Counted from the first letter of the stretch, positions 1 through 64,000 are shown. The stretch: 64,000 bases of DNA from Chiloscyllium plagiosum (GCF_004010195.1 NC_057731.1:13044145-13108144); one strand, 5' to 3'. Notes: generated by a model from the sequence alone, not told the origin. Made by a program: numbers and translations.

Positions 1-350
1 CGGCGGAGGCGGAGGAATTGTGAATATGGGATGGCATTTTTGCAAGAGGTAGGGTGGGAAGGGGTGTAATCCAGGTAGCTGTGGGAGTCGGTTGATTTGT
101 AAAAAAATGTTGGTGTCAAGTCGGTCATCATTAATGGGGATGGAGAGGTCCAGGAAGGGGAGGGAGGTGTCAGAGATGGTCCAGGTAAATTTAAGGTCAG
201 GGTGGAATGTGTTGGTGAAGTTGATGAATTGCTCAACCTCCTCGCGGGAGCACGAGGTGGCGCCAATGCAGTCATCAATGTAGCGGAGGAAGAGGTGGGG
301 AGTGGTGCCGGTGTAATTACGGAAGATCAACTGCTCTACGTAGCCATCAA
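1..350 (-). mobile_element. Penelope-like element (PLE) reverse transcriptase fragment
   Basis: Reverse complement of ~262-295 reads LFLRYIDDCIG (RT YxDD motif of PLE type), followed by helix/thumb-like coding sequence running off the window start. Confidence 0.8.
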
Positions 351-357
351 GGAGACA

Positions 358-440
358 GGCTTTTGCCCGAAACGTCGATTTCGAAGCTCCTTGGATGCTG
401 CCTGAACTGCTGTGTTCTTCCAGCACCACTAATCCAGAAG
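358..440 (+). mobile_element. PLE terminal-repeat (pLTR) fragment, inverted relative to the RT
   Basis: gcccgaaacgtcgatt...ggatgctgcctgaactgctgtgttcttccagcaccac, the same family as copies at 10.2, 16.8, 38.1, 41.3 and 49.0 kb. Confidence 0.75.
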
Positions 441-1321
441 ATCCATCTTGTACCTTGAGTTCACTATCCTTGTTCCCAATACCACAAAGCTCTTGGCTTT
501 TCTCATCAGCCTTGACTCCCCTTCCCCTTTGTCAGTGATCCCTCTGCTCCCTCAACAGCACCCCTCCCTGCTCCATCTTTCACAATCATTGGATGGACCT
601 CCAGTAAAGTAGAGCCCCCAAATCACTGACTGTCTTTGATGAGCAGCCCTTAGAGGTGGCTAAGCACACCCCTGACTGCTGTGTCTGTCCCTGAATGGTG
701 ACATGTGATTCCCCTAATTGCTGCTGCCTCTCCGGGAATGATCATCGCTCATCTTTGGGCTGTAGTCAGTCAAGTTCCCTGATTGTGAATGTACAAAGTG
801 GATTACTGATTGTGGTCAGTTCCATGTGTGGACTATGCCCACGGTTGGAGTTACCTCCAAGATTGCCTTCACTGGCCCGAGGACAAGGCCCTACATATTT
901 TCTGACATGGCAAATGGGTTGAAAACATATTCACTGGGTTTGCCCCGCAGGCATGTGGCACATGCTGTAGGTGTTAGACTGACTGGTGACCCCTCCTAGA
1001 CTGGCAACCAATCAGTTTTGCATGACTGGCATGGAGAGATCATGTCTGGAGTGAGGCACAGCCTAACTCAGTGTGTATTCCTGGAACTTTGGAAAATAAA
1101 GGAATTGACCTTGTTACTCTTTTCTTTCTGCTTTTTATTTTTTAATCTATATCCAGAGGTGCTCTTACAAGAACTGTTTTTTTATAAGTTTCATGTCCGA
1201 TACTCCAGGTACAAGATGAGAAAAGTAACTGCTTCAACTGACTGTGAGACATTTATCAGTCAATCACACAAAAGCTGAATGAGCCACAGTCAGTGGTGTT
1301 TTTTTTTAATCTCCTATGACA

Positions 1322-3345
1322 TAGATGTTGCTAGCTGAGCCATCACTGGTTGTCCTTGAGAAGGTGGTGGTGAGCTGCCTTCTTGAACCGCTGCAGTCCA
1401 CATGCTGTAGGGAAAGCTACAATACCATTAGAGAGGGAATTCCAGGATTTTAACCCAGTGACAGTGAAGGAACAGCAATATATTCCAAAGTCAGGATAGT
1501 GAATGGCTTGGAGGGGACCTTGTAGGTAGCGATGTTCCCATATAGGGCGGCACGGTGGCACAGTGGTTAGCACTGCTGCCTCACAGCACCAGAGACCCGG
1601 GTTCAATTCCCGCCTCAGGTGACTGACTGTGTGGAGTTTGCACGTTCTCCCCGTGTCTGCGTGGGTTTCCTCCAGGTGCTCCGGTTTCCTCCCGCAGTCC
1701 AAAGATGTGCAGGTCAGCTGAATTGGCCATGCTAAATTGCCCGTAGTATTAGGTAAGGGGTAAATGTAGGGGTATGGGTGGGTTGCGCTGCGGCGGGTCG
1801 GTGTGGACTTGTTGGGCCGAAGGGCCTGTTTCCACACTGTAATCTAATATCGTTTGCCCTTGTCCTTCTGGATGGAAATGGTGATTGGTTTGGATTTTTA
1901 GTGCATTTATACAGTGATATCGTAGAATGTACACACCGCTGCTACTGAGTGTTGATAATGGAGGGAGTGGATGTTTGTGAATGTGATGCCAATCAAGTGG
2001 GCTGTTTTGTCCTGGATGGTGTCAGGCTTCTTGAGTGTTGTTGGGGCTGCACCCATCAGGCTAAGTGTGGAGTATTCCATCACACTCCTGACTGGTGCCT
2101 TGTAGATGGTGGACAAGCTTTGGGGATTCAGAGAATGAGGTATGTGCTACAATATTCCTAGTCTCTGACCTGCTCTGGCAGCCAGTGTTTATGTGGAGTT
2201 TTTGGTCAGTGGTAATGCTCAGGATGTCAATATTGGGGGATTCAGTGATGATAACACCACTGGGTGTCAAATGATGGTGGTTAGATTGTCTTTTATTGGA
2301 GGCGGTCATTGCCTGCCATTCGTGTGGTGCACATTTTACTTGTTACGCGATAGCTCAAACCTGGATATTGTCCAGATCTTGTTGAGTTTGAACATTGACT
2401 GCTTCAGTACTTGAGGAGTTGCGAATGGTGCTGAACATGGTGCAATCATCGGTGAACATTCCCACTTCTGACCTTATGATGGAGGAAAGGTCAGTGATGA
2501 AGCAGCTGAAGATGGTTCAGAACTAAGACACTTACCTGAAGAATTCCTGCAGAGCTATCCTGGAGTTGAGATGACAGACCTCCAACCACCACAACCAACT
2601 CCCTCTGGGCCATTTATGACTCCAACCAGCAGAGAGTTTGTCCCTGAAACCTGTTTCTTATTTGCTAGGTCACACTCAGTTGAATGCAGCCTTGATGTCA
2701 AAGGCTGTCACTCTCCCCTCCCCTCTGGAATTCAGCTTCTTATCCATGTTTGAACCAAGGCTATAATGAGGTCAGGAGCTGAGTGGCTCTGGCGGAATCC
2801 AAACTGGGTGATGACCAGGTTATTGCTGAGCAGCTGCTGCTTGATAGCACCTTCCATCTGAGGATAGAGTGTAGATTAATGGTGTGGAAATTGGCTGAGT
2901 TGGTTTTGTCCTGCTTTTTGTGTTCAGGACTATATGGGCAATTTTGCACATTGTCGAGTAGATGCCTTTGTTGTAACTGTACTGGAACAGCTTGGCTAGG
3001 GGAGCAACAAATTCTGTAGCACAAGTCTTCAGTGCCGTTGCCGGAATGTTGTCAGGGCCCATAGCCTCTGCAGTATCCAGTGCCTCCAACCATTTTCTTT
3101 ATATCACTTGGAGTGAATTGAATTGTCTGAAGATTGGCATCTGAGGTGTTGGAGACCACAGGATGGGGCCAAGATAGATCATCCACTTGGCACTTCTGGC
3201 TGAACATTGTTGTAAATGCTTCAGCCCTATCTTTTGTACTGATGTGTTGGGCACATCCATCATTGGGGATGTTTGTGGAGCCTCCTCCTCCAGTGAGTTG
3301 TTTAATTGTCCTCCATCATTCATGCCTGGATGTGGCAGGGCTACA
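1322..3345 (-). mobile_element. Degenerate CR1/L2-group LINE (family B), 3' part of ORF2 plus 3' UTR
   Basis: Minus-strand ORFs GPDNIPATALKTCATEFVAPLAKLFQYSYN, STIYKAPVRSVMEYS..APTTLKKPDTIQDK and KSWNSL..FKKAAHHHLLK; frameshifted; interrupted by a SINE. Confidence 0.85.
1544..1847 (+). mobile_element. HE1-type tRNA-derived SINE
   Basis: tRNA-like head with A box (tggcacagtggtt) and B box (gggttcaattcc), core gatgtgcaggtc..aattggccatgctaaattgcc, CR1-like tail gggccgaagggcctgtttcc, ends in taatctaat. Confidence 0.92.
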
Positions 3346-3939
3346 GAGCTTAGATTCTCAAAACAAGAAGCCTTTTAGAGCCAGTCGTCAGGGAGACAAG
3401 CCTTTGAGAAGCCCTACCAACAGCTCAGGGAAGAAATCTAAATTGAGTATCCAAAAACAGCGAAATATTAGAGACCTAAAGTAGGCATGATTCCTTAATG
3501 GAACGAGGCTAGAAAGTTCAGTGCACATTAAAAAAAACTTTGGCTAAGTAATACAATTAAAATTTCCAAAACACTGAGTTAAAAAATCCTGAATTATTAA
3601 TTAGTGAAATGTTAACAACAGTATGTTAAATACAATTCTTCAGGTACAAGCTTAAAGAAATTTGATGTCAAAAAAAGAAATCATGAATACAACTCATTAT
3701 TGTTATTCAAAGCATTAAAGCTCTTACAGTGAAGTTAGTGATGCTTTTTATTATTTTGATGGTTTTAAGTGACAAATTCAATGTTTCAATCAATAACTAA
3801 TTAGGTTTGTGGTATCCATCTTTGATATAATCAAAATAACATTCCATTCATATTGAATAAAACCACTTTGAGAAAGTTATTACCCACAGATCTTTGGAAG
3901 TCCTTCAACCATCTCAGAAAATGAAGATCTTCATACATC

Positions 3940-5303
3940 TGAGGTGTTGGAAATTCTGGAAAGGGTGAAAATAGATAAGTCCCCTGGGTCTGATGGCATT
4001 TATCCTAGGATTCTCTGGGAAGCAAGGGAGGAGATTGCAGAGCCATTGGCTTTGATTTTTATGTCCTCGTTGTCTACAGGAGTAGTGCCAGAAGACTGGA
4101 GGCTAGCAAATATGGTTCCCTTGTTCAAGAAGGGGAGTAGGGATAACCCTAGTAACTATAGGCCGGTGAGTCTCACTTCTGTTGTGGGCAAAGTCTTGGA
4201 GAGAATTGTAAGGGATAGGATTTATGAACATCTATATAGGAATAATGTGATCAAGGATAGTCAGCACGATTTTGTGAAGGGCAGGTCGTGCCTCACAAAC
4301 CTTATTGAATCCTTTGAGAAGGTGACTAAGGAGGTGGACGAAGGGAAAGCGGTAGATGTGGTGTATATGCATTTTAGTAAGGCGTTTGATAAAGTTCCCC
4401 ATGGTAGACTACTGCAAAAAACACGGAGGTATGGCATTGAGGGTGAGTTGGAAGTTTGGATTAGGAATTGGCTGGCTGGAAGAAGACAAATGGTAGTAGT
4501 TGATGATAAAGGTTCATCTTGGAGTGCAGTTACTAGCGGTGTTCCGCAAGGATCTGTTTTGGGACCATTGCAAGATGGGGTTCTGGGCTAATGGTCGGAT
4601 ACTTGGTAGTGTGGATGAGCAGAGGGATCATGGTGTCCATGTACACAAGTCTTTGAAAGTTGCCACCCAGGTAAATAGTGTGGTGAAGAAGGCATATGGC
4701 GTACTGGCTTTTATTGGTAGAGGAATTGAGTTCTGGAGTACTGAGGTCATGTTGCAGTTGTATAAGACTCTGGTGCGGCTGCATCTGGAGTATTGTGTGC
4801 AGTTTTGGTCGCCATACTATAGGAAGGTTGTGGAGGCACTGGAACGGGTGCAGAGGATGTTTACCAGGATGTTGCCTGGTATGGTAGAAAGGTCGTATGA
4901 GGAAAGGCTGAGGCACTTGGGGTTGTTTTCAATGGTGTAAAGAAGGTTTAGGGGTGACTTGATAGAGGTGTATAAGATGATTAGGGGTTTAGATAGGGTC
5001 GATAGTGAGAATCTTTTTCCACGTATGGAGTCAGCTATTACAAGGGGTCATAGCTTTAAATTAAGGGGTGGTAGGTATAGGACAGGTGTTAGTGGTAGAT
5101 TCTTTACTCGGATAGTCGTGAGTTCATGGAATGCCCTGGCAGTAGCAGTGGTGGACTCTCCCTCTTTATGAGCATTTAAGCGGGCATTGGATAGGCATAT
5201 GGAGGATAGTGGGCTAGTGTAGGTTAGGTGGGCTTGGATCGGCACAACATCGAGGGCCAAAGGGCCTGTACTGCGCTGTATTCTTCTATGTTCTATGTTC
5301 TAT
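3940..5303 (+). mobile_element. CR1-clade LINE (HER1-like), 5'-truncated, internally deleted
   Basis: ORF 3944-4591 has KSPGSDGIYPRIL, NYRPVSLTS, FSKAFDKVPH and SGVPQGSVLGP; the ADD motif is deleted near 4570; downstream LEYCVQFWSPY..LERVQR; (TTCTATG)n tail. Confidence 0.95.
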
Positions 5304-5729
5304 CTCGATGAAGAAGACAAATTAGCTTTCTATTCTCGGTTCTCCACTCTTTGGATGACACAGGGCCCAAACACAAGTACATAAACACACAGAAAATGTA
5401 GATAAACCATTACCTATTGTAACTGTAAGTCAGTGCCTGCTATACCATGTATCTTAGCATTTAGCATTAAGTTATAATAAATAGAGTTACTTTGAAGCCT
5501 AGGCCTGAAGATGGTCCTTGGCCTTGCCTTCTCCTTGACCTGTCTGTCTTGAACCCACCACGTAATGTGGCTTCAGACTTCATGATAAAAGAATCACTTC
5601 TCTTATGTTCATAGAGTTTGGCATTTAAGTTTGAGCAGATTTCTATTCTGTGTAACAATTGCCAACATCTACTGTACTTAATGAGCTTATCAAGATTTTT
5701 CTTGTCTGTTTCTTTAATTTTCCGTCTGA

Positions 5730-5935
5730 GTATTGTGGCTTTCCTTGAGGATGTGGTGGTGAATAAACTTCTTTATCTGCTGCAGTCCATGTGGTACACC
5801 CACAGTGCTGTTAAGAAGGGTTTGCCCCAGTGACAGTGAAGGGACAACAATGCAGTTCTGAATCAGGGTGGTGTGTGGCCTGGGAGAATGGAACCTGCAG
5901 GTGGTGTTGTTTCCCATGTAACCGCTACCCTTGCA
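5730..5935 (-). mobile_element. LINE family B 3' fragment
   Basis: Similar to 1345-1540 (ccttgaggatgtggtggtga..ctgcagtccat..cagtgacagtgaagg). Confidence 0.65.
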
Positions 5936-6399
5936 AAAAAGCAGAATATTTATTGAAAGATGTGAAACTTATGAATAGTAATTTTTACTTATTATTCATA
6001 CTTATCTTACTTATAAAAAGCTTGTGGGTACTCATTCAAGGTGCACAACAGATTTACGTGGAGTTATACTTTGGTTAAATTAGCAATATAGATGGCATGT
6101 TAGTGTCTATTGAAAGTACATCTAGAGTACTGTGTGCAGTTATGTTCTCCATATTTAAGAAAGGATATAATTATGTTGACGGCAATAATACCATTTCAAT
6201 TATACTGCCTGTCCTCGTGTTTCTGCCAATGCACAGTCACTTTGCACTGATCCACAGTGAGGTATGCCTGCTGTGTGTCCATTCATATCACAGAGCAAAA
6301 TTTTCAGTTCAAGCAATTTGTTAAGTAGGATTCAGCTCACTTGGTCTCCCATGGTTCAGTATGACTTTCCTCACCTAATCTTCCATCCTTCACCTTAAC

Positions 6400-7260
6400 A
6401 ATTATACAGCTGGGATCCTTGGCAGCCTTCATCTGGAGTCACATGACAGGAGCGGTGGAAGTGCTGGCCACTTCCTGTCAGCGCCGGCCACTTCCTGTCA
6501 ACGCCACATTTAATGTCCTTCTTCCCCATCACTTCAGACACTACAAGCAAAGAACACTCGCTGTGCTGCTCCACTGTTAACACTGAGGACATGGCCCAGA
6601 ATGGAGAGTTTGTACCCCAATTTGTGAACAGGGCCATGGAGATGCTGATGGATTGGGTGGTGAGGAGGACAGCAGTCCTTTAACCAGCTGATCACCACCA
6701 GGGAGGCTATGCCATGGAAATAGCTAGCCTGGACCCATACAGCAGTACAGGTCAGTAAAGGAAACACAGACCAAGATGCCCAATATTGCAGAAGGAAGGT
6801 CAATAATGTTCTGTGCTCTGCAGAGCACGTGACTATATCTTCTCTGTTACCTCACACTCACAGGAGGATTACTCAGTTTCACTTTGCCAGTGCACTCATG
6901 GATGGGAGCTCTGTATGTATCATCTCTACTCAATAGCTCTCATCCTCCCAGACTACTAGCCCCTCCTGCCCTCTGTGCCTCCCGGAGATAGCTCACCATC
7001 TCTCCTGCTCCTCCATCACCTCCATTCGTTTCCATTATGGTAAATTCCTCCTTTTGTTTCTTGGCAGTAAAAAGTGGGCAATGATGGCAGAATGGTGTTA
7101 GGCAAGAGGCTCCTCACTCTTTATAATGAAAACATTTTAGAATTGGCCAGAGAACAGCACAACTGCCCATATGGGGACGATAGACCTTAGTGCTCAACCA
7201 GCCGTGTAAACTCCACTGTGCCTGTTCTTTGCTGCTCACCAAGTGACCCCAGCCACAGCA
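6400..7260 (+). mobile_element. Degenerate Harbinger/PIF-associated Myb/SANT-like gene remnant
   Basis: From 6591: MAQNGEFVPQFVNRAMEMLMDWVVRR...YCRRKVNN resembles the Myb/SANT pattern F..xLE.L...V......QCRKKxN; broken frames. Confidence 0.45.
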
Positions 7261-7304
7261 ATGTCCATGTGAGACGTGTGAGCAGATAAGAGACTCACAG
7301 ACAT

Positions 7305-7795
7305 TTACAAAATAGAAGAAGTACGTTCAGCTCATGTTGATCAACAAAGATCCAATTACACTAATCACATTTTCCAACTCCTTGTGCAAAGTCTTGGAGG
7401 CTATGGCAATGCAAGTGAATACCTAGATATTGCTTAAATGTTATCAGAGTTTCTGACTTTCAGGCAGTGCATTCCAGCCTCCCACATTCCAGTCTCCCAC
7501 CATCCTCTTCTCAACTCCTCTTGTTATTTTTTACCCTAAATCTAGGTCCCTTGGTATTGACTGTTTAATATTGGGAAAATGAATTCCTATCCATCCTAAC
7601 TATGCCCCTCATAATCCTGTAATGTCTATTAGGTTCCTTTTCAACCTTTACTGCTGCAAGAAAAACAGTCCCGCCTTTCCAATCGTTCCTCATAGCTCAG
7701 ATCCTGCAACCAAAGCCGCATCATGATTAGCCTCCTCTGCACCCTCTCTAATGCAATCACATCAGCCCAATAACATGGTGACCAGACTACATGCA
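7305..7795 (-). mobile_element. Old CR1 LINE 3' fragment
   Basis: Degenerate reverse complement of the CR1 3' end (cccctcataat, ctctgcaccctctcta, gaccagactaca). Confidence 0.6.
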
Positions 7796-7829
7796 GGTTG
7801 AATCAGTCCTTCTTTCCTAGTTTCTACCT

Positions 7830-8793
7830 AACGCACTAACATCTGCTTGCAGGATTTCATTTCACTTTTTTCCTATGTCATTGGCAATTCTGCAGTCTTC
7901 TGACAGCACCCACATAATTCCAAGGGTAATTGAAGCATTGTGATCAATGTTGACTTTATCTCGACGCTAGTTTTGCTCACAAACCCAAGATATGTTCCAT
8001 CTCCTCTGCCCTGAAGCTTTTCAGCCACGTTCTGAAACAGACTCGTTACCACAGCCACATCTCCTTCCTCAGCACCTGCCTACGGAACCGACTGACCCCA
8101 CACGGACTCCGGACTACGTTCAGACCAACACAATTTGGACCCAACCAGGACAACCAGTATCTACAACAAATCCGAAGCCCCCAGCAACAGACCCCCCTCC
8201 GGATCCTCCGCTCCACGCTCGCAGCCATGCGCCGCTACCTACATTCCCTGCAGTCAGCCCTGCCCCAGCTCAGGACAACACACTCCCAGACCTGCAAAGG
8301 ACCTTTGTTGTTCTTCATCCTCAGAAGAATTCATACACTGAACAAATGTTTTTTCCTAGCTATATCTAACATCAAGGAAAGTAAGTACAAAAACTTTCAT
8401 GTACTCATCCCCACACTCTGGATTCCTTGACCGTTCCTGAACCATCTGGCGACCTACGCAACCGCTCGGGTGCCATTGCCCACGTGGCTGCTGCAGCCAC
8501 CACCACCGTGGCGAACGGTGACATCACTTCCGCCCCCACTACCGCACAGCCAACAGCCACCACCAACCATGCAGCCTCTGCGATCACCGCCCAGACAACC
8601 GCCTTCACGATCGCCAGGAAGACCATCGCTGACAGATATGTGGCCGCCGCGGGATCCACGAATACCGGGACCAGCGCCGTTTCTGTCCGGCGCGCCACTT
8701 CCATCCCCGGAGCTGCTATCGCCGCAGCCACTTCCGCACCCAGTGACGTCACTCACCTGCTCAAGGACCACACCACATCGATCTCTGCCCCCA
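7830..8793 (+). mobile_element. PLE ORF N-terminal region running into the gap
   Basis: Degenerate coding sequence (CLRNRLTP.GL..TF.P..FG; FFLAISNIKESKYK) followed by an Ala/Thr-rich linker, as seen upstream of RT in fish/shark PLEs; inference from family resemblance. Confidence 0.5.
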
Positions 8794-9544
8794 NNNNNNN
8801 NNNNNNNNNNNNNNNNNNNNNNNNNNNNNNNNNNNNNNNNNNNNNNNNNNNNNNNNNNNNNNNNNNNNNNNNNNNNNNNNNNNNNNNNNNNNNNNNNNNN
8901 NNNNNNNNNNNNNNNNNNNNNNNNNNNNNNNNNNNNNNNNNNNNNNNNNNNNNNNNNNNNNNNNNNNNNNNNNNNNNNNNNNNNNNNNNNNNNNNNNNNN
9001 NNNNNNNNNNNNNNNNNNNNNNNNNNNNNNNNNNNNNNNNNNNNNNNNNNNNNNNNNNNNNNNNNNNNNNNNNNNNNNNNNNNNNNNNNNNNNNNNNNNN
9101 NNNNNNNNNNNNNNNNNNNNNNNNNNNNNNNNNNNNNNNNNNNNNNNNNNNNNNNNNNNNNNNNNNNNNNNNNNNNNNNNNNNNNNNNNNNNNNNNNNNN
9201 NNNNNNNNNNNNNNNNNNNNNNNNNNNNNNNNNNNNNNNNNNNNNNNNNNNNNNNNNNNNNNNNNNNNNNNNNNNNNNNNNNNNNNNNNNNNNNNNNNNN
9301 NNNNNNNNNNNNNNNNNNNNNNNNNNNNNNNNNNNNNNNNNNNNNNNNNNNNNNNNNNNNNNNNNNNNNNNNNNNNNNNNNNNNNNNNNNNNNNNNNNNN
9401 NNNNNNNNNNNNNNNNNNNNNNNNNNNNNNNNNNNNNNNNNNNNNNNNNNNNNNNNNNNNNNNNNNNNNNNNNNNNNNNNNNNNNNNNNNNNNNNNNNNN
9501 NNNNNNNNNNNNNNNNNNNNNNNNNNNNNNNNNNNNNNNNNNNN
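8794..9544. other. Assembly gap (751 N)
   Basis: Run of n. Confidence 1.
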
Positions 9545-10290
9545 ATGCCCGAAACATCGATTCTCCTGCTCCTTGGATGCTGTCTGACCTGCTGTGCTTT
9601 TCCAGCAACACATTTTCAGCCCACACCTCCCCACTTCCCTCCAAGGCCCCAAGGGATCCTTCCATATCCACCACAAATTCACCGGCACCTCCATGTACAT
9701 CATTTGCTGCATCCGCTGCACACGATGTGGTCTCCTCTACATTGGGGAGATAGGCCGCCTACTTGCGGAATGTTTCAGGGAACACCTTTGGGACACCCGC
9801 ACCAACCAACCCAATCGTCCCATGGCTGAACACTTTAACTCCCCCTCCCACTCCGCCAAGGACATGTAGGTCCTTGGCCTCCTCCATCACCAGACACTGA
9901 CCATACGACGCCTGGAGGAAGAGCGCCTCATCTTCCACCTAGGAACCCTCCAACCACACGGGATGAATGTAGATTTCTCCAGCTTCCTCATTTCCCCTCC
10001 CCCCACCTTTTCTCAGTCCCAACCCCCGGATTCAGCACCGCCCTCTTGACCTGCAAGCTTCTTCCCGACCTCTCCGCTCCCACGCCCTCTCCGGCCTATC
10101 ACCTTCATCCTCACCTCCTTCCACTGTCGTATTCCTAGTGCCCCTCCCCCAAATCCCCTCCCTTTTATCTCAGCTCGCTTGGCACACCAGCCTCATTCCT
10201 GAAGAAGGCCTTATGCCCGAAACTTCGATTCTCCTGCTCCTCGGATGCTGCCTGGCCTGCTGTGTTTTTCCAGCATCACATTTTTCAACT
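9545..10290 (+). mobile_element. PLE 3' end: GIY-YIG endonuclease plus pLTR with hammerhead core
   Basis: ORF 9594-9869 has YIICCIRCTRCGLLYIGEIGRLLAECFREH..AEHFNSPSHS, then RLEEERLIFHLGTLQPHGMNVDF; pLTR contains ctgaagaaggccttatgcccgaaac at ~10199-10223. Confidence 0.9.
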
Positions 10291-10359
10291 ATTTTCCATC
10301 AAGACCAGGAGTCATGTTAACCTTTGGTGATGCCAGAATCCTTAATACCTTCTTATATT

Positions 10360-11696
10360 GTTACGCCTCACTAGGGTAGCATGCTGGAAACTATTTCACG
10401 ACCCATCACAAAATGTTCAAAATTTTATCAAAGTCCACAATTATCTGTTTGACACCATGAGGTGAAGAGAAAACACAGACCAGCTTTCTGTATTTAATAT
10501 GGACTGCTATTTATTGTAAATAAGTGGATTCTAGCACATTATGAATGATGATTATGAACTATTGACATATAACTCTACTAGTTAAGATTATAAAACCTCT
10601 TTAAAACAACAAAAACACACATACAGACAAAAAAAGGATGTAGGAGGGAAAAATCCCAGGGAAAATGGTCCAATAGTACCAGTCCTCAGATGGAAGGGTT
10701 CCTTTTGTTTCCTAATCTTGCGGCTCTCAAGGTTTCGCCTTTGGGGTCTTTAATTTCTTCACAGGAGGCACAGAGCAATTGGTTCACAACTTGTAAAGTC
10801 TCTGACTTGTTCATTAAAAGCAATAGCTTTCTGCAGCTGGTAGGAGAAAACAATTGGCTTTCTTTAACCTCTGGAGAGAGAAACATTACGAATTGGGTTT
10901 TATTATTATGTGCACTCGAGTACAGTGAAAAGTCCACAAAGTTGCCATCTCAGGTTCCAAAATTGAATTTTAAAAGAAAACCATCTACAATTCAAAATCC
11001 AGAATTAAGAAAAAAAGCCAAGAACAGAAATACAATAAAAAAAAGCCTTGAGTTTTATCCCACTCCCTCCAAGGGCCCTTGGAACCCACTCCCTGTGTCT
11101 GTCACTGCTGCTGCGGAAACCTGGCACATGCCATCCCCCCCATTCTGCTCTCCCCTCGCTGCTGTAAAATGCAAGAAGTAAAAGAAAATGAGTAAAAGAG
11201 AAAGAAAAACGAAAGACAGAAGCTGATGAGACAGGGCTCAACAGTCCAACTGCTGTGCTGCTACTCTGTCCCCCTCATGCCACCTTCACTGCCAGAAGTT
11301 GGCAGCTTTCTTGCTGTAACGTTAACACCCACAAACTGTTCAACTACCCAGGAGCCAATCAGAGTGTTGTCATCAGGCTGATGACCTTTGGCATCCATGA
11401 TCGGTCATAATTGTATAAATCAATTAGCTATTTGTTGCCAGCCAATCCTCACCTTGTAAACATGTCTCCAATACCATGACATCTCTTTACACCTTCTCCC
11501 AAACAGTTTCAATATTCCTTGGAATGAAGTAACTTACTTCTTATAAGTATAGCAATTCCTTTCTTAGTCCATTGTTGTAAAACAGAGCTTTTCCCAATTC
11601 AGTCTGCAATGAGAAGTAAAATAAGCAGATACATTCTTTACAATGTATGTATTCATTCTATTTGAAATTCTACTCCCCAGCGTTTTCACTGTAACA
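10360..11696 (-). mobile_element. Possible solo LTR
   Basis: Bounded by tgttac...gtaaca inverted termini, AT-rich, AATAAA on the minus strand; no convincing TSD. Confidence 0.3.
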
Positions 11697-11836
11697 TAAG
11701 TGTTATCTCCTTCTTTTGCAAGGATAAATGCAATATTCAGTACCTCAGCCACGTCCTCTACAAACAGCGGGTGGTGGGGGGGCTCCTTCTGAGTACCTGG
11801 GGCAACAGTGGCACTGAGAATCAAGGCTTTGGGGAA

Positions 11837-11921
11837 GGAGATAAGACCGCCTAATGGAGATAAGACCACCTTATGGAATAAGACCACCTTGTGGAGGTAA
11901 GTCTACCTTATGGAGATTAGG
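11837..11921. repeat. Degenerate ~19-bp tandem repeat, about 4.5 copies
   Basis: Unit ggagataagaccaccttat. Confidence 0.8.
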
Positions 11922-12249
11922 CTTTTGGCTCTGGATGCTTCTCCCATTATTCTTTGGAGCTACTTAGAGCGTTCACACAATAGGTGTGGAGATAATGCTA
12001 CATGATTAGTCTGCTCCTGCTCTTTCCAATGTATGAAGTATGCAAAGTCTCTACTAATTTGCACAGTTTTTACCTGCAACTCATCCTAAATATGGTCTTG
12101 AGCAGCTGCGAACTTTGAGGTTTGTGAAAGGTTAGCACCATTTTAAGTGAGCTGACGTCATTTAATGAGGAGGCAGTCTGTCAGGAAATAGGCGCTGGAA
12201 TTACTGGCAACTGCAGAGGGCAGTACACAGTAACAAGAGAAAGTATGTA

Positions 12250-12445
12250 AGTTCTCTGATACTTCACTGGAGGTCTCAGTGGAGGAGGTGGAGAGGAGCT
12301 GAGATATGATCTGTCTACATGAAATCCCATGGAAAACCTTGCATCGATAGTGGGGCCAGAAAGCACAGGCCATCAATGCCAATCGTCCACCTCGAGGAAC
12401 CTGGATTTGATGCTGCAAAATGTTCAATGATATCGTAGGAGTGGT
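12250..12445 (+). mobile_element. Harbinger Myb/SANT-like gene remnant
   Basis: Reads FSDTSLEVSVEEVERS*...AQAINAN...RGTWI*CCKMFNDI (with stops and frameshift), matching the FSD..LE.L..EV / RTW.QC.KKFND pattern. Confidence 0.6.
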
Positions 12446-12849
12446 ACGGTCACTGAATGTATTTTTCATATACCAGAATGTTCCAATTGTACTGCTAGCC
12501 TTCCACACATGGTTCAATGCATCCCATTGTCAACAGTCATCTACCAGTCTCAATCAGTTATGAATCAAAATCAATATTTAAAGCAGTTCCTCACCTTCAC
12601 CCAGTAGCACTGCTACAATCCCTGGATTCATATCTCATGCTTGCAATTCAACTTTGACAATTGTGCTCCCAAACAGGTTGTACCATTCTACTTGACTGAT
12701 TTACCTCTCCCATTTTTGGATAATTACTTGCACTGCAAGACCTAACTGGCTCAACTGCTGGCATCTATCTGATTGGAAGTGACAGTGCTCACCAACAGTA
12801 GTAAGGCTCTGACTGAGGTTGTGACTAGTGGCAGAGCTGAACTTAGTAA

Positions 12850-13210
12850 AATGGGAAATGTTACAGATATCACCTATTCAAAACTGCCAGAAGTCTGACA
12901 CCTTCTTGACTTGTTCTGAAATGTAGGTCCGACAGGAAGAGCATTTCAGTGAGGATACCTTACTGAAGCACAGACATCTGATACACTGTGCCTCATTGAG
13001 AATTGTTCCCTGAACACTCTGGGTGTGTACGTTCTCCTGAGTGCCCCTTTCCCCACCTTTTTCCTCCCCCTTCTAGCAGCCTGTCCTGCTCTGTCACCTC
13101 TCTGCTTGCTCCTTGCCATGCTGCAATCTTTGCCAAATGCATACCAGTGGGCCCAAAGATGGGAGCTGTCCAGAATCATTGAAGAAAAGACAGCGTTCTT
13201 CAACATTGTG
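12850..13210 (-). mobile_element. Harbinger (HARBI1-like) transposase N-terminal remnant
   Basis: ORF 12946-13206 contains ALRRTYTPRVFREQFS, followed by degenerate C.(R)LRF/EIC-like sequence. Confidence 0.55.
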
Positions 13211-13439
13211 CTGCATGACTGCTTGTTGACTTTAACAGCTTTAAAGAACTCTATAAACCATCAAACACCTCCAACCAATCTATCAATAATTAACCTGAAA
13301 GAAACCAATATGCACTTTAAACAGCCATGGGCTCCTTTCCACTGCTAATGTAACAATTTTCTTGTAAAAGAGAATGAGTTTAAACAAAAAGGACAATTAG
13401 CTTAACATCTGTTATTGGTGAAATGTTAACGTCTCCTTT

Positions 13440-13845
13440 AAAGGATGTAATAGCAGAGCATTTAGAAATATGTATTGTGATCAAGCATGGCTCACAAAGA
13501 AGAAATCATGCCTGACAAACTTATTGCAGGAGTTAACAAGCAGACAAAGGAAACAATAGATACATTTTCATCAGATTTCCACATGGTGTTTGAAAAGACG
13601 ACAGTTTAAGCTACTTAATAAGATATGAACCCATATTGTTGGAGGTAGTATGTTAACATGATAGAGGATTGGCTAATCAATAGCAGATAGAGGTAGGATT
13701 TCAGGATGGCAATCTCTAACCAGTGGAGTGCCATGGGGCTCCTGTGATGGGCTGCGATTAATTACAATATATATTGGATAAGAAAAGTGGATGTACTGTA
13801 ACAAAGTTCGCAGATGACACAAAAATAGATAGGAAACAAGTGCTG
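13440..13845 (+). mobile_element. Old CR1 RT fragment
   Basis: Contains KFADDTKI (ORF 13774) and SGVP-like and SCLTNL-like sequence. Confidence 0.75.
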
Positions 13846-13877
13846 AAAATGACACAGGGAGTCTCAGAGGGGTGTGA

Positions 13878-13965
13878 GACAGACAGTCACACGAGGCTGG
13901 AATCGGACCTGGGACCCTGGTGCTGTGAGGCAGCAGTGCTAACCACTGAGCCACCGTGCTGCCCT
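13878..13965 (-). mobile_element. HE1 SINE head fragment
   Basis: Reverse complement of the tRNA-like head. Confidence 0.85.
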
Positions 13966-13977
13966 GACAGTGGTTAT

Positions 13978-14208
13978 GGGTGGCACAGTGGCTCAGTGGT
14001 TAGCACTGCTGCCTCACAGCACCAGGGACTCAGATACAATTCCACCCTCGGGCGATTGCGTGGAGTTCGGACATTCTCCCTGTGTCTGTGTGGGCTTCCT
14101 CCCACAGTCCAAAGATGTGCAGGTCAGGTGAATTGGCCATGCTAAATTGTCCATAGTGTTAGGTGCATTAGTAGGAGGGAAGTGGATCTGGGTGGGTTAC
14201 TCTTCAGA
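13978..14208 (+). mobile_element. HE1 SINE, truncated by gap
   Basis: tRNA head plus core gatgtgcaggtcaggtgaattggccatgctaaattg. Confidence 0.9.
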
Positions 14209-14670
14209 NNNNNNNNNNNNNNNNNNNNNNNNNNNNNNNNNNNNNNNNNNNNNNNNNNNNNNNNNNNNNNNNNNNNNNNNNNNNNNNNNNNNNNNNNNNN
14301 NNNNNNNNNNNNNNNNNNNNNNNNNNNNNNNNNNNNNNNNNNNNNNNNNNNNNNNNNNNNNNNNNNNNNNNNNNNNNNNNNNNNNNNNNNNNNNNNNNNN
14401 NNNNNNNNNNNNNNNNNNNNNNNNNNNNNNNNNNNNNNNNNNNNNNNNNNNNNNNNNNNNNNNNNNNNNNNNNNNNNNNNNNNNNNNNNNNNNNNNNNNN
14501 NNNNNNNNNNNNNNNNNNNNNNNNNNNNNNNNNNNNNNNNNNNNNNNNNNNNNNNNNNNNNNNNNNNNNNNNNNNNNNNNNNNNNNNNNNNNNNNNNNNN
14601 NNNNNNNNNNNNNNNNNNNNNNNNNNNNNNNNNNNNNNNNNNNNNNNNNNNNNNNNNNNNNNNNNNNNNN
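14209..14670. other. Assembly gap (462 N)
   Basis: Run of n. Confidence 1.
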
Positions 14671-15006
14671 GTCAAGTTTGAACGAGAAGGCAGAACGCCT
14701 TCTCCAACGAATGCATGCTTGTAGATTCGTTGTACCAGTTAAGATTCTGTGAATAAATTGCTGTCTGCGTCTAACCATAGTTGCCATTGTGAGCCTCTCC
14801 TTCCGAAAGAACACGCAAAGACGGGACCCCGCGGTTCCGTCTTAACACAACAGAGGAAACATCAAAGAAGCGCTTCGCAGGAGACTCTCAAGCACTGATG
14901 ATGTCGCCTAGCCAGGGGACGAAATGTTTGCAACAAAAACTTCCAGCTCGGCGAACAGAACCACAACAACGAGCACCCGAGCTACAAATCTTCGCACGAA
15001 CTTTGA
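14671..15006 (+). mobile_element. PLE fragment (third family) with pLTR hammerhead core
   Basis: gcaCTGATGAtgtcgcctagccaggggacGAAAtgtttgc at 14892-14931, followed by cttccagctcggcgaac..gagctacaaatcttc. Confidence 0.65.
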
Positions 15007-16020
15007 GCCACAAAATTGGAGGTTGACTTTCAGACATTCAATCAAGTGAATGTTTTCTGAGTTCAGTTAGTTAGAGACAATCACAATTTAGACTCAAAAT
15101 GCTTCACCAATGCTATTTGTTTCAGCTGCATGTGTGCCTGGTAGACTGCAGTGTAATAGCGAATGCGGCAGCTGAGATTTTTATTCACTTAACAATTAGT
15201 TCCTAACTCTTTATAAATCATGTAACAATAATTTAGACCCTTAAAGGTCCAGTGGTTGGGAGAGCAGAGATAGCCCTCAGTATGTACTGTGGGAACTTTT
15301 GGAAGTCTCCACACAGAGGCTCCAGGAGAATTAATTACATGGCAAATTTAAAGTTCGGATGACCGATTTGTCTGCTCCCAGGATACCTGAAACAAAACTC
15401 TCCCATTCTGGACTGTTTGATAGTTCTAACTGACCTATCTGGGTATTCATGCTGGAAAAGTCAGACAGAAAAAGTCCAACTCTAACTCTTGGGAAAGGAT
15501 GCAACTAACTCCCTTGACCTCGCACCAATCCCCTCATCCACCCATTCGTTCATCCTGATTACCCAAATATCTAAACCAATCCAACTATCTGTCCAGCTCA
15601 ACAAATGGCCAACTCGTGACTCAGAGACGATTTAATGAACCCAGATCTGACAACTCTTCCAAACTCAACCTGTATAAAACCCCTAAACGACCTACTCACT
15701 TCACCCATCTATCACCCTCAAACCACCTGCCTAACACCTCCCATTGGCAGGTACATCACTGGTGATACCGCCACTAGAATAGGCAGCAATGGTTTTAAAT
15801 TTTCTGAACACCCTTCCAGTCACAGCTGACAATATCAGACTGTGGATACAGAAAGATCTGGTCCAGACAAAACTGAAACAGTTGGTGGTGATGGGGAAAG
15901 CGAAAAGGCTGTCACAAACTGAACTGAAACCATTTTGGACTCAGAGAGACCAGATCACAGTAGAGGATGATATATTATCATGGAGAGTAAGAGTGATTGT
16001 CCTGAGTAAAGGTAACTGCC

Positions 16021-16360
16021 AGTGTACAAGATAATGAGTTGATAGCCAGAAACTTTTTCCCAGGGCAGAAACTATTAACACGAGGGGTCATAGTTTTAAG
16101 CTGATTGGTGGAAAGTATAGAGGAGATGTCAGAGGTGGATTCTTTACGCAGAGAGTTGTGAGAGCATGGAATACGCTGCCAGCAGCAGTTGTGGAAGCTA
16201 GGTCATTGGGGATATTTAAGACACTGCTGGACATGCATATGGTCACAGAAATGTGAGGGTTCGTACATTAGGTTTACCTTACATGAGGATCAATGGTCAG
16301 TACAACATCGTGGGCTGAAGGGCCTGTTCTGTGCTGTACTGTTCTATGTTCTATGTTCTA
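16021..16360 (+). mobile_element. CR1/HER1 3' fragment
   Basis: TRGHSFKL..FFTQRVVRAWN; (TTCTATG)n tail. Confidence 0.9.
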
Positions 16361-16770
16361 GATATATTTGAAGTATTCAAAACCATGGTTTAGATATGGA
16401 GCAAATGTTCCCACTTGTGAAAGGATCAGAAATACGAAGGTGCAGTTTGAAGGAAAGGCTACACTTGCTAACATCCAGGAACATGCTCACCAACAGCAAT
16501 ATCTCTCATAAATGTTTTTGATCAAGGAGTAAGAAATAACCAATAATTCCCAAGTAAGGAAAAACTTCTAATGAAAAAGGATTGTATTGGAAATGAGAAC
16601 TCGAGTTAAACAAGTTAGAATTTTAATTTTAATTTTTAAAATGTGACTTAATATGCGGTTGGCCATCATCATCAGATCGTTGGTGTCAACCAACTTACTG
16701 TTAAGGTAAATAGTGAAAGAGGCAAACGTGGTGAGGAAACACATTTTCATTCAGCATGTGATAAGGATGT

Positions 16771-16977
16771 TGAGTGTGGCGCTGGAAAAGCACAGCAGGT
16801 CAGGCAGCATCCGAGGAGCAGGTGAGTCATGTTTCCGGCATAAGCTTTTCATCAGGATTCCTGATGCCCGAAACGTCGACTCTCCTGCTCCTCGGATGCT
16901 GCCTGACCTACTGTGCTTTTCCAGCACCACTCTCTGGGCTCTGATCTTCAGCATGTGCAGTCCTCACTTTCTCCTCA
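16771..16977. mobile_element. PLE pLTR fold-back insertion
   Basis: Inverted arms gctggaaaagcacagcaggtcaggcagcatccgaggagcagg / cctgctcctcggatgctgcctgacctactgtgcttttccagc; TSD gtgataa(g/a)gatgt at 16758-16770 and 16978-16990. Confidence 0.85.
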
Positions 16978-18240
16978 GTGATAAAGATGTGGACTGTCCA
17001 AATTGTGATTGTGATGAAGGCAGGTTCAACTGAGGCATTCAAAAGGGAATTTGATGATTACTTTTAAATGTGCAGAGTTACGGACAGGAGTAAACAGAAT
17101 GGTTTTTGGGGAGTGATAGACTGAGTGGCCTTCCTCTGCACTGTAACAATTCCAGCATTCTGCGATGCTGTTGTGGATAGATGTTTTGGAAAAACTGTAC
17201 TTTAGGTTTACCTCACATGAGGATCTATACTGGTCTATACTGGCTGAACTCCACCAGGGTCATCCAGAAGTTTCCAAAATTGAAGACATTGGCGAGTAGT
17301 CATGTCTGGTAGCCAGGATTGGATGCATTGGTACACTAATGCCGAGACTGCCAATGAGGACACAAATTACTGTCAGCAGTACCCAACCTTCATGGGAATG
17401 GCTGGGTAAACCCTGTACTCATTGACTATGCAGGTGCTTTCATGGGCTCCATGTTCTTAGTCGTTGTGGGCACCCAATCAAAATGGCTGGATGTGCATAG
17501 AGTTCATTTATCAAACATGGAGGTGATGATAGAAAAACTGCACAAATCATTTGCAATACACTGACTCCCAGAAGTGTTGGTCACAGGTAACAGACAGGTA
17601 ACATCATTTAACAACAAGAAATTTGAGTATTTCCTAAAGCTGAATGGCATTTGGCATGTGAGGACAGTTCCATATTATCTACCGTCCAATGGTCTGGCAG
17701 AAAGAGCAATCCAAACTTTAAAGGCAAGCTTAAAGAAACTGCTTGCAGCTTCGCTAAATACCAAACTGTCCCAGTTCCTATTTGATTATTGGACCACACC
17801 TCATGCAATTCCAGGGCTAGCTCCAGCAGGGTTATTAATGGGGAGAAGACTCTACACCAGGTTAAATCTGATCTTCCCGGGCCAGGGGATGTGAGGCTGA
17901 ATAGCATCTGGAATACCAATGCTGGATGCAAGACTCTGCTAAGTGAGAGAGATTGTTTACTTTGGGGGATTAAATTGTTTTATAGAAACCACAGGAATGC
18001 CCCTGCATGGGGTGGAGGTAAGGCCAATGCAAGGTCAGGTGCCATGATGGTCCTGAACTAGTATGTGGACCATATGAAAGCTTGCAAACTTGCAAACTTA
18101 CTCTTTGACCGCTTTTCCGACTGTTCCAGACCTCGTGGGTTCTCTCTTTCTGTCAGTTGTTGAAAATACCTCAGAATCCGGGATGGACATGGCAGATGTC
18201 GTCACCTTGATGCCGAGAGAGGAGACTGAATTTCTTCCAA

Positions 18241-18445
18241 AGTTAAAAATTACACAACACCAGGTTATAGTCCAACAGGTTTAATCGGAAGCATTAGCTT
18301 TTGGAACGTCGCTCCTTCATCAGGTGGTTGTGGAAGTCACAATTGTAAGACACAGAATTTATCACAGAATTTATTTTGCTATAAATTCTGTGTCTTACAA
18401 TTGTTAACTTTGTACACCCAAGTCCAGCACCAGCATCTCCAATCA
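18241..18445. mobile_element. PLE pLTR insertion (second family) inside Gypsy
   Basis: 13-bp TSD gaatttcttccaa at 18228-18240 and 18446-18458; same family as 35912 and 36951-38356. Confidence 0.85.
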
Positions 18446-18724
18446 GAATTTCTTCCAAGATGTCTCTGGTGCAACAGGCAAGCTTGTTTGTGTTACATGC
18501 TGCCTGTATCAGAGGCAGAGTTGGAGAAACCTGACCTAGTGCTCAAGCACCCCAGGAGGAGCTACAAAAAAATAACAGAACTGGCCTATATCCTCAGACT
18601 CAGTAGGGGAGGGATGTAGTGATTGTAGCGAGCTCAGCCTGATGGACCTCATAGAATATGAGTTCCCTGATTGGATCAGGTTAATAGCCCCAATCAGGGA
18701 GTCCAGGCTGACAGATAGGAACCT

Positions 18725-19500
18725 GCCTTCATTGTTCAGTCCTTTGAGTATAGGAGTTGAGAAGTCATGTTGAGATTGTACAGGACATTGGTGAGACATA
18801 TTCAAGAATACGATGTCCAGTTCTTGTCGCCCAGTTATAGGAAGAATATTACTAAGCTGGAGAGGGTTCAGAAGAGATTTATCAGGGTGTTGGAGATTAT
18901 AAAGGTTTGAAGTTATAAAGAAAGGCTGGATAGTCTGGGACTTTTTTCACTGGAGAATAGGACATTGAGAGGCGGTCTTATAAAAGTTTATAAAATAACG
19001 AGGTGTATAGATAGAGTTAATAGTAGTTGCCTTTTCCCTAGGATAGGGATTTCAAGACTAGGGATTACTCCTTTAAGAAGAGAAGAGAGAGATCTAAAAA
19101 ATACATAAGGGGCAAATATTTTACATGGGGTGATGTGTGCAATGAACTTCCTGAGGAAGTGGCTACAGGTAAAATTACAACATTTAAAAGACATTTGGAT
19201 ATGTGCATGAATAGGAAAGATTTGGAGGTAAATGGGCCAGGAGCAGGCAGGTGGGACTAGTTTAGTTTGGAACTATGTTCAGTATGGACTGGTTGGACTG
19301 AAGGGTCTGTTTCCATGCTGTATAACTCTATGGTTCCTTGAAAGTGGAGTCACAGGTAGATAGGAGAGTGAAGAAGGTGTTTGGTATGCTTTCCTTTAAT
19401 GGACAGCACACTGAGTATAGGAGTTGGGAGATCAAGTTGTACCTGTACAGGACATTGATTAGGCCTTCTGGAATATTGTGTGCAATTCTGGTCTCTCTCC
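18725..19500 (+). mobile_element. CR1/HER1 fragments
   Basis: Degenerate KLERVQKRF..GLFSLE..RG; 3' tail ggactgaagggtctgtttccatgctg; second fragment LKVESQVDRRVKK. Confidence 0.85.
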
Positions 19501-19520
19501 TCGAATGCCAATGCAAGACT

Positions 19521-19790
19521 CTAGTGGCTCAGTGGTTAGCACTGCTGCCTCACAGCGCCAGGGACCCAGATTCGATTCCTGCCTCGGATGACTGACTGTG
19601 GAGTTTGCACCTTCTCCCCGTGCCTGTGTGAGTTTCCTCCGGGTGCTCCAGTTTCCTCCCACAATCCAAAGATTTGCAAGTCAGGTGAATTGGCCATGCT
19701 AAATTGCCCATAGTGTTGTGGGATATGTAGGTTAGGTGCATTAATCAGGGGAAATGTTGAGTGATAGGGGAATGGGTCTAAGTGGATCCT
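19521..19790 (+). mobile_element. HE1 SINE
   Basis: tRNA head plus conserved core. Confidence 0.9.
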
Positions 19791-20321
19791 CCAGCAGGAT
19801 CTTTGATCTGAGGTGGCAATGCTTATGTTATCCCATTAGGTGCAAATATTGTGGTATTGAAGAATCCAGCAGATTTTCTTTCAGTTAACTTATAGGCACA
19901 AAGATTGCACAAGATCATAATGAACAGGACTGATATTTAAATATTAGATGAGAATAGAGCAATATGCATCCAGTAGGGTGACATGCTTCAAGTAATCCGA
20001 GGTAAAATGGATTCTGAGATCTTATTATTCTCAGGCTACCTGCTATGATGCTGTGATAATATCATGAGCAAATCTCTTAAAGGTATACTGACCAAACTGT
20101 CTGTGAGACCTTACAAAACAGCACAGCACAGCACAAGCTTCACAGGTCAGTTGGACTTTTTGTATCATATTTGGCTTCAGTTTCTGATTATTATTCATGC
20201 TGTGAAATACTTTTGAGCTATAATCAGCTATTCAGGTTTTCTCTGTTAGCTGGCCTGCAATTATTTCACAAGCGCCAAATGTTTAATAAAACCAATAAAC
20301 CTTTCCACCTGTTTCTTACAG

Positions 20322-21762
20322 TGACACCGCAAGGGATTCCCTGAAAGAGAAACTGCTTCAGCTACAATGTCACTTCACGTGGACCCTGCAAGTAGAGGAT
20401 GTGGAGTGGGATGATTTGCAGGAACGAATACATTACACAATTGAGGCTGACATTGTGCAATATAAAGTCATGCCTTACAATCTACTTACTTTTGTCAACT
20501 GCGTACGAGGTAAACATGAGGAGGCATTCGATAATTTGTGGGAAGCTGAGGAGATTCTGAGGAAGGATCACAAGTCGAATGTTGAAAAGTGGAGCATCAT
20601 CACCTACGGAAACGCAGCCTGGGTCTATTACCACGTGGGAGAAGTGGCAGAGGCTCAGGCCTACCTCAACAAGCTGGAGAGGATCTGCCAACAGTTCCCT
20701 GATGCCTCTCGCTTTACAGCAATGACCCCTGAAGTATACGGGGAGAAGGGTTGGTCCCTGTTGAGATTTGGCTGGAAATATTATGAAGAGGCAAATGAGT
20801 GTATTGAGAAGGCTCTGGAAGCAGATCCTGATAACATTGAGTGGAATACAGCTCACGCAACCTCTCTGTTCCGACTTAAAGAAAATATTGGAGACCCTCA
20901 GTGTCCTGAGCACTGCAAAGTAGTGAAGCAGTTACAACGGGCATTGGAACTGAACCCAAAGGACTCTCTTCTCAAGGTCACGCTGGCTCTAAGACTACAA
21001 TATTTCAAACAGGAAGAGGAATCTCACAGATTGTTAGAAGATGTGCTCCTGAATTCTCCTGATGATCCCTATTTAATTCAATATGCGGCCAAAGCTTTAA
21101 GAGAGGAAGGATCTGTTGAACAATCCTTAGAGATGTTGAAAAAGGCACTGATGTTAAGACCAAACTCTGGGCTCCTTCACCACCAGATCGGTTTATGCTA
21201 CAAAAAGAAACTGTTTACACTGAAGAAAACACCTTATAAATATAATGCTTATGAGGAAAGGAAAAAACTGATTGAACTTTGCAAATATCATTTCCAAACA
21301 GCCTATGATCATAAACCCTCACTTGTAACTGCAATCCTTGATCTGGCAGAACTCTTTGCAGAATGCAAAGATTATTCCAAAGCTGATGAGATCTACGAAA
21401 ACCAGCTCAGAAATAAAGATTGCAACCGTATAAACAGACAGTTAATTCATTGGAAATATGGATTGCACCAGTTAAAAAGGAACGGATTCTTACAGAGAGC
21501 CATTTATCACTTCAAGGAATGCCTGAATCTCAAGGTGAAGAGCAAAATGGATATTCACTGTCGAGCAAAACTGAAAGAAATTGCTGAAGAACGATTGAAT
21601 GAATATTCAAGAGACAGTGTCGCCTTTGGTATATTGGGACTATTACATCAACTGGATGGCAAGAAATCCAAAGCCATTGAATTCTTTCAGCGAGCCCTGG
21701 AGTGCGATTGTGACAATGAAGAATTTCAAAGTGCTCTCAGTGAACTAAAGGAGTCTGCATAG
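20322..21762 (+). CDS. IFIT5: IFIT (IFIT5-like) copy 1, main coding exon 2
   Basis: Acceptor tttccacctgtttcttacAG at 20321; phase-2 exon reads (x)DTARDSLKEKLLQLQCHFTW.. with IFIT signatures CHFTW, YNLL, GNAAWVYYH, EKGWSLL, LHHQIGLCY and multiple TPRs; intact to TAG; 481 aa with the usual 5-nt exon 1. Family call is firm; orthology to mammalian IFIT5 is not established. Confidence 0.95.
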
Positions 21763-21781
21763 GAAAATATATCTCTGATGT

Positions 21782-21804
21782 TTCTGGGAAATTGATTCCG
21801 GGAA
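21782..21804 (+). promoter_or_regulatory. Two GAS-consensus sites just after the IFIT copy 1 stop codon
   Basis: TTCTGGGAA (21782-21790) and TTCCGGGAA (21796-21804), created by a 14-bp tandem duplication. Confidence 0.35.
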
Positions 21805-23089
21805 ATTGATTCCCATTTTTGGTGTGTGGTTTTGAGATAAATAGTTTTAAGATTAGCTGGCAGACCCATTCCACCAGACAGAAATGGGCAGCCAGTGTAA
21901 ATAAGAAAAGGTCCTATGTACAGAGGTTTCCCAGGCTTCTCCCCATTATAAAAAGCAACAGAGCATCCCTCCTCCATTTCCGCTCACTGTGTGGGGAGGC
22001 CAGCAACATCCTGGAGGTAGCCTCCTTGTACAATTGTCCATGGAGCCAATTGGAACTGGAGGTCCATGTGCTAAAGTGAGGGACAGAGCAGAGAAGGTTA
22101 CCTACAAATCCCAATGGGCCTCCAGGAGGACCCGGATTGCTCGGCCTCTCTGCTTTTATATCTTTGACTTTGCTCCATGTTAAGGTGCCCTCTCAGTCTC
22201 TGAGACCCAACCTGGCTCCATATTGCTCAGCTCACTCAATGAGATTTCAATGCTACTGGCTCTCTGGTTAGTAAAAACCATGTCCACCTGCAATTTTAAT
22301 CTGATGGTGAGGACGCATTCAGGCAATTCTCAATTAGAACCAGAAACATTGCTAAATCTGTCCCATGACCCGTAGTATGAACTCAGGATCCCTATATGAG
22401 CCTGACGCTGGCGACCCCTAGCCCAGTATAATATCCTGACCATTCATCAGTGTCACTTTGCCATTCATGTACTCTGTCATTCTCTATTTGTTCAGGCAAT
22501 AGTAATTGTAACCATAATTTTGGGAGTGAACAACTTTTGCACTAATGATATTAACTCATTTCAGTGACTGAAACCGAAAAGATCATGGTTAATGTTGTAT
22601 TTTTGACTCTTAAAACAAATGTACCAAACATGATGACAGTGATTAGTAAACAAAATGATGATTATTGAAGAACAGTAGAAATCTAGAAGAGTTCTTTATT
22701 TACCGTCATCAGTTCTAATGAACGCACCATATGGTAACTTGTGTCATTCCTGTGATTATGTATAACAAACTATTTGCATATTTAGCAATATATTAGTCAG
22801 TATATCTACAGCACAAAACACATTCCCCTTTCCCTAAATAGAACAATTTAGATAAATTATAACCTATTTACAAATAGAATAAGAAAATTGTCCTTATTTA
22901 CAAATGTATTATCACCTTCATTAATTGCACAAGTTTCTCTGAAAGTGTAGGTGGCGTGCTGACTCAACCTAATCTGGTAATAGTGAAACTTTGCTGAGAT
23001 TTGTGCTTGTCAACTCTTTCCTGTAGATGCGATGCCTGATTTGCCAACTATCTCGTTCTTGAATCTTATTCTCACTCTTTCCTGACACT

Positions 23090-24000
23090 GCAGGAGTGTT
23101 GGAGAGTCATGAAGCACAGAAGAGGCCCCTTGGCCCAATGAGTCCATACCTCCCTATCTATGCTAATGCCACTCTCCAGCACTTGCCCCATATCCTTGAA
23201 TGTTGTGCCATTTCAAGTGTTCATCTACACATCTTTTAAAAGCTGTGAGGTTTCCCAAATCAACTGTCCTCTTAGTCAGTGTATTCCAGATTCTCAACAA
23301 CCTCTGGGTGAAAAACAAAACTTTTCCTCAGGTCCTCTCTAAACCTCCTGCCTTTCACCTTAAAATTATGCCCCTTGTTATACAGGGTCTTGGTGAGGCC
23401 ACACCTTGACTATTGTGGGCAGTTTTGGTTTCCTAGTCCGAGCAAGGGAGGGAGTCCAGTGAAGGTTCACTCGACTGATTCCTGGGATGACAGGACAGAA
23501 TATGAAGAAAGATTGGATACTATTGGAAGGATGTTGTGAATCTTGAAAGGGTTCAGAAAAGGTTTACAAGGATATTGCCAGGGTTGGAGGATTTGAGCTA
23601 TAGGGAGAGGCTGAACAGGCTGGGGCTATTTTCCCTGGAGCGTTGGAGGCTGAGGGCTGACCTTACAGAGGTTTGTAAAATTATGAGGGGCATGGATAGG
23701 GTAAATAGACAAAGTCTTTTCCCCGGGGGTAGGGGAGTCCAGAACTATTGGGCATAGGTTTAGGGTGAGAGGGGAAAGATATAAAAGAGACCTAAGGGGC
23801 ATCCTTTTTACACAGGGGGTGGTGCGTCTATGGAATGAGCTGCCAGAGGAAGTGGTGGAGGCTGGTACGATTGCAACATTTAAGAGGCATTTGGATGGGT
23901 ATATGAATAGGAAGGGTTTGGAGGGATATGGGCCAGGTGCTGGCAGGTGGGACTAGATTGGGTTGGGATATCTGGTCGGCATGGATGGGTTGGACCGAGA
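23090..24000. mobile_element. CR1/HER1 fragments (minus ~23090-23380, plus ~23380-24000)
   Basis: NLERVQKRFTRILPGLEDLSYRERLNRLGLFSLE and VVRLWNELPEEVVEAG; reverse CR1 tail upstream. Confidence 0.88.
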
Positions 24001-24009
24001 AAGAGGAAG

Positions 24010-24530
24010 AGATTGAGAACATTGGGGCGAACATGGATGTCATAGTCCTGGTGCAGGGTGTTTGCTAAGTGGTGAGGTTTCCTGAGATAATGAGGACATG
24101 CAGGGTTAGAGGTGTGAGAGTTAGGGGTGGGTGAGAGAAGATGTTACAGGTAAATGCGAGAATGACAGAGCATGAGCCTTGCTGGGAGGTGGGTGCAGTA
24201 ACAGAGATAGAGTGAGGGTGAGACAGCAAGGAGGTCATTGGCCTTTTTTACAGCACTGCTGGCTGTTTGTCCACATTCTGGGGAAGGCACTGATCGGGTG
24301 GTGACTGGTGGTATTGCCTTATCTGCTGCTCCTCCAGGAAGAGGCTGACCCACTTTCTCACCACCGGCTTAACCAGAGCCCCCAGATCCCTGTCAGAGAA
24401 TCATAGTGCCACCTTTGTCTTTCCCAGTATGTTCCCAATCTGTCCCTTGACCCATCATGGCAACTTTGGCATACCAGCTTTCATCTCGATGCATAGGGCC
24501 TTTTAAAGATGGTGTGGGCACCAGGGATAC
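24010..24530 (-). mobile_element. Harbinger Myb/SANT-like remnant
   Basis: Minus strand reads FSDRDLGALVKPVVRK...VKKANDL. Confidence 0.4.
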
Positions 24531-24980
24531 AATTAGAAAAACTCCCTCCAGAAAACTCAACACAAACTGCATTTAATCAACAAAAAGAAAAGATTCAACT
24601 CAGAGTAAGGTAAGGAATGGTTGGAGACTGGGGATAGTCCATTGCTTGCCTTCTTCTTCAGATGGAAAATAGACTGGGGAAGTGGAGGAAAACCTGGGAA
24701 CAGCTCTTTCCCACTTTGGCTAGAAAGTAGGATACCACTATCACAGACCACTGAGATTAACTCTAAATGCCAAACATCCATTCCTCTCTGGGATCTGTGA
24801 ACCACCTTGAACTCTTATTGATTGGATCCTTTTCTTGCCTGTTTAGCTCATACATTCCACATCTAAACTACTCATACCTAAACTACTGCTTCTTCATAAA
24901 CATAGTAAGCATATGCGACTACCTGTCTTAGACATTTGTGTCTCCTGAACCCCATACTTACCGCAATGATTGCCACCCAT

Positions 24981-25260
24981 GGGGCGGTACGGTGGCTCAG
25001 TGGTTAGCACTGCTGCCTCACAGCCGCCACACACCCGGGTTTGATCCCTGCCTCGGGTGACTGTGTGTGTGGAGTTTGCACATTCTCCCTGTCTCTGTGT
25101 GAGTTTTCTCTGGGTGCTCTGGTTTCCTCCCAAAATGCAAAGATGTGCAGGTCAGGCGAATCGGCCATGCTAAATTGTACATAATGTTAGGTGCATTGGT
25201 CTGGGTTGGTTGCTCTTTGGAGGTTCGGTGTGGCCTTGTTGGGCTGAAGGGAATCTAATC
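24981..25260 (+). mobile_element. HE1 SINE
   Basis: tRNA head, core, aatctaatc tail. Confidence 0.9.
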
Positions 25261-25689
25261 TTGTAAGGTGAACTTGGGCTGCTGATTGACTCTGCTTATA
25301 TGTTCAAGTTTTTCACCAGATACATTTCCTCAAATGGGAATTAAACAAGGATAAACTCTTTATTCACTGGATAAAATAAATATTCATAAAATGGGAAAAA
25401 CTGTTTTATACTCAGTTTCACTTTTTCAGAAAAAGCATCAAATACAGAAAGACATAATAAACAGTATTTGATTATCTCTGCCTAAAGCCATTTTTTAATC
25501 ATGAGTCCATTTGCAAACAGTTAATTTGTTAGTTTAGAGGGGACACTTAATGCACTGATTACCAATTCATTAAATTCACTTTTTTTTTCAATAAATTATT
25601 CTTCTGCTTTAACATTATTTGCAAACTGAGTTTCAATTTTTCCTTCACTTAGATGATGATTGATTAAACCAATTTATAACAGACATATA

Positions 25690-25790
25690 AAAGCAAAATA
25701 CTGTGGATGCTGGAAATCTGAAACAAACAACAGTTAGAAGAAACTCAGCAGGTCTGGCAGCATCTGTTCAGAGAGAAACAGAGTTATTGC
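25690..25790 (-). mobile_element. Old PLE pLTR-derived short repeat
   Basis: atactgtggatgctggaaatctgaaac..aactcagcaggtctggcagcatctg; related copies at ~45900 and ~56290. Confidence 0.7.
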
Positions 25791-25809
25791 TTTATGTCCG
25801 ATATGACAG

Positions 25810-26130
25810 GTGGGATGGTGCCCCAGTGGGGGGCTGCCTCACAGAGCCAGGGACCTGGATTTGACTCTATCCCTGTGAGACTGCCTGTGTGGAGTTTGCA
25901 CACTGCTCATGTGTGTCTGGGTTTCCTTCCACAGCACAAAGATGTGCAGGTTAGGTGGTTTGGCCATGCTAAATTGTCCATCGTGTCCTGGATTGTGTAG
26001 GCTAGGTGGATTAATAATGGTACATGTGGGGTTATGGGGGTAGGGTAGGGGGCTGGGTCAGCATGGGATGCCCTTCAGAGGGTTGGTATGGACTCAATGG
26101 GCTTCCAGACCATAGGGAATCTGTGACCTA
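25810..26130 (+). mobile_element. Degenerate HE1 SINE
   Basis: Core aaagatgtgcaggttaggtgg..tggccatgctaaattg. Confidence 0.8.
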
Positions 26131-26649
26131 TGACTTGTGCTCAGGTCACCATCATTCCCTTTTAGATATTTTCACACAACCTGTTCAGAGACATTATGAT
26201 ACATGTTTAGGACTTGAGCCTGGACCTTCTGGCCAGAGATAGGTACACTACCATAGTGCCGTAAAGAGTTTTTTCAGAAAACTTTCCTTTTGTTCTCTGT
26301 CTGTTATAGTTACCTGTTCATGAAGTTGATAAACAGTGCCACCTTGTGACTAGACAGAATTACATTATCATTAGAAGACAATACAGTTGCAAAAACTCAC
26401 TTGGCTATTTCAAGCGGCAAGTAAAAACAATCCTGAATAAAGGGCTTTAATCAAAACCATTGTTTCAGGGTGATCACATTACAATAGTCATACCAGTGAC
26501 TGCACTTCACTCAGTGGTGACCTGACACTATGAAAGATGCCTCATATAAATGTAATTGTGTTTTTTATTTAATTGAATAAATAGCAGTACAAACAGAAAA
26601 AAAGGTAACAGATAAGCTGAGCTTGATAAAAACAGTGCAATAAAAGATG

Positions 26650-27200
26650 AAGTTTAAAAGTTGACAATGCTCTGGAGTTACCTGGTCTGGATGGATTGCA
26701 TATCAAGCTGATGAGGGAAGTGAGCTTGGAGACAGTGGAGACACTTTCTGAACCCTCCAACTCACCTTACACAGGAGAGTGGCTCCAGAGAACTGGTGGA
26801 TTAGAAATGTCACAGCAATGTTCCAAAAAAGGAGAGAATGATAAACTTCACAACGATCCAGCAGCCAGCCTAACCTCAGTGTCTGTGAAACTTTACAGAT
26901 AATAATTTTCACTCAGAAAAATATATCAATAAGCGACAGACAATATGGATTTATTAAAGGAAAACATGTCTGACCAACTTGATTGATTAAAGGACAGGAG
27001 CACTTAAAGATGGACTTTTAATAGGTGCTTGCTACAAATCACATAGATTTGTTCGCAAATTTGAAAGAGCAAGATTGATGAAACGGTGGCTGTTTGGCTG
27101 CTAAATTGACTAGACAACGGAGCAAAGTGGTGACTGTTGTTCTTCAGACTGAAACCCAATGTATTGTTGAGTGGAGTCTGGGACCCTTGCACCGATGAAC
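26650..27200 (+). mobile_element. Ancient CR1 RT remnant, part of the duplicated IFIT flank
   Basis: Degenerate PG.DGLH.KL.RE, NVT.MF.KG and CLTNL motifs; homologous pieces at ~40870, ~42410 and ~43580. Confidence 0.6.
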
Positions 27201-28362
27201 ACAATAATGTAATTGTAAACCTTTGAAGAACTGAGAAGAGGAGAAATGAGAGTCGATGAATTCAATACCAAATAAAATTTAGAGAGATATATAAAGAGAG
27301 AGAAAGAACAATTGATTTAAAGGAGAATAAAAAAAAAACAGAAGAGAACCATTTATAGTAACAGGAAATGTTTGACATATTTGAAATCTCCAATAACATT
27401 CCCCAAAGGAACATGACTCCAATAATTATAACTGGTCACTTCCTTGATGAGACAATGAGCAATCAATACCAATTCTCACTTTATTAAAACTGCACTTACA
27501 CTGTCAACTATTAGATTTGATTTTCTGTGGCAAATTTAATTTGCAAGTGCAATAAATTAGAAACCCGTTGTGAGGTTAAGTGTACGATACTGTTTTCAAA
27601 AATACTTGAACCAATTCTGAAAATTTGCCATTCACAGAGTGTATCTCACTGTTTATAATTTCAAACACCATTTTCTTTAATAAATTCCATCCAAAGGTTA
27701 CAATACCAGTGGGTATCAACAACCACACTGGGAAAAGTAACAGGATCATACAGAGAATGGAGTAAAAGTCGGGAGTTATTGAGAGAAGTGCCTTCTTTAA
27801 ATCTTCGTTGTAACCCATCAAATTGATGTTAAACATGTAAGGAAATTGGTAAACTGGAGACTTTTTCTTCTTTTATGCATTAAACCCAAATTTTCATTCT
27901 TAAATTTAAACAGCAGACAAAGTGGGGAGAGATTTTTCTGTGTATGATAGCCTGCAATGTAATAGCTGACTCATCTGAACCTGACAAGGCACAGACCATA
28001 GAGGTTAGTGGTCATCAAACTCATTTCAAACATGATATTGGATTGAGTGTTCCTGTATCATGCATGAAATCCCACTTCTCATTTAATCTCATGAAGTGGA
28101 TGGAGCATCTCCAAAAATCAAAGAGATGCCAAAACTGCCCTTGTGGCTTTCCAGAAAAGGAATACATTGTCCATAATCAGCAGGATTTCTTGATGAGCAA
28201 AAAGACTTTTTTTTTACACTCTGAACCTCCTTCCCTGAGTTCACAGAGAGCAAATGTAGCTTCCAGAAACAAATACTCTGAAATATTCCTAAATTTCAGC
28301 AAATGTTTATCAGAATATAATCTTAGGTTATAATATAATGTGCCTAAACCTGTATAGACCTA

Positions 28363-28372
28363 GGGAAATTCC
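28363..28372 (+). promoter_or_regulatory. NF-kB consensus site
   Basis: GGGAAATTCC about 2.2 kb upstream of the copy 2 TATA box; could occur by chance. Confidence 0.3.
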
Positions 28373-28514
28373 TCATTCTTTAATATGAGAAGCAAGCAAA
28401 AATAATTACAGAAGTTGTCCAAAATGGGTGTCATTTCGCAAGTGGCAAGTCAAAGGATTGGTATTCGGGCATGGTCATTGTACCAAAATCTGATGGTTCT
28501 ATCAGAATATGTCA

Positions 28515-28640
28515 AAAAGTGTGGTGCTGGAAAAGCACAGCTGGCCAAGCAGCATCTGAGGAGTAGGAAAGTCAACTTTTCAAGCATAAACTCTTCATCA
28601 GGAACACATTTCAACTCTGTTCTCCAGCATCTGCAGACCT
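28515..28640. mobile_element. PLE pLTR fold-back fragment
   Basis: gtgtggtgctggaaaagcacagc..ttcatcaggaa followed by an inverted acatttcaactctgttctccagcatctgcag. Confidence 0.75.
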
Positions 28641-29629
28641 TAGATAACCCAACAAGGCTGTGGTTGGAGAAATCCACCCTAAATCTATTGGCGATGAGAA
28701 CTTTTCGAAATGCTGTAAAAGCAAGATCTTTACTTAACCTAATGCCAACAGTGGATTCAGGCAGGTTCATTTTGGGAAAAATCTGAAACGTCTACTCCGT
28801 GTGGGAGGTATTGCTTCAACAAATTTGCAACTGCTTCCTCTCCAGTGATCATCCAATAGAACATGACCAACATTCTCAAGGGTTGAACTGAGTTATTTGT
28901 TGTTGTGGATGATGAGCAATGTAGAAGTAACAGAAGTTCATGACTATACAATGCATGCAGTGTGGAAATGTTAGCAGGCAACATGGCTTCCCATCCAAGC
29001 ACTCTATTCAATTCTGGAATATTACAATGACAATGATAGTATAAAATCAGATCCCCAAGAAACAATGGCAGTAAAATATCTCCTACTGTAAAGGCAGTAC
29101 ATAACTTACAAAGATTTATGGGAGTGGCAAACCAGTTAGCAAAACTTGGCAATTATCACCAAGATCTTGAAATGTTTACTCATGGGACTCACAAGAAGCA
29201 GATCAAAGACATTCTGACTTCCAGTTACATTTTGTGTTTAATGTTTTCTTTTAGAGTAAGAAGATAAATTGATGTTATTTTCTTTAAATAGTGGAATTTA
29301 GGAATTCTCTGTCACTCATATTTTAACATTACGAGTTTTTCTGGGTGTTTAGTTTAATTAACAGAAAAGGTTTGCCTCTGTATGGTAACGATGCAGACTC
29401 GTTATTCCGCTTTTTGACTCAAGGGTACCTGAGCATCATTAAAGTAGAGCTCAAGATCAAACCAGGAATTAGCAAACAGATAGGAGAGCTTCTAAACAGA
29501 CTGTCCGACATGAGCCAGACAAAACCACAAAACAAGGGCTCCATTGCTTCCTATTATATTTCCCACCAGACCATAGGAGTGTGCTGAGAATGTGTTATCT
29601 ATTTGTGTCAGGAGGATGTTCAGAAACTC

Positions 29630-30260
29630 AACTGGACTCACCACATAAACACAGTGGCTACAAGAAACAGTCAGAGGCTAGGAATACAGCGTTGAGTAAC
29701 TCATCCTGCGACTCCTCAAAGCCTGTCCACTATCTACAAGGCACAAGTCAGGAGTGTGATGGCATACTCTCTACTTGCCTGGATGACTACAGACCCAAGA
29801 AAACTCAAGAAGCTTGATACCATCCAGGATAAAGCAGCATGCTTGGAATGCCACCACAGCCACAAGCATCCACTCCCTCCACCACTGACAATCAGTAGCA
29901 GCAGTGTGTATCATCCACAAGATGCGCTGCAGAAATTCATCAAAGATTCTCAGACTGCACTTCCAAACCCATGACCATTTCCAACCAGAAGGACAAAGGC
30001 AGTAGCTACATGGGAACACCACCATCTTCAGGTTCCCCTCCAAGCCACTCACCATCCTGACTTGGAAATATATGCCGTTCCTTCACTGGCGCTAGGTCAA
30101 AATCCTGGAATTTCCTCTCTAATAGCGTTGTGAGACAACTCACAGCAAGTGGGCTCCAGCAGTTCAACAAGCAGCTCACCATCACCTTCTCAAGGACAAC
30201 TAGGGATTGGCAATAAATGCTGGCCCAGCCAGCGATGGCCACATCTTCCAAAAATGAATA
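29630..30260 (+). mobile_element. LINE family B 3' end
   Basis: STIYKAQVRSVM..KLKKLDTIQDKAACL; 3' UTR ctcaccatcaccttctcaaggacaactagggat.ggcaataaatgctggccc. Confidence 0.85.
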
Positions 30261-30515
30261 CTTTTTTAAAACAAAATCACTGAGTCTTTATTTGGTGCAC
30301 TGTACATTCCATAAGAGTTGTTTAATTTTCATAGTAATTCCAAAACAATTAACATACAGTTAATTCTTTTATGAAGTCATTATTATTCCAATGCAGCAAA
30401 AGCAAGCATGCAGCCAGTTCTAAATAACACAAAGAAAAAAATAATCCCAGGAGGAGTTGATATTTTGTATTGTGATGTGCTTTGTTGCTTTTGGGGTAAA
30501 TTATAAGCAATCTGC

Positions 30516-30591
30516 TGTTTCAGTTTTCATCTCTTGAATAGAATTCTGAAAAGTTACCCGAAAAAAACTAAAAGATATCGAGGGTATAAAA
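30516..30591 (+). promoter_or_regulatory. IFIT copy 2 promoter: ISRE-like element and TATA box
   Basis: GTTTCAGTTTTC (30517-30528; reverse GAAAACTGAAAC) and TATAAAA (30585-30591), about 100 nt before the ATG. Confidence 0.65.
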
Positions 30592-30684
30592 TCTCTTTGA
30601 GCAGCTTAACTCACCTAGTTTTGTGCTTGCAGTTAATCAGTGAACAGAGGTGGAAGACACAGAAGCCTTCCCTTTATTCAGATC

Positions 30685-30689
30685 ATGTG
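30685..30689 (+). CDS. IFIT5: IFIT copy 2 exon 1 coding part (ATG TG)
   Basis: gatcATGTG|gtaaga; joining to 31036 gives MCDTARES in frame; matches the canonical IFIT two-exon layout; 346-nt intron. Confidence 0.75.
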
Positions 30690-31035
30690 GTAAGAGAGAT
30701 TCTCATTGTAAATAACAGGGATAGTAATAGTATCTGCTGTAGCTCTTTGGAAACACTCCTTTTTCAGAATCTGTGGGTTGTGGCAGCACAAACACACTGT
30801 TACTGTTGGAGAAATTAACTTTCACATGTGGTGTTACACCAGGGCCTCGAAGACGCTGGTTTCAGCTGCTTGAGGCCTCAGGTTTTTCCCTCAGCCCTTC
30901 TTGTGCCAATGCTGAAGAGAATGTAAGGCTGGATGATAGAGGTACCTGGGATTGTGGTGTTAAAGTGCATTTGTGTCGAAAATGCCCATGAATGATTAGA
31001 AAAAAACAATAAATATTTCCACCTGTTTCTTACAG

Positions 31036-32476
31036 TGACACCGCAAGGGAGTCCCTGAAAGAGAAACTGCTTCAGCTACAATGTCACTTCACGTGGACCC
31101 TGCAAGTAGAGGATGTGGAGTGGGATGATTTGCAGGAACGATTAAATTACACAATTGAGGCTGACATTGTGCAATATAAAGTCATGCCTTACAATCTACT
31201 TACTTTTGTCAACTGCGTACGAGGTAAACATGAGGAGGCATTCGATAATTTGTGGGAAGCTGAGGAGATTCTGAGGAAGGATCACAAGTCGAATGTTGAA
31301 AAGTGGAGCATCGTCACTTACGGAAACGCAGCCTGGGTCTATTACCACGTGGGAGAAGTGGCAGAGGCTCAGGCCTACCTCAACAAGCTGGAGAGGATCT
31401 GCCAACAGTTCCCTGATGCCTCTCGCTTTACAGCAATGACCCCTGAAGTATACGGGGAGAAGGGTTGGTCCCTGTTGAGATTTGGCTGGAAATATTATGA
31501 AGAGGCAAATGAGTGTATTGAGAAGGCTCTGGAAGCAGATCCTGATAACATTGAGTGGAATACAGCTCACGCAACCTCTCTGTTCCGACTTAAAGGAAAT
31601 ATTGGAGTCTCTCAGTGTCCTGAGCACTGCAAAGTAGTGAAACAATTACAACGGGCATTGGAACTGAACCCAAAGGATTCTTTTCTCAAGGTCACGCTGG
31701 CTCTAAGACTACAATATTTCAAACAGGAAGAGGAATCTCACAGATTGTTAGAAGATGTGCTCCTGAATTCTCCTGGTGATCCCTATTTAATTCAATATGC
31801 GGCCAAAGCTTTAAGAAAGGAAGGATCTGTTGAACAATCCCTAGAGATGTTGAAAAAGGTACTGATGGAAAAACCAAACTCTGGACTCCTTCACCACCAG
31901 ATCGGTTTATGCTACAAAAAGAAACTGTTTACACTGAAGAAAACATCTTATAAATATAACACTTATGAGGAAAGGAAAAAACTGATTGAACTTTGCAAAT
32001 ACCATTTTCAAACAGCTTATGATCATAAACCATCACTTATTTTTGCAATGCTTGATCTGGCAGAAATTTTACAGGAATGTAAAGAATATTCCAAGATCGA
32101 TGACATGTATGAGGACCTGATCAGAAACAACAGCTGCAACCATTTGAATAGACAGTTATTACTTTGGAATTATGGATTGTACCAACTGTATGTGAAGAGA
32201 TCCCAGCCCAATGCTATTGTTTATTTTAAAGACTGCTTAAAAATCAGAGTGAAAAGAAGCCAGTTTGTGAAATGCCAAGCAAAACTGAAAGAAATTGCTG
32301 AAGATCGATTGAACGAGTATTCAAGAGACAGTGTTGCCTTTGGCATATTGGGATTTTTGCACCAATTGGATGGCAAGAAATCCGAAGCAATTGGATACTT
32401 TCAGAGAGCCCTGGAATGTGATCGCAACAATGAGGAATTTCAGAATGCTCTCCAAGATCTAAAGGAGGCTGCATAA
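31036..32476 (+). CDS. IFIT5: IFIT (IFIT5-like) copy 2, main coding exon 2
   Basis: Same acceptor (AG ending 31035), CHFTW and TPR motifs, intact to TAA; 481 aa predicted. Confidence 0.95.
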
Positions 32477-33399
32477 AATCTGTCTTTGATTCACTGGAAT
32501 ATGAATCTGCATTTGTAAGAAATAGTTCAAACCTAATTCGAAAATGCTTGACATATTGACCAGTCAAGATTTTCCAGATTTCGGGCAGTGAGTGAAGAGG
32601 AATTGTGGGGGAGGCATTGGAAAATAGTGATGCCCTCACTAATAAATCCCTCCTCCATCTTACATGTGGGCTAACTGACATATGTGGGCAACCACCCCCT
32701 TACCAATTTGAATTTAAATGTGTTGCTCTTCAAGGCACCTCTCATGTTGAGAACCCCTCACAATCCCCTATCTACCTCAGCAGTGCACAGCTCTCCCAGT
32801 GAGGCTGGGCAGGCTCTGGGGCTATCGGATCTCTGACCGGCCTGACAGCACTGACACCATTGTGGATGACAAACTGGGGTGCCACTGATTAGAAGGCACC
32901 TCCAAGAAAGTAACTGAATGGATTCCTCTGCTGCTGAGTAAGGAGTTGTGGTCTCCCTTTTTGATCCTGATGCTGAGGGTCTGTGACAGAGACTTAAACC
33001 CCCCATCTTTGTAATTACTTTAGTTCACTATTGATTTTGTGTTTCCATTTGCTAAGGTGACACTGATTATAGCCTTTGATTTTTAAGTTAACAGGTTTTG
33101 TACTTAATTAATTAACTAATTGCAATGACTGAGGCTGAAATAGTCACAGTTAAAAACTGTAGTTGAGTGCTGTAAAGGCATGTTATTGAATTAACCTGAC
33201 ATTGTAGATCATGCTCATAGGATTTAAATCATTGTTACCAACAGGTAAATAAGACTGATTTAATTCTAACCCTAACTTGAAAGCTTTGGGGATGAATATC
33301 TTTACTCCCAAGTACTCACTTGGATCCAGTAAGAGGTAAGTACATTTCTTTGAATAAACACTTCATAACAGCACAACCTATTGATTTTTAAGCCAACCC

Positions 33400-34070
33400 T
33401 CTGATTGCATCAATGGAGCTGAGGTGGACATGGTTGAGAGCATCAAGTGTTGGGAGTGTTGACCACCAACAGTCTGTTTTGGTTCATCCACATTGATGCG
33501 ACTGTCAAGAAAGGACAACAATGCTTCTACTTCCTCGGGAGGCTGAGGAAATTTGGCATGTCCATAAAAACTCTTTTTTTTTATAGATTTTTATAGTTGC
33601 ACCACAGAATGCATTTTACCGAGATGAATCACGCCTTGGTATGGCAACTGCTCTGAGAAACAGAACTGTTAACACGGTCCAGTCCATCACACAAGCCAAC
33701 CTTCCATCCGTTGACTCCATCTATACTTCTTGTTTCCTCAGATAGTCAGCCAACATCATCAAAAGACCCCTCCCTCCCTGGTTATAATCTTTTCCAATCT
33801 CTTCCATTGGCCCAAAGATATAAAAGCTTAAACACATTAACGAACAGATTCAAGAACAGCTTCTTCCCCGCTGTGATTAGACTTCTAAATGGACCTCTAA
33901 AATTTTAAATTTGATGTTGATCTCGCTCTTTGTGCACCTTCTCTGCAAACATTACATTGTATTCCTCACTCTGTTCTACTACCCTTATGCACTTTGTATG
34001 TTATAACCTGCCCATACTGCACACACAGTGAATCAACTCAATTCAAATCAGATTCGAGTCAATTCTCTCA
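33400..34070 (+). mobile_element. Rex1/Babar-like LINE 3' end
   Basis: Degenerate VKK.QQ.FYFL.RLRKFGMS..CITPWYGNCS, TNRFKNSFFPAVIRLLNG; ATTCA-type tail. Confidence 0.75.
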
Positions 34071-35005
34071 AAGCCCCAAAATACATCCCCACTCTCCCAA
34101 TTCTCTCAAAACCCCAAAATGCATCTCCAGTCCCTCCTCACCACATTTTGGTACAAAGCAAAAATTCATTGTCAAATCAAATATGAGAGGATTTTGCTCT
34201 GCATCAGCCTCATTTATCATTGTCAATTCAAGTTCATTAAATAAAAATTCATTCTCCTTTTTGAGTTATTAATTTATATCACTACCTTTAGAATTTCCCT
34301 CCGTTCTCCCCACTTCCTTGCTTACCTCCTTCACCTCTTTCCTATTTTCTTAATTTGTCTCTTACTAGTGCAATCATATATACATTATCCATGACCATAT
34401 GATAATCAGGAATCAAAGATGATGGTCCTACTCCAGGACTTGAGCTCAAAATTCAAGGTTATCACTCTACTGCATTACTGAGAGAGTGCTACAATACTGC
34501 AGTTATTGTCCTTTGGATGAAATATTAAACCAAGCTTCCATCTGCCTTTTCTGGTGGATGCAAATGATTTCATATCACTATGTCAGAGAACAAGAGGGGA
34601 GTGATCCTGAATCCTGGTTTGAATTTACCCCTCGGTAAATATCTCACACGTGTTATCTTTTCATTATTACATTGCTGCTAGAGTTGGCACATTATAACAG
34701 TTCAAAAGGTAGTTCATTGGCTATAAAATACTTTGTGACATCCTGTAGCCATGGAAGTATTATGTAACATATTTCTGTCTTTTCCACTGCTATTCCTTAA
34801 TTATAACCAAAATATTTCGACTGCCTGATCACTCTCACTAAAGTCCTTTCTTTCTACTGCTGTAAGAAAATCTTTCATTAATATGGCTGTTCTTTTCTTG
34901 TGGTAGGACAAAGATTGTTTTATTATTGTGCTATTAGCGCTTAATCAACATATTCTGAAGTACATTTAAAATGTTATTCTACATGTAACATGACCACAAA
35001 GTTAT

Positions 35006-35222
35006 TGTGCTGATTATCATGAGGTCGACCAGGTGGATCTCATAGAATATGAGTTCCCTGATTGGGGCTGTTAATCTGATCCTGACTGACAGACATAAAC
35101 AGGAGTGTCAGAGGTTCTGCTCACTCTGAAAGCTGGTTCAGTAGCTGGATTGGTGTCAAGGACTTTACATGTGTAAATAAAGGGTGTCTTGTTGACGGGA
35201 TACCGGCCTCTGTGAGGTCATT
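35006..35222 (+). mobile_element. Solo LTR of the Gypsy family at 15.8-18.7 kb
   Basis: Shares ctcatagaatatgagttccctgattgg..gttaat..ctgacaga with 18648-18715; starts TG, has AATAAA at ~35176. Confidence 0.75.
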
Positions 35223-35911
35223 TTGGGTATGGAGGATAATCTCAATATGACATTAGCTGCACCTCTCTACAAATCACGACATGTCAAGAAGTGATGAAAA
35301 GGACTGATTCAGAGGTTCTTCTTTCAAATTTGTGAGAATGTGGTTAACTCAGGGTAGTAGTTATGATTTTAAGTAGTTCATATTAAACATATCTACACAT
35401 AATGCTGTGAAATGGGACAAGAGCCCATTCATCTCATTAAATGATTATTATTGATGAATAAATGACAAGGAAGCAAGAATCTGGAGCCCCTAAACTGTAA
35501 TGACCGGTAATGATCTAAATCAAGGTCATGGTGCCATCATGAAAGGACAGTTAGATATTGATTGACCAACCAGATGGACAATAACGGGGTTAATTTAAAA
35601 TAGTGCAGGGCCAAGCTGGGGATATGGAATAAAGATATGGAATATTAAAGTATGCAACATCATTAAAAAGAAAACAGAAGGTAGACTTTAAACAAGAGAT
35701 AAAACATTCAGTCAGTTGGAGGTTGAGGACTGGCATTCTATCGTGAACTCAACTATTGACCAAAGCCAATATGTCAAAAATTGTGCATCTTATGGGAAGT
35801 TTAATAACATCTGTGAAATGTGAAATCACTTCCGTACCTGTGTAGAGCTAACCTGAGTTGTTATCGATCTGCTCTCTCAACTTAGCTTGCATCTGCAACT
35901 GACCTAAGCCT

Positions 35912-36035
35912 TGATTTGGAGATGCCAGTGTTGGACTGGGGTGTACAAAGTTAAAAAATCACACAACACCAGGTTATAGTCCAACAGGTTTAATTGGAAG
36001 CACACTAGCTTTCGGAACGATGCTCCTATCACCTG
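35912..36035 (-). mobile_element. PLE pLTR (second family)
   Basis: tgatttggagatgcc..gtacaaagttaaaaaatcacacaacaccaggttatagtccaacagg..ctagctttcgga. Confidence 0.8.
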
Positions 36036-36950
36036 TCCCAGTCATTTCCCAGTCCTTTCCAAACATCTCTAATACTTTGCTCCTGTTCAAGTCCAATTTG
36101 GAGCCAGTGCTCTATAATAACTACTACCTTTTCAGTTGAGTTTGAACTCCTGGCTCATTGGTTTTATTTTTATGTCTGTGTTTTGCACCAAAAATATTTC
36201 TTTGAAGAGACATGACAGATGGATAAAGTCTCCTCTACGTTAGTGAATAAAATCAATGTGCACATAAAATTGAAAGGACTCTTTTGTGCTCGGATTTACT
36301 TTTCACGAGAGCTATCAAGTGCAGGAAAATGTACTTCTTTGTATCTCAAATCACAGAATTGTTACAACACTGGAGACCTTCGGCCCATAATGGATACACT
36401 GGCATTCCAAGTGAGTATTATAATTTAGTGCCATTTTCTTGCCATTTCTGTATACCTCTGCATGCTATTTCCATTCAAATAATCACCCAGAGCCATCCTG
36501 AATGCCTCAGCTAAACCTGCCTCCAAAATACTTTTAGCCTGAGCATTCCAGACCCTAAATACTCACTGTGTGAAGAAAGTTTCTTTCACATCATATTTGC
36601 TTCTATTGAAAATAACTCAAAATCTTAAAAAATACATTAGAGTAAAAAATAAACTGCACCTGATTTTTTCTCGCTAAACTTACCCTTATAAACAGTTATC
36701 CATTCCCAATCAGTTAATGAGCCCATGTAAAGATCTCAATTAATGCTTTATTAGTTGTTCTGTTTACTAATTCATTTCATTATTTTCTCAATTAATCATT
36801 CTTCTGATATATTAGTCTTGTATATTAAAAGTTCATTTGTCCTTCACTTGGTGGAGGATCAATTAAATGATTTGTAAGCTCATCATCCTGCTCATGAAGT
36901 TCAACATTGATGAACAATGCCAGCTTGTGACAGATCCATATTCTCATACA

Positions 36951-37557
36951 GGACAAAGTTAAAAATCCCACAACACTAGGCTATAGCCCAATAGGTTTAA
37001 TTGGAGTCACTAGCTTTTGATAGTTTTTAACAATAGGTGTCATCTCAGCTCCGATAATGCACTGAAGGTGTGAAGTCTGTGTCCCAATGTTAGGTCAGAC
37101 TGATTCTATTTCTAAAGTGGGATTTACAGAATCTTACACAGATTTATGCAGCTTTTGAGCAAAATAAAATGTAATTCTGCAAGTACAAATTCACCTCACA
37201 AACTTATAGGTGGGGGGTGTGTGTTTTTATGTGTGTGTGTGTGCGCGCAGGGGAGACCGAGTGAGAGTGTGCATGTGGGTGCGTATGGGCCAGGAGTGGA
37301 GTGTGAGTGCCTGTGAGAGAGTGTGTGTCTGTGAGAGGGTGCGTGTGTGGGTGTGAGTGTGGGGGTTTGTGTGTGTGAGCATATGAGAGAGAGCTTGTGT
37401 ATGAGAGAGGGTCTGCGTGAGTGTGTGGGTCTGGAGAAGTGTGTGTGTGAGTGTGCATAGTGGACTAATGTCACCTACAGTGTGACGAGGCCATCCCCAT
37501 AGGTACCAAACTTGGCTATCCATGGTACCCATGGGGATGGCCTCAACCGGGACCTTG

Positions 37558-37592
<35 letters not shown>

Positions 37593-38356
37593 GCGCACAC
37601 ACACACACACTCTCACAGACTTATACCCCATTACATTCACACACAGACACACACTCTCTCTCACAGGCACTCATCCCCCCACACACACCGACATGCACAT
37701 TCACACTCAGTCTCCTCTGCACACACACACACACACACACACACACCCACATATAGGTTTGTGGGGTGAAGTTTTACTTGCAGAATTACATTTTATTTTG
37801 CTCAAAAACTGCATAAATCCACGTAAGATTCTGTAACTCCCACTTTAGAAATAGAATCAATCTGACATAAGATTGGGACACAGGCAGACTTTAATTTCAT
37901 TTGCATTATCTGAGCTGAGATGACACCTATTGTTAAAAGCTATCTTGAGAACGTAACTTTAAAAAAGTTCTGGATTTACATATGAAGGAACCAAAACTAA
38001 CATTTTCATTCCAAAAGATGAAAGACTTAAGCTAAATATATTTAATATTACATTCCATGACACTGCAATCCTGTGTCTTATGATTCTGCTCCACAACCAC
38101 CTGATGAAAAAGCAGCACTTCGAAAGCTAGTGCTTCCAAATATGCCTGAAGAAGGGCTTATGCCCGAAACGTCGATTCTCCTGTTCCTTGGATGCTGCCT
38201 GACCTGCTGCGCTTTCCCAGCAACACATTTTCAGCTCTGATCTCCAGCATCTGCAGCCCTCACTTTCTCTTCCAAATAAGCCTTTTGGACTATAACCTGG
38301 TGTTGCATGATTTTTAACTTTGTCCACCCCAGTCCAACACCAGCACTTCTAAATCA
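36951..38356. mobile_element. ~1.4-kb fold-back PLE insertion with (GT)n/(CA)n arms
   Basis: Left arm is the reverse complement of the right arm; centre encodes the PLE ORF end GTHGDGLNRDL; TSD ctcataca(g/a)gacaa at 36943 and 38357. Confidence 0.85.
38143..38268 (+). mobile_element. PLE pLTR (first family) nested in a second-family pLTR
   Basis: TSD cttccaaata at 38133-38142 and 38269-38278; hammerhead core ctgaagaagggcttatgcccgaaacgtc. Confidence 0.85.
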
Positions 38357-38931
38357 CTCATACAAGACAATATTGTTGCAAAAACTAAACAGAGTTTTCA
38401 TACAGAGCAAACAATTTAAAAAAGATAATGTGCAATAAAACTTATCCATGAGTTAAAGGCCTTTAAACAAAACCACTGATTGTGATTACATTACAATCAT
38501 TACACCAGTGTAATGTTTTGATGATATGAAAGGAAAAATGCAAATATTTTTCATTCTTTCTGAATAAGTAGCAACACAAACAGAAAGAGATAGCAGAGGT
38601 TTCTTTGTGTAAATGTTTATTTATCCATGCATGGGAGATAGTGTGAAAATGCTGCAGCTTTAAGAGGTTATTTAGTTCTGGTTTCTTTTAAGAGGGAGAT
38701 TGAACGAGAAGGACTGAACTGGCTACTGAACATCACTGAGGCTTGGGAGGCCTTCGGTTTTTGTTAATGCAGCCTGAATGGGTGTAGGCAACTCTCACAG
38801 ATCAGGATTTCTGAGCAGCATCAGAAGCTATTGGGGTCTCTACAGAGTTGGCAGCTTCAGTGAATGTCTCCTGGCTGCTACTCTCTCTTAATTTTCTCTT
38901 TTCCTCCTGGATTGGAGAACTGCATGTAAGA

Positions 38932-39163
38932 GCTGAAAAATGTGTTGCTGGAAAAGCGCAGCAGGTCAGACAGCATCAAAGTAGCAGGAATATCGATGTT
39001 TCGGGCATAAGCCCTTCTTCAGGAATGAGGAGGGCTCATGAAGAAGGGCTTATGCCCGAACTGTTGATTCTCCTGCTCCTTTGATGCTGCCTGACCTGCT
39101 GCGCTTTTCCAGCAACACATTTTTCAACTCTGATTTCCAGCATCTGCACTCCTCACTTTCTCC
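38932..39163. mobile_element. PLE pLTR fold-back insertion
   Basis: 15-bp TSD gaactgcatgtaaga at 38917-38931 and 39164-39178; inverted arms of ~85 bp. Confidence 0.9.
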
Positions 39164-39549
39164 GAACTGCATGTAAGAATCTATGTCTGAATTTTTCTTT
39201 ATTTTTTGGCAAGAGGTGTGTTTATGGGATGTTACTATATTGAAACAGTTAATTAGTAACAGTTACTGTATCTGTTATTCTGTCAAATTTCCAGTCGAGT
39301 TAAGTTATTCTGAATTCCTCTTTCTTTGGTTGTGTTAAACTACAGTGTTTAAATAAATTGTGTTATGTTAACGTTGAGTAGTTTGAATTGTCGCATTACA
39401 TCTGGAACAGAAACTTTACATTTACCTTGAAAATAAGAAAACATTAGGGTGTAGGCTACCTTCTTAAAATATTTTGAGGTGATCTGGTCTGCTCCATAAC
39501 AAGTTGGGGGTTCTTTTCAGGAACAAAATTCGTAATTCTAAGTTGGAAT

Positions 39550-39872
39550 TAGAATTCCTATAGTGCGGAAACAGGCCCAATAATCCACAGCGATCCTCTG
39601 AAGAGATACTCACCTCCCCACCCTATATTTCCCCAGATCAATGCACCCAACGTATACATTCCTGCATACTATGGGCAATTTAGCATGGCCAATTCACCTG
39701 ACCTGCACATCATTGGACTGTGGGAGGAAACCTGAGCACCTGGAGGAAACCCACAGGGACAGAGGGGAGAATGTGCAAACTCCACACAGACAGTTGCCCA
39801 AGGCTGGAATCGAACCTGGATCCCTGGTGCTATGAGGCAGCAGTGCTAACCACTGAGCCACCAGGTCACCCC
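39550..39872 (-). mobile_element. HE1 SINE
   Basis: Reverse complement of head and core. Confidence 0.9.
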
Positions 39873-41266
39873 ATGCGTTTAGGATTGTTGGACTCAAACA
39901 CTGAGCATGGTAATTGTTGATGTCGTTTTTTCAGGTGTTGAATTCAGTTGGTTCAAACAGGGTGTGCCTTGTGTTGTAATGGCTCTTCCAATCAGTAAGA
40001 AATTTCTGGGAGTTGAAGAAGTGACTTTGGGAGTGAAATGAGGAAAAGAAAGCTTTCAGAATTGGCAAACAAGCTGGTGTTTGGGTTGCCTGCATCTGTG
40101 AGGAAATTGCCGCAGATGCCATCTGAATCTCTGGAATTGGCTAAAATTCAACTGCAAATGAAGTAACTTGAATTAGAGGCATAAGAAAGAGAAAAGGAAA
40201 TGAAACAGTTTGAATTATGATTAAAAGCATAGAAGAAAGAAAGGGAGAGGAAGGCCTTAGCGGAAGAATAAGAAAATTCAAACAGAGTAGCAGCCAGGAG
40301 ACATTTATTGAAGCTTGCACTCTATTGAGATGCCAATAGCTTCTTATGCTACTCAGAAATCCTGATCTATGAAAGCTGGCCACACCCATTCAGCTTGCAT
40401 TAACAAACGGCCTCCCAAGCTGTTTATTCCAGTGATTTTCAGTAGCCAGCTCAGCACCTCTCGTTCAATCTCTCCCTTAAAAGAAACCAAGACAAAATAC
40501 CCTCTTAAAACTACAGCAATGCCACAATAGACACATCAAGAAAATGGTGTACAGTTCAAATTTTATTGCAAGAACTAAGGTTTTAACCTATTTTTACAGA
40601 TAACAAGTTTCCAATTGCAGGATACACTTTTACTCACCCCCTACCTCCAACCAACCAGATTCACAAAATTCACATTCCAAATTAGAACACATGGACTACA
40701 TTGTCCAATCACGTTCTCACTAAAACATATGACTATATTATCCAATCACATCATGACATGTTCACACTTCAAACTGTTCATAAGGACTTCACAATTACCA
40801 GTAAACCTGTACTGTTTACATACTCCCTTTCAAGGATAAAAAGCAAGTTTTTGTAAAGAGTTAATTAAAAGGTTGAAGCACACTAGAGTTACCAGATCTG
40901 AGTAGGCTGCATCTCAAGTTGCTGAGGCAAATGAGTTTGGAGACCATGGAGACATTGGTTGTATCTCCAATTCCCTGGAGCTGTGAAGAATGGGACTGGC
41001 CTTGTTGCCGTGGAACGCTCCAAGAAGTTGGGTCCTTCCATATCACCTGACCTTCATGGAGTGATTTGCAGTGAAAAATACCTTTGACCACAAGTCCATC
41101 AAGAAGTAGTCAGCACGTAATGTCCTCAAGATCAGATGGGAAAAGGAGAGGGTGGATCCTGTCAATTTGTTCACTGAGCAGACTGTCAAAGTCATTTAGC
41201 AGAATGTTTCATCACCAGAACTTTCCAACAAGGACCAAAACATCACTTGGCTAGTGTTGAGAAGGG

Positions 41267-41485
41267 AAAAAGTGAGGACTGCAGATGCTGGAGATCAGAG
41301 CTGAAAATGTGTTGCTGGAAAAGCGCAGCAGGTCAGGCAGCATCCAAGGAACAGGAGAATCGACGTTTCGGGCACAAGTCCTTCTTCAGGAAGGTTCCTG
41401 AAGAAGGGCTTGTGTCCGAAACGTCGATTCTCCTGTTCCTTGGATGCTGCCTGACCTGCTGCGCTTTTCCAGCAACACATTTTCA
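41267..41485. mobile_element. PLE pLTR fold-back insertion with hammerhead cores on both strands
   Basis: 17-bp TSD gctagtgttgagaaggg at 41250-41266 and 41486-41502; ~95-bp near-perfect inverted arms separated by a 2-nt spacer. Confidence 0.92.
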
Positions 41486-42025
41486 GCTAGTGTTGAGAAG
41501 GGCACAACCTATGAGATCCTTCATGTGTGCCCGGACTCTCTGACCTGCTGCACACTGCCCTCAAAGCAGTTGTTGTAGAGACTGTCACATGTCTCCTGCT
41601 GGAATGTGTCTGAGCGAAGGAAATCTGGAGAAAGATGCAGTAGTTTTCGCCGAGGTTGGTCCTGAGCAGCTCAATGACGCAGGACTCTGCATTCTACAGT
41701 CAGTTCCCCGCTACGCACACCAAGACAAACATCGACCACACCTGGAAGACCGTCAACTCAGTGAAAGATGCTCTTTGGTCTGCCTGAAATCTGTTGGTCT
41801 TCCGGTGTAAAGAGTTGACCTCAACTAAGTGTTGCAGACTGGCACATTCCAAGGTCCAGGACTATATGCTGAGGGGCGCACTAACACTTGGGGTAGCTGC
41901 CACCAAGGCGTAGTGGGGATAGACCACTGTCTGAGGACAATGGGAGCTCACTCAATTATCAGGCCCTCAAATGGATGTAAATGCAGTCTTGAACAAGTAA
42001 GAAATGTCTTGGGTTTGTTTGTTCT

Positions 42026-42312
42026 CGGTGGCACAGTGGTTAGCATTGCTGCCTCACAGTGCCAGAGACCCAGGTTCAATTCCCACCTCAGGCGACTGTC
42101 TGTGTGGAGTTTGCACATTCTCCCCGGGTCTGCGTGGGTTTCCTTCGGGTGCTCCGGTTTCCTCCCAAAATTGTGCAGGTCAGGTGAATTGGCCATGCTA
42201 AATTGCCCGTAGTGTTAGGTGAAGGGCTAAATGTCGGGGAATGGGTCTGGGTGGGTTGATGTGGACTTGATGGGCCTAAGGGCCAATTTTCACACTGTAA
42301 GTAATCTAATCT
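42026..42312 (+). mobile_element. HE1 SINE
   Basis: tRNA head, core, taatctaatcta tail. Confidence 0.9.
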
Positions 42313-42499
42313 AAAATATGTAAAGATTGTTCAGATTTAAACTGCTTTAGTGGCTATGGATGTGTATAAACATTTTTTTATGAATAAAGTATATTTTTGG
42401 AAAAAAATCACCTTCGATATGAGAGTGGTTCCAGAGAACTAGTATATTGCAAGTGTCACAGCAATTTCAAAAAGGCGGGAATGATAAACCTGGAAAAGG

Positions 42500-43578
42500 C
42501 ATATCAAGACAGGACTTAGACACCTAATAGTAAGGTCCTGGGGAGTGTTGCTGAACAAAGAGGCCTTAGAGTGCAAGTTCATAGCTCCTTGAAAGTGGAG
42601 TAACAGATAGATAGGATAGTGACGAAGGTGTTTGCCTTTGTTAGTTAGTGCATTGAGTTAATTAGTGCATTAGGAATTGGGAGGTCACACTGTGGCTGTA
42701 AAGGACATTGGTTAGGCCACTTTTGGAATATTGTGTGCAATTTTGGTCGCCCTGCTACAGGAAGGATGTTTTGAAGCTTGAAAGGGTTCAGAAAAGATGT
42801 ACAAGGATGTTGCCAGAGTTGGAGGGTTTGAGCTATAGGGAAAGGTCAAATTATCTTGTGCTATTTTCTCTGGAGCATTGGAGGCTGAGAGATGACCTTA
42901 TAGAGGTTTATAAAATCATGAGGGGCATGGATAGGATAAACAGACAAGGTCTTCTTCCTGGAGTGGAAAAGTCCAGAACTAGAGGGCATAGGTTTAGGGT
43001 GAGAGGGAAAAGATTTAAAAGTGACCTAAAGGACAACTCTTTCACGCAGGGGTTGGTAAGTGTATGGAATGAGCTGCCAGGGGAAGTGGTGGAGGCTGGT
43101 ACAATTACAACATTTAAAAGAAATCTGGATGGTTATCTGAATTGAATTGAATTGAATTGAATTTATTGTCACGTGTACCAAGGCGCAGTGAAAGGCTTTG
43201 TCTTGTGAGCAGTGCAAGGCAGATCACAGGTTAAGTAGCATAGATAAGTAAATAATAGGTAAACAGCGGCAAAAACAAAAACACAGGTACAGGCGAATGT
43301 TAAGAGTTTGTGAGACCATTCAGTATTGCAACAACAGTAGGTAGAAACTGTTCTGAAACCAGCTGGTGCGTGTGTTCAGGCTTCTGTACCATCTCCCCGA
43401 TGGTAGAGGCTGTAGAAAAACATCGCCAGGGTGGGATGGATCTTTGAATAGGAAGGTTCAGAGAGAAATGGCCGAATGCTGGCAAATGGGACTAGATTTA
43501 TTTAGGATATCTAGTCAGCATGGACAAGTTGGACCAAAGGGTCTGTTTCCATGCTGTACATCTTGATGACTCTATGAC
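42500..43578 (+). mobile_element. CR1/HER1 3' end interrupted by a Rex1/Babar-like tail
   Basis: ORF 42708-43145 VRPLLEYCVQFWSP..LERVQKR; resumes ~43445 and ends gactctatgact. Confidence 0.9.
43139..43445 (-). mobile_element. Rex1/Babar-like LINE 3' tail
   Basis: (GAATT)n tail; reverse strand reads FLPTVVAILNG, like the element at 33.8 kb. Confidence 0.7.
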
Positions 43579-44513
43579 TTACAATGAACCAGCAGGCAGC
43601 CTAACCTCAGAACTGGTGACATTTTAGAGATATCAATTTGAGAAAATAATAACTTTCATTGGGACAATTAGGTGACAGATGACATGGCGTTATTAAAGTA
43701 AATCATGTTTGACTAACTTGTTTGAAGTAACAGATGACATTGCAAAAGGCAAAATAATTGATTTTCTGCAGATAGATCTCCAACAGGTGCTTCCGAAAGA
43801 AATAGACAGTTTTGTTTGCAAATTTGAAACTGTGGGATTAAAGAGACACTGGCTACAAAATGGACCAGACAATAATAAGGATGGTGAACTGTTGCTTTTG
43901 AGACTGAAGCCTAATATATTGTTTGAATGGAATCGGGGATCTTGGAATTATTTAGAACAATAGTGTACCTCCAGAACCCTAAAGGATTAAAAAATAAATG
44001 GAGAAAGTTCTGAGAAACAGGACGAACTAGAATGAGTGAATTCGCTGTCACATCAAGTTTAGTAAGGAAAAGTGAAACAAAGATTGATTTATAGTAGATA
44101 AAATGAAAATGAAAGTAACATTTAGAAACTCTAAACATTTGCATATATACACTTTTAAATTCCCCAATACTGTGCTGCCCGAAGGAACAAATTCCACACT
44201 TGTAATTGTTAACTTTCTTGATGAGTGAGCGTGATTAGGAGTTATCACCAATTATCCCGTTGTGAAAATTGTACTTACATTATTAGCTACCAGACTTAAT
44301 TTTCTGTGGCAAATTTGATGGGCCATTAATTTGCAAATGCAGCAAATTAGGAAATCACTAGAAGTTATATCCAAAATACCCATTTCCACAAATAGTTCAG
44401 CAGTTTCTGGCAATTTGCAATTGACAGGGGTACAACATCCTGTTTATAATTTAATGAAACCATTACAATAAATCTGGGTTTCAGAAATCACAATAGGGCA
44501 AATAGTGATTAGA

Positions 44514-44747
44514 AGTTAGTGAGCAGTGCTGTTGCTGGAAAAGTTAGAGTCAATAAAGTGTGACGCTGGAAAAAGCCCAGCAGGTCAAGCAGCATCCGAG
44601 GAGCAAGAAAGTCAATGTTTTATGCTTAATCCTTCATCAGGACTTGCAAGAGAATTGTTGTTTTAGGCTTAAACCCGAAACGTTGACTCTTTTGCTCTTC
44701 GGATGCTGCCTGAACTGCTGTGCTCTTTCCAGCACGGCACTATATCA
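44514..44747. mobile_element. Older PLE pLTR fold-back insertion
   Basis: 14-bp TSD aaatagtgattaga at 44500-44513 and 44748-44761. Confidence 0.8.
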
Positions 44748-45469
44748 AAATAGTGATTAGAGGGTGGAATAAAACATGGAAAGCATTGGCGGTAAATGTC
44801 TTATTTAAGACTGAAGACTGCAGAAGCTCGCTGATGTGGAATATACATGAACTATCATTAGAGCTCACCATCATTATCTAAGGCTGTTATCAATAACAAT
44901 ACTGAAACTGAAGAGATGGGAGATATTGTAAATGCCACCTATTTGAGCCTGGCAGGAAGCTGGTGCATGCTTGCTCTGTTGTGAGGATGCTGTCATGGCT
45001 GCAGCAGGAAGCAGATTTCAGCAAGCACGCCCTTATTGAAACTCACTGTTCCTTACTGATGCTGAGGAAGATGAATTGCTCCCTGGAGACTCTGGTTGGA
45101 TGTTGCTTCATGATGAGAAACCTATTCACACAGCTCTTCCTCTTCATGCTCCTTGTCATCTCTGTTCAGTCTCCTTGTCATGTTGCTGTCCTAGGGGAAT
45201 ATATTCTGCTGCACCCGTCGCCGAGAGTTATGTCAAATCAATGCAGATTTGCCACATGATTCCCTGTTGCACCAACATCCATCAAAAATTAGTCAGCAGC
45301 TCACTGGAAAGTAATTGATCCTCTTTTGAACCATGTTTGGGGTTACAGTCCTTTCTGCCACTGTGCAAGGTTTAAGAGATGATGTTAGCTGAAGAATGGA
45401 GTTCTGACATGCCAGTGCTAAGGTGAAATCTTAGGCATTAGGAACAGAGATTTGTTTCTAACTCAGAAT

Positions 45470-45630
45470 GGTGAGTGGCTGAGAAGGGAGCTGGCAGGTA
45501 ATAGTGTTTCCATGTATCAGCTAACCTTGTCCTTCTTGGTGAAAATTGTTCGGAGTTTGGAAAGTGCTGGCGAAGGAACTTTAGTGAATTTCTTCAGTCT
45601 ATCTTGCTGGTGCTACGCAATGCTACTACT
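45470..45630 (-). mobile_element. LINE family B fragment
   Basis: Similar to the reverse complement of 29900-30070. Confidence 0.55.
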
Positions 45631-47019
45631 TTACATTACTAAAATGCTTTACGTTGCCTTGTTTAATTTTGAACTTGAAATATCTTCATTTTGACAGCTG
45701 CCAATTTCCCATTAATGACGTCCTTAACTAGTTTAGTTTCCAGTCCACAGGAGCTAGATCCATGACTAAAATACCTGAAATAGAATTTCACCCAGTTGTG
45801 CAATCACTTTTGATTCTTCTTTGTCTCTTCCAATAATTGTTTTAAACTTCCTTACACTATCATCACAATAATCCAAGATACTCTCTTCCTTCAAGATGCT
45901 TGAATTGCTGGAGAAACTCAGCTGGTCTGGCAGCATCTGTGGAGAGAGAAGCAGGGTTAATGTTTTTTGAGATCAGTGACCCTTCGTCATAATGCTTGAA
46001 TTGCCCAGATCCAGACTGAGTGATCCTGTGAGAAATGCATTAACTTACGGCACATCTCTTGCATGTGTTTTAAGATTCTTCACCCTTCTAGCTCCTTCCT
46101 CTGCTTCTTCTGATTCTTATTGTTCTATTCTTTTTGCATCTTTCTGAAGTTTGCTGACAAATCACTCTTCTACATCCTACTTACTATTTGGAATTTACAG
46201 TAGGCAACAGCTCCTTTCCTTACCTCAAACCAAATGTATTCAGTCTTTGAATCCATTACATTGGCATCTCTCTGTAGAATAGTAACCTGGAATAGCTTTG
46301 ATTAATATTGCCATCCCCACCCTCCAAACACTTTGCTCTTATTTCATTTTCCTTCTCTAATCCCTCCTTGAATTCATTGATGACGGAAATGTTTAGTTCC
46401 CACACCTACTCATGGCTCAGACAGGGCTCTGTATAGTCACTACATCATAACTCCATGTGGAAACTTTCTCTTGTAACTCACCAATTTTAGATGTAATGTT
46501 CCTTACATGAGCATGTTTACATTCTGACACAGCTTTGTTTTGAACCTTCATTTCATGTCATTTCCTATTATTCTTTGCTCTGTTACTGTTTGTCTCCATT
46601 ACCTTCTGCACATCTTCTCCCTCTCTTTGACTGTTACTCCCTGGTACCTCTCTGACTGTCTAATTATTCGAGTTCTCCTCTATGCTGTCATTATTTGCCC
46701 TATCATGATGTTGAATCAAATTCTGTTCAATTACGGATTTTTACATCAGGTCAATAGATTCCCTCTCAGAATCCTATTGAAACTTATCAGCATTTTAAAC
46801 ATTTCAGGAAGACCTTTCCTTAACTTTTCACACTCCAGGTGGTTGTCAGGGATGCCTGCGTATCATTATCCACAGGCACACGTGTGGCAATGGGAGCCAA
46901 TGTTGGAAATGTGATGCTTTGAGTGGAGGTTGTGTTTCTGCAGAAGTGGGCTCTGTGATTCTCCTCAATCACACCGCATGTGGTGTATGTGGCTTATAGC
47001 CCATGGAAAGTCTTTCATT

Positions 47020-47393
47020 GTTCACTCTCCATCGTAATAACAAAGCAATTAATTCTTTATGGAAGTCCAGTTTTTGTTGCTGTGCAACAGGTGAGAATAT
47101 CAACAGAGCGAACATGCAGCAAGTTTCACATAACAAGAAGAAAATAATAAGCCCAGTTGGTGGCTGGGGGCGAGTTGATATTTTGTATTTGAGCTGGGCT
47201 TCAACACATTTTCCCCAGATTCTCAGCAACGTGCTGCTTTAAATTTCCGTTCTCGATTTCAATTGTGAAAAATCTGAGTACTGTGTAAGTTGCGAGGAGT
47301 ATGTGAAGAGCTAAGCAGACCTGGTTCTACCTTTGCTGCTGATTAAGGGAAGCAGAAGTGAAGCCGCAGCTGACCGTCTTTACTCTGATCATC
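47020..47393 (+). promoter_or_regulatory. IFIT copy 3 promoter/5' UTR module, paralogous to 30340-30684 and 52310-52940
   Basis: Shared blocks ttaattcttt.tg.aagtc, ataaca.aa.aaaa.aata, gagttgatattttgtatt and ctttactctgatc. Confidence 0.65.
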
Positions 47394-47398
47394 ATGAA
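47394..47398 (+). CDS. IFIT5: IFIT copy 3 exon 1 coding part (ATG AA)
   Basis: atcATGAA|gtaagagagatt, homologous to the copy 2 donor (gtaagagagatt); joining to 49672 gives MNDTAKDS in frame; 2273-nt intron. Confidence 0.7.
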
Positions 47399-47514
47399 GT
47401 AAGAGAGATTTTTATGTGAAAATAGCAGGTGCGGTGAAGTGTCAGCTGTAGCTCTGTGGCAACACCTTTCTCAGATTAATCTGTAGGATTTGGGGAAGGA
47501 TTGGTCTCTGTCAT

Positions 47515-48745
47515 TGACTCATAGAGTTCGGCCCAACTTGGCCATGCCGCCCAGTTTTTACAATTAATCTAGTCCCATTTGGCTGCATTTGGTCCATTTC
47601 CCTCCATACCTATCCAAGCCTTGTACCTGTCCAAATGTTTCTTCAATAACAAAGTTGTACTTGCCTCCATGACTACCTCTGTTCCAAATACTCAACACCC
47701 ACTGTGCGAAAAAAAGTTGCCCATCTGGACCCTTTTGTATCCCTCCCTTTTAACTTATGTCCTCGAGTTTTAGACTCCCCTACCATGAGGAAAAGCTGTT
47801 GGCTATCTATGCCTCTCATGATTTTATAGACCTCTATTAGGTCACCCCTTAGTCTCCTACGCTCCAAGGAGAAAAGTCCCAGCGTATCCAACCTCTCTTT
47901 ATAACTGAAACCTTCCAATCCAGATAGCATGCTAGTAAATCTTTTCTGCACTTTTTCTAGTTTAACAATATCCTCACTATAGTAGGGTGACCAGAACTGC
48001 ATGCAGTACTCCAACTATGCCTTACCAAGGTCTTGTACAGCTGCAACAAGACATCCTCAAACCTATACTCAATGCTCTGACTGACGAAAGCCAGAATGCT
48101 AAAAGCCTTCTTTGACCTGTGACTCCACTTTCAAGGACACTTTCACAATGAACCAGTACCCCTAGATCTCCTTGTTGTATAACACTTCCCATGACCCTAC
48201 ATCGACTCAATAAATCCTGCCTTGGTTTGACCTATCAAAATGCAACACCTTGATTTCCCACGCACAAATCCATGCTGACTATCCCAAATGTGTTCTTGTC
48301 TCTCCAAATGCCTGTAGATCCTGTTTCTCAGAATCCGGTCTCATGATTTACCCACCATGGACATTAGGTTCACCAGCCTGTGGTTCCCAGGCATTTCCCT
48401 ACAGCCTTCCTTAAATAATGACACAACATTAGCCACCCTCCAATCTTCAGGCTTTGCTTCTGTGGCTGTCGATGATAGAAATATTTTTGCTAGGAGCTCC
48501 ACAACTTCATCTGTAATCTCCCACAAAGTCCCACTTCATCAGGTCCTGGGTATTTATCGACCTTAAAGCTTTTTAAGTTTTCCAGCACCTCCTCTTCTGT
48601 AATGTGGTTCTCTTCACTACATCACAGTTTATTTCCCCAAGTTCCCGAGCATCCGTGTCGTCTGTTAACCCTCCTGATATATCTTTTAAGTGTATTCTGA
48701 CACCCTGTTCACTTCTCATAGAATTCACTTGATCCCAGCTGCCTA
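47515..48745 (-). mobile_element. CR1/HER1 LINE in the predicted copy 3 intron
   Basis: Minus ORFs EYCMQFWSPYYSEDIVKLEKVQKRF and PEDWRVANVVSLFKEG. Confidence 0.9.
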
Positions 48746-48754
48746 TACATATTA

Positions 48755-48830
48755 TGCTGCCTGACCTGCTGTGCTTTTCCAGCAACACACTCTCATCTCT
48801 GATCTCCAGCATCTGCAAACATCACTGTCT
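48755..48830 (+). mobile_element. Short PLE pLTR insertion
   Basis: gctgcctgacctgctgtgcttttccagcaacac..; flanked by a near-direct repeat cctat(a/t)catattat. Confidence 0.75.
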
Positions 48831-48959
48831 CCTATTCATATTATATGCCTCCTTCGTTTACTTGAGCAAAGGCATCAAAAACTCTAGTTATCTAGGGTTG
48901 CCTACTCCTAACAGCCTTACCTTTCACTCCATCAGGAACATGCTGCCTCTGAACCTCCT

Positions 48960-49270
48960 CTGAGATTTGGCTGGAAATATTATGAAGGGAAAATGAGGTC
49001 TGCAGATGCTGGAGATCAGAGATGGAAATGTGTTGCTGGAGAAGCGCAGCAGGTCAGGCAGCATCTAGGGAACAGAAGAATCGACGTTTCGGGCATTAGG
49101 GAACAGATTCTTCTGTTCCCTAGATGCTGCCTGACCTGCTGCGCTTCTCCAGCAACACATTTCCAATATTATGAAGGGGAAATCAATGCATTGAGAAGGC
49201 GCTGGAGGAAGATCCTGATAATATTGAGTGGAATACAGCTCTTGCAACCTCACTGTTTCAAATTAATGAA
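48960..49270 (+). pseudogene. Relic IFIT exon-2 fragment
   Basis: tgagatttggctggaaatattatgaa[insert]..tgcattgagaaggcgctggaggaagatcctgataatattgagtggaatacagctcttgcaacctcactgttt aligns to LRFGWKYYE..CIEKALE.DPDNIEWNTA.ATSLF of the intact copies (e.g. 20762-20870). Confidence 0.9.
48990..49164. mobile_element. PLE pLTR fold-back inserted in the IFIT relic
   Basis: 14-bp TSD aatattatgaaggg at 48976-48989 and 49165-49178; perfect ~59-bp inverted arms. Confidence 0.92.
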
Positions 49271-49671
49271 TCCAATATGGGGAGCACTGGGAGTGGACTG
49301 CCCTGTAGGATCTGCTAACTTTCAAATTATAAATTAACTCAGAGCTTCAAGCAGCCTCGTATCAACTGCTCAAACCTTCAAGATCTTCATTGAAACCTTC
49401 CTGTGTTAATTTTCAGGAAGGCTGTGATTCTGTTTAACAGGATCATAAGGTTCAAATTCATGATGATTATTTTCAGCCTTTTCCCTGTCCACTAATATGT
49501 ACTGTCTGTTCATTTTGTTCTCTCCGTATGTTTCAGATTCTGGTTGTTATTTGAGTTTTTGAGACACTTATTGGCTTTGCTGAGATGCAGGTTGCCCAGT
49601 GTGAAATAGATTGCTAATTTCTTGCTGAAGGTTGAATTAAAACAAAAAATCTTTCCACCTGTTTCTTACAG

Positions 49672-51112
49672 TGACACCGCAAAGGATTCCCTGAAAGAGA
49701 AACTGCTTCAGCTACAATGTCACTTCACATGGACCCTGCAAGTAGAGGATGTGGAGTGGGATGATTTGCAGGAACGATTAAATTACACAATTGAGGCTGA
49801 CATTGTGCAATATAAAGTCATGCCTTACAATCTACTTACTTTTGTCAACTGTGTACGAGGTAAACATGAGGAGGCATTCAATCATTTGTGGGAAGCTCAG
49901 GAGATTCTGAGGAAGGATCACAAGTCGAATGTTGAAAAGTGGAGCATCGTCACTTACGGAAACGCAGCCTGGGTCTATTACCACGTGGGAGAAGTGGTAG
50001 AGGCTCAGGCCTACCTCAACAAGCTGGAGAGGATCTGCCAACAGTTCCCTGATGCCTCTCGCTTTACAGCAATGACCCCTGAAGTATACGGGGAGAAGGG
50101 TTGGTCCCTGTTGAGATTTGGCTGGAAATATTATGAAGAGGCAAATGAGTGTATTGAGAAGGCTCTGGAAGCAGATCCTGATAACATTGAGTGGAATACA
50201 GCTCACGCAACCTCTCTGTTCCGACTTAAAGGAAATATTGGAGTCCCTCAGTGTCCTGAGCACTGCAAAGTAGTGAAACAGTTACAACGGGCATTGGAAC
50301 TGAACCCAAAGGACTCTTTTCTCAAGGTCACGCTGGCTCTAAGACTACAATATTTCAAACAGGAAGAGGAATCTCACAGATTGTTAGAAGATGTGCTCCT
50401 GAATTCTCCTGATGATCCCTATTTAATTCAACATGCGGCCAAAGCTTTAAGAAAGGAAGGATCTGTTGAACGATCCCTAGAGATGTTGAAAAAGGCACTC
50501 ATATTAAGACCAAACTCTGGACTCCTTCACCACCAGATCGGTTTATGCTACAAAAAGAAACTGTTTACACTGAAGAAAACACCTTATAAATATAATGCTT
50601 ATGAGGAAAGGAAAAAACTGATTGAACTTTGCAAATATCATTTCCAAACAGCATTTGATCAGAAACCATCACTTATTTTTGCAATGCTTGATTTGATAGA
50701 AATCCTTAAAGAAACTAAAGAATATTCCAAGATTGATGAGATCTACGAAAACATGATCAGAAATAAAGATTGCAACTACATAAATAGACACTTAATATTT
50801 GGGAACTATGGAATATACCAGCTATATGCGAAAAGATCACAGCCTAATGCTATTCGTTATTTTAAAGAATGCTTAAAAATCAAGGCATGGGGAGGGCTGT
50901 CTATGGAATGCCGAGCAGCATTAGAAGGAATCGCTGAAGATCGATTGGACGAATATTCAAGAGACAGTGTTGCCTTTGGCATATTGGGATTTTTGCACCA
51001 ATTGGATGGCAAGAAATCCGAAGCCATTGGATACTTTCAGAGAGCCCTGGAGTGTGATCGCTACAATGAGGAATTTCAGAATGCACTCCAGGATCTAAAG
51101 GAGGCTGCATAA
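49672..51112 (+). CDS. IFIT5: IFIT (IFIT5-like) copy 3, main coding exon 2
   Basis: Same acceptor (AG ending 49671), CHFTW and TPR motifs, intact to TAA; the first 17 codons of the ORF track entry are intron read-through. Confidence 0.95.
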
Positions 51113-51728
51113 AATCTGTCTTTGATTGCCTTCCTTTAGTCACTAGAACCAGATCCTTTCTCATTGGCTGGTTACAAAATTAATATAAAGCACACCTTCT
51201 GCAACATTTTAGGAATTCTTTGTCCACTCTGTCCTTTTATCTGGTTTTCCCAGCTTCTTTCAAGTCCCTGGCTCTTAATACAGTATTAAACTTACTGACC
51301 CCTGTTGCTTTTCTATCTCCATCTCACTATTTGCATCCAAATTAAACGTAATAGGCTACTTTCTGTTCTTTAAAACTAACCAAATACATTCATATTTGAA
51401 TCTATTAAGTGTCCTTTTATAGAACTTCAATAATATCCTTGATAAATATTGACCATCCCCACTCCCTGTACCACCAGCTTTTGTCTTCTCTTTTTCCTTT
51501 TCCCTATCGATTTTGAATCTATTGACACCTCATTCCTACTGATGTTTTGTCTATAATCACTATATCATTAGCCCATTTGGAAATTTGCATTTGTAATTCA
51601 TCAATTTCATTTGTCAGAACCCTTATATATTAACACACTTACTCTCTAATGTGATGCTAGTCAGCTTTTCTTTTAACCTCCATCTACTTTCTGCCTGGTG
51701 TTCTTTGTTAAGGTGCTGTATGTTCCTG

Positions 51729-51815
51729 ATGCAGGGCTTATGCCTGAAAGGTTGATTTTCCTGCTCTTTGGATGCTGCCTGATCTGCTGTGCTTTTCTAG
51801 CACCACATACTCGGC
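51729..51815 (+). mobile_element. Short PLE pLTR insertion
   Basis: Direct repeat tatgttcctg at 51719-51728 and 51816-51825; degenerate hammerhead core. Confidence 0.75.
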
Positions 51816-52309
51816 TATGTTCCTGTTTGTCACTTATATTTGCTGCGCACCTTCTCCATCTAATATGTTGCTAATTTCCTGGTAAAATTTGCTTTGTCAA
51901 AGTATTCCCTGATAGTGCTCATTAACATCCCTACCGTGACATTTGATTGAGAGCTGTTCGGATATAAATCCTTCCGTTAGATGGAATAGTTTTTGTCATG
52001 ACTTCAAAGCTTGGCCTTGCTGATTAATTTTTATAAAACACAATGATTTATCTTAAACGGGCAGCTACTACAATTATCCTCTCTGAATCCTATCAAAAAC
52101 CATTTGTAATTTCACTCAGAGTTTCCCTTAATACATTTTATACTCAAGCATGTTTTAGCTGGTTGTCAGTGAAGCTTAACTATCCTGATCCTGAGGAGAG
52201 TTGGGACAATAAAACTCAGCGCAAGGAATTTGATACCGCTCTCCTCTGTTGTATATTTTAATTGGTGTCAGGATATGTGGTATGCAGCTCATAAAAAGTA
52301 TCGCATTGA

Positions 52310-53150
52310 TAAGATTCCATTGTAATCCCAAAACAATGATTTTTTTTCATGGAAGTCCAGTTGTTGTTGTGCAACAGGCGCCGTTTAGAACTAACATGCT
52401 CCAAATATTAAATAACACAAAGAGAAAAATACTCCCACGGGGAGTTGATTTTTTTTTTCTGTTGGTGATGGGTTTTAATATATTTTCTGCAGTTAAAAGT
52501 AATCAGATACTTTCAGTTTCCACTCTCAACAGCAATTCTGAAAAATCCTCAACTCAAAAGTTGTGGGAAGTACAAAAATAGTTTTAAAGAGCTCATAATT
52601 TTAACATGATGTTGTTTTTGTTGCTGATCAAGTAATTGGGGGCAGCACAGTGGCTCAGTGGTTAGCACTGCTGCCTCACAGCACCAGGGTTCCAGGTTCA
52701 ATTCTAGCCTTGGGCAACTGTCTGTGTGGAGTTTGCCCATTCTCCCCGTGTCTGCGTGAGTTTCCTCCCACAGTCCAAAGATGTGCAGGTCAGATGAATT
52801 GGCTGTGCTAAATTGCCCATGGCGTTAGCCAGAGGGAAATGGGTCAGTGTGGACTTGTTGGGCTGAAGGCCCTGTTTCCATACTGTGGGAAATCTAATCT
52901 AAAAGTGAAGTACAAGCTGACTCTTTTTATTCTGCTTGTCTTGAGTTAAGAGAGATTTCGGAATAAGTATGTAGTAAATGTATTCACTGTACCTCACTGG
53001 TAACACCTCTCTCAGAGTCTGTGGGTTGTGGGAAGCACTGAGAAAGGACTATATTGTTAGAGGAACTGACTTGCAGGTTACAAGTTAAACCGGGGGTGAG
53101 ATATCCTGTTACACATTTTCTGAGCCTTCAGAGTGTCACTGAGACTCTCT
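52310..53150 (+). pseudogene. Dead IFIT exon-1/promoter module
   Basis: Homologous to 30340-30850 and 47020-47490; ISRE CTTTCAGTTTCC (52510-52521) intact, but ATGNN|gtaagagagatt is replaced by TTGAG|ttaagagagatt (52941-52957) and a SINE sits in the 5' UTR. Confidence 0.7.
52638..52900 (+). mobile_element. HE1 SINE
   Basis: tRNA head, core, aatctaatct tail. Confidence 0.9.
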
Positions 53151-53689
53151 TGTGGTAATTTTCAGGGAGGATGGTGGATGACAATGGGGTTAGATGTCTT
53201 TAAGATACATCCAAATGATATCATACTGTCCAGCGCATCTTTTCCAGTCTTTTTTATTCACTTGTGTGTTTCTTCTCACAAACAAATATAATAGACACTT
53301 ATGCTGCAAACAACCAACTAACCACTCATTTTCTTTCACTGTATTGATAGCCATCAATTCATGCCTTTGTTCATTTTTGGAAAACTAATAGGATATTGGC
53401 CAGCCAGTAAATAGAAGTGGACAAGTTAAAATTGGAGCAAGCGCCTACTTTTTATTGTCTTCCAGCACAGAGTGCTTGACATGAACATGTGCAGGAATGA
53501 TCTCAGTTACTATGCATTGAGCAGCATGTGGGTCAGTGACTTGCTGGCAGACCAGGAACAGCTGCATGTGGCAGCATTGAGTGGAATCATCACTTGCACA
53601 ACCCTATCACCACCAAGGTTTAATTATACTTCACTGCTTCCATTGTGTGGGAGGGCACCTAGCCACACCTAGGTAGACCCACATAGGTG

Positions 53690-54600
53690 TGAGGGAGGGA
53701 ATTCAAGGATTTTGACCGAATGATACTGAAGGATCAGTGATATATTTCTAAGTAAGAATGGTGATTGGCTTGGAGAGGAAGTTGTAGGCCGTGGTGGTGT
53801 TGCCATGTATCTGTGACCTTTGTCCTTCTAGATCAAAGTGGTCATGGGTTTAGAAGGTACTGTCTGAGGATCTTTTGTGAATTTCTGACGTCCATCTTGT
53901 AGATAGTATACACTGCTGTTACTGAGCGTCAGTGGTGGAGGAAGTGGATGCTTGTAGATGTGGTGGCACTCCAAGCATGCTGCTTTGTCTTGGATGGTAT
54001 TGAGCTTCTTGAGTGTTGTTGGAGCTGCACTCATCCAGGCAAGTGGAGAGTATTCCTTCACACTCCTGGCCTGTGTTTGATAGTTAGTAGTCAGGCTTTG
54101 GGGAGTCAGAAGGTGAATTACTCGCTGCAGTATTCCTAGCCTCTGACCTGTTGTTGTAGCCACTGTTTTTATGTAGCTAGTTTAGTTAAGTTTCTGGTCA
54201 ATAGTAACTCCCAAAATTTGATAGTAGAGGCTTCAAGGATGGTAACACCATTGAATATCAAGGGATAGTGATTCGATTGTCTCCTATTGGAGTTGGAATT
54301 TGCCTAGCGTTTGTGTGGCATGAATATTACTTGGCAGTTTTTAGTCTAAGCCTGGATATTGTCCAGAACACGGACTGCTTCAATATATGAGGGGTCATGA
54401 ATGTTGTTGGACGTTGTGTATTTATCAGAGAACATCCCTACTTCTGATGGAGGGAAGGTCATTGATGAAAAGGCTGAAGATGTTTGGGCCTACTGGGCTG
54501 AGGCCATGACCCTGAGGAACACCTGCATGCACGTCCTGGAGCTGGGATGACTGACCCTCCAATTAGCAAAGGCATCTCCCTATGTGTCAGGTATGACATG
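53690..54600 (-). mobile_element. LINE family B fragment
   Basis: ORF 53828-54163 GQRLGILQRVIHLLTPQSL..EYSPLAWMSAAPTTLKKLNTIQDKAACL. Confidence 0.85.
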
Positions 54601-56439
54601 ATCAAGTCATGATGCATGAGGATGAAAGGCATCTGCCCAGGTTGGGGCTGATGGTAGAACATTTGAAACTGGTGAAGTCTCTGAGGGAAGGTGAAGGTGT
54701 TCTGAGATCATTGGAAGCTCAGATTTTGGCACAGGGAATTGGACATTTAGGGTGCAGGATCCCCATGTATGCTTCCTTGATTCTACAGAGGAAGGGAGTT
54801 GTACTCCTGGTCAGGCATTCTAATTGTTGATGGGTAGGAAGCTAGAAAGATTCAGGAAAGACCATAAACACCTGATGCCCGGGCGAGTGAGGATACAAAG
54901 TGGGTTGTGACATCCGGAGACTCAATGCAATTGAATTGGTGGCATTCATGTTAGAACATCTGTGCAGGAAATCCAGTTGTGAAATACTGGGGAGTGGTAA
55001 AGATGTTCCAGGAGGTCCAAAGTACTCCTTGAGGTATAGACAAGGGATTTTAGGGACAGCAGGTACCATCTGCCTCAGGATTGAGTGGGATACTGTCACA
55101 GAGCAGTGTGACCATGCTGTCCCTGATCCACAATAACGTGCTCTTCATTGAAGCAAATACATTTTATTTTCAAGAAATAACAACCAAATTACAGAGGAGG
55201 CAGAGTTAAGATCAACAAAAAAGGTTGAGTTATTGGGTCGAATAATCTTTTTCTGTTGCTACATTGCTCTATGTTTACAGAAAGCTCTGCAAAGTTCTGC
55301 AAAAACGCAAAATGACCCAGATTGGCCAGTTTTTTATAGTTGGAGACTGTGCATATTGCAATGACATATCAGATGTCTCAGGAGTCCTCATGGAGTGACT
55401 CTGTAAGAATTGTTGAGGATGTTTATATTTCCCCATCTCCCAGCAAGTCCTGAATGTAGGTCTGTAGCCTGAGTAAATGTTATGAAAAGGCCTAGGTAAT
55501 ATTTTGAGGTTTTCACCTGGGGATGTATGATTCTTGACCATTTACTGAAATTCAAAGGGCTGCAGTTCAAATTAATAAGAAGTCATAAACTCTGGCTCAA
55601 TCCCCTGAAGATATGAATTAGAGTAGATTTATTTTAACTCTTTCATTATGTGGCTTAAGAGAAACCTGAAAATCACATTTGCAAATGTTCATTTTGAAGA
55701 ACTTTTAAAAAAGGTTGTTTAAATGTTTAAATTGTACTTGAACAATACAAATGTAATGAATTTTGTAACATATATAGGAAATAGTGCTATTATCAGTTTT
55801 AAAAGGCTATCAGCTATTACAGAGATCTTTCTATTTCTCATGGTGAGAATTTTTAATGTCTTGCTTTCAATAGTCTTTTCCAAGTACAAGGTGATTAAAT
55901 GTTCAAAGTGAAAGTTCTGGAGATGTAGCAAAAGGTCCGATGCCTGTAATTAAACATGTTACTGAATTGCTGAGATGAACTTTCAACGTGGTACCTTATA
56001 CTACATTTCACTTTGAGTCAGTCATTACAGAATTCTCTTACATTTGGCTACCATCACCTGCAGGTTTACAAAATGTCTTTTTCTAGTGAAGTTTCTATAG
56101 TGGACATCATGTTGATATTCTTGATAACACAAGGCTCATCAAAGGAAGGTCCTGCATCATTGTCGACTGTGTATGCAAAGGACAGTTCATCCACCCCAGA
56201 GAGTGTACACCATAAGAACATCTTGTGAAATGATGTCTGATGTCTGAGGCACTTTGCCAAAGATGCAATTGAATACGAGAAATGAAAACAAAGAACTGCA
56301 GATGCTGGAGATCTGAAAGCAAAATAGAAATGCTTGTGAAGCTCAGCAGTTGTGGGGAGAAAGCAGAGTTAACGTTTTAGAGTCCAGTGACTCTTATTAG
56401 AACAGAACATAATTGGATGCTTCTGTGAGGTATTGAACG

Positions 56440-56925
56440 AAGATTTGGTGCCATACTTGACATGCCAAACACTTAGCAGTGGTAATGAAAGCATAATATA
56501 GCACTGAAATTCTTCATTTCTAGTTTATTTCAATGTGGGACTGGTGGCGTGCAATATCTCACAGTTTACTGCCCTAACCTGGTGACCGAGGCAATCTTCC
56601 AGAAGGGTTTGGCATTCACTGACTTTGATATATCCTGTATGAAAATTAAGAAGACACCTCTCACTTTCCACAAGGATTGAAGGCTTCCTGAAGGTGAGTG
56701 CGACTGTTGACAATCAGATTCCATTGAAGGCACTACAACAGTATGTTGTTTCATTTATTAACAGGGAAGGTTTCCATTCTTTGAATGTAATTAATGTATG
56801 TGATGCAGATTCTAGACATGGATACAAGAAGTACAGGGAAGTACACATGATTCATTCATCTCATCAAACTCAAGGATGTAACAGGCAATGATGGAGTGAC
56901 TTTTTGGTATCATGGCTTATGATAC
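56440..56925 (+). mobile_element. Harbinger (HARBI1-like) DDE transposase remnant
   Basis: GFLKVSATVD..IPLKA..SFINREGFHSLNVINVCDA...GSTHDSFI, matching the Harbinger FP.V.GAID / NRKGFHSLNVQ.VCD / PGS.HDS motifs. Confidence 0.75.
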
Positions 56926-56930
56926 TATTT

Positions 56931-57735
56931 GAGCTGAAAATGTGTTGCTGGAAAGGCGCAGCAGGTCAGGCAGCATCCGAGGAGCAGGAGAATCGACGTT
57001 TCGGGCATGAGCCCTTCTTCAGGAACACTTACATTTCTTGCAGTTGCAGGGGAAGGTGCCGGGAGTGGATGTTGGGTTGGTGGGTGGTGTGGACCTGACA
57101 AGGGAGTCATGGAGGGAGTGGTCTTTTCGGAATACTGATAGGGGAGGGGAGGGAAATATATCCCTGGTGGTGGGGTCCGTTTGGAGGTGGCAGAAATGAT
57201 GACGGACGATATGATGTATATGGAGGTTGGTGGGGTGGTAGGTGAGGACCAGTGGGGTTCTGTCCTGGTGGCGATTGGAGGGGCGAGGCTCAAGAGTGGT
57301 GAAGCGGGAAGTGGAGGAGATGCGGTGGAGAGCATCGCTGATCACGTCTAGGGGGATATTGCGACCTTTGAAGAAGGAGGCCATCTGGGTTGTTCGGTAT
57401 TGGAACTGGTCCTCCTGGGAGCAGTTGCGGCGGAGACGAAGGAATTGGGAATGTGGGATCCGTTTGGAGGTGGCAGAAATGACGGCGGATGATACACTGT
57501 ATATGGAAGTTGGTGGGGTGGTAGGTGGGGACCAGTGGTTCTGTCCTGGTGGCGGTTGGAGGAGCGGGGCTCAAGGGCAGAGGAGCGGGAGGTGGAGGAG
57601 ATGCGGTGGAGGGCATCGCCATCACGTCTGGGGGGAAATTGCAGTCTTTGAAGAAGGAGGCCATCTGGGTTGTATGGTATTGGAACTGGACCTCCTGGGA
57701 GCAGATGCGGCAGAGATGAAGGGCATGAGGAATGT
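56931..57735 (-). mobile_element. PLE fragment with pLTR and internal tandem duplication
   Basis: ASFFKGRNIP..DALHRISSTSR..RTPLVLTYHPTNL..GTFPCNCKKC; ~283-bp unit repeated (57170 and 57453); pLTR at 56931-57025. Confidence 0.88.
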
Positions 57736-58259
57736 TGGATTAGAATGATCATATCAAATGGCTGGAGGGGCTGAATGGCCTACTCCAATTCCTATTTCTT
57801 ATGGAGTTAACTCCATGATGAAAATTGTCAAATTTTTCCAAATCCAGAAATTCCTAGTTCTGTTCCTCTCTCCCTGCTATCCCTGCAGTACTGCAGAATT
57901 CTGGCAATTCCAGAGCAGTCTCACTGACAATGTTCCCATTACATTGGGCAGTTTGTCAAAAATTACTATTTCAGCCACGCCTTGAGTTGGCAATTCTAAT
58001 TTGGACAGGAAACTGAAACCACACCAGCACTGCTTTGTTTCATTTCCTCAATTTAGTCTCTAATACACTCTAACATGATAAACAAAACAAGGAATACCCA
58101 AACATTCGGCTCAGTGATCTTTGTCCCACTGTCACCAGAAATTCTAAGCAAATAAAATATTGTTTTGAAGATGCAAAACAAATAGTACACCTATGATCTG
58201 AATAGTTCCTATAAGTACACTGACTCATGAGAGTCTTGGTTCAAACATGAAAAATGAGT

Positions 58260-58612
58260 CATATGATCTGGACAAAGTCTATTGCCACGCAAATTACCAG
58301 GCCATGACCATCTCCAATAAAAGACAATCTAACCACCTCCCTTTGACATTCAATGGTATTACCATTACTGAATCCCCCATTATCAATATTTGGGAGCTAC
58401 AATTGACTAGAAACTCCACAGGATGTACCTAAAAAACACAGCAGCTGTAACAGCAGGTCAGAGGCTAGGAATATTGCAGTGAGTAACTCACCTCCTGGCT
58501 GCCCAACGCTTGTCCACCAACCACAAGACACAAGTCAGGAGTGTAATGGAATATTCCTCACTCACCTGGAACACTCAAGAAGCTTAACACTATCCAGGAC
58601 AAAACCTCCCAC
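58260..58612 (+). mobile_element. LINE family B fragment (continues at 61355-61610)
   Basis: QAMTISNKRQSNHLPLTFNGITITESP; 3' end ctcaccaccatcttctcaagg at 61520. Confidence 0.8.
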
Positions 58613-60790
58613 TTGGATAGAGAAGGGACAGGAATGGTTGTTGCAGGTTCTGGGATTTAGATGTTTCAGTAAGAAAAGAGAAGATGGTAAAAGAGAGGAA
58701 GGTGTGGCATTGTTGATCAGGGACAGTATTACAGTGGCAGAAAGGATGTTTGAGGACTCGTCTACTGAGGTAATATGGACTGAGGTTAAAAACAAGAAAG
58801 GAGAGATCACCTTGTTGGGAGTTTTGTATGGGCCTCCGAATAGTTCCAGAGATGTAGAGGAAAGGATAGCCAAGATAATTCTGGATAAGAGCAAGGGTAA
58901 CAGGGTAATTGTTATGGGGTCTTCAACTTTCCAGATATTGACTGGAAATACTATAGTTCGAGTACTTTAAATGGGTCAGTTTTTGTCCATTGTGTGCAGG
59001 ACGGTTTACTGACACAGTATGTAGACAAGCCAACAAGGGGTGAGGCCACATTGGATTTGGTACTGGGTAATGAACCCAGTCACATGTTAGATTTGGAGGT
59101 AGGTGAGCACTTTGGGTGATAGTGACCACAATTTTTTTATGTTTACTTTCGCGATGTAAAAGGATAAGTATGTACCTGTCAGGCAGGGAGGAAGTGGTCG
59201 AGCAAGGGAGCCGTGGTTTACTAAAGAAGTTGAATCTTTTGTCAAGAGGAAGAAGGTGGCTTACGTTAAGATGAGACATGAAGGCTCAGTTAGGGCAATT
59301 GAGAGTTACATGTTAGCCAGGAAAGACCTAAAGAGAGCGCGAAGAAAAGCCAGGAGAGGGCATGAGACACGTTGACAGATAAGATCAAGGAAAACCCTCA
59401 GGCTTTCTATAGGTATATCAGGAATAAAAGAATGACTAGAAAAAGATTAGAGCCAATCAAGGATAGTAGTGGGAAGTAGCGTGTGGAGTCTGAGGAGATA
59501 AGGGAAGCACTAAATGAATATTTTTCATCAGTTTTCACACTGGAAAAAGCCAATGTTGTGAAGGAGAATACTGAGATACGGGCTGCTAGACTAGACAGGA
59601 TTGAGGGTCACAAGGAGGTGATGTTATCAATTCTGGAAGGTGTGAAAATAAATAAGTCCCCTGGGCCAGGTGGGATTTATCCTAGGATTCTCTGGGAAGC
59701 CAGGGAGGAGATTGCAGAGCCTTTGGTTTTGATCTTTATGTTGTCATTGTCTACAGGAATAATGCCAGAAGAATGAAGGATATAAAATGTTGTCCCCTTG
59801 TTCAAGAGAAAACCCTGGTAATTATAGACCAGTGAGCCTTACTTTGGTTGTGGGTAAAGTGTTGTAAAGGGTTATAAGAGATAGGATTTATAATCATCTA
59901 GAGAGAAATAAGTTGATTATGGATTGTCAACATGGTTTTGTGAAATGTAGGTTATGCCTCACACTCCTTATTGAGTTCTTTGAGATTGTGACCAAACAGA
60001 TGGATGAGGGTAAAATGGTTGATGTGGTGTATATGGATTTCAGTAAAGTGTTTGATAAGGTTCCCTATGGTAGGCTATTCCACAAAATACGGAGGCATGG
60101 ATTGAGGGTGATTTAGATCAGAAATTGGCTAGCTGAAAGAAGACAGTGGGTGTTGGTTGATGGGAAATATTCATCCTGGAGTTCAGTTACTAGTGGTGCA
60201 CTGCGAGGATTTGTACTGGGTCCACTGCTGTTTGTCATTTTTATAAATAACCAAGATGAGGGCATGGAAGGATGGGTTAGTAAATTTGCGGATGACACTA
60301 AGGACAGTGGAGCCGTGGATAGTGCTGAAGAATGTTGCAGGTTAAAAAGGGACATGGATAAGCTGCAGAGCTGGGCTGAGAGGTAGCAAATGGAGTTTAA
60401 TGAGGAAAAGTGTGAGGTGATTCACTTTGGAAGAAGCAACAGGAATAAAGAGTATTGGGCTAATAGTAAGATTATTGGTAGTGTAGAAGAGCAGAGAGAT
60501 CTTGATGTCCATATACATAGATCCCTGAGTTACTCAGATGTTGACTGGTCTGGAAGGAAGGTCTTATGAGGAATGGTGGAGGGACTTGACGCTGTTTTCA
60601 TTACAGGGAAGAAGGTTGAGATTTGAGTTAATTGAGATGTGAGATAATCGGAGGGTTCATTAGGATGTGCAGTGAGAGCCTTTTTCCTTGGATGGTGATG
60701 GCTGGCATGAGGGGGCATAGCTTTAAATTGAGGGGTGATAGATATAGGACAGATGTCAGAGGTAGTTTCTTCACTCAGAGAGTAGTAGGG
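58612..60790 (+). mobile_element. CR1/HER1 LINE, APE endonuclease and RT, degenerate
   Basis: GVALLIRDSI..LGVLYGPPNS (APE); KSPGPGGIYPRIL, YMDFSKVFDKVP, KFADDTK (RT); stops and frameshifts. Confidence 0.93.
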
Positions 60791-60990
60791 ATTGTTGCAA
60801 GTATTTTGGAACACCATCATTAAGTTGTGATAGTCTGTTAGGATTTCATATAGGATAAGGTATTCGGTATTCTGATTTCTGTTCTTTGTGTTTCATTCAG
60901 TGATCTTGTAAATAAATTCCGTTCTCTTTAAAACGAAGTGGTTTGAGCAGCTGATTCTCTCCAGGAATATCCACTGTACAGTTGCTGTGT

Positions 60991-61284
60991 GGGTGGCATG
61001 GTGGCACAGTGGTTAGCACTGTTGCCTCACAGCGCCAGAGACCCGGGTTCAATTCCCGCCTCAGGCGACTGACTATGTGGAGTTTGCACATTCTCCCCGT
61101 GTCTGCGTGGGTTTCCTCTGGGTGCTCCGGTTTCCTCCCACAGTCCAAAGATGTGCAGGTAAGGTGAATTGGCCATGCTAAATTGCCCGTAGTGTTAGGT
61201 TAGGGGTATGGCGGGTCGGTGTGGACTTGTTGGGCCGAAGGGCCTGTTTCCACACTGTAATGTAATGTAATCTAATCTAATCTA
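60991..61284 (+). mobile_element. HE1 SINE within an LTR fragment (60790-61337, related to 39230-39501)
   Basis: Full head/core/tail; flank gttagggtcagggctaccttcttgaaatattttgagggg matches 39445-39480. Confidence 0.9.
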
Positions 61285-62755
61285 AATCAAATGGCAAAGT
61301 TAGGGTCAGGGCTACCTTCTTGAAATATTTTGAGGGGTCTGGCCTGGTCCATAATAATGGGAACGCCACCACCTGCAGGTTTCCCTCTAAGCCACTCTCC
61401 ATCATGACTTAGAAACATTTCATCATTCCCTCACTTCGACTGGAAGATCCTGGAATCCCCTCCTTGAGGGCATTGTGGGTCTACCTACAGCACATTGACT
61501 ACAGTGGTTTAAGAAGGCAGCTCACCACCATCTTCTCAAGGAGAACTTCAGATAGTCAATACATGCTGGCCCAGCTAGCAATGCTACGTCCAGTGGGTGA
61601 ATTGGAAAAAGAGCAATAAATTAATGCAGTCATCTCAACTGCCCTGGAGATTGGTTTCAACCTGAACATGAGGGCTTGACTGATGCTGGGCCTTGGCCTT
61701 GTCAACAGATTTCTGACAGACTGTAGACACCAATTGGGTGACAAGGAGAACATCACCAAATTCTGGAGTACAGACTCTTGTCTGACAGTAACATTCAGGC
61801 TGGTGCTGGGAAAATGGAAAGCATGATCATAATTAGGAAGCTGGTGGACAGACACTGTAATGTCATCAGTGCAAATAATATTGAAAAAGTGCAGCCACAT
61901 GAGGTGGATCATTCATGTGACAGTGAGGCCACAAACAGCTTCTGGTGTCGGGACTTGGTTGTCGATGTTAATGGGGTGATATATGAGTGAACACTGATTA
62001 CAATACTCACTGAGATGCTGCGTACATTCCCTGTCTCATGTCACTGTCAAGAAGCCTGCAGGACTCCAGCGCCATATTGACAGAGGGGTTTCTGTGGGGT
62101 GTATACCTCTCCATTGAAATGATCCGTGTCTCACAATCCCAGAGGGCACTGCCCCTGCTGCCCAATACCTGCTGCAGCCTGTAACTGAGCAGCTGACCCG
62201 AGGGTCTGGCCTCCCTATGAGGATTCAGCAATACTTCCTGCTAAAGACAGAAAACCACTGTGACATCTCCAGAAAGATACCCCAGTGTTCACTAGGATGT
62301 GACGATAACACACGTTATTCTCAATCATCTAAACTCTGGCCATTTCAACATCACCAGAGCTGGGCCCTGTTTGAAATTGGATAAATGATCTTCGGGGAGG
62401 GACAAATGAACACGTGGAATGGTCCTGCTTGATTGACGTTCACAAAGAAAGCAGCCACTCAGTGGAAGGGCTGAGCTCTGCCATGCCAGGATGAAGAGCA
62501 GAGGTTTCTGGCACTGCCCGGGATGGTCTTGGTGCAGGATGGGCTGTTACACAGGCCGTGCTGGATGTAACTGGAGAAGCAGCACAGCCCCACTACAGCA
62601 TCACTGCTTCCCGATAGACTACCCCCCTCACACGTGTTACAGAGCCAGACCCTGTGCTCTGTCCAATCCTCATTCATAATAAACAGTAATCAGGGGAAGG
62701 CTCTTTTATCTAAGTGACACTGGAAACCTAAAACTGATGAATCACCTTCTGTATC

Positions 62756-63102
62756 GAATCCCCTCCTGTGTGGAAATAGGCCCTTTGGCCCAACAATCCA
62801 CACCGACCCTCCGAAGGGTATCCCACCCAGACCCATTCCCCTATTACTCTGCATTTTCCTCTAACCTACACATCCCTGAACAATATGGGCAATTTAGCAT
62901 GACCAATTCATCTGGCCTGCAGACTTTGGGTTGTGGGAGGAAACCTGCGCACCCAGAGGAAACCTGCGCACCCAGAGGAAACCCACACAGACATGGGGAG
63001 AACATGCAAACTCCGCACGGACAGATGCCTAAGGGTGGAATCGAACCTGGGTCCCTGACGCTGTAAGGCAGCAGTGCTAACCACTGAGCCACTGTGCCAC
63101 GC
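62756..63102 (-). mobile_element. HE1 SINE
   Basis: Reverse complement of head, core and tail; internal 19-bp duplication gaggaaacctgcgcaccca. Confidence 0.9.
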
Positions 63103-63136
63103 TGTCATGGTGCATTTCTGCAATTGCTGAATCACT

Positions 63137-63412
63137 TTTTAGTTTCAATTCCCTGTCATTCCGTGTCATTTCATGCCTCATGTCACTATCAAGGAGTCTG
63201 CATCTGAAAGATGTGTAGGGTGTGGTTGGTGTCTGTGTATCAGAGATATAAATATGTGTGGACATCCAGCTCCTCAGACAGATTAGAAGGGTGTGGTTGG
63301 TGTGTTTATATTTGTAGCTTTGGAAACTGAGTATCCTTTATTCTGATCACCCAGCTCCTCAGGCAATAGTAGGAAACGAAAACAAACAGCTGGGGTATCC
63401 TCTGAGATCACC
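63137..63412 (+). promoter_or_regulatory. Putative interferon-responsive promoter/5' UTR of a downstream gene
   Basis: AGTTTCAATTCC (63141), GGAAACTGAG (63322), GGAAACGAAAAC (63372-63383), TATAAA-like (63247) and duplicated GGGTGTGG boxes. Confidence 0.5.
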
Positions 63413-63417
63413 ATGAG
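63413..63417 (+). CDS. Probable exon 1 (ATG AG) of a fourth IFIT gene whose exon 2 lies beyond the window
   Basis: caccATGAG|GTAAGT: Kozak-like context, perfect donor, exact IFIT exon-1 phase (Met-Ser). Confidence 0.65.
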
Positions 63418-63824
63418 GTAAGTGAGATATTCATGTGTCCGTACCATGTATGGTATAATCAGCTGGAGCTCAGTGTTCTCCCTCCTGTCTCTGAATTGTG
63501 AGTATCTTTTCCTAGTTTCAGGCTCATTTGCACATTCAGGAAGCATTTTCATGTGATTCATGTTAGAAAAACATAAATCCGCTGTAAGACAGAATGACAC
63601 ACATTCTTACCAATCAACTCACCATTAGAAACTGATTTGAAGTTAAGAAAGGAATTCAGTAAGTTTCCAGCTGATCTGTGTTATGAGGTAGAATTGTTAG
63701 AATTTCAATAGTACTTAAATTTACATTGAGACAATTGAATAAGGAACTTGTTTTCTGACAGCAATCATTACAGAGAAATTGAATTCCATAGAGCTGGGAT
63801 TGTTATTTTGATTTCTTCTTGGGA

Positions 63825-64000
63825 TGCCAGCATCATTAGCTGGGCAAACATTTATTGCCCCTCTCAATTCCCATTGTGGTGGTGATGGTACAGCACCTCT
63901 TTATCTGCTATGTGCTGTAGTTACACCCATAGTGCTTTTACACCCATATGCTATTATGGAGGGCGCTCCAGGATTTTGGCATGGCCACAGTGAAGGAATG
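63825..64000 (-). mobile_element. LINE family B 3' end
   Basis: acatttattgccc..gtggtggtga..ctccaggatttt..cagtgaaggaa. Confidence 0.65.

Follow-up and report, generated by a model that had tools for sequence, protein, structure and literature searches.

Gene conversion between duplicated IFIT genes has been described in mammals, where IFIT1 and IFIT1B underwent it recurrently (Daugherty et al., 2016; PMC4887208). In the accessible part of that paper, the split of the two genes is dated near the origin of placentals, their 5' two-thirds are homogenised and the 3' third is divergent, silent sites included, the breakpoint lies in the pivot between subdomains II and III, and true orthology is legible only in the 3' part. 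The three IFIT copies described here, from the bamboo shark Chiloscyllium plagiosum, resemble the mammalian pair in homogenisation, in the position of the breakpoint and in the legibility of orthology. Front and back of the protein are 96% and 46% identical in cat IFIT1 and IFIT1B (PMC4887208, accessible part) and 96% and 63% identical in shark copies 1 and 2 (92/145 residues at the back; 48% in the patch defined below). The systems differ in that the shark duplication is separate, its copies nesting among shark genes, in that three partners are involved instead of two, and in the IFIT5-like length of the shark proteins, which include a capping helix. For the mammalian 3' region the same part of the paper gives no further breakpoint, whereas the shark tails, that of copy 1 excepted, hint at a second tract. 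Different specificities of cat IFIT1 and IFIT1B were shown there in yeast. The conversion mechanism itself is already published for the mammalian genes, and the shark case was reached independently.

Lineage-specific IFIT expansions in non-mammalian vertebrates share with this locus a tandem same-strand cluster, and they have two-exon genes whose first exon contributes ATG plus 2 nt, and ISRE-like promoter elements, as is predicted for some of the copies here (PMC3688568; PMC4065003; accessible parts). The word "conversion" occurs in neither main text, and the elephant shark is the only cartilaginous fish named in the accessible part of PMC3688568. Among the best literature matches listed, which largely fall outside subscription papers, none concerned conversion in shark IFITs.

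Three tandem IFIT genes in Chiloscyllium plagiosum

The window analysed, a stretch of 64,000 nt (GCF_004010195.1 NC_057731.1:13044145-13108144) to which the survey of copies was confined, contains three intact IFIT exon-2 frames in tandem on the plus strand. Each follows a CAG acceptor, begins in phase 2 and comprises 479 full codons and a stop, and the three align without gaps. Codon 1 denotes the first full exon-2 codon throughout; residues 337-416 of a preliminary description of this DNA are codons 335-414 here.

20322..21762, + strand: copy 1, coding part of IFIT exon 2, phase 2, 479 codons and stop; translation equals the exon-2 part of XP_043569073
31036..32476, + strand: copy 2, coding part of IFIT exon 2; translation equals the exon-2 part of XP_043569074
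49672..51112, + strand: copy 3, coding part of IFIT exon 2; translation equals the exon-2 part of XP_043569075

All three are IFIT family members and IFIT5-like. The homology is full-length over about 480 residues of TPR helices, with matches of copy 1 to IFIT5 (E 4e-97) and of copy 2 to IFIT1 (E 1e-97) and TPR Pfam matches in 3/3 copies; together with the IFIT fold of the copy 1 model, this bears out the preliminary identification. Membership of the mammalian IFIT1/IFIT1B orthogroup was rejected: the copies branch inside a shark-only clade (in a tree without a mammalian row) and match human IFITs at about 35-37% of residues.

For copies 2 and 3 a predicted exon 1 fits the two-exon IFIT layout. 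ISRE-like motifs lie near the candidate promoters of copies 1 and 2, the one of copy 3 being degenerate.

30517..30691, + strand: probable promoter and exon 1 of copy 2; ISRE-like motif at 30517-30528, TATA-like motif at 30585, ATG plus 2 nt at 30685-30689, GT donor
47394..47400, + strand: probable end of exon 1 of copy 3; ATG plus 2 nt and GT donor, homologous to those of copy 2, with a degenerate ISRE upstream
15896..15988, + strand: tentative promoter and exon 1 of copy 1, weak; ISRE-like motif at 15896; the ATG at 15967 is the only one in frame with the donor at 15987

The exon 1 predicted for copy 2 yields Met-Cys-Asp, the residues with which the H. ocellatum orthologue P0002 begins. Database models use first exons other than these candidates, that of copy 3 taking 33292-33335, and a second candidate first exon of copy 1 lies at 10457.

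The predicted model of copy 1 (pLDDT 89.5) has the full-length fold and helix order of human IFIT5 (4hoq, 3zgq) and IFIT1 (5w5h, 5udi), with TM scores of 0.89 to IFIT5 (4hoq), 0.70 to IFIT1 and 0.53 to IFIT2. Following the helix naming in the accessible part of 10.1101/152850, helices 283-301 and 307-330 form the pivot and 335-402 are TPR7-8; a C-terminal capping helix, which IFIT1 lacks according to the same source, is predicted at 466-478. Judged from the alignment, the pocket for the RNA 5' end appears conserved in part. W144, Y154, R184, Y250, K257, R260, H287 and Q288 of human IFIT5/IFIT1 are retained in the shark copies, and several IFIT5 triphosphate contacts are changed in all three (E33 to D, T37 to R, Q41 to T, K48 to Q, K150 to R, R253 to Q). 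Given these changes, the ligand of the shark proteins is not readable from sequence. Nineteen of the 26 mapped RNA-contact or mutagenesis positions of IFIT5/IFIT1 fall at codons 1-307, and the two IFIT5 RNA contacts mapped inside TPR8, H374 and Q377, do not vary from copy to copy.

Conversion of the 5' two-thirds of exon 2

Residue identity between copies 1 and 2 is 319/334 over codons 1-334, 38/80 over codons 335-414 and 54/65 thereafter; for copies 1 and 3 the same segments give 317/334, 41/80 and 50/65, and for copies 2 and 3 they give 316/334, 51/80 and 60/65. The counts previously given for copies 1 and 2 (about 15 differences in some 334, 38/80 matches between 21325-21564 and 32039-32278, no indels) were reproduced. 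The rise in identity past the patch, also reported then, holds for amino acids, without indels, but silent sites of copy 1 against copy 2 or 3 stay diverged. Near-identity had been placed from about 20 nt before the acceptor, between diverged introns and promoters, and indeed the 20 nt upstream of the acceptor are identical in all three copies, with divergence beyond.

The step is present at silent sites. At codons 1-320 silent differences number 7/293, 7/294 and 6/293 in the three pairs, against 14/37, 10/41 and 13/50 at codons 335-414 (Fisher p 5e-9 to 8e-6); for copies 1 and 2 this is 7/293 before codon 321 and 14/37 in the patch. With only silent sites permuted, the observed best breakpoint was matched in 0/10,000 permutations for each of the three pairs. 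Uniform dS had been named beforehand as evidence against conversion; dS was 0.04-0.05 in the front and 0.6-1.0 in the patch. Third-position GC displayed no consistent step between segments.

20302..21285, + strand: copy 1 converted region, consisting of 20 intron nt and codons 1-321 (subdomains I and II and most of the pivot), dS 0.04-0.05
31016..31999, + strand: copy 2 converted region, in which codons 275-279 retain copy-2 residues common to its orthologues
49652..50652, + strand: copy 3 converted region, its last 131 nt identical to copy 1

The silent breakpoint for copies 1 and 2 falls before codon 322, and breakpoints in the window lie at codons 322-341, with one silent-only estimate at 371. 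Across all three copies, 233 nt are identical (20649-20881 in copy 1 coordinates). The 131 nt that end the converted region of copy 3 (50522-50652) equal copy 1 21172-21302; codons 298-315 were replaced here, a segment that the copy-3 orthologues of two other species still share. Since the overwritten segment carried 8/38 differences, moderate divergence was no bar to conversion here. A recent duplication of the whole unit was ruled out by promoters and introns that are diverged to within about 20-45 nt of the acceptor. The flanks of copies 2 and 3 mismatch at 26% in 9 BLAST-chosen blocks, where shuffled sequence gives 33-35% with the same aligner, and so provide no usable neutral calibration. 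An mRNA-templated route is disfavoured because the tract takes in intron bases and sits at the 5' end.

When three species of bamboo shark are compared, the grouping in the front follows species for the most part, and in the back it follows the paralogues. Eight hemiscylliid sequences have 7 species- or genus-diagnostic columns before codon 275 (24, 27, 116, 190, 205, 231, 255) and 0 paralogue-diagnostic ones, and after codon 334 this is reversed. The protein tree of codons 335-479 contains three paralogue clades (support 99-100/99). That of codons 1-296 groups the C. punctatum copies (86/91) and the Chiloscyllium copies (88/92), without resolving the three window copies or the two Hemiscyllium copies; copy 2 of C. 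punctatum has a truncated model that carries a low-quality flag. By AU test a copy-3 clade is rejected for the front (p 9e-5), as is a C. plagiosum clade for the back (p 5e-78); in the front a copy-2 clade is not rejected (p 0.09), and copy 1 gives p 0.04. The 5' and 3' trees, whose congruence would have spoken against the earlier proposal, are thus discordant at the protein level. No whale-shark or zebra-shark protein belonging to the clade of these copies, nor a copy 1 of H. ocellatum, turned up among 11 matches to the 3' region, all of them already in the set, and 5 short-protein matches, in a collection clustered at 90% and incomplete, where a missing match does not mean absence. With the silent step and the discordant trees, gene conversion of the 5' two-thirds of exon 2 is well supported, and the proposal that it keeps old duplicates alike stands.

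The 3' third and other elasmobranchs

21325..21564, + strand: copy 1 paralogue-specific segment, codons 335-414 (TPR7, TPR8 and the start of helix 21), from paralogue and orthologue differences
32039..32278, + strand: copy 2 paralogue-specific segment, codons 335-414, from orthologue comparison
50675..50914, + strand: copy 3 paralogue-specific segment, codons 335-414, from orthologue comparison
21565..21762, + strand: copy 1 tail, from the remainder of helix 21 through TPR9 to the capping helix, unconverted and constrained; dS about 0.5, dN/dS 0.18-0.24 against copies 2 and 3
32279..32491, + strand: copy 2 tail plus 15 nt past the stop, common with copy 3 (50915-51127)

In the patch, copy 1 differs from its C. 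punctatum orthologue at 7/80 residues and from copies 2 and 3 at 39-42/80; copy 2 differs from its H. ocellatum orthologue at 3/80, and copy 3 from its two orthologues at 4/80 and 6/80. Orthologue differences amount to 14/240 (5.8%) in the patch against 56/887 (6.3%) in the front (p 0.88). Pairwise counts give patch dN/dS values of 0.36, 0.61 and 0.37, the bootstrap interval excluding 1 in 2/3 pairs and extending to 1.26 for copies 1 and 3, and silent sites are more diverged than replacement sites. These values do not sustain the earlier view of a hypervariable patch under diversifying selection, nor is it an 80-residue variable island, the whole 3' third of copy 1 being unconverted. The patch is an old, paralogue-fixed segment that escaped conversion. 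Intrinsically it evolves about 1.4-1.5 times faster than the front (87 nearest cross-species pairs). Relative-rate tests found faster patch change in the three copies in 12/12 comparisons, which are non-independent (2/12 with p<0.05, uncorrected). Paralogues differ here at 36-52% of amino acids, at least as much as from distant sharks, and their stems in the patch tree measure 0.36-0.46, where the tips of other galeomorphs measure 0.05-0.24.

Against copies 2 and 3, the copy 1 tail has silent differences at 13/54 and 12/50 codons (patch versus tail p 0.17 and 1.0); it appears conserved because of protein constraint, not conversion. Copies 2 and 3 have 5/52 silent differences at codons 426-479 against 13/50 in the patch (p 0.04 with a boundary picked post hoc; p 0.08 for the whole tail), and a second, older conversion tract between them is possible on these counts. 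The Mustelus proteins 048 and 046 differ at 20/80 patch and 2/65 tail residues (p 1.6e-4), where a catshark-Mustelus control gives 18/80 and 13/65; the 046 model is short by about 115 residues and may represent a pseudogene. This alignment, like that of copies 2 and 3, suggests a tail tract.

The family survey used 123 of 139 fetched proteins, with isoforms, near-duplicates, unnamed and non-elasmobranch rows excluded; P0030, P0060 and P0124, truncated or mis-modelled, were also dropped. Pairs with at most 20% front difference, which are non-independent, were tested. Seven of 193 within-species pairs passed Bonferroni correction when tested against a patch evolving twice as fast (three from C. 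plagiosum, one from C. punctatum, two from Mustelus and one from Pristiophorus), and H. ocellatum just missed it (3.0e-4 against 2.6e-4). At p<0.01, a like front with a diverged patch occurred in 0/110 ray pairs and 0/43 Scyliorhinus pairs; some Hypanus pairs are instead alike in the patch (best p 1e-3 of 117). Breakpoints fall at 292-299 in C. punctatum and the strongest Pristiophorus pair. The boundary thus lies at about codons 292-341, shifting by some 40 codons, with the pivot at 283-334; nt 907 of human IFIT1 aligns near shark codon 300. Placed on the predicted model, the conversion boundary falls within the pivot helices and the patch coincides with TPR7-8.

Explanations for the conversion boundary

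The best explanation, to which we assign a probability of roughly 0.7, is an old tandem duplication followed by repeated 5' conversion, with selection sparing TPR7-8, as in mammalian IFIT1/IFIT1B but of separate origin. Duplication in the bamboo-shark lineage would have given three IFIT5-like antiviral genes, copy 1 probably splitting off before copies 2 and 3 and all of them before Hemiscyllium and Chiloscyllium separated. DNA-level conversion has repeatedly homogenised exon 2 between the intron edge and the pivot helices and went on doing so after the species split, with paralogue history retained in the 3' third. There, purifying selection acts strongly on TPR9 and the capping helix, and TPR7-8, once diverged between paralogues, have remained nearly fixed between species. 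The converted part would be a shared scaffold binding the RNA 5' end, and its swapping would be harmless. TPR7-8 may hold copy-specific differences in the distal RNA tunnel, the closing motion or a partner or antagonist surface, and conversions overwriting them would be purged, leaving TPR7-8 as a specificity module under selection. Because TPR9 is constrained and in some pairs apparently converted too, the specificity candidate narrows from the whole third to TPR7-8.

Conversion might be real and its boundary nevertheless passive, the 3' third having drifted below the similarity that conversion needs, or the 5' end being a hot spot, with nearly neutral differences in TPR7-8. A patch dN/dS below 1, the family-wide faster change of this part, the wholly unconverted 3' third of copy 1, the wandering boundary and copy loss or damage in two species would all suit this account. 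We consider it unlikely, given that mammals and separate shark duplications have the boundary at one and the same structural hinge, that identity recovers in the tail past the patch in Mustelus and, less clearly, in copies 2 and 3, that the diverged copy-3 segment was overwritten, and that each patch is nearly fixed between species. Selection could also act on the front, if hetero-oligomers needed matching N-terminal surfaces, as Daugherty et al. suggested for IFIT1/IFIT1B. The converted region does include the part domain-swapped in IFIT2 (accessible parts of PMC4887208 and 10.1101/152850), and TPR9 of the copies has invariant hydrophobic residues where IFIT1 has L457/Y460/L464; this is improbable, however, as the copy 1 model is nearest to monomeric IFIT5 and has the capping helix missing in IFIT1, and such selection alone leaves the resistance of the 3' third to conversion unexplained.

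Ongoing virus-driven diversification of a hypervariable 80-residue patch, the version first proposed, would agree with the large paralogue differences, with the long paralogue stems, which fit an early burst, and with the dN/dS interval of copies 1 and 3. It is very improbable when orthologues differ at only 3-7/80 positions, no faster than in the front, and patch silent sites have diverged more than replacement sites. That the near-identical fronts are an assembly collapse or consensus of one sequence is scarcely credible, although the window contains gaps (1,213 N). The fronts differ at 26-28/1,002 nt, with 12-14 private changes per copy; two other species repeat the pattern in their gene sets, each with shared changes of its own, which argues against collapse; and 13 runs from 4 studies under one organism label, one possibly the source sample, contain 0.80-0.94 of sampled 31-mers of 20000-22000.

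Under the preferred reading of conversion bounded by selection on TPR7-8, the locus bears on what in the C-terminal third sets the specificities of IFIT1 and IFIT1B and why conversion halts at the pivot. An independent shark case with the same hinge suggests that protein architecture and selection fix the boundary, instead of a feature of one mammalian locus. Tentatively, and with the odds somewhat against it, the pivot boundary may be a convergent IFIT rule by which conversion shares subdomains I-II and selection guards TPR7-8 whenever duplicates are kept with different jobs, with independent origins in placental mammals and in three or four duplications among sharks (bamboo sharks, Mustelus and, in Pristiophorus, one or two sets). 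If so, TPR7-8 would be a portable IFIT specificity module and the shark copies natural chimeras with three specificities on one scaffold. Tests of shark IFIT orthology and selection need the 3' third. Three proteins about 95% identical in front form a clean comparison set; codon 361, which is Q, L and M in the three copies, aligns with human L366 and chimpanzee M366, a tested determinant of antiviral activity.

Three tandem IFIT genes and their surroundings

Three IFIT reading frames, copies 1 to 3, lie on one strand of the window. Codon 1 is the first complete codon of exon 2.

20322-21762, plus strand: copy 1, IFIT exon 2 (CAG acceptor, phase 2)
30685-30689, plus strand: copy 2, probable exon 1 (ATG plus two nucleotides), homologous to copy 3 exon 1
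31036-32476, plus strand: copy 2, IFIT exon 2 (CAG acceptor, phase 2)
47394-47398, plus strand: copy 3, probable exon 1 (ATG plus two nucleotides), homologous to copy 2 exon 1
49672-51112, plus strand: copy 3, IFIT exon 2 (CAG acceptor, phase 2)

The exon-2 translations are 100% identical to the exon-2 parts of the annotated C. plagiosum proteins XP_043569073, XP_043569074 and XP_043569075, and human IFIT5 and IFIT1 were matched over their full length (E about 1e-97). Met-Cys-Asp, predicted from copy 2 exon 1, is the start of the Hemiscyllium orthologue; exon 1 of copy 1 can be placed only tentatively. In two species, the database models of copy 3 use a different exon 1 at 33292-33335, which lies 16 kb upstream and has a consensus phase-2 donor.

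Weak homology was seen between the blocks directly downstream of copies 1 and 2 (22389-22592 and 32954-33153), the former containing an ISRE-like motif at 22570. The copy 3 intron holds a decayed IFIT exon-2 fragment (48960-49312; about codons 146-200, 85% identity over 107 nt, one base missing), interrupted at about 48993-49165 by a short repeat element with some 15 nt duplicated at its ends. The promoter/exon-1 block that copies 2 and 3 have in common occurs once more at 52274-53031, with an ISRE-like motif at 52511 and a repeat inserted at 52637-52902. It has no ATG at the exon-1 position and no exon 2 downstream within the window, and may be what is left of a fourth gene copy. An apparent exon 1 of a further IFIT gene, with exon 2 past the window end, is seen at 63372-63423: an ISRE-like motif precedes a favourable start context, ATG with two more nucleotides and a consensus donor (63413-63423). 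Assembly gaps lie upstream of the array (8794-9544, 14209-14670), and the window is rich in short interspersed repeats and LINE fragments with reverse-transcriptase remnants (e.g. 3872-4940, 57019-57779).

Gene conversion across the front of exon 2

The three second exons align without indels. Pairs 1/2, 1/3 and 2/3 share 319, 317 and 316 of 334 residues in the front, 38, 41 and 51 of 80 in the patch (codons 335-414) and 54, 50 and 60 of 65 in the tail (codons 415-479). The counts of the preliminary description for pair 1/2 are thereby reproduced. Its statements on the flanks held as well: three-way identity extends from 20 nt before the acceptor, and the diverged promoters and introns are alignable solely in scattered blocks. 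A stretch of 233 nt is free of differences across all copies.

Constraint on the protein instead of conversion as the cause of the similar fronts is ruled out by the silent sites, at which dS is strongly non-uniform along the exon, namely 0.04-0.05 at codons 1-334 and 0.6-1.0 at codons 335-414. Among codons for the same amino acid, silent differences before codon 321 number 7/293, 7/294 and 6/293 for the three pairs; in the patch the corresponding values are 14/37, 10/41 and 13/50 (p 5e-9 to 8e-6), and permutation reached the observed step in 0 of 10,000 cases. The breakpoint is best placed at codons 322, 371 and 322 by silent sites and at 332, 327 and 341 by all sites. Collapse in the assembly was another candidate cause, and it is made very unlikely by the related proteins of C. 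punctatum (n = 3, one truncated) and Hemiscyllium ocellatum (n = 2), which show the same pattern, more than the collapse of a single assembly could account for. Before codon 275, seven columns are diagnostic of a species or genus, being shared among its copies, and no column is diagnostic of a paralogue, whereas columns after codon 334 mark paralogues. The trees are discordant. Codons 335-479 resolve each of the three paralogues as a clade (99-100/99); copies 2 and 3 are sisters (99/98), and the three clades are joined with modest support (80/88). Codons 1-296 instead unite the copies of C. punctatum (86/91) and those of Chiloscyllium (88/92) and leave the remainder unresolved. By AU tests, a copy-3 clade is rejected for the front (p 9e-5), as is a C. 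plagiosum clade for the back (p 5e-78); in the front, a copy-1 clade was weakly rejected (p 0.04) and a copy-2 clade was not (p 0.09). Gene conversion of the front among the copies, as originally proposed, is thus very likely, and species-wise fronts with paralogue-wise backs imply that it continued after the species split. Its boundary shifts: copy-3 orthologues of both other species share a distinct segment at codons 298-315, a segment spanned by 131 nt over which C. plagiosum copy 3 equals copy 1.

The few differences within the converted region cluster at codons 187-192 (copy 1: 20881-20898), a low-confidence model loop matching the TPR4 'lid' of IFIT1, and at codons 275-279 (21145-21159), a short copy-2-specific stretch. 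Human residue 193 in the lid is reported to be under positive selection.

The patch as an old TPR7-8 module

The copy 1 model (pLDDT 89.5; TM 0.89 to IFIT5, 0.70 to IFIT1, 0.53 to IFIT2) gives the following elements, with helix naming as in the accessible part of 10.1101/152850.

Codons 283-301 and 307-330: pivot helices, the two long helices between subdomains II and III
Codons 335-363: TPR7
Codons 369-402: TPR8
Codons 408-427: helix 21
Codons 432-461: TPR9
Codons 466-478: capping helix

By these helix positions, the conversion boundary falls within the pivot and the patch corresponds to TPR7-8. The patch had been described as hypervariable and under diversifying selection, which was not borne out. 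Between orthologues it differs at 7/80, 3/80 and 4/80 residues and is no faster than the front (pooled 14/240 versus 56/887, p 0.88), and between paralogues its dN/dS is 0.36, 0.61 and 0.37 (bootstrap intervals 0.07-0.78, 0.28-1.26 and 0.18-0.72). The sequences point instead to an old, paralogue-fixed module that escapes conversion. Family-wide, the patch/front rate is about 1.4-1.5x (87 nearest cross-species pairs); among the window copies it is 8-12x. Long paralogue stems in the patch tree and relative-rate counts, which lean to a faster patch in 12/12 non-independent comparisons (p<0.05 in 2/12), are suggestive of a possible early burst of patch change in the paralogues. The rise in identity after the patch holds for amino acids but not for the silent sites of copy 1, the tail of which is as diverged as the patch (13/54, 12/50); with a dN/dS near 0.2, its higher identity reflects constraint.

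We mapped 26 RNA-contact or mutagenesis positions of IFIT5 and IFIT1, listed from the available parts of PMC9677429 and 10.1101/152850. Nineteen fall within codons 1-307 and another two within 331-334, before the patch begins. Both RNA contacts in TPR8 are invariant across copies; the equivalents of F339, K415 and K426 vary. Several IFIT5 triphosphate contacts are altered in all three copies, so that the ligand cannot be inferred from IFIT5. Codon 361 (Q, L and M in copies 1-3) aligns with human L366/chimpanzee M366, a residue that does not contact RNA but, jointly with residue 364, determines activity against alphaviruses (PMC12543323). The correspondence is a lead that may be due to chance.

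Relation to mammalian IFIT1/IFIT1B and recurrence in elasmobranchs

Sharks and mammals split more than 400 million years ago, and the bamboo-shark case is an independent instance of a pattern already published for mammalian IFIT1/IFIT1B. There, according to the available text of Daugherty et al. (2016; PMC4887208), the 5' two-thirds underwent recurrent conversion with a breakpoint in the pivot, orthology is readable solely in the 3' part, and the cat proteins are 96% identical in the front yet differ in specificity. In PMC4887208 the mammalian 3' segment is taken from nt 907 of human IFIT1 onwards, a position that aligns near shark codon 300. The word 'shark' is absent from the accessible main text of that paper, as is 'conversion' from the accessible text of two surveys of non-mammalian IFITs (PMC3688568, PMC4065003), and no paper on gene conversion in shark IFITs was found among the top literature-search results. 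The interest of the shark case lies in the convergent boundary position and in a narrowing of the likely specificity module. The mosaic of near-identical fronts and diverged patches is real, and conversion of the front is very likely; for the full account, including selection that keeps TPR7-8 apart between copies, we estimate a probability of roughly two in three.

Among 193 within-species pairs with a front difference of at most 20% (protein-level counts, collection clustered at 90%), seven had a more than twofold faster patch after Bonferroni correction (C. plagiosum 3, C. punctatum 1, Mustelus 2, Pristiophorus 1); H. ocellatum narrowly missed the threshold, and 12 pairs had p<0.01. In the back tree the Mustelus copies group by species (98/97), as do the Pristiophorus copies of the bamboo-shark copies' clade (98/96), so these are separate duplications. 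The strongest Pristiophorus pair (breakpoint 292-299) belongs to a different IFIT clade with about 50% identity to copy 1. Breakpoint estimates for Mustelus are wide (271-309, 174-314), and the Mustelus pair 048/046, with differences at 2/176 front, 20/80 patch and 2/65 tail residues, may include a pseudogene model. None of 110 ray pairs and none of 43 Scyliorhinus pairs reached p<0.01 for a faster patch; the pattern is not general in elasmobranchs. Pairs among four proteins of the ray Hypanus sabinus (P0062, P0068, P0107, P0117) have the opposite mosaic, with about 13% front difference and 1-2/80 in TPR7-8, not significant after correction. Among the models of related proteins, P0124, P0011, P0060 and P0007 are odd or damaged: C. 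punctatum copy 2 stops at codon 345 and carries a low-quality flag, Mustelus XP_078079046 (046) lacks about codons 203-270, and two models bear unrelated N-terminal sequence.
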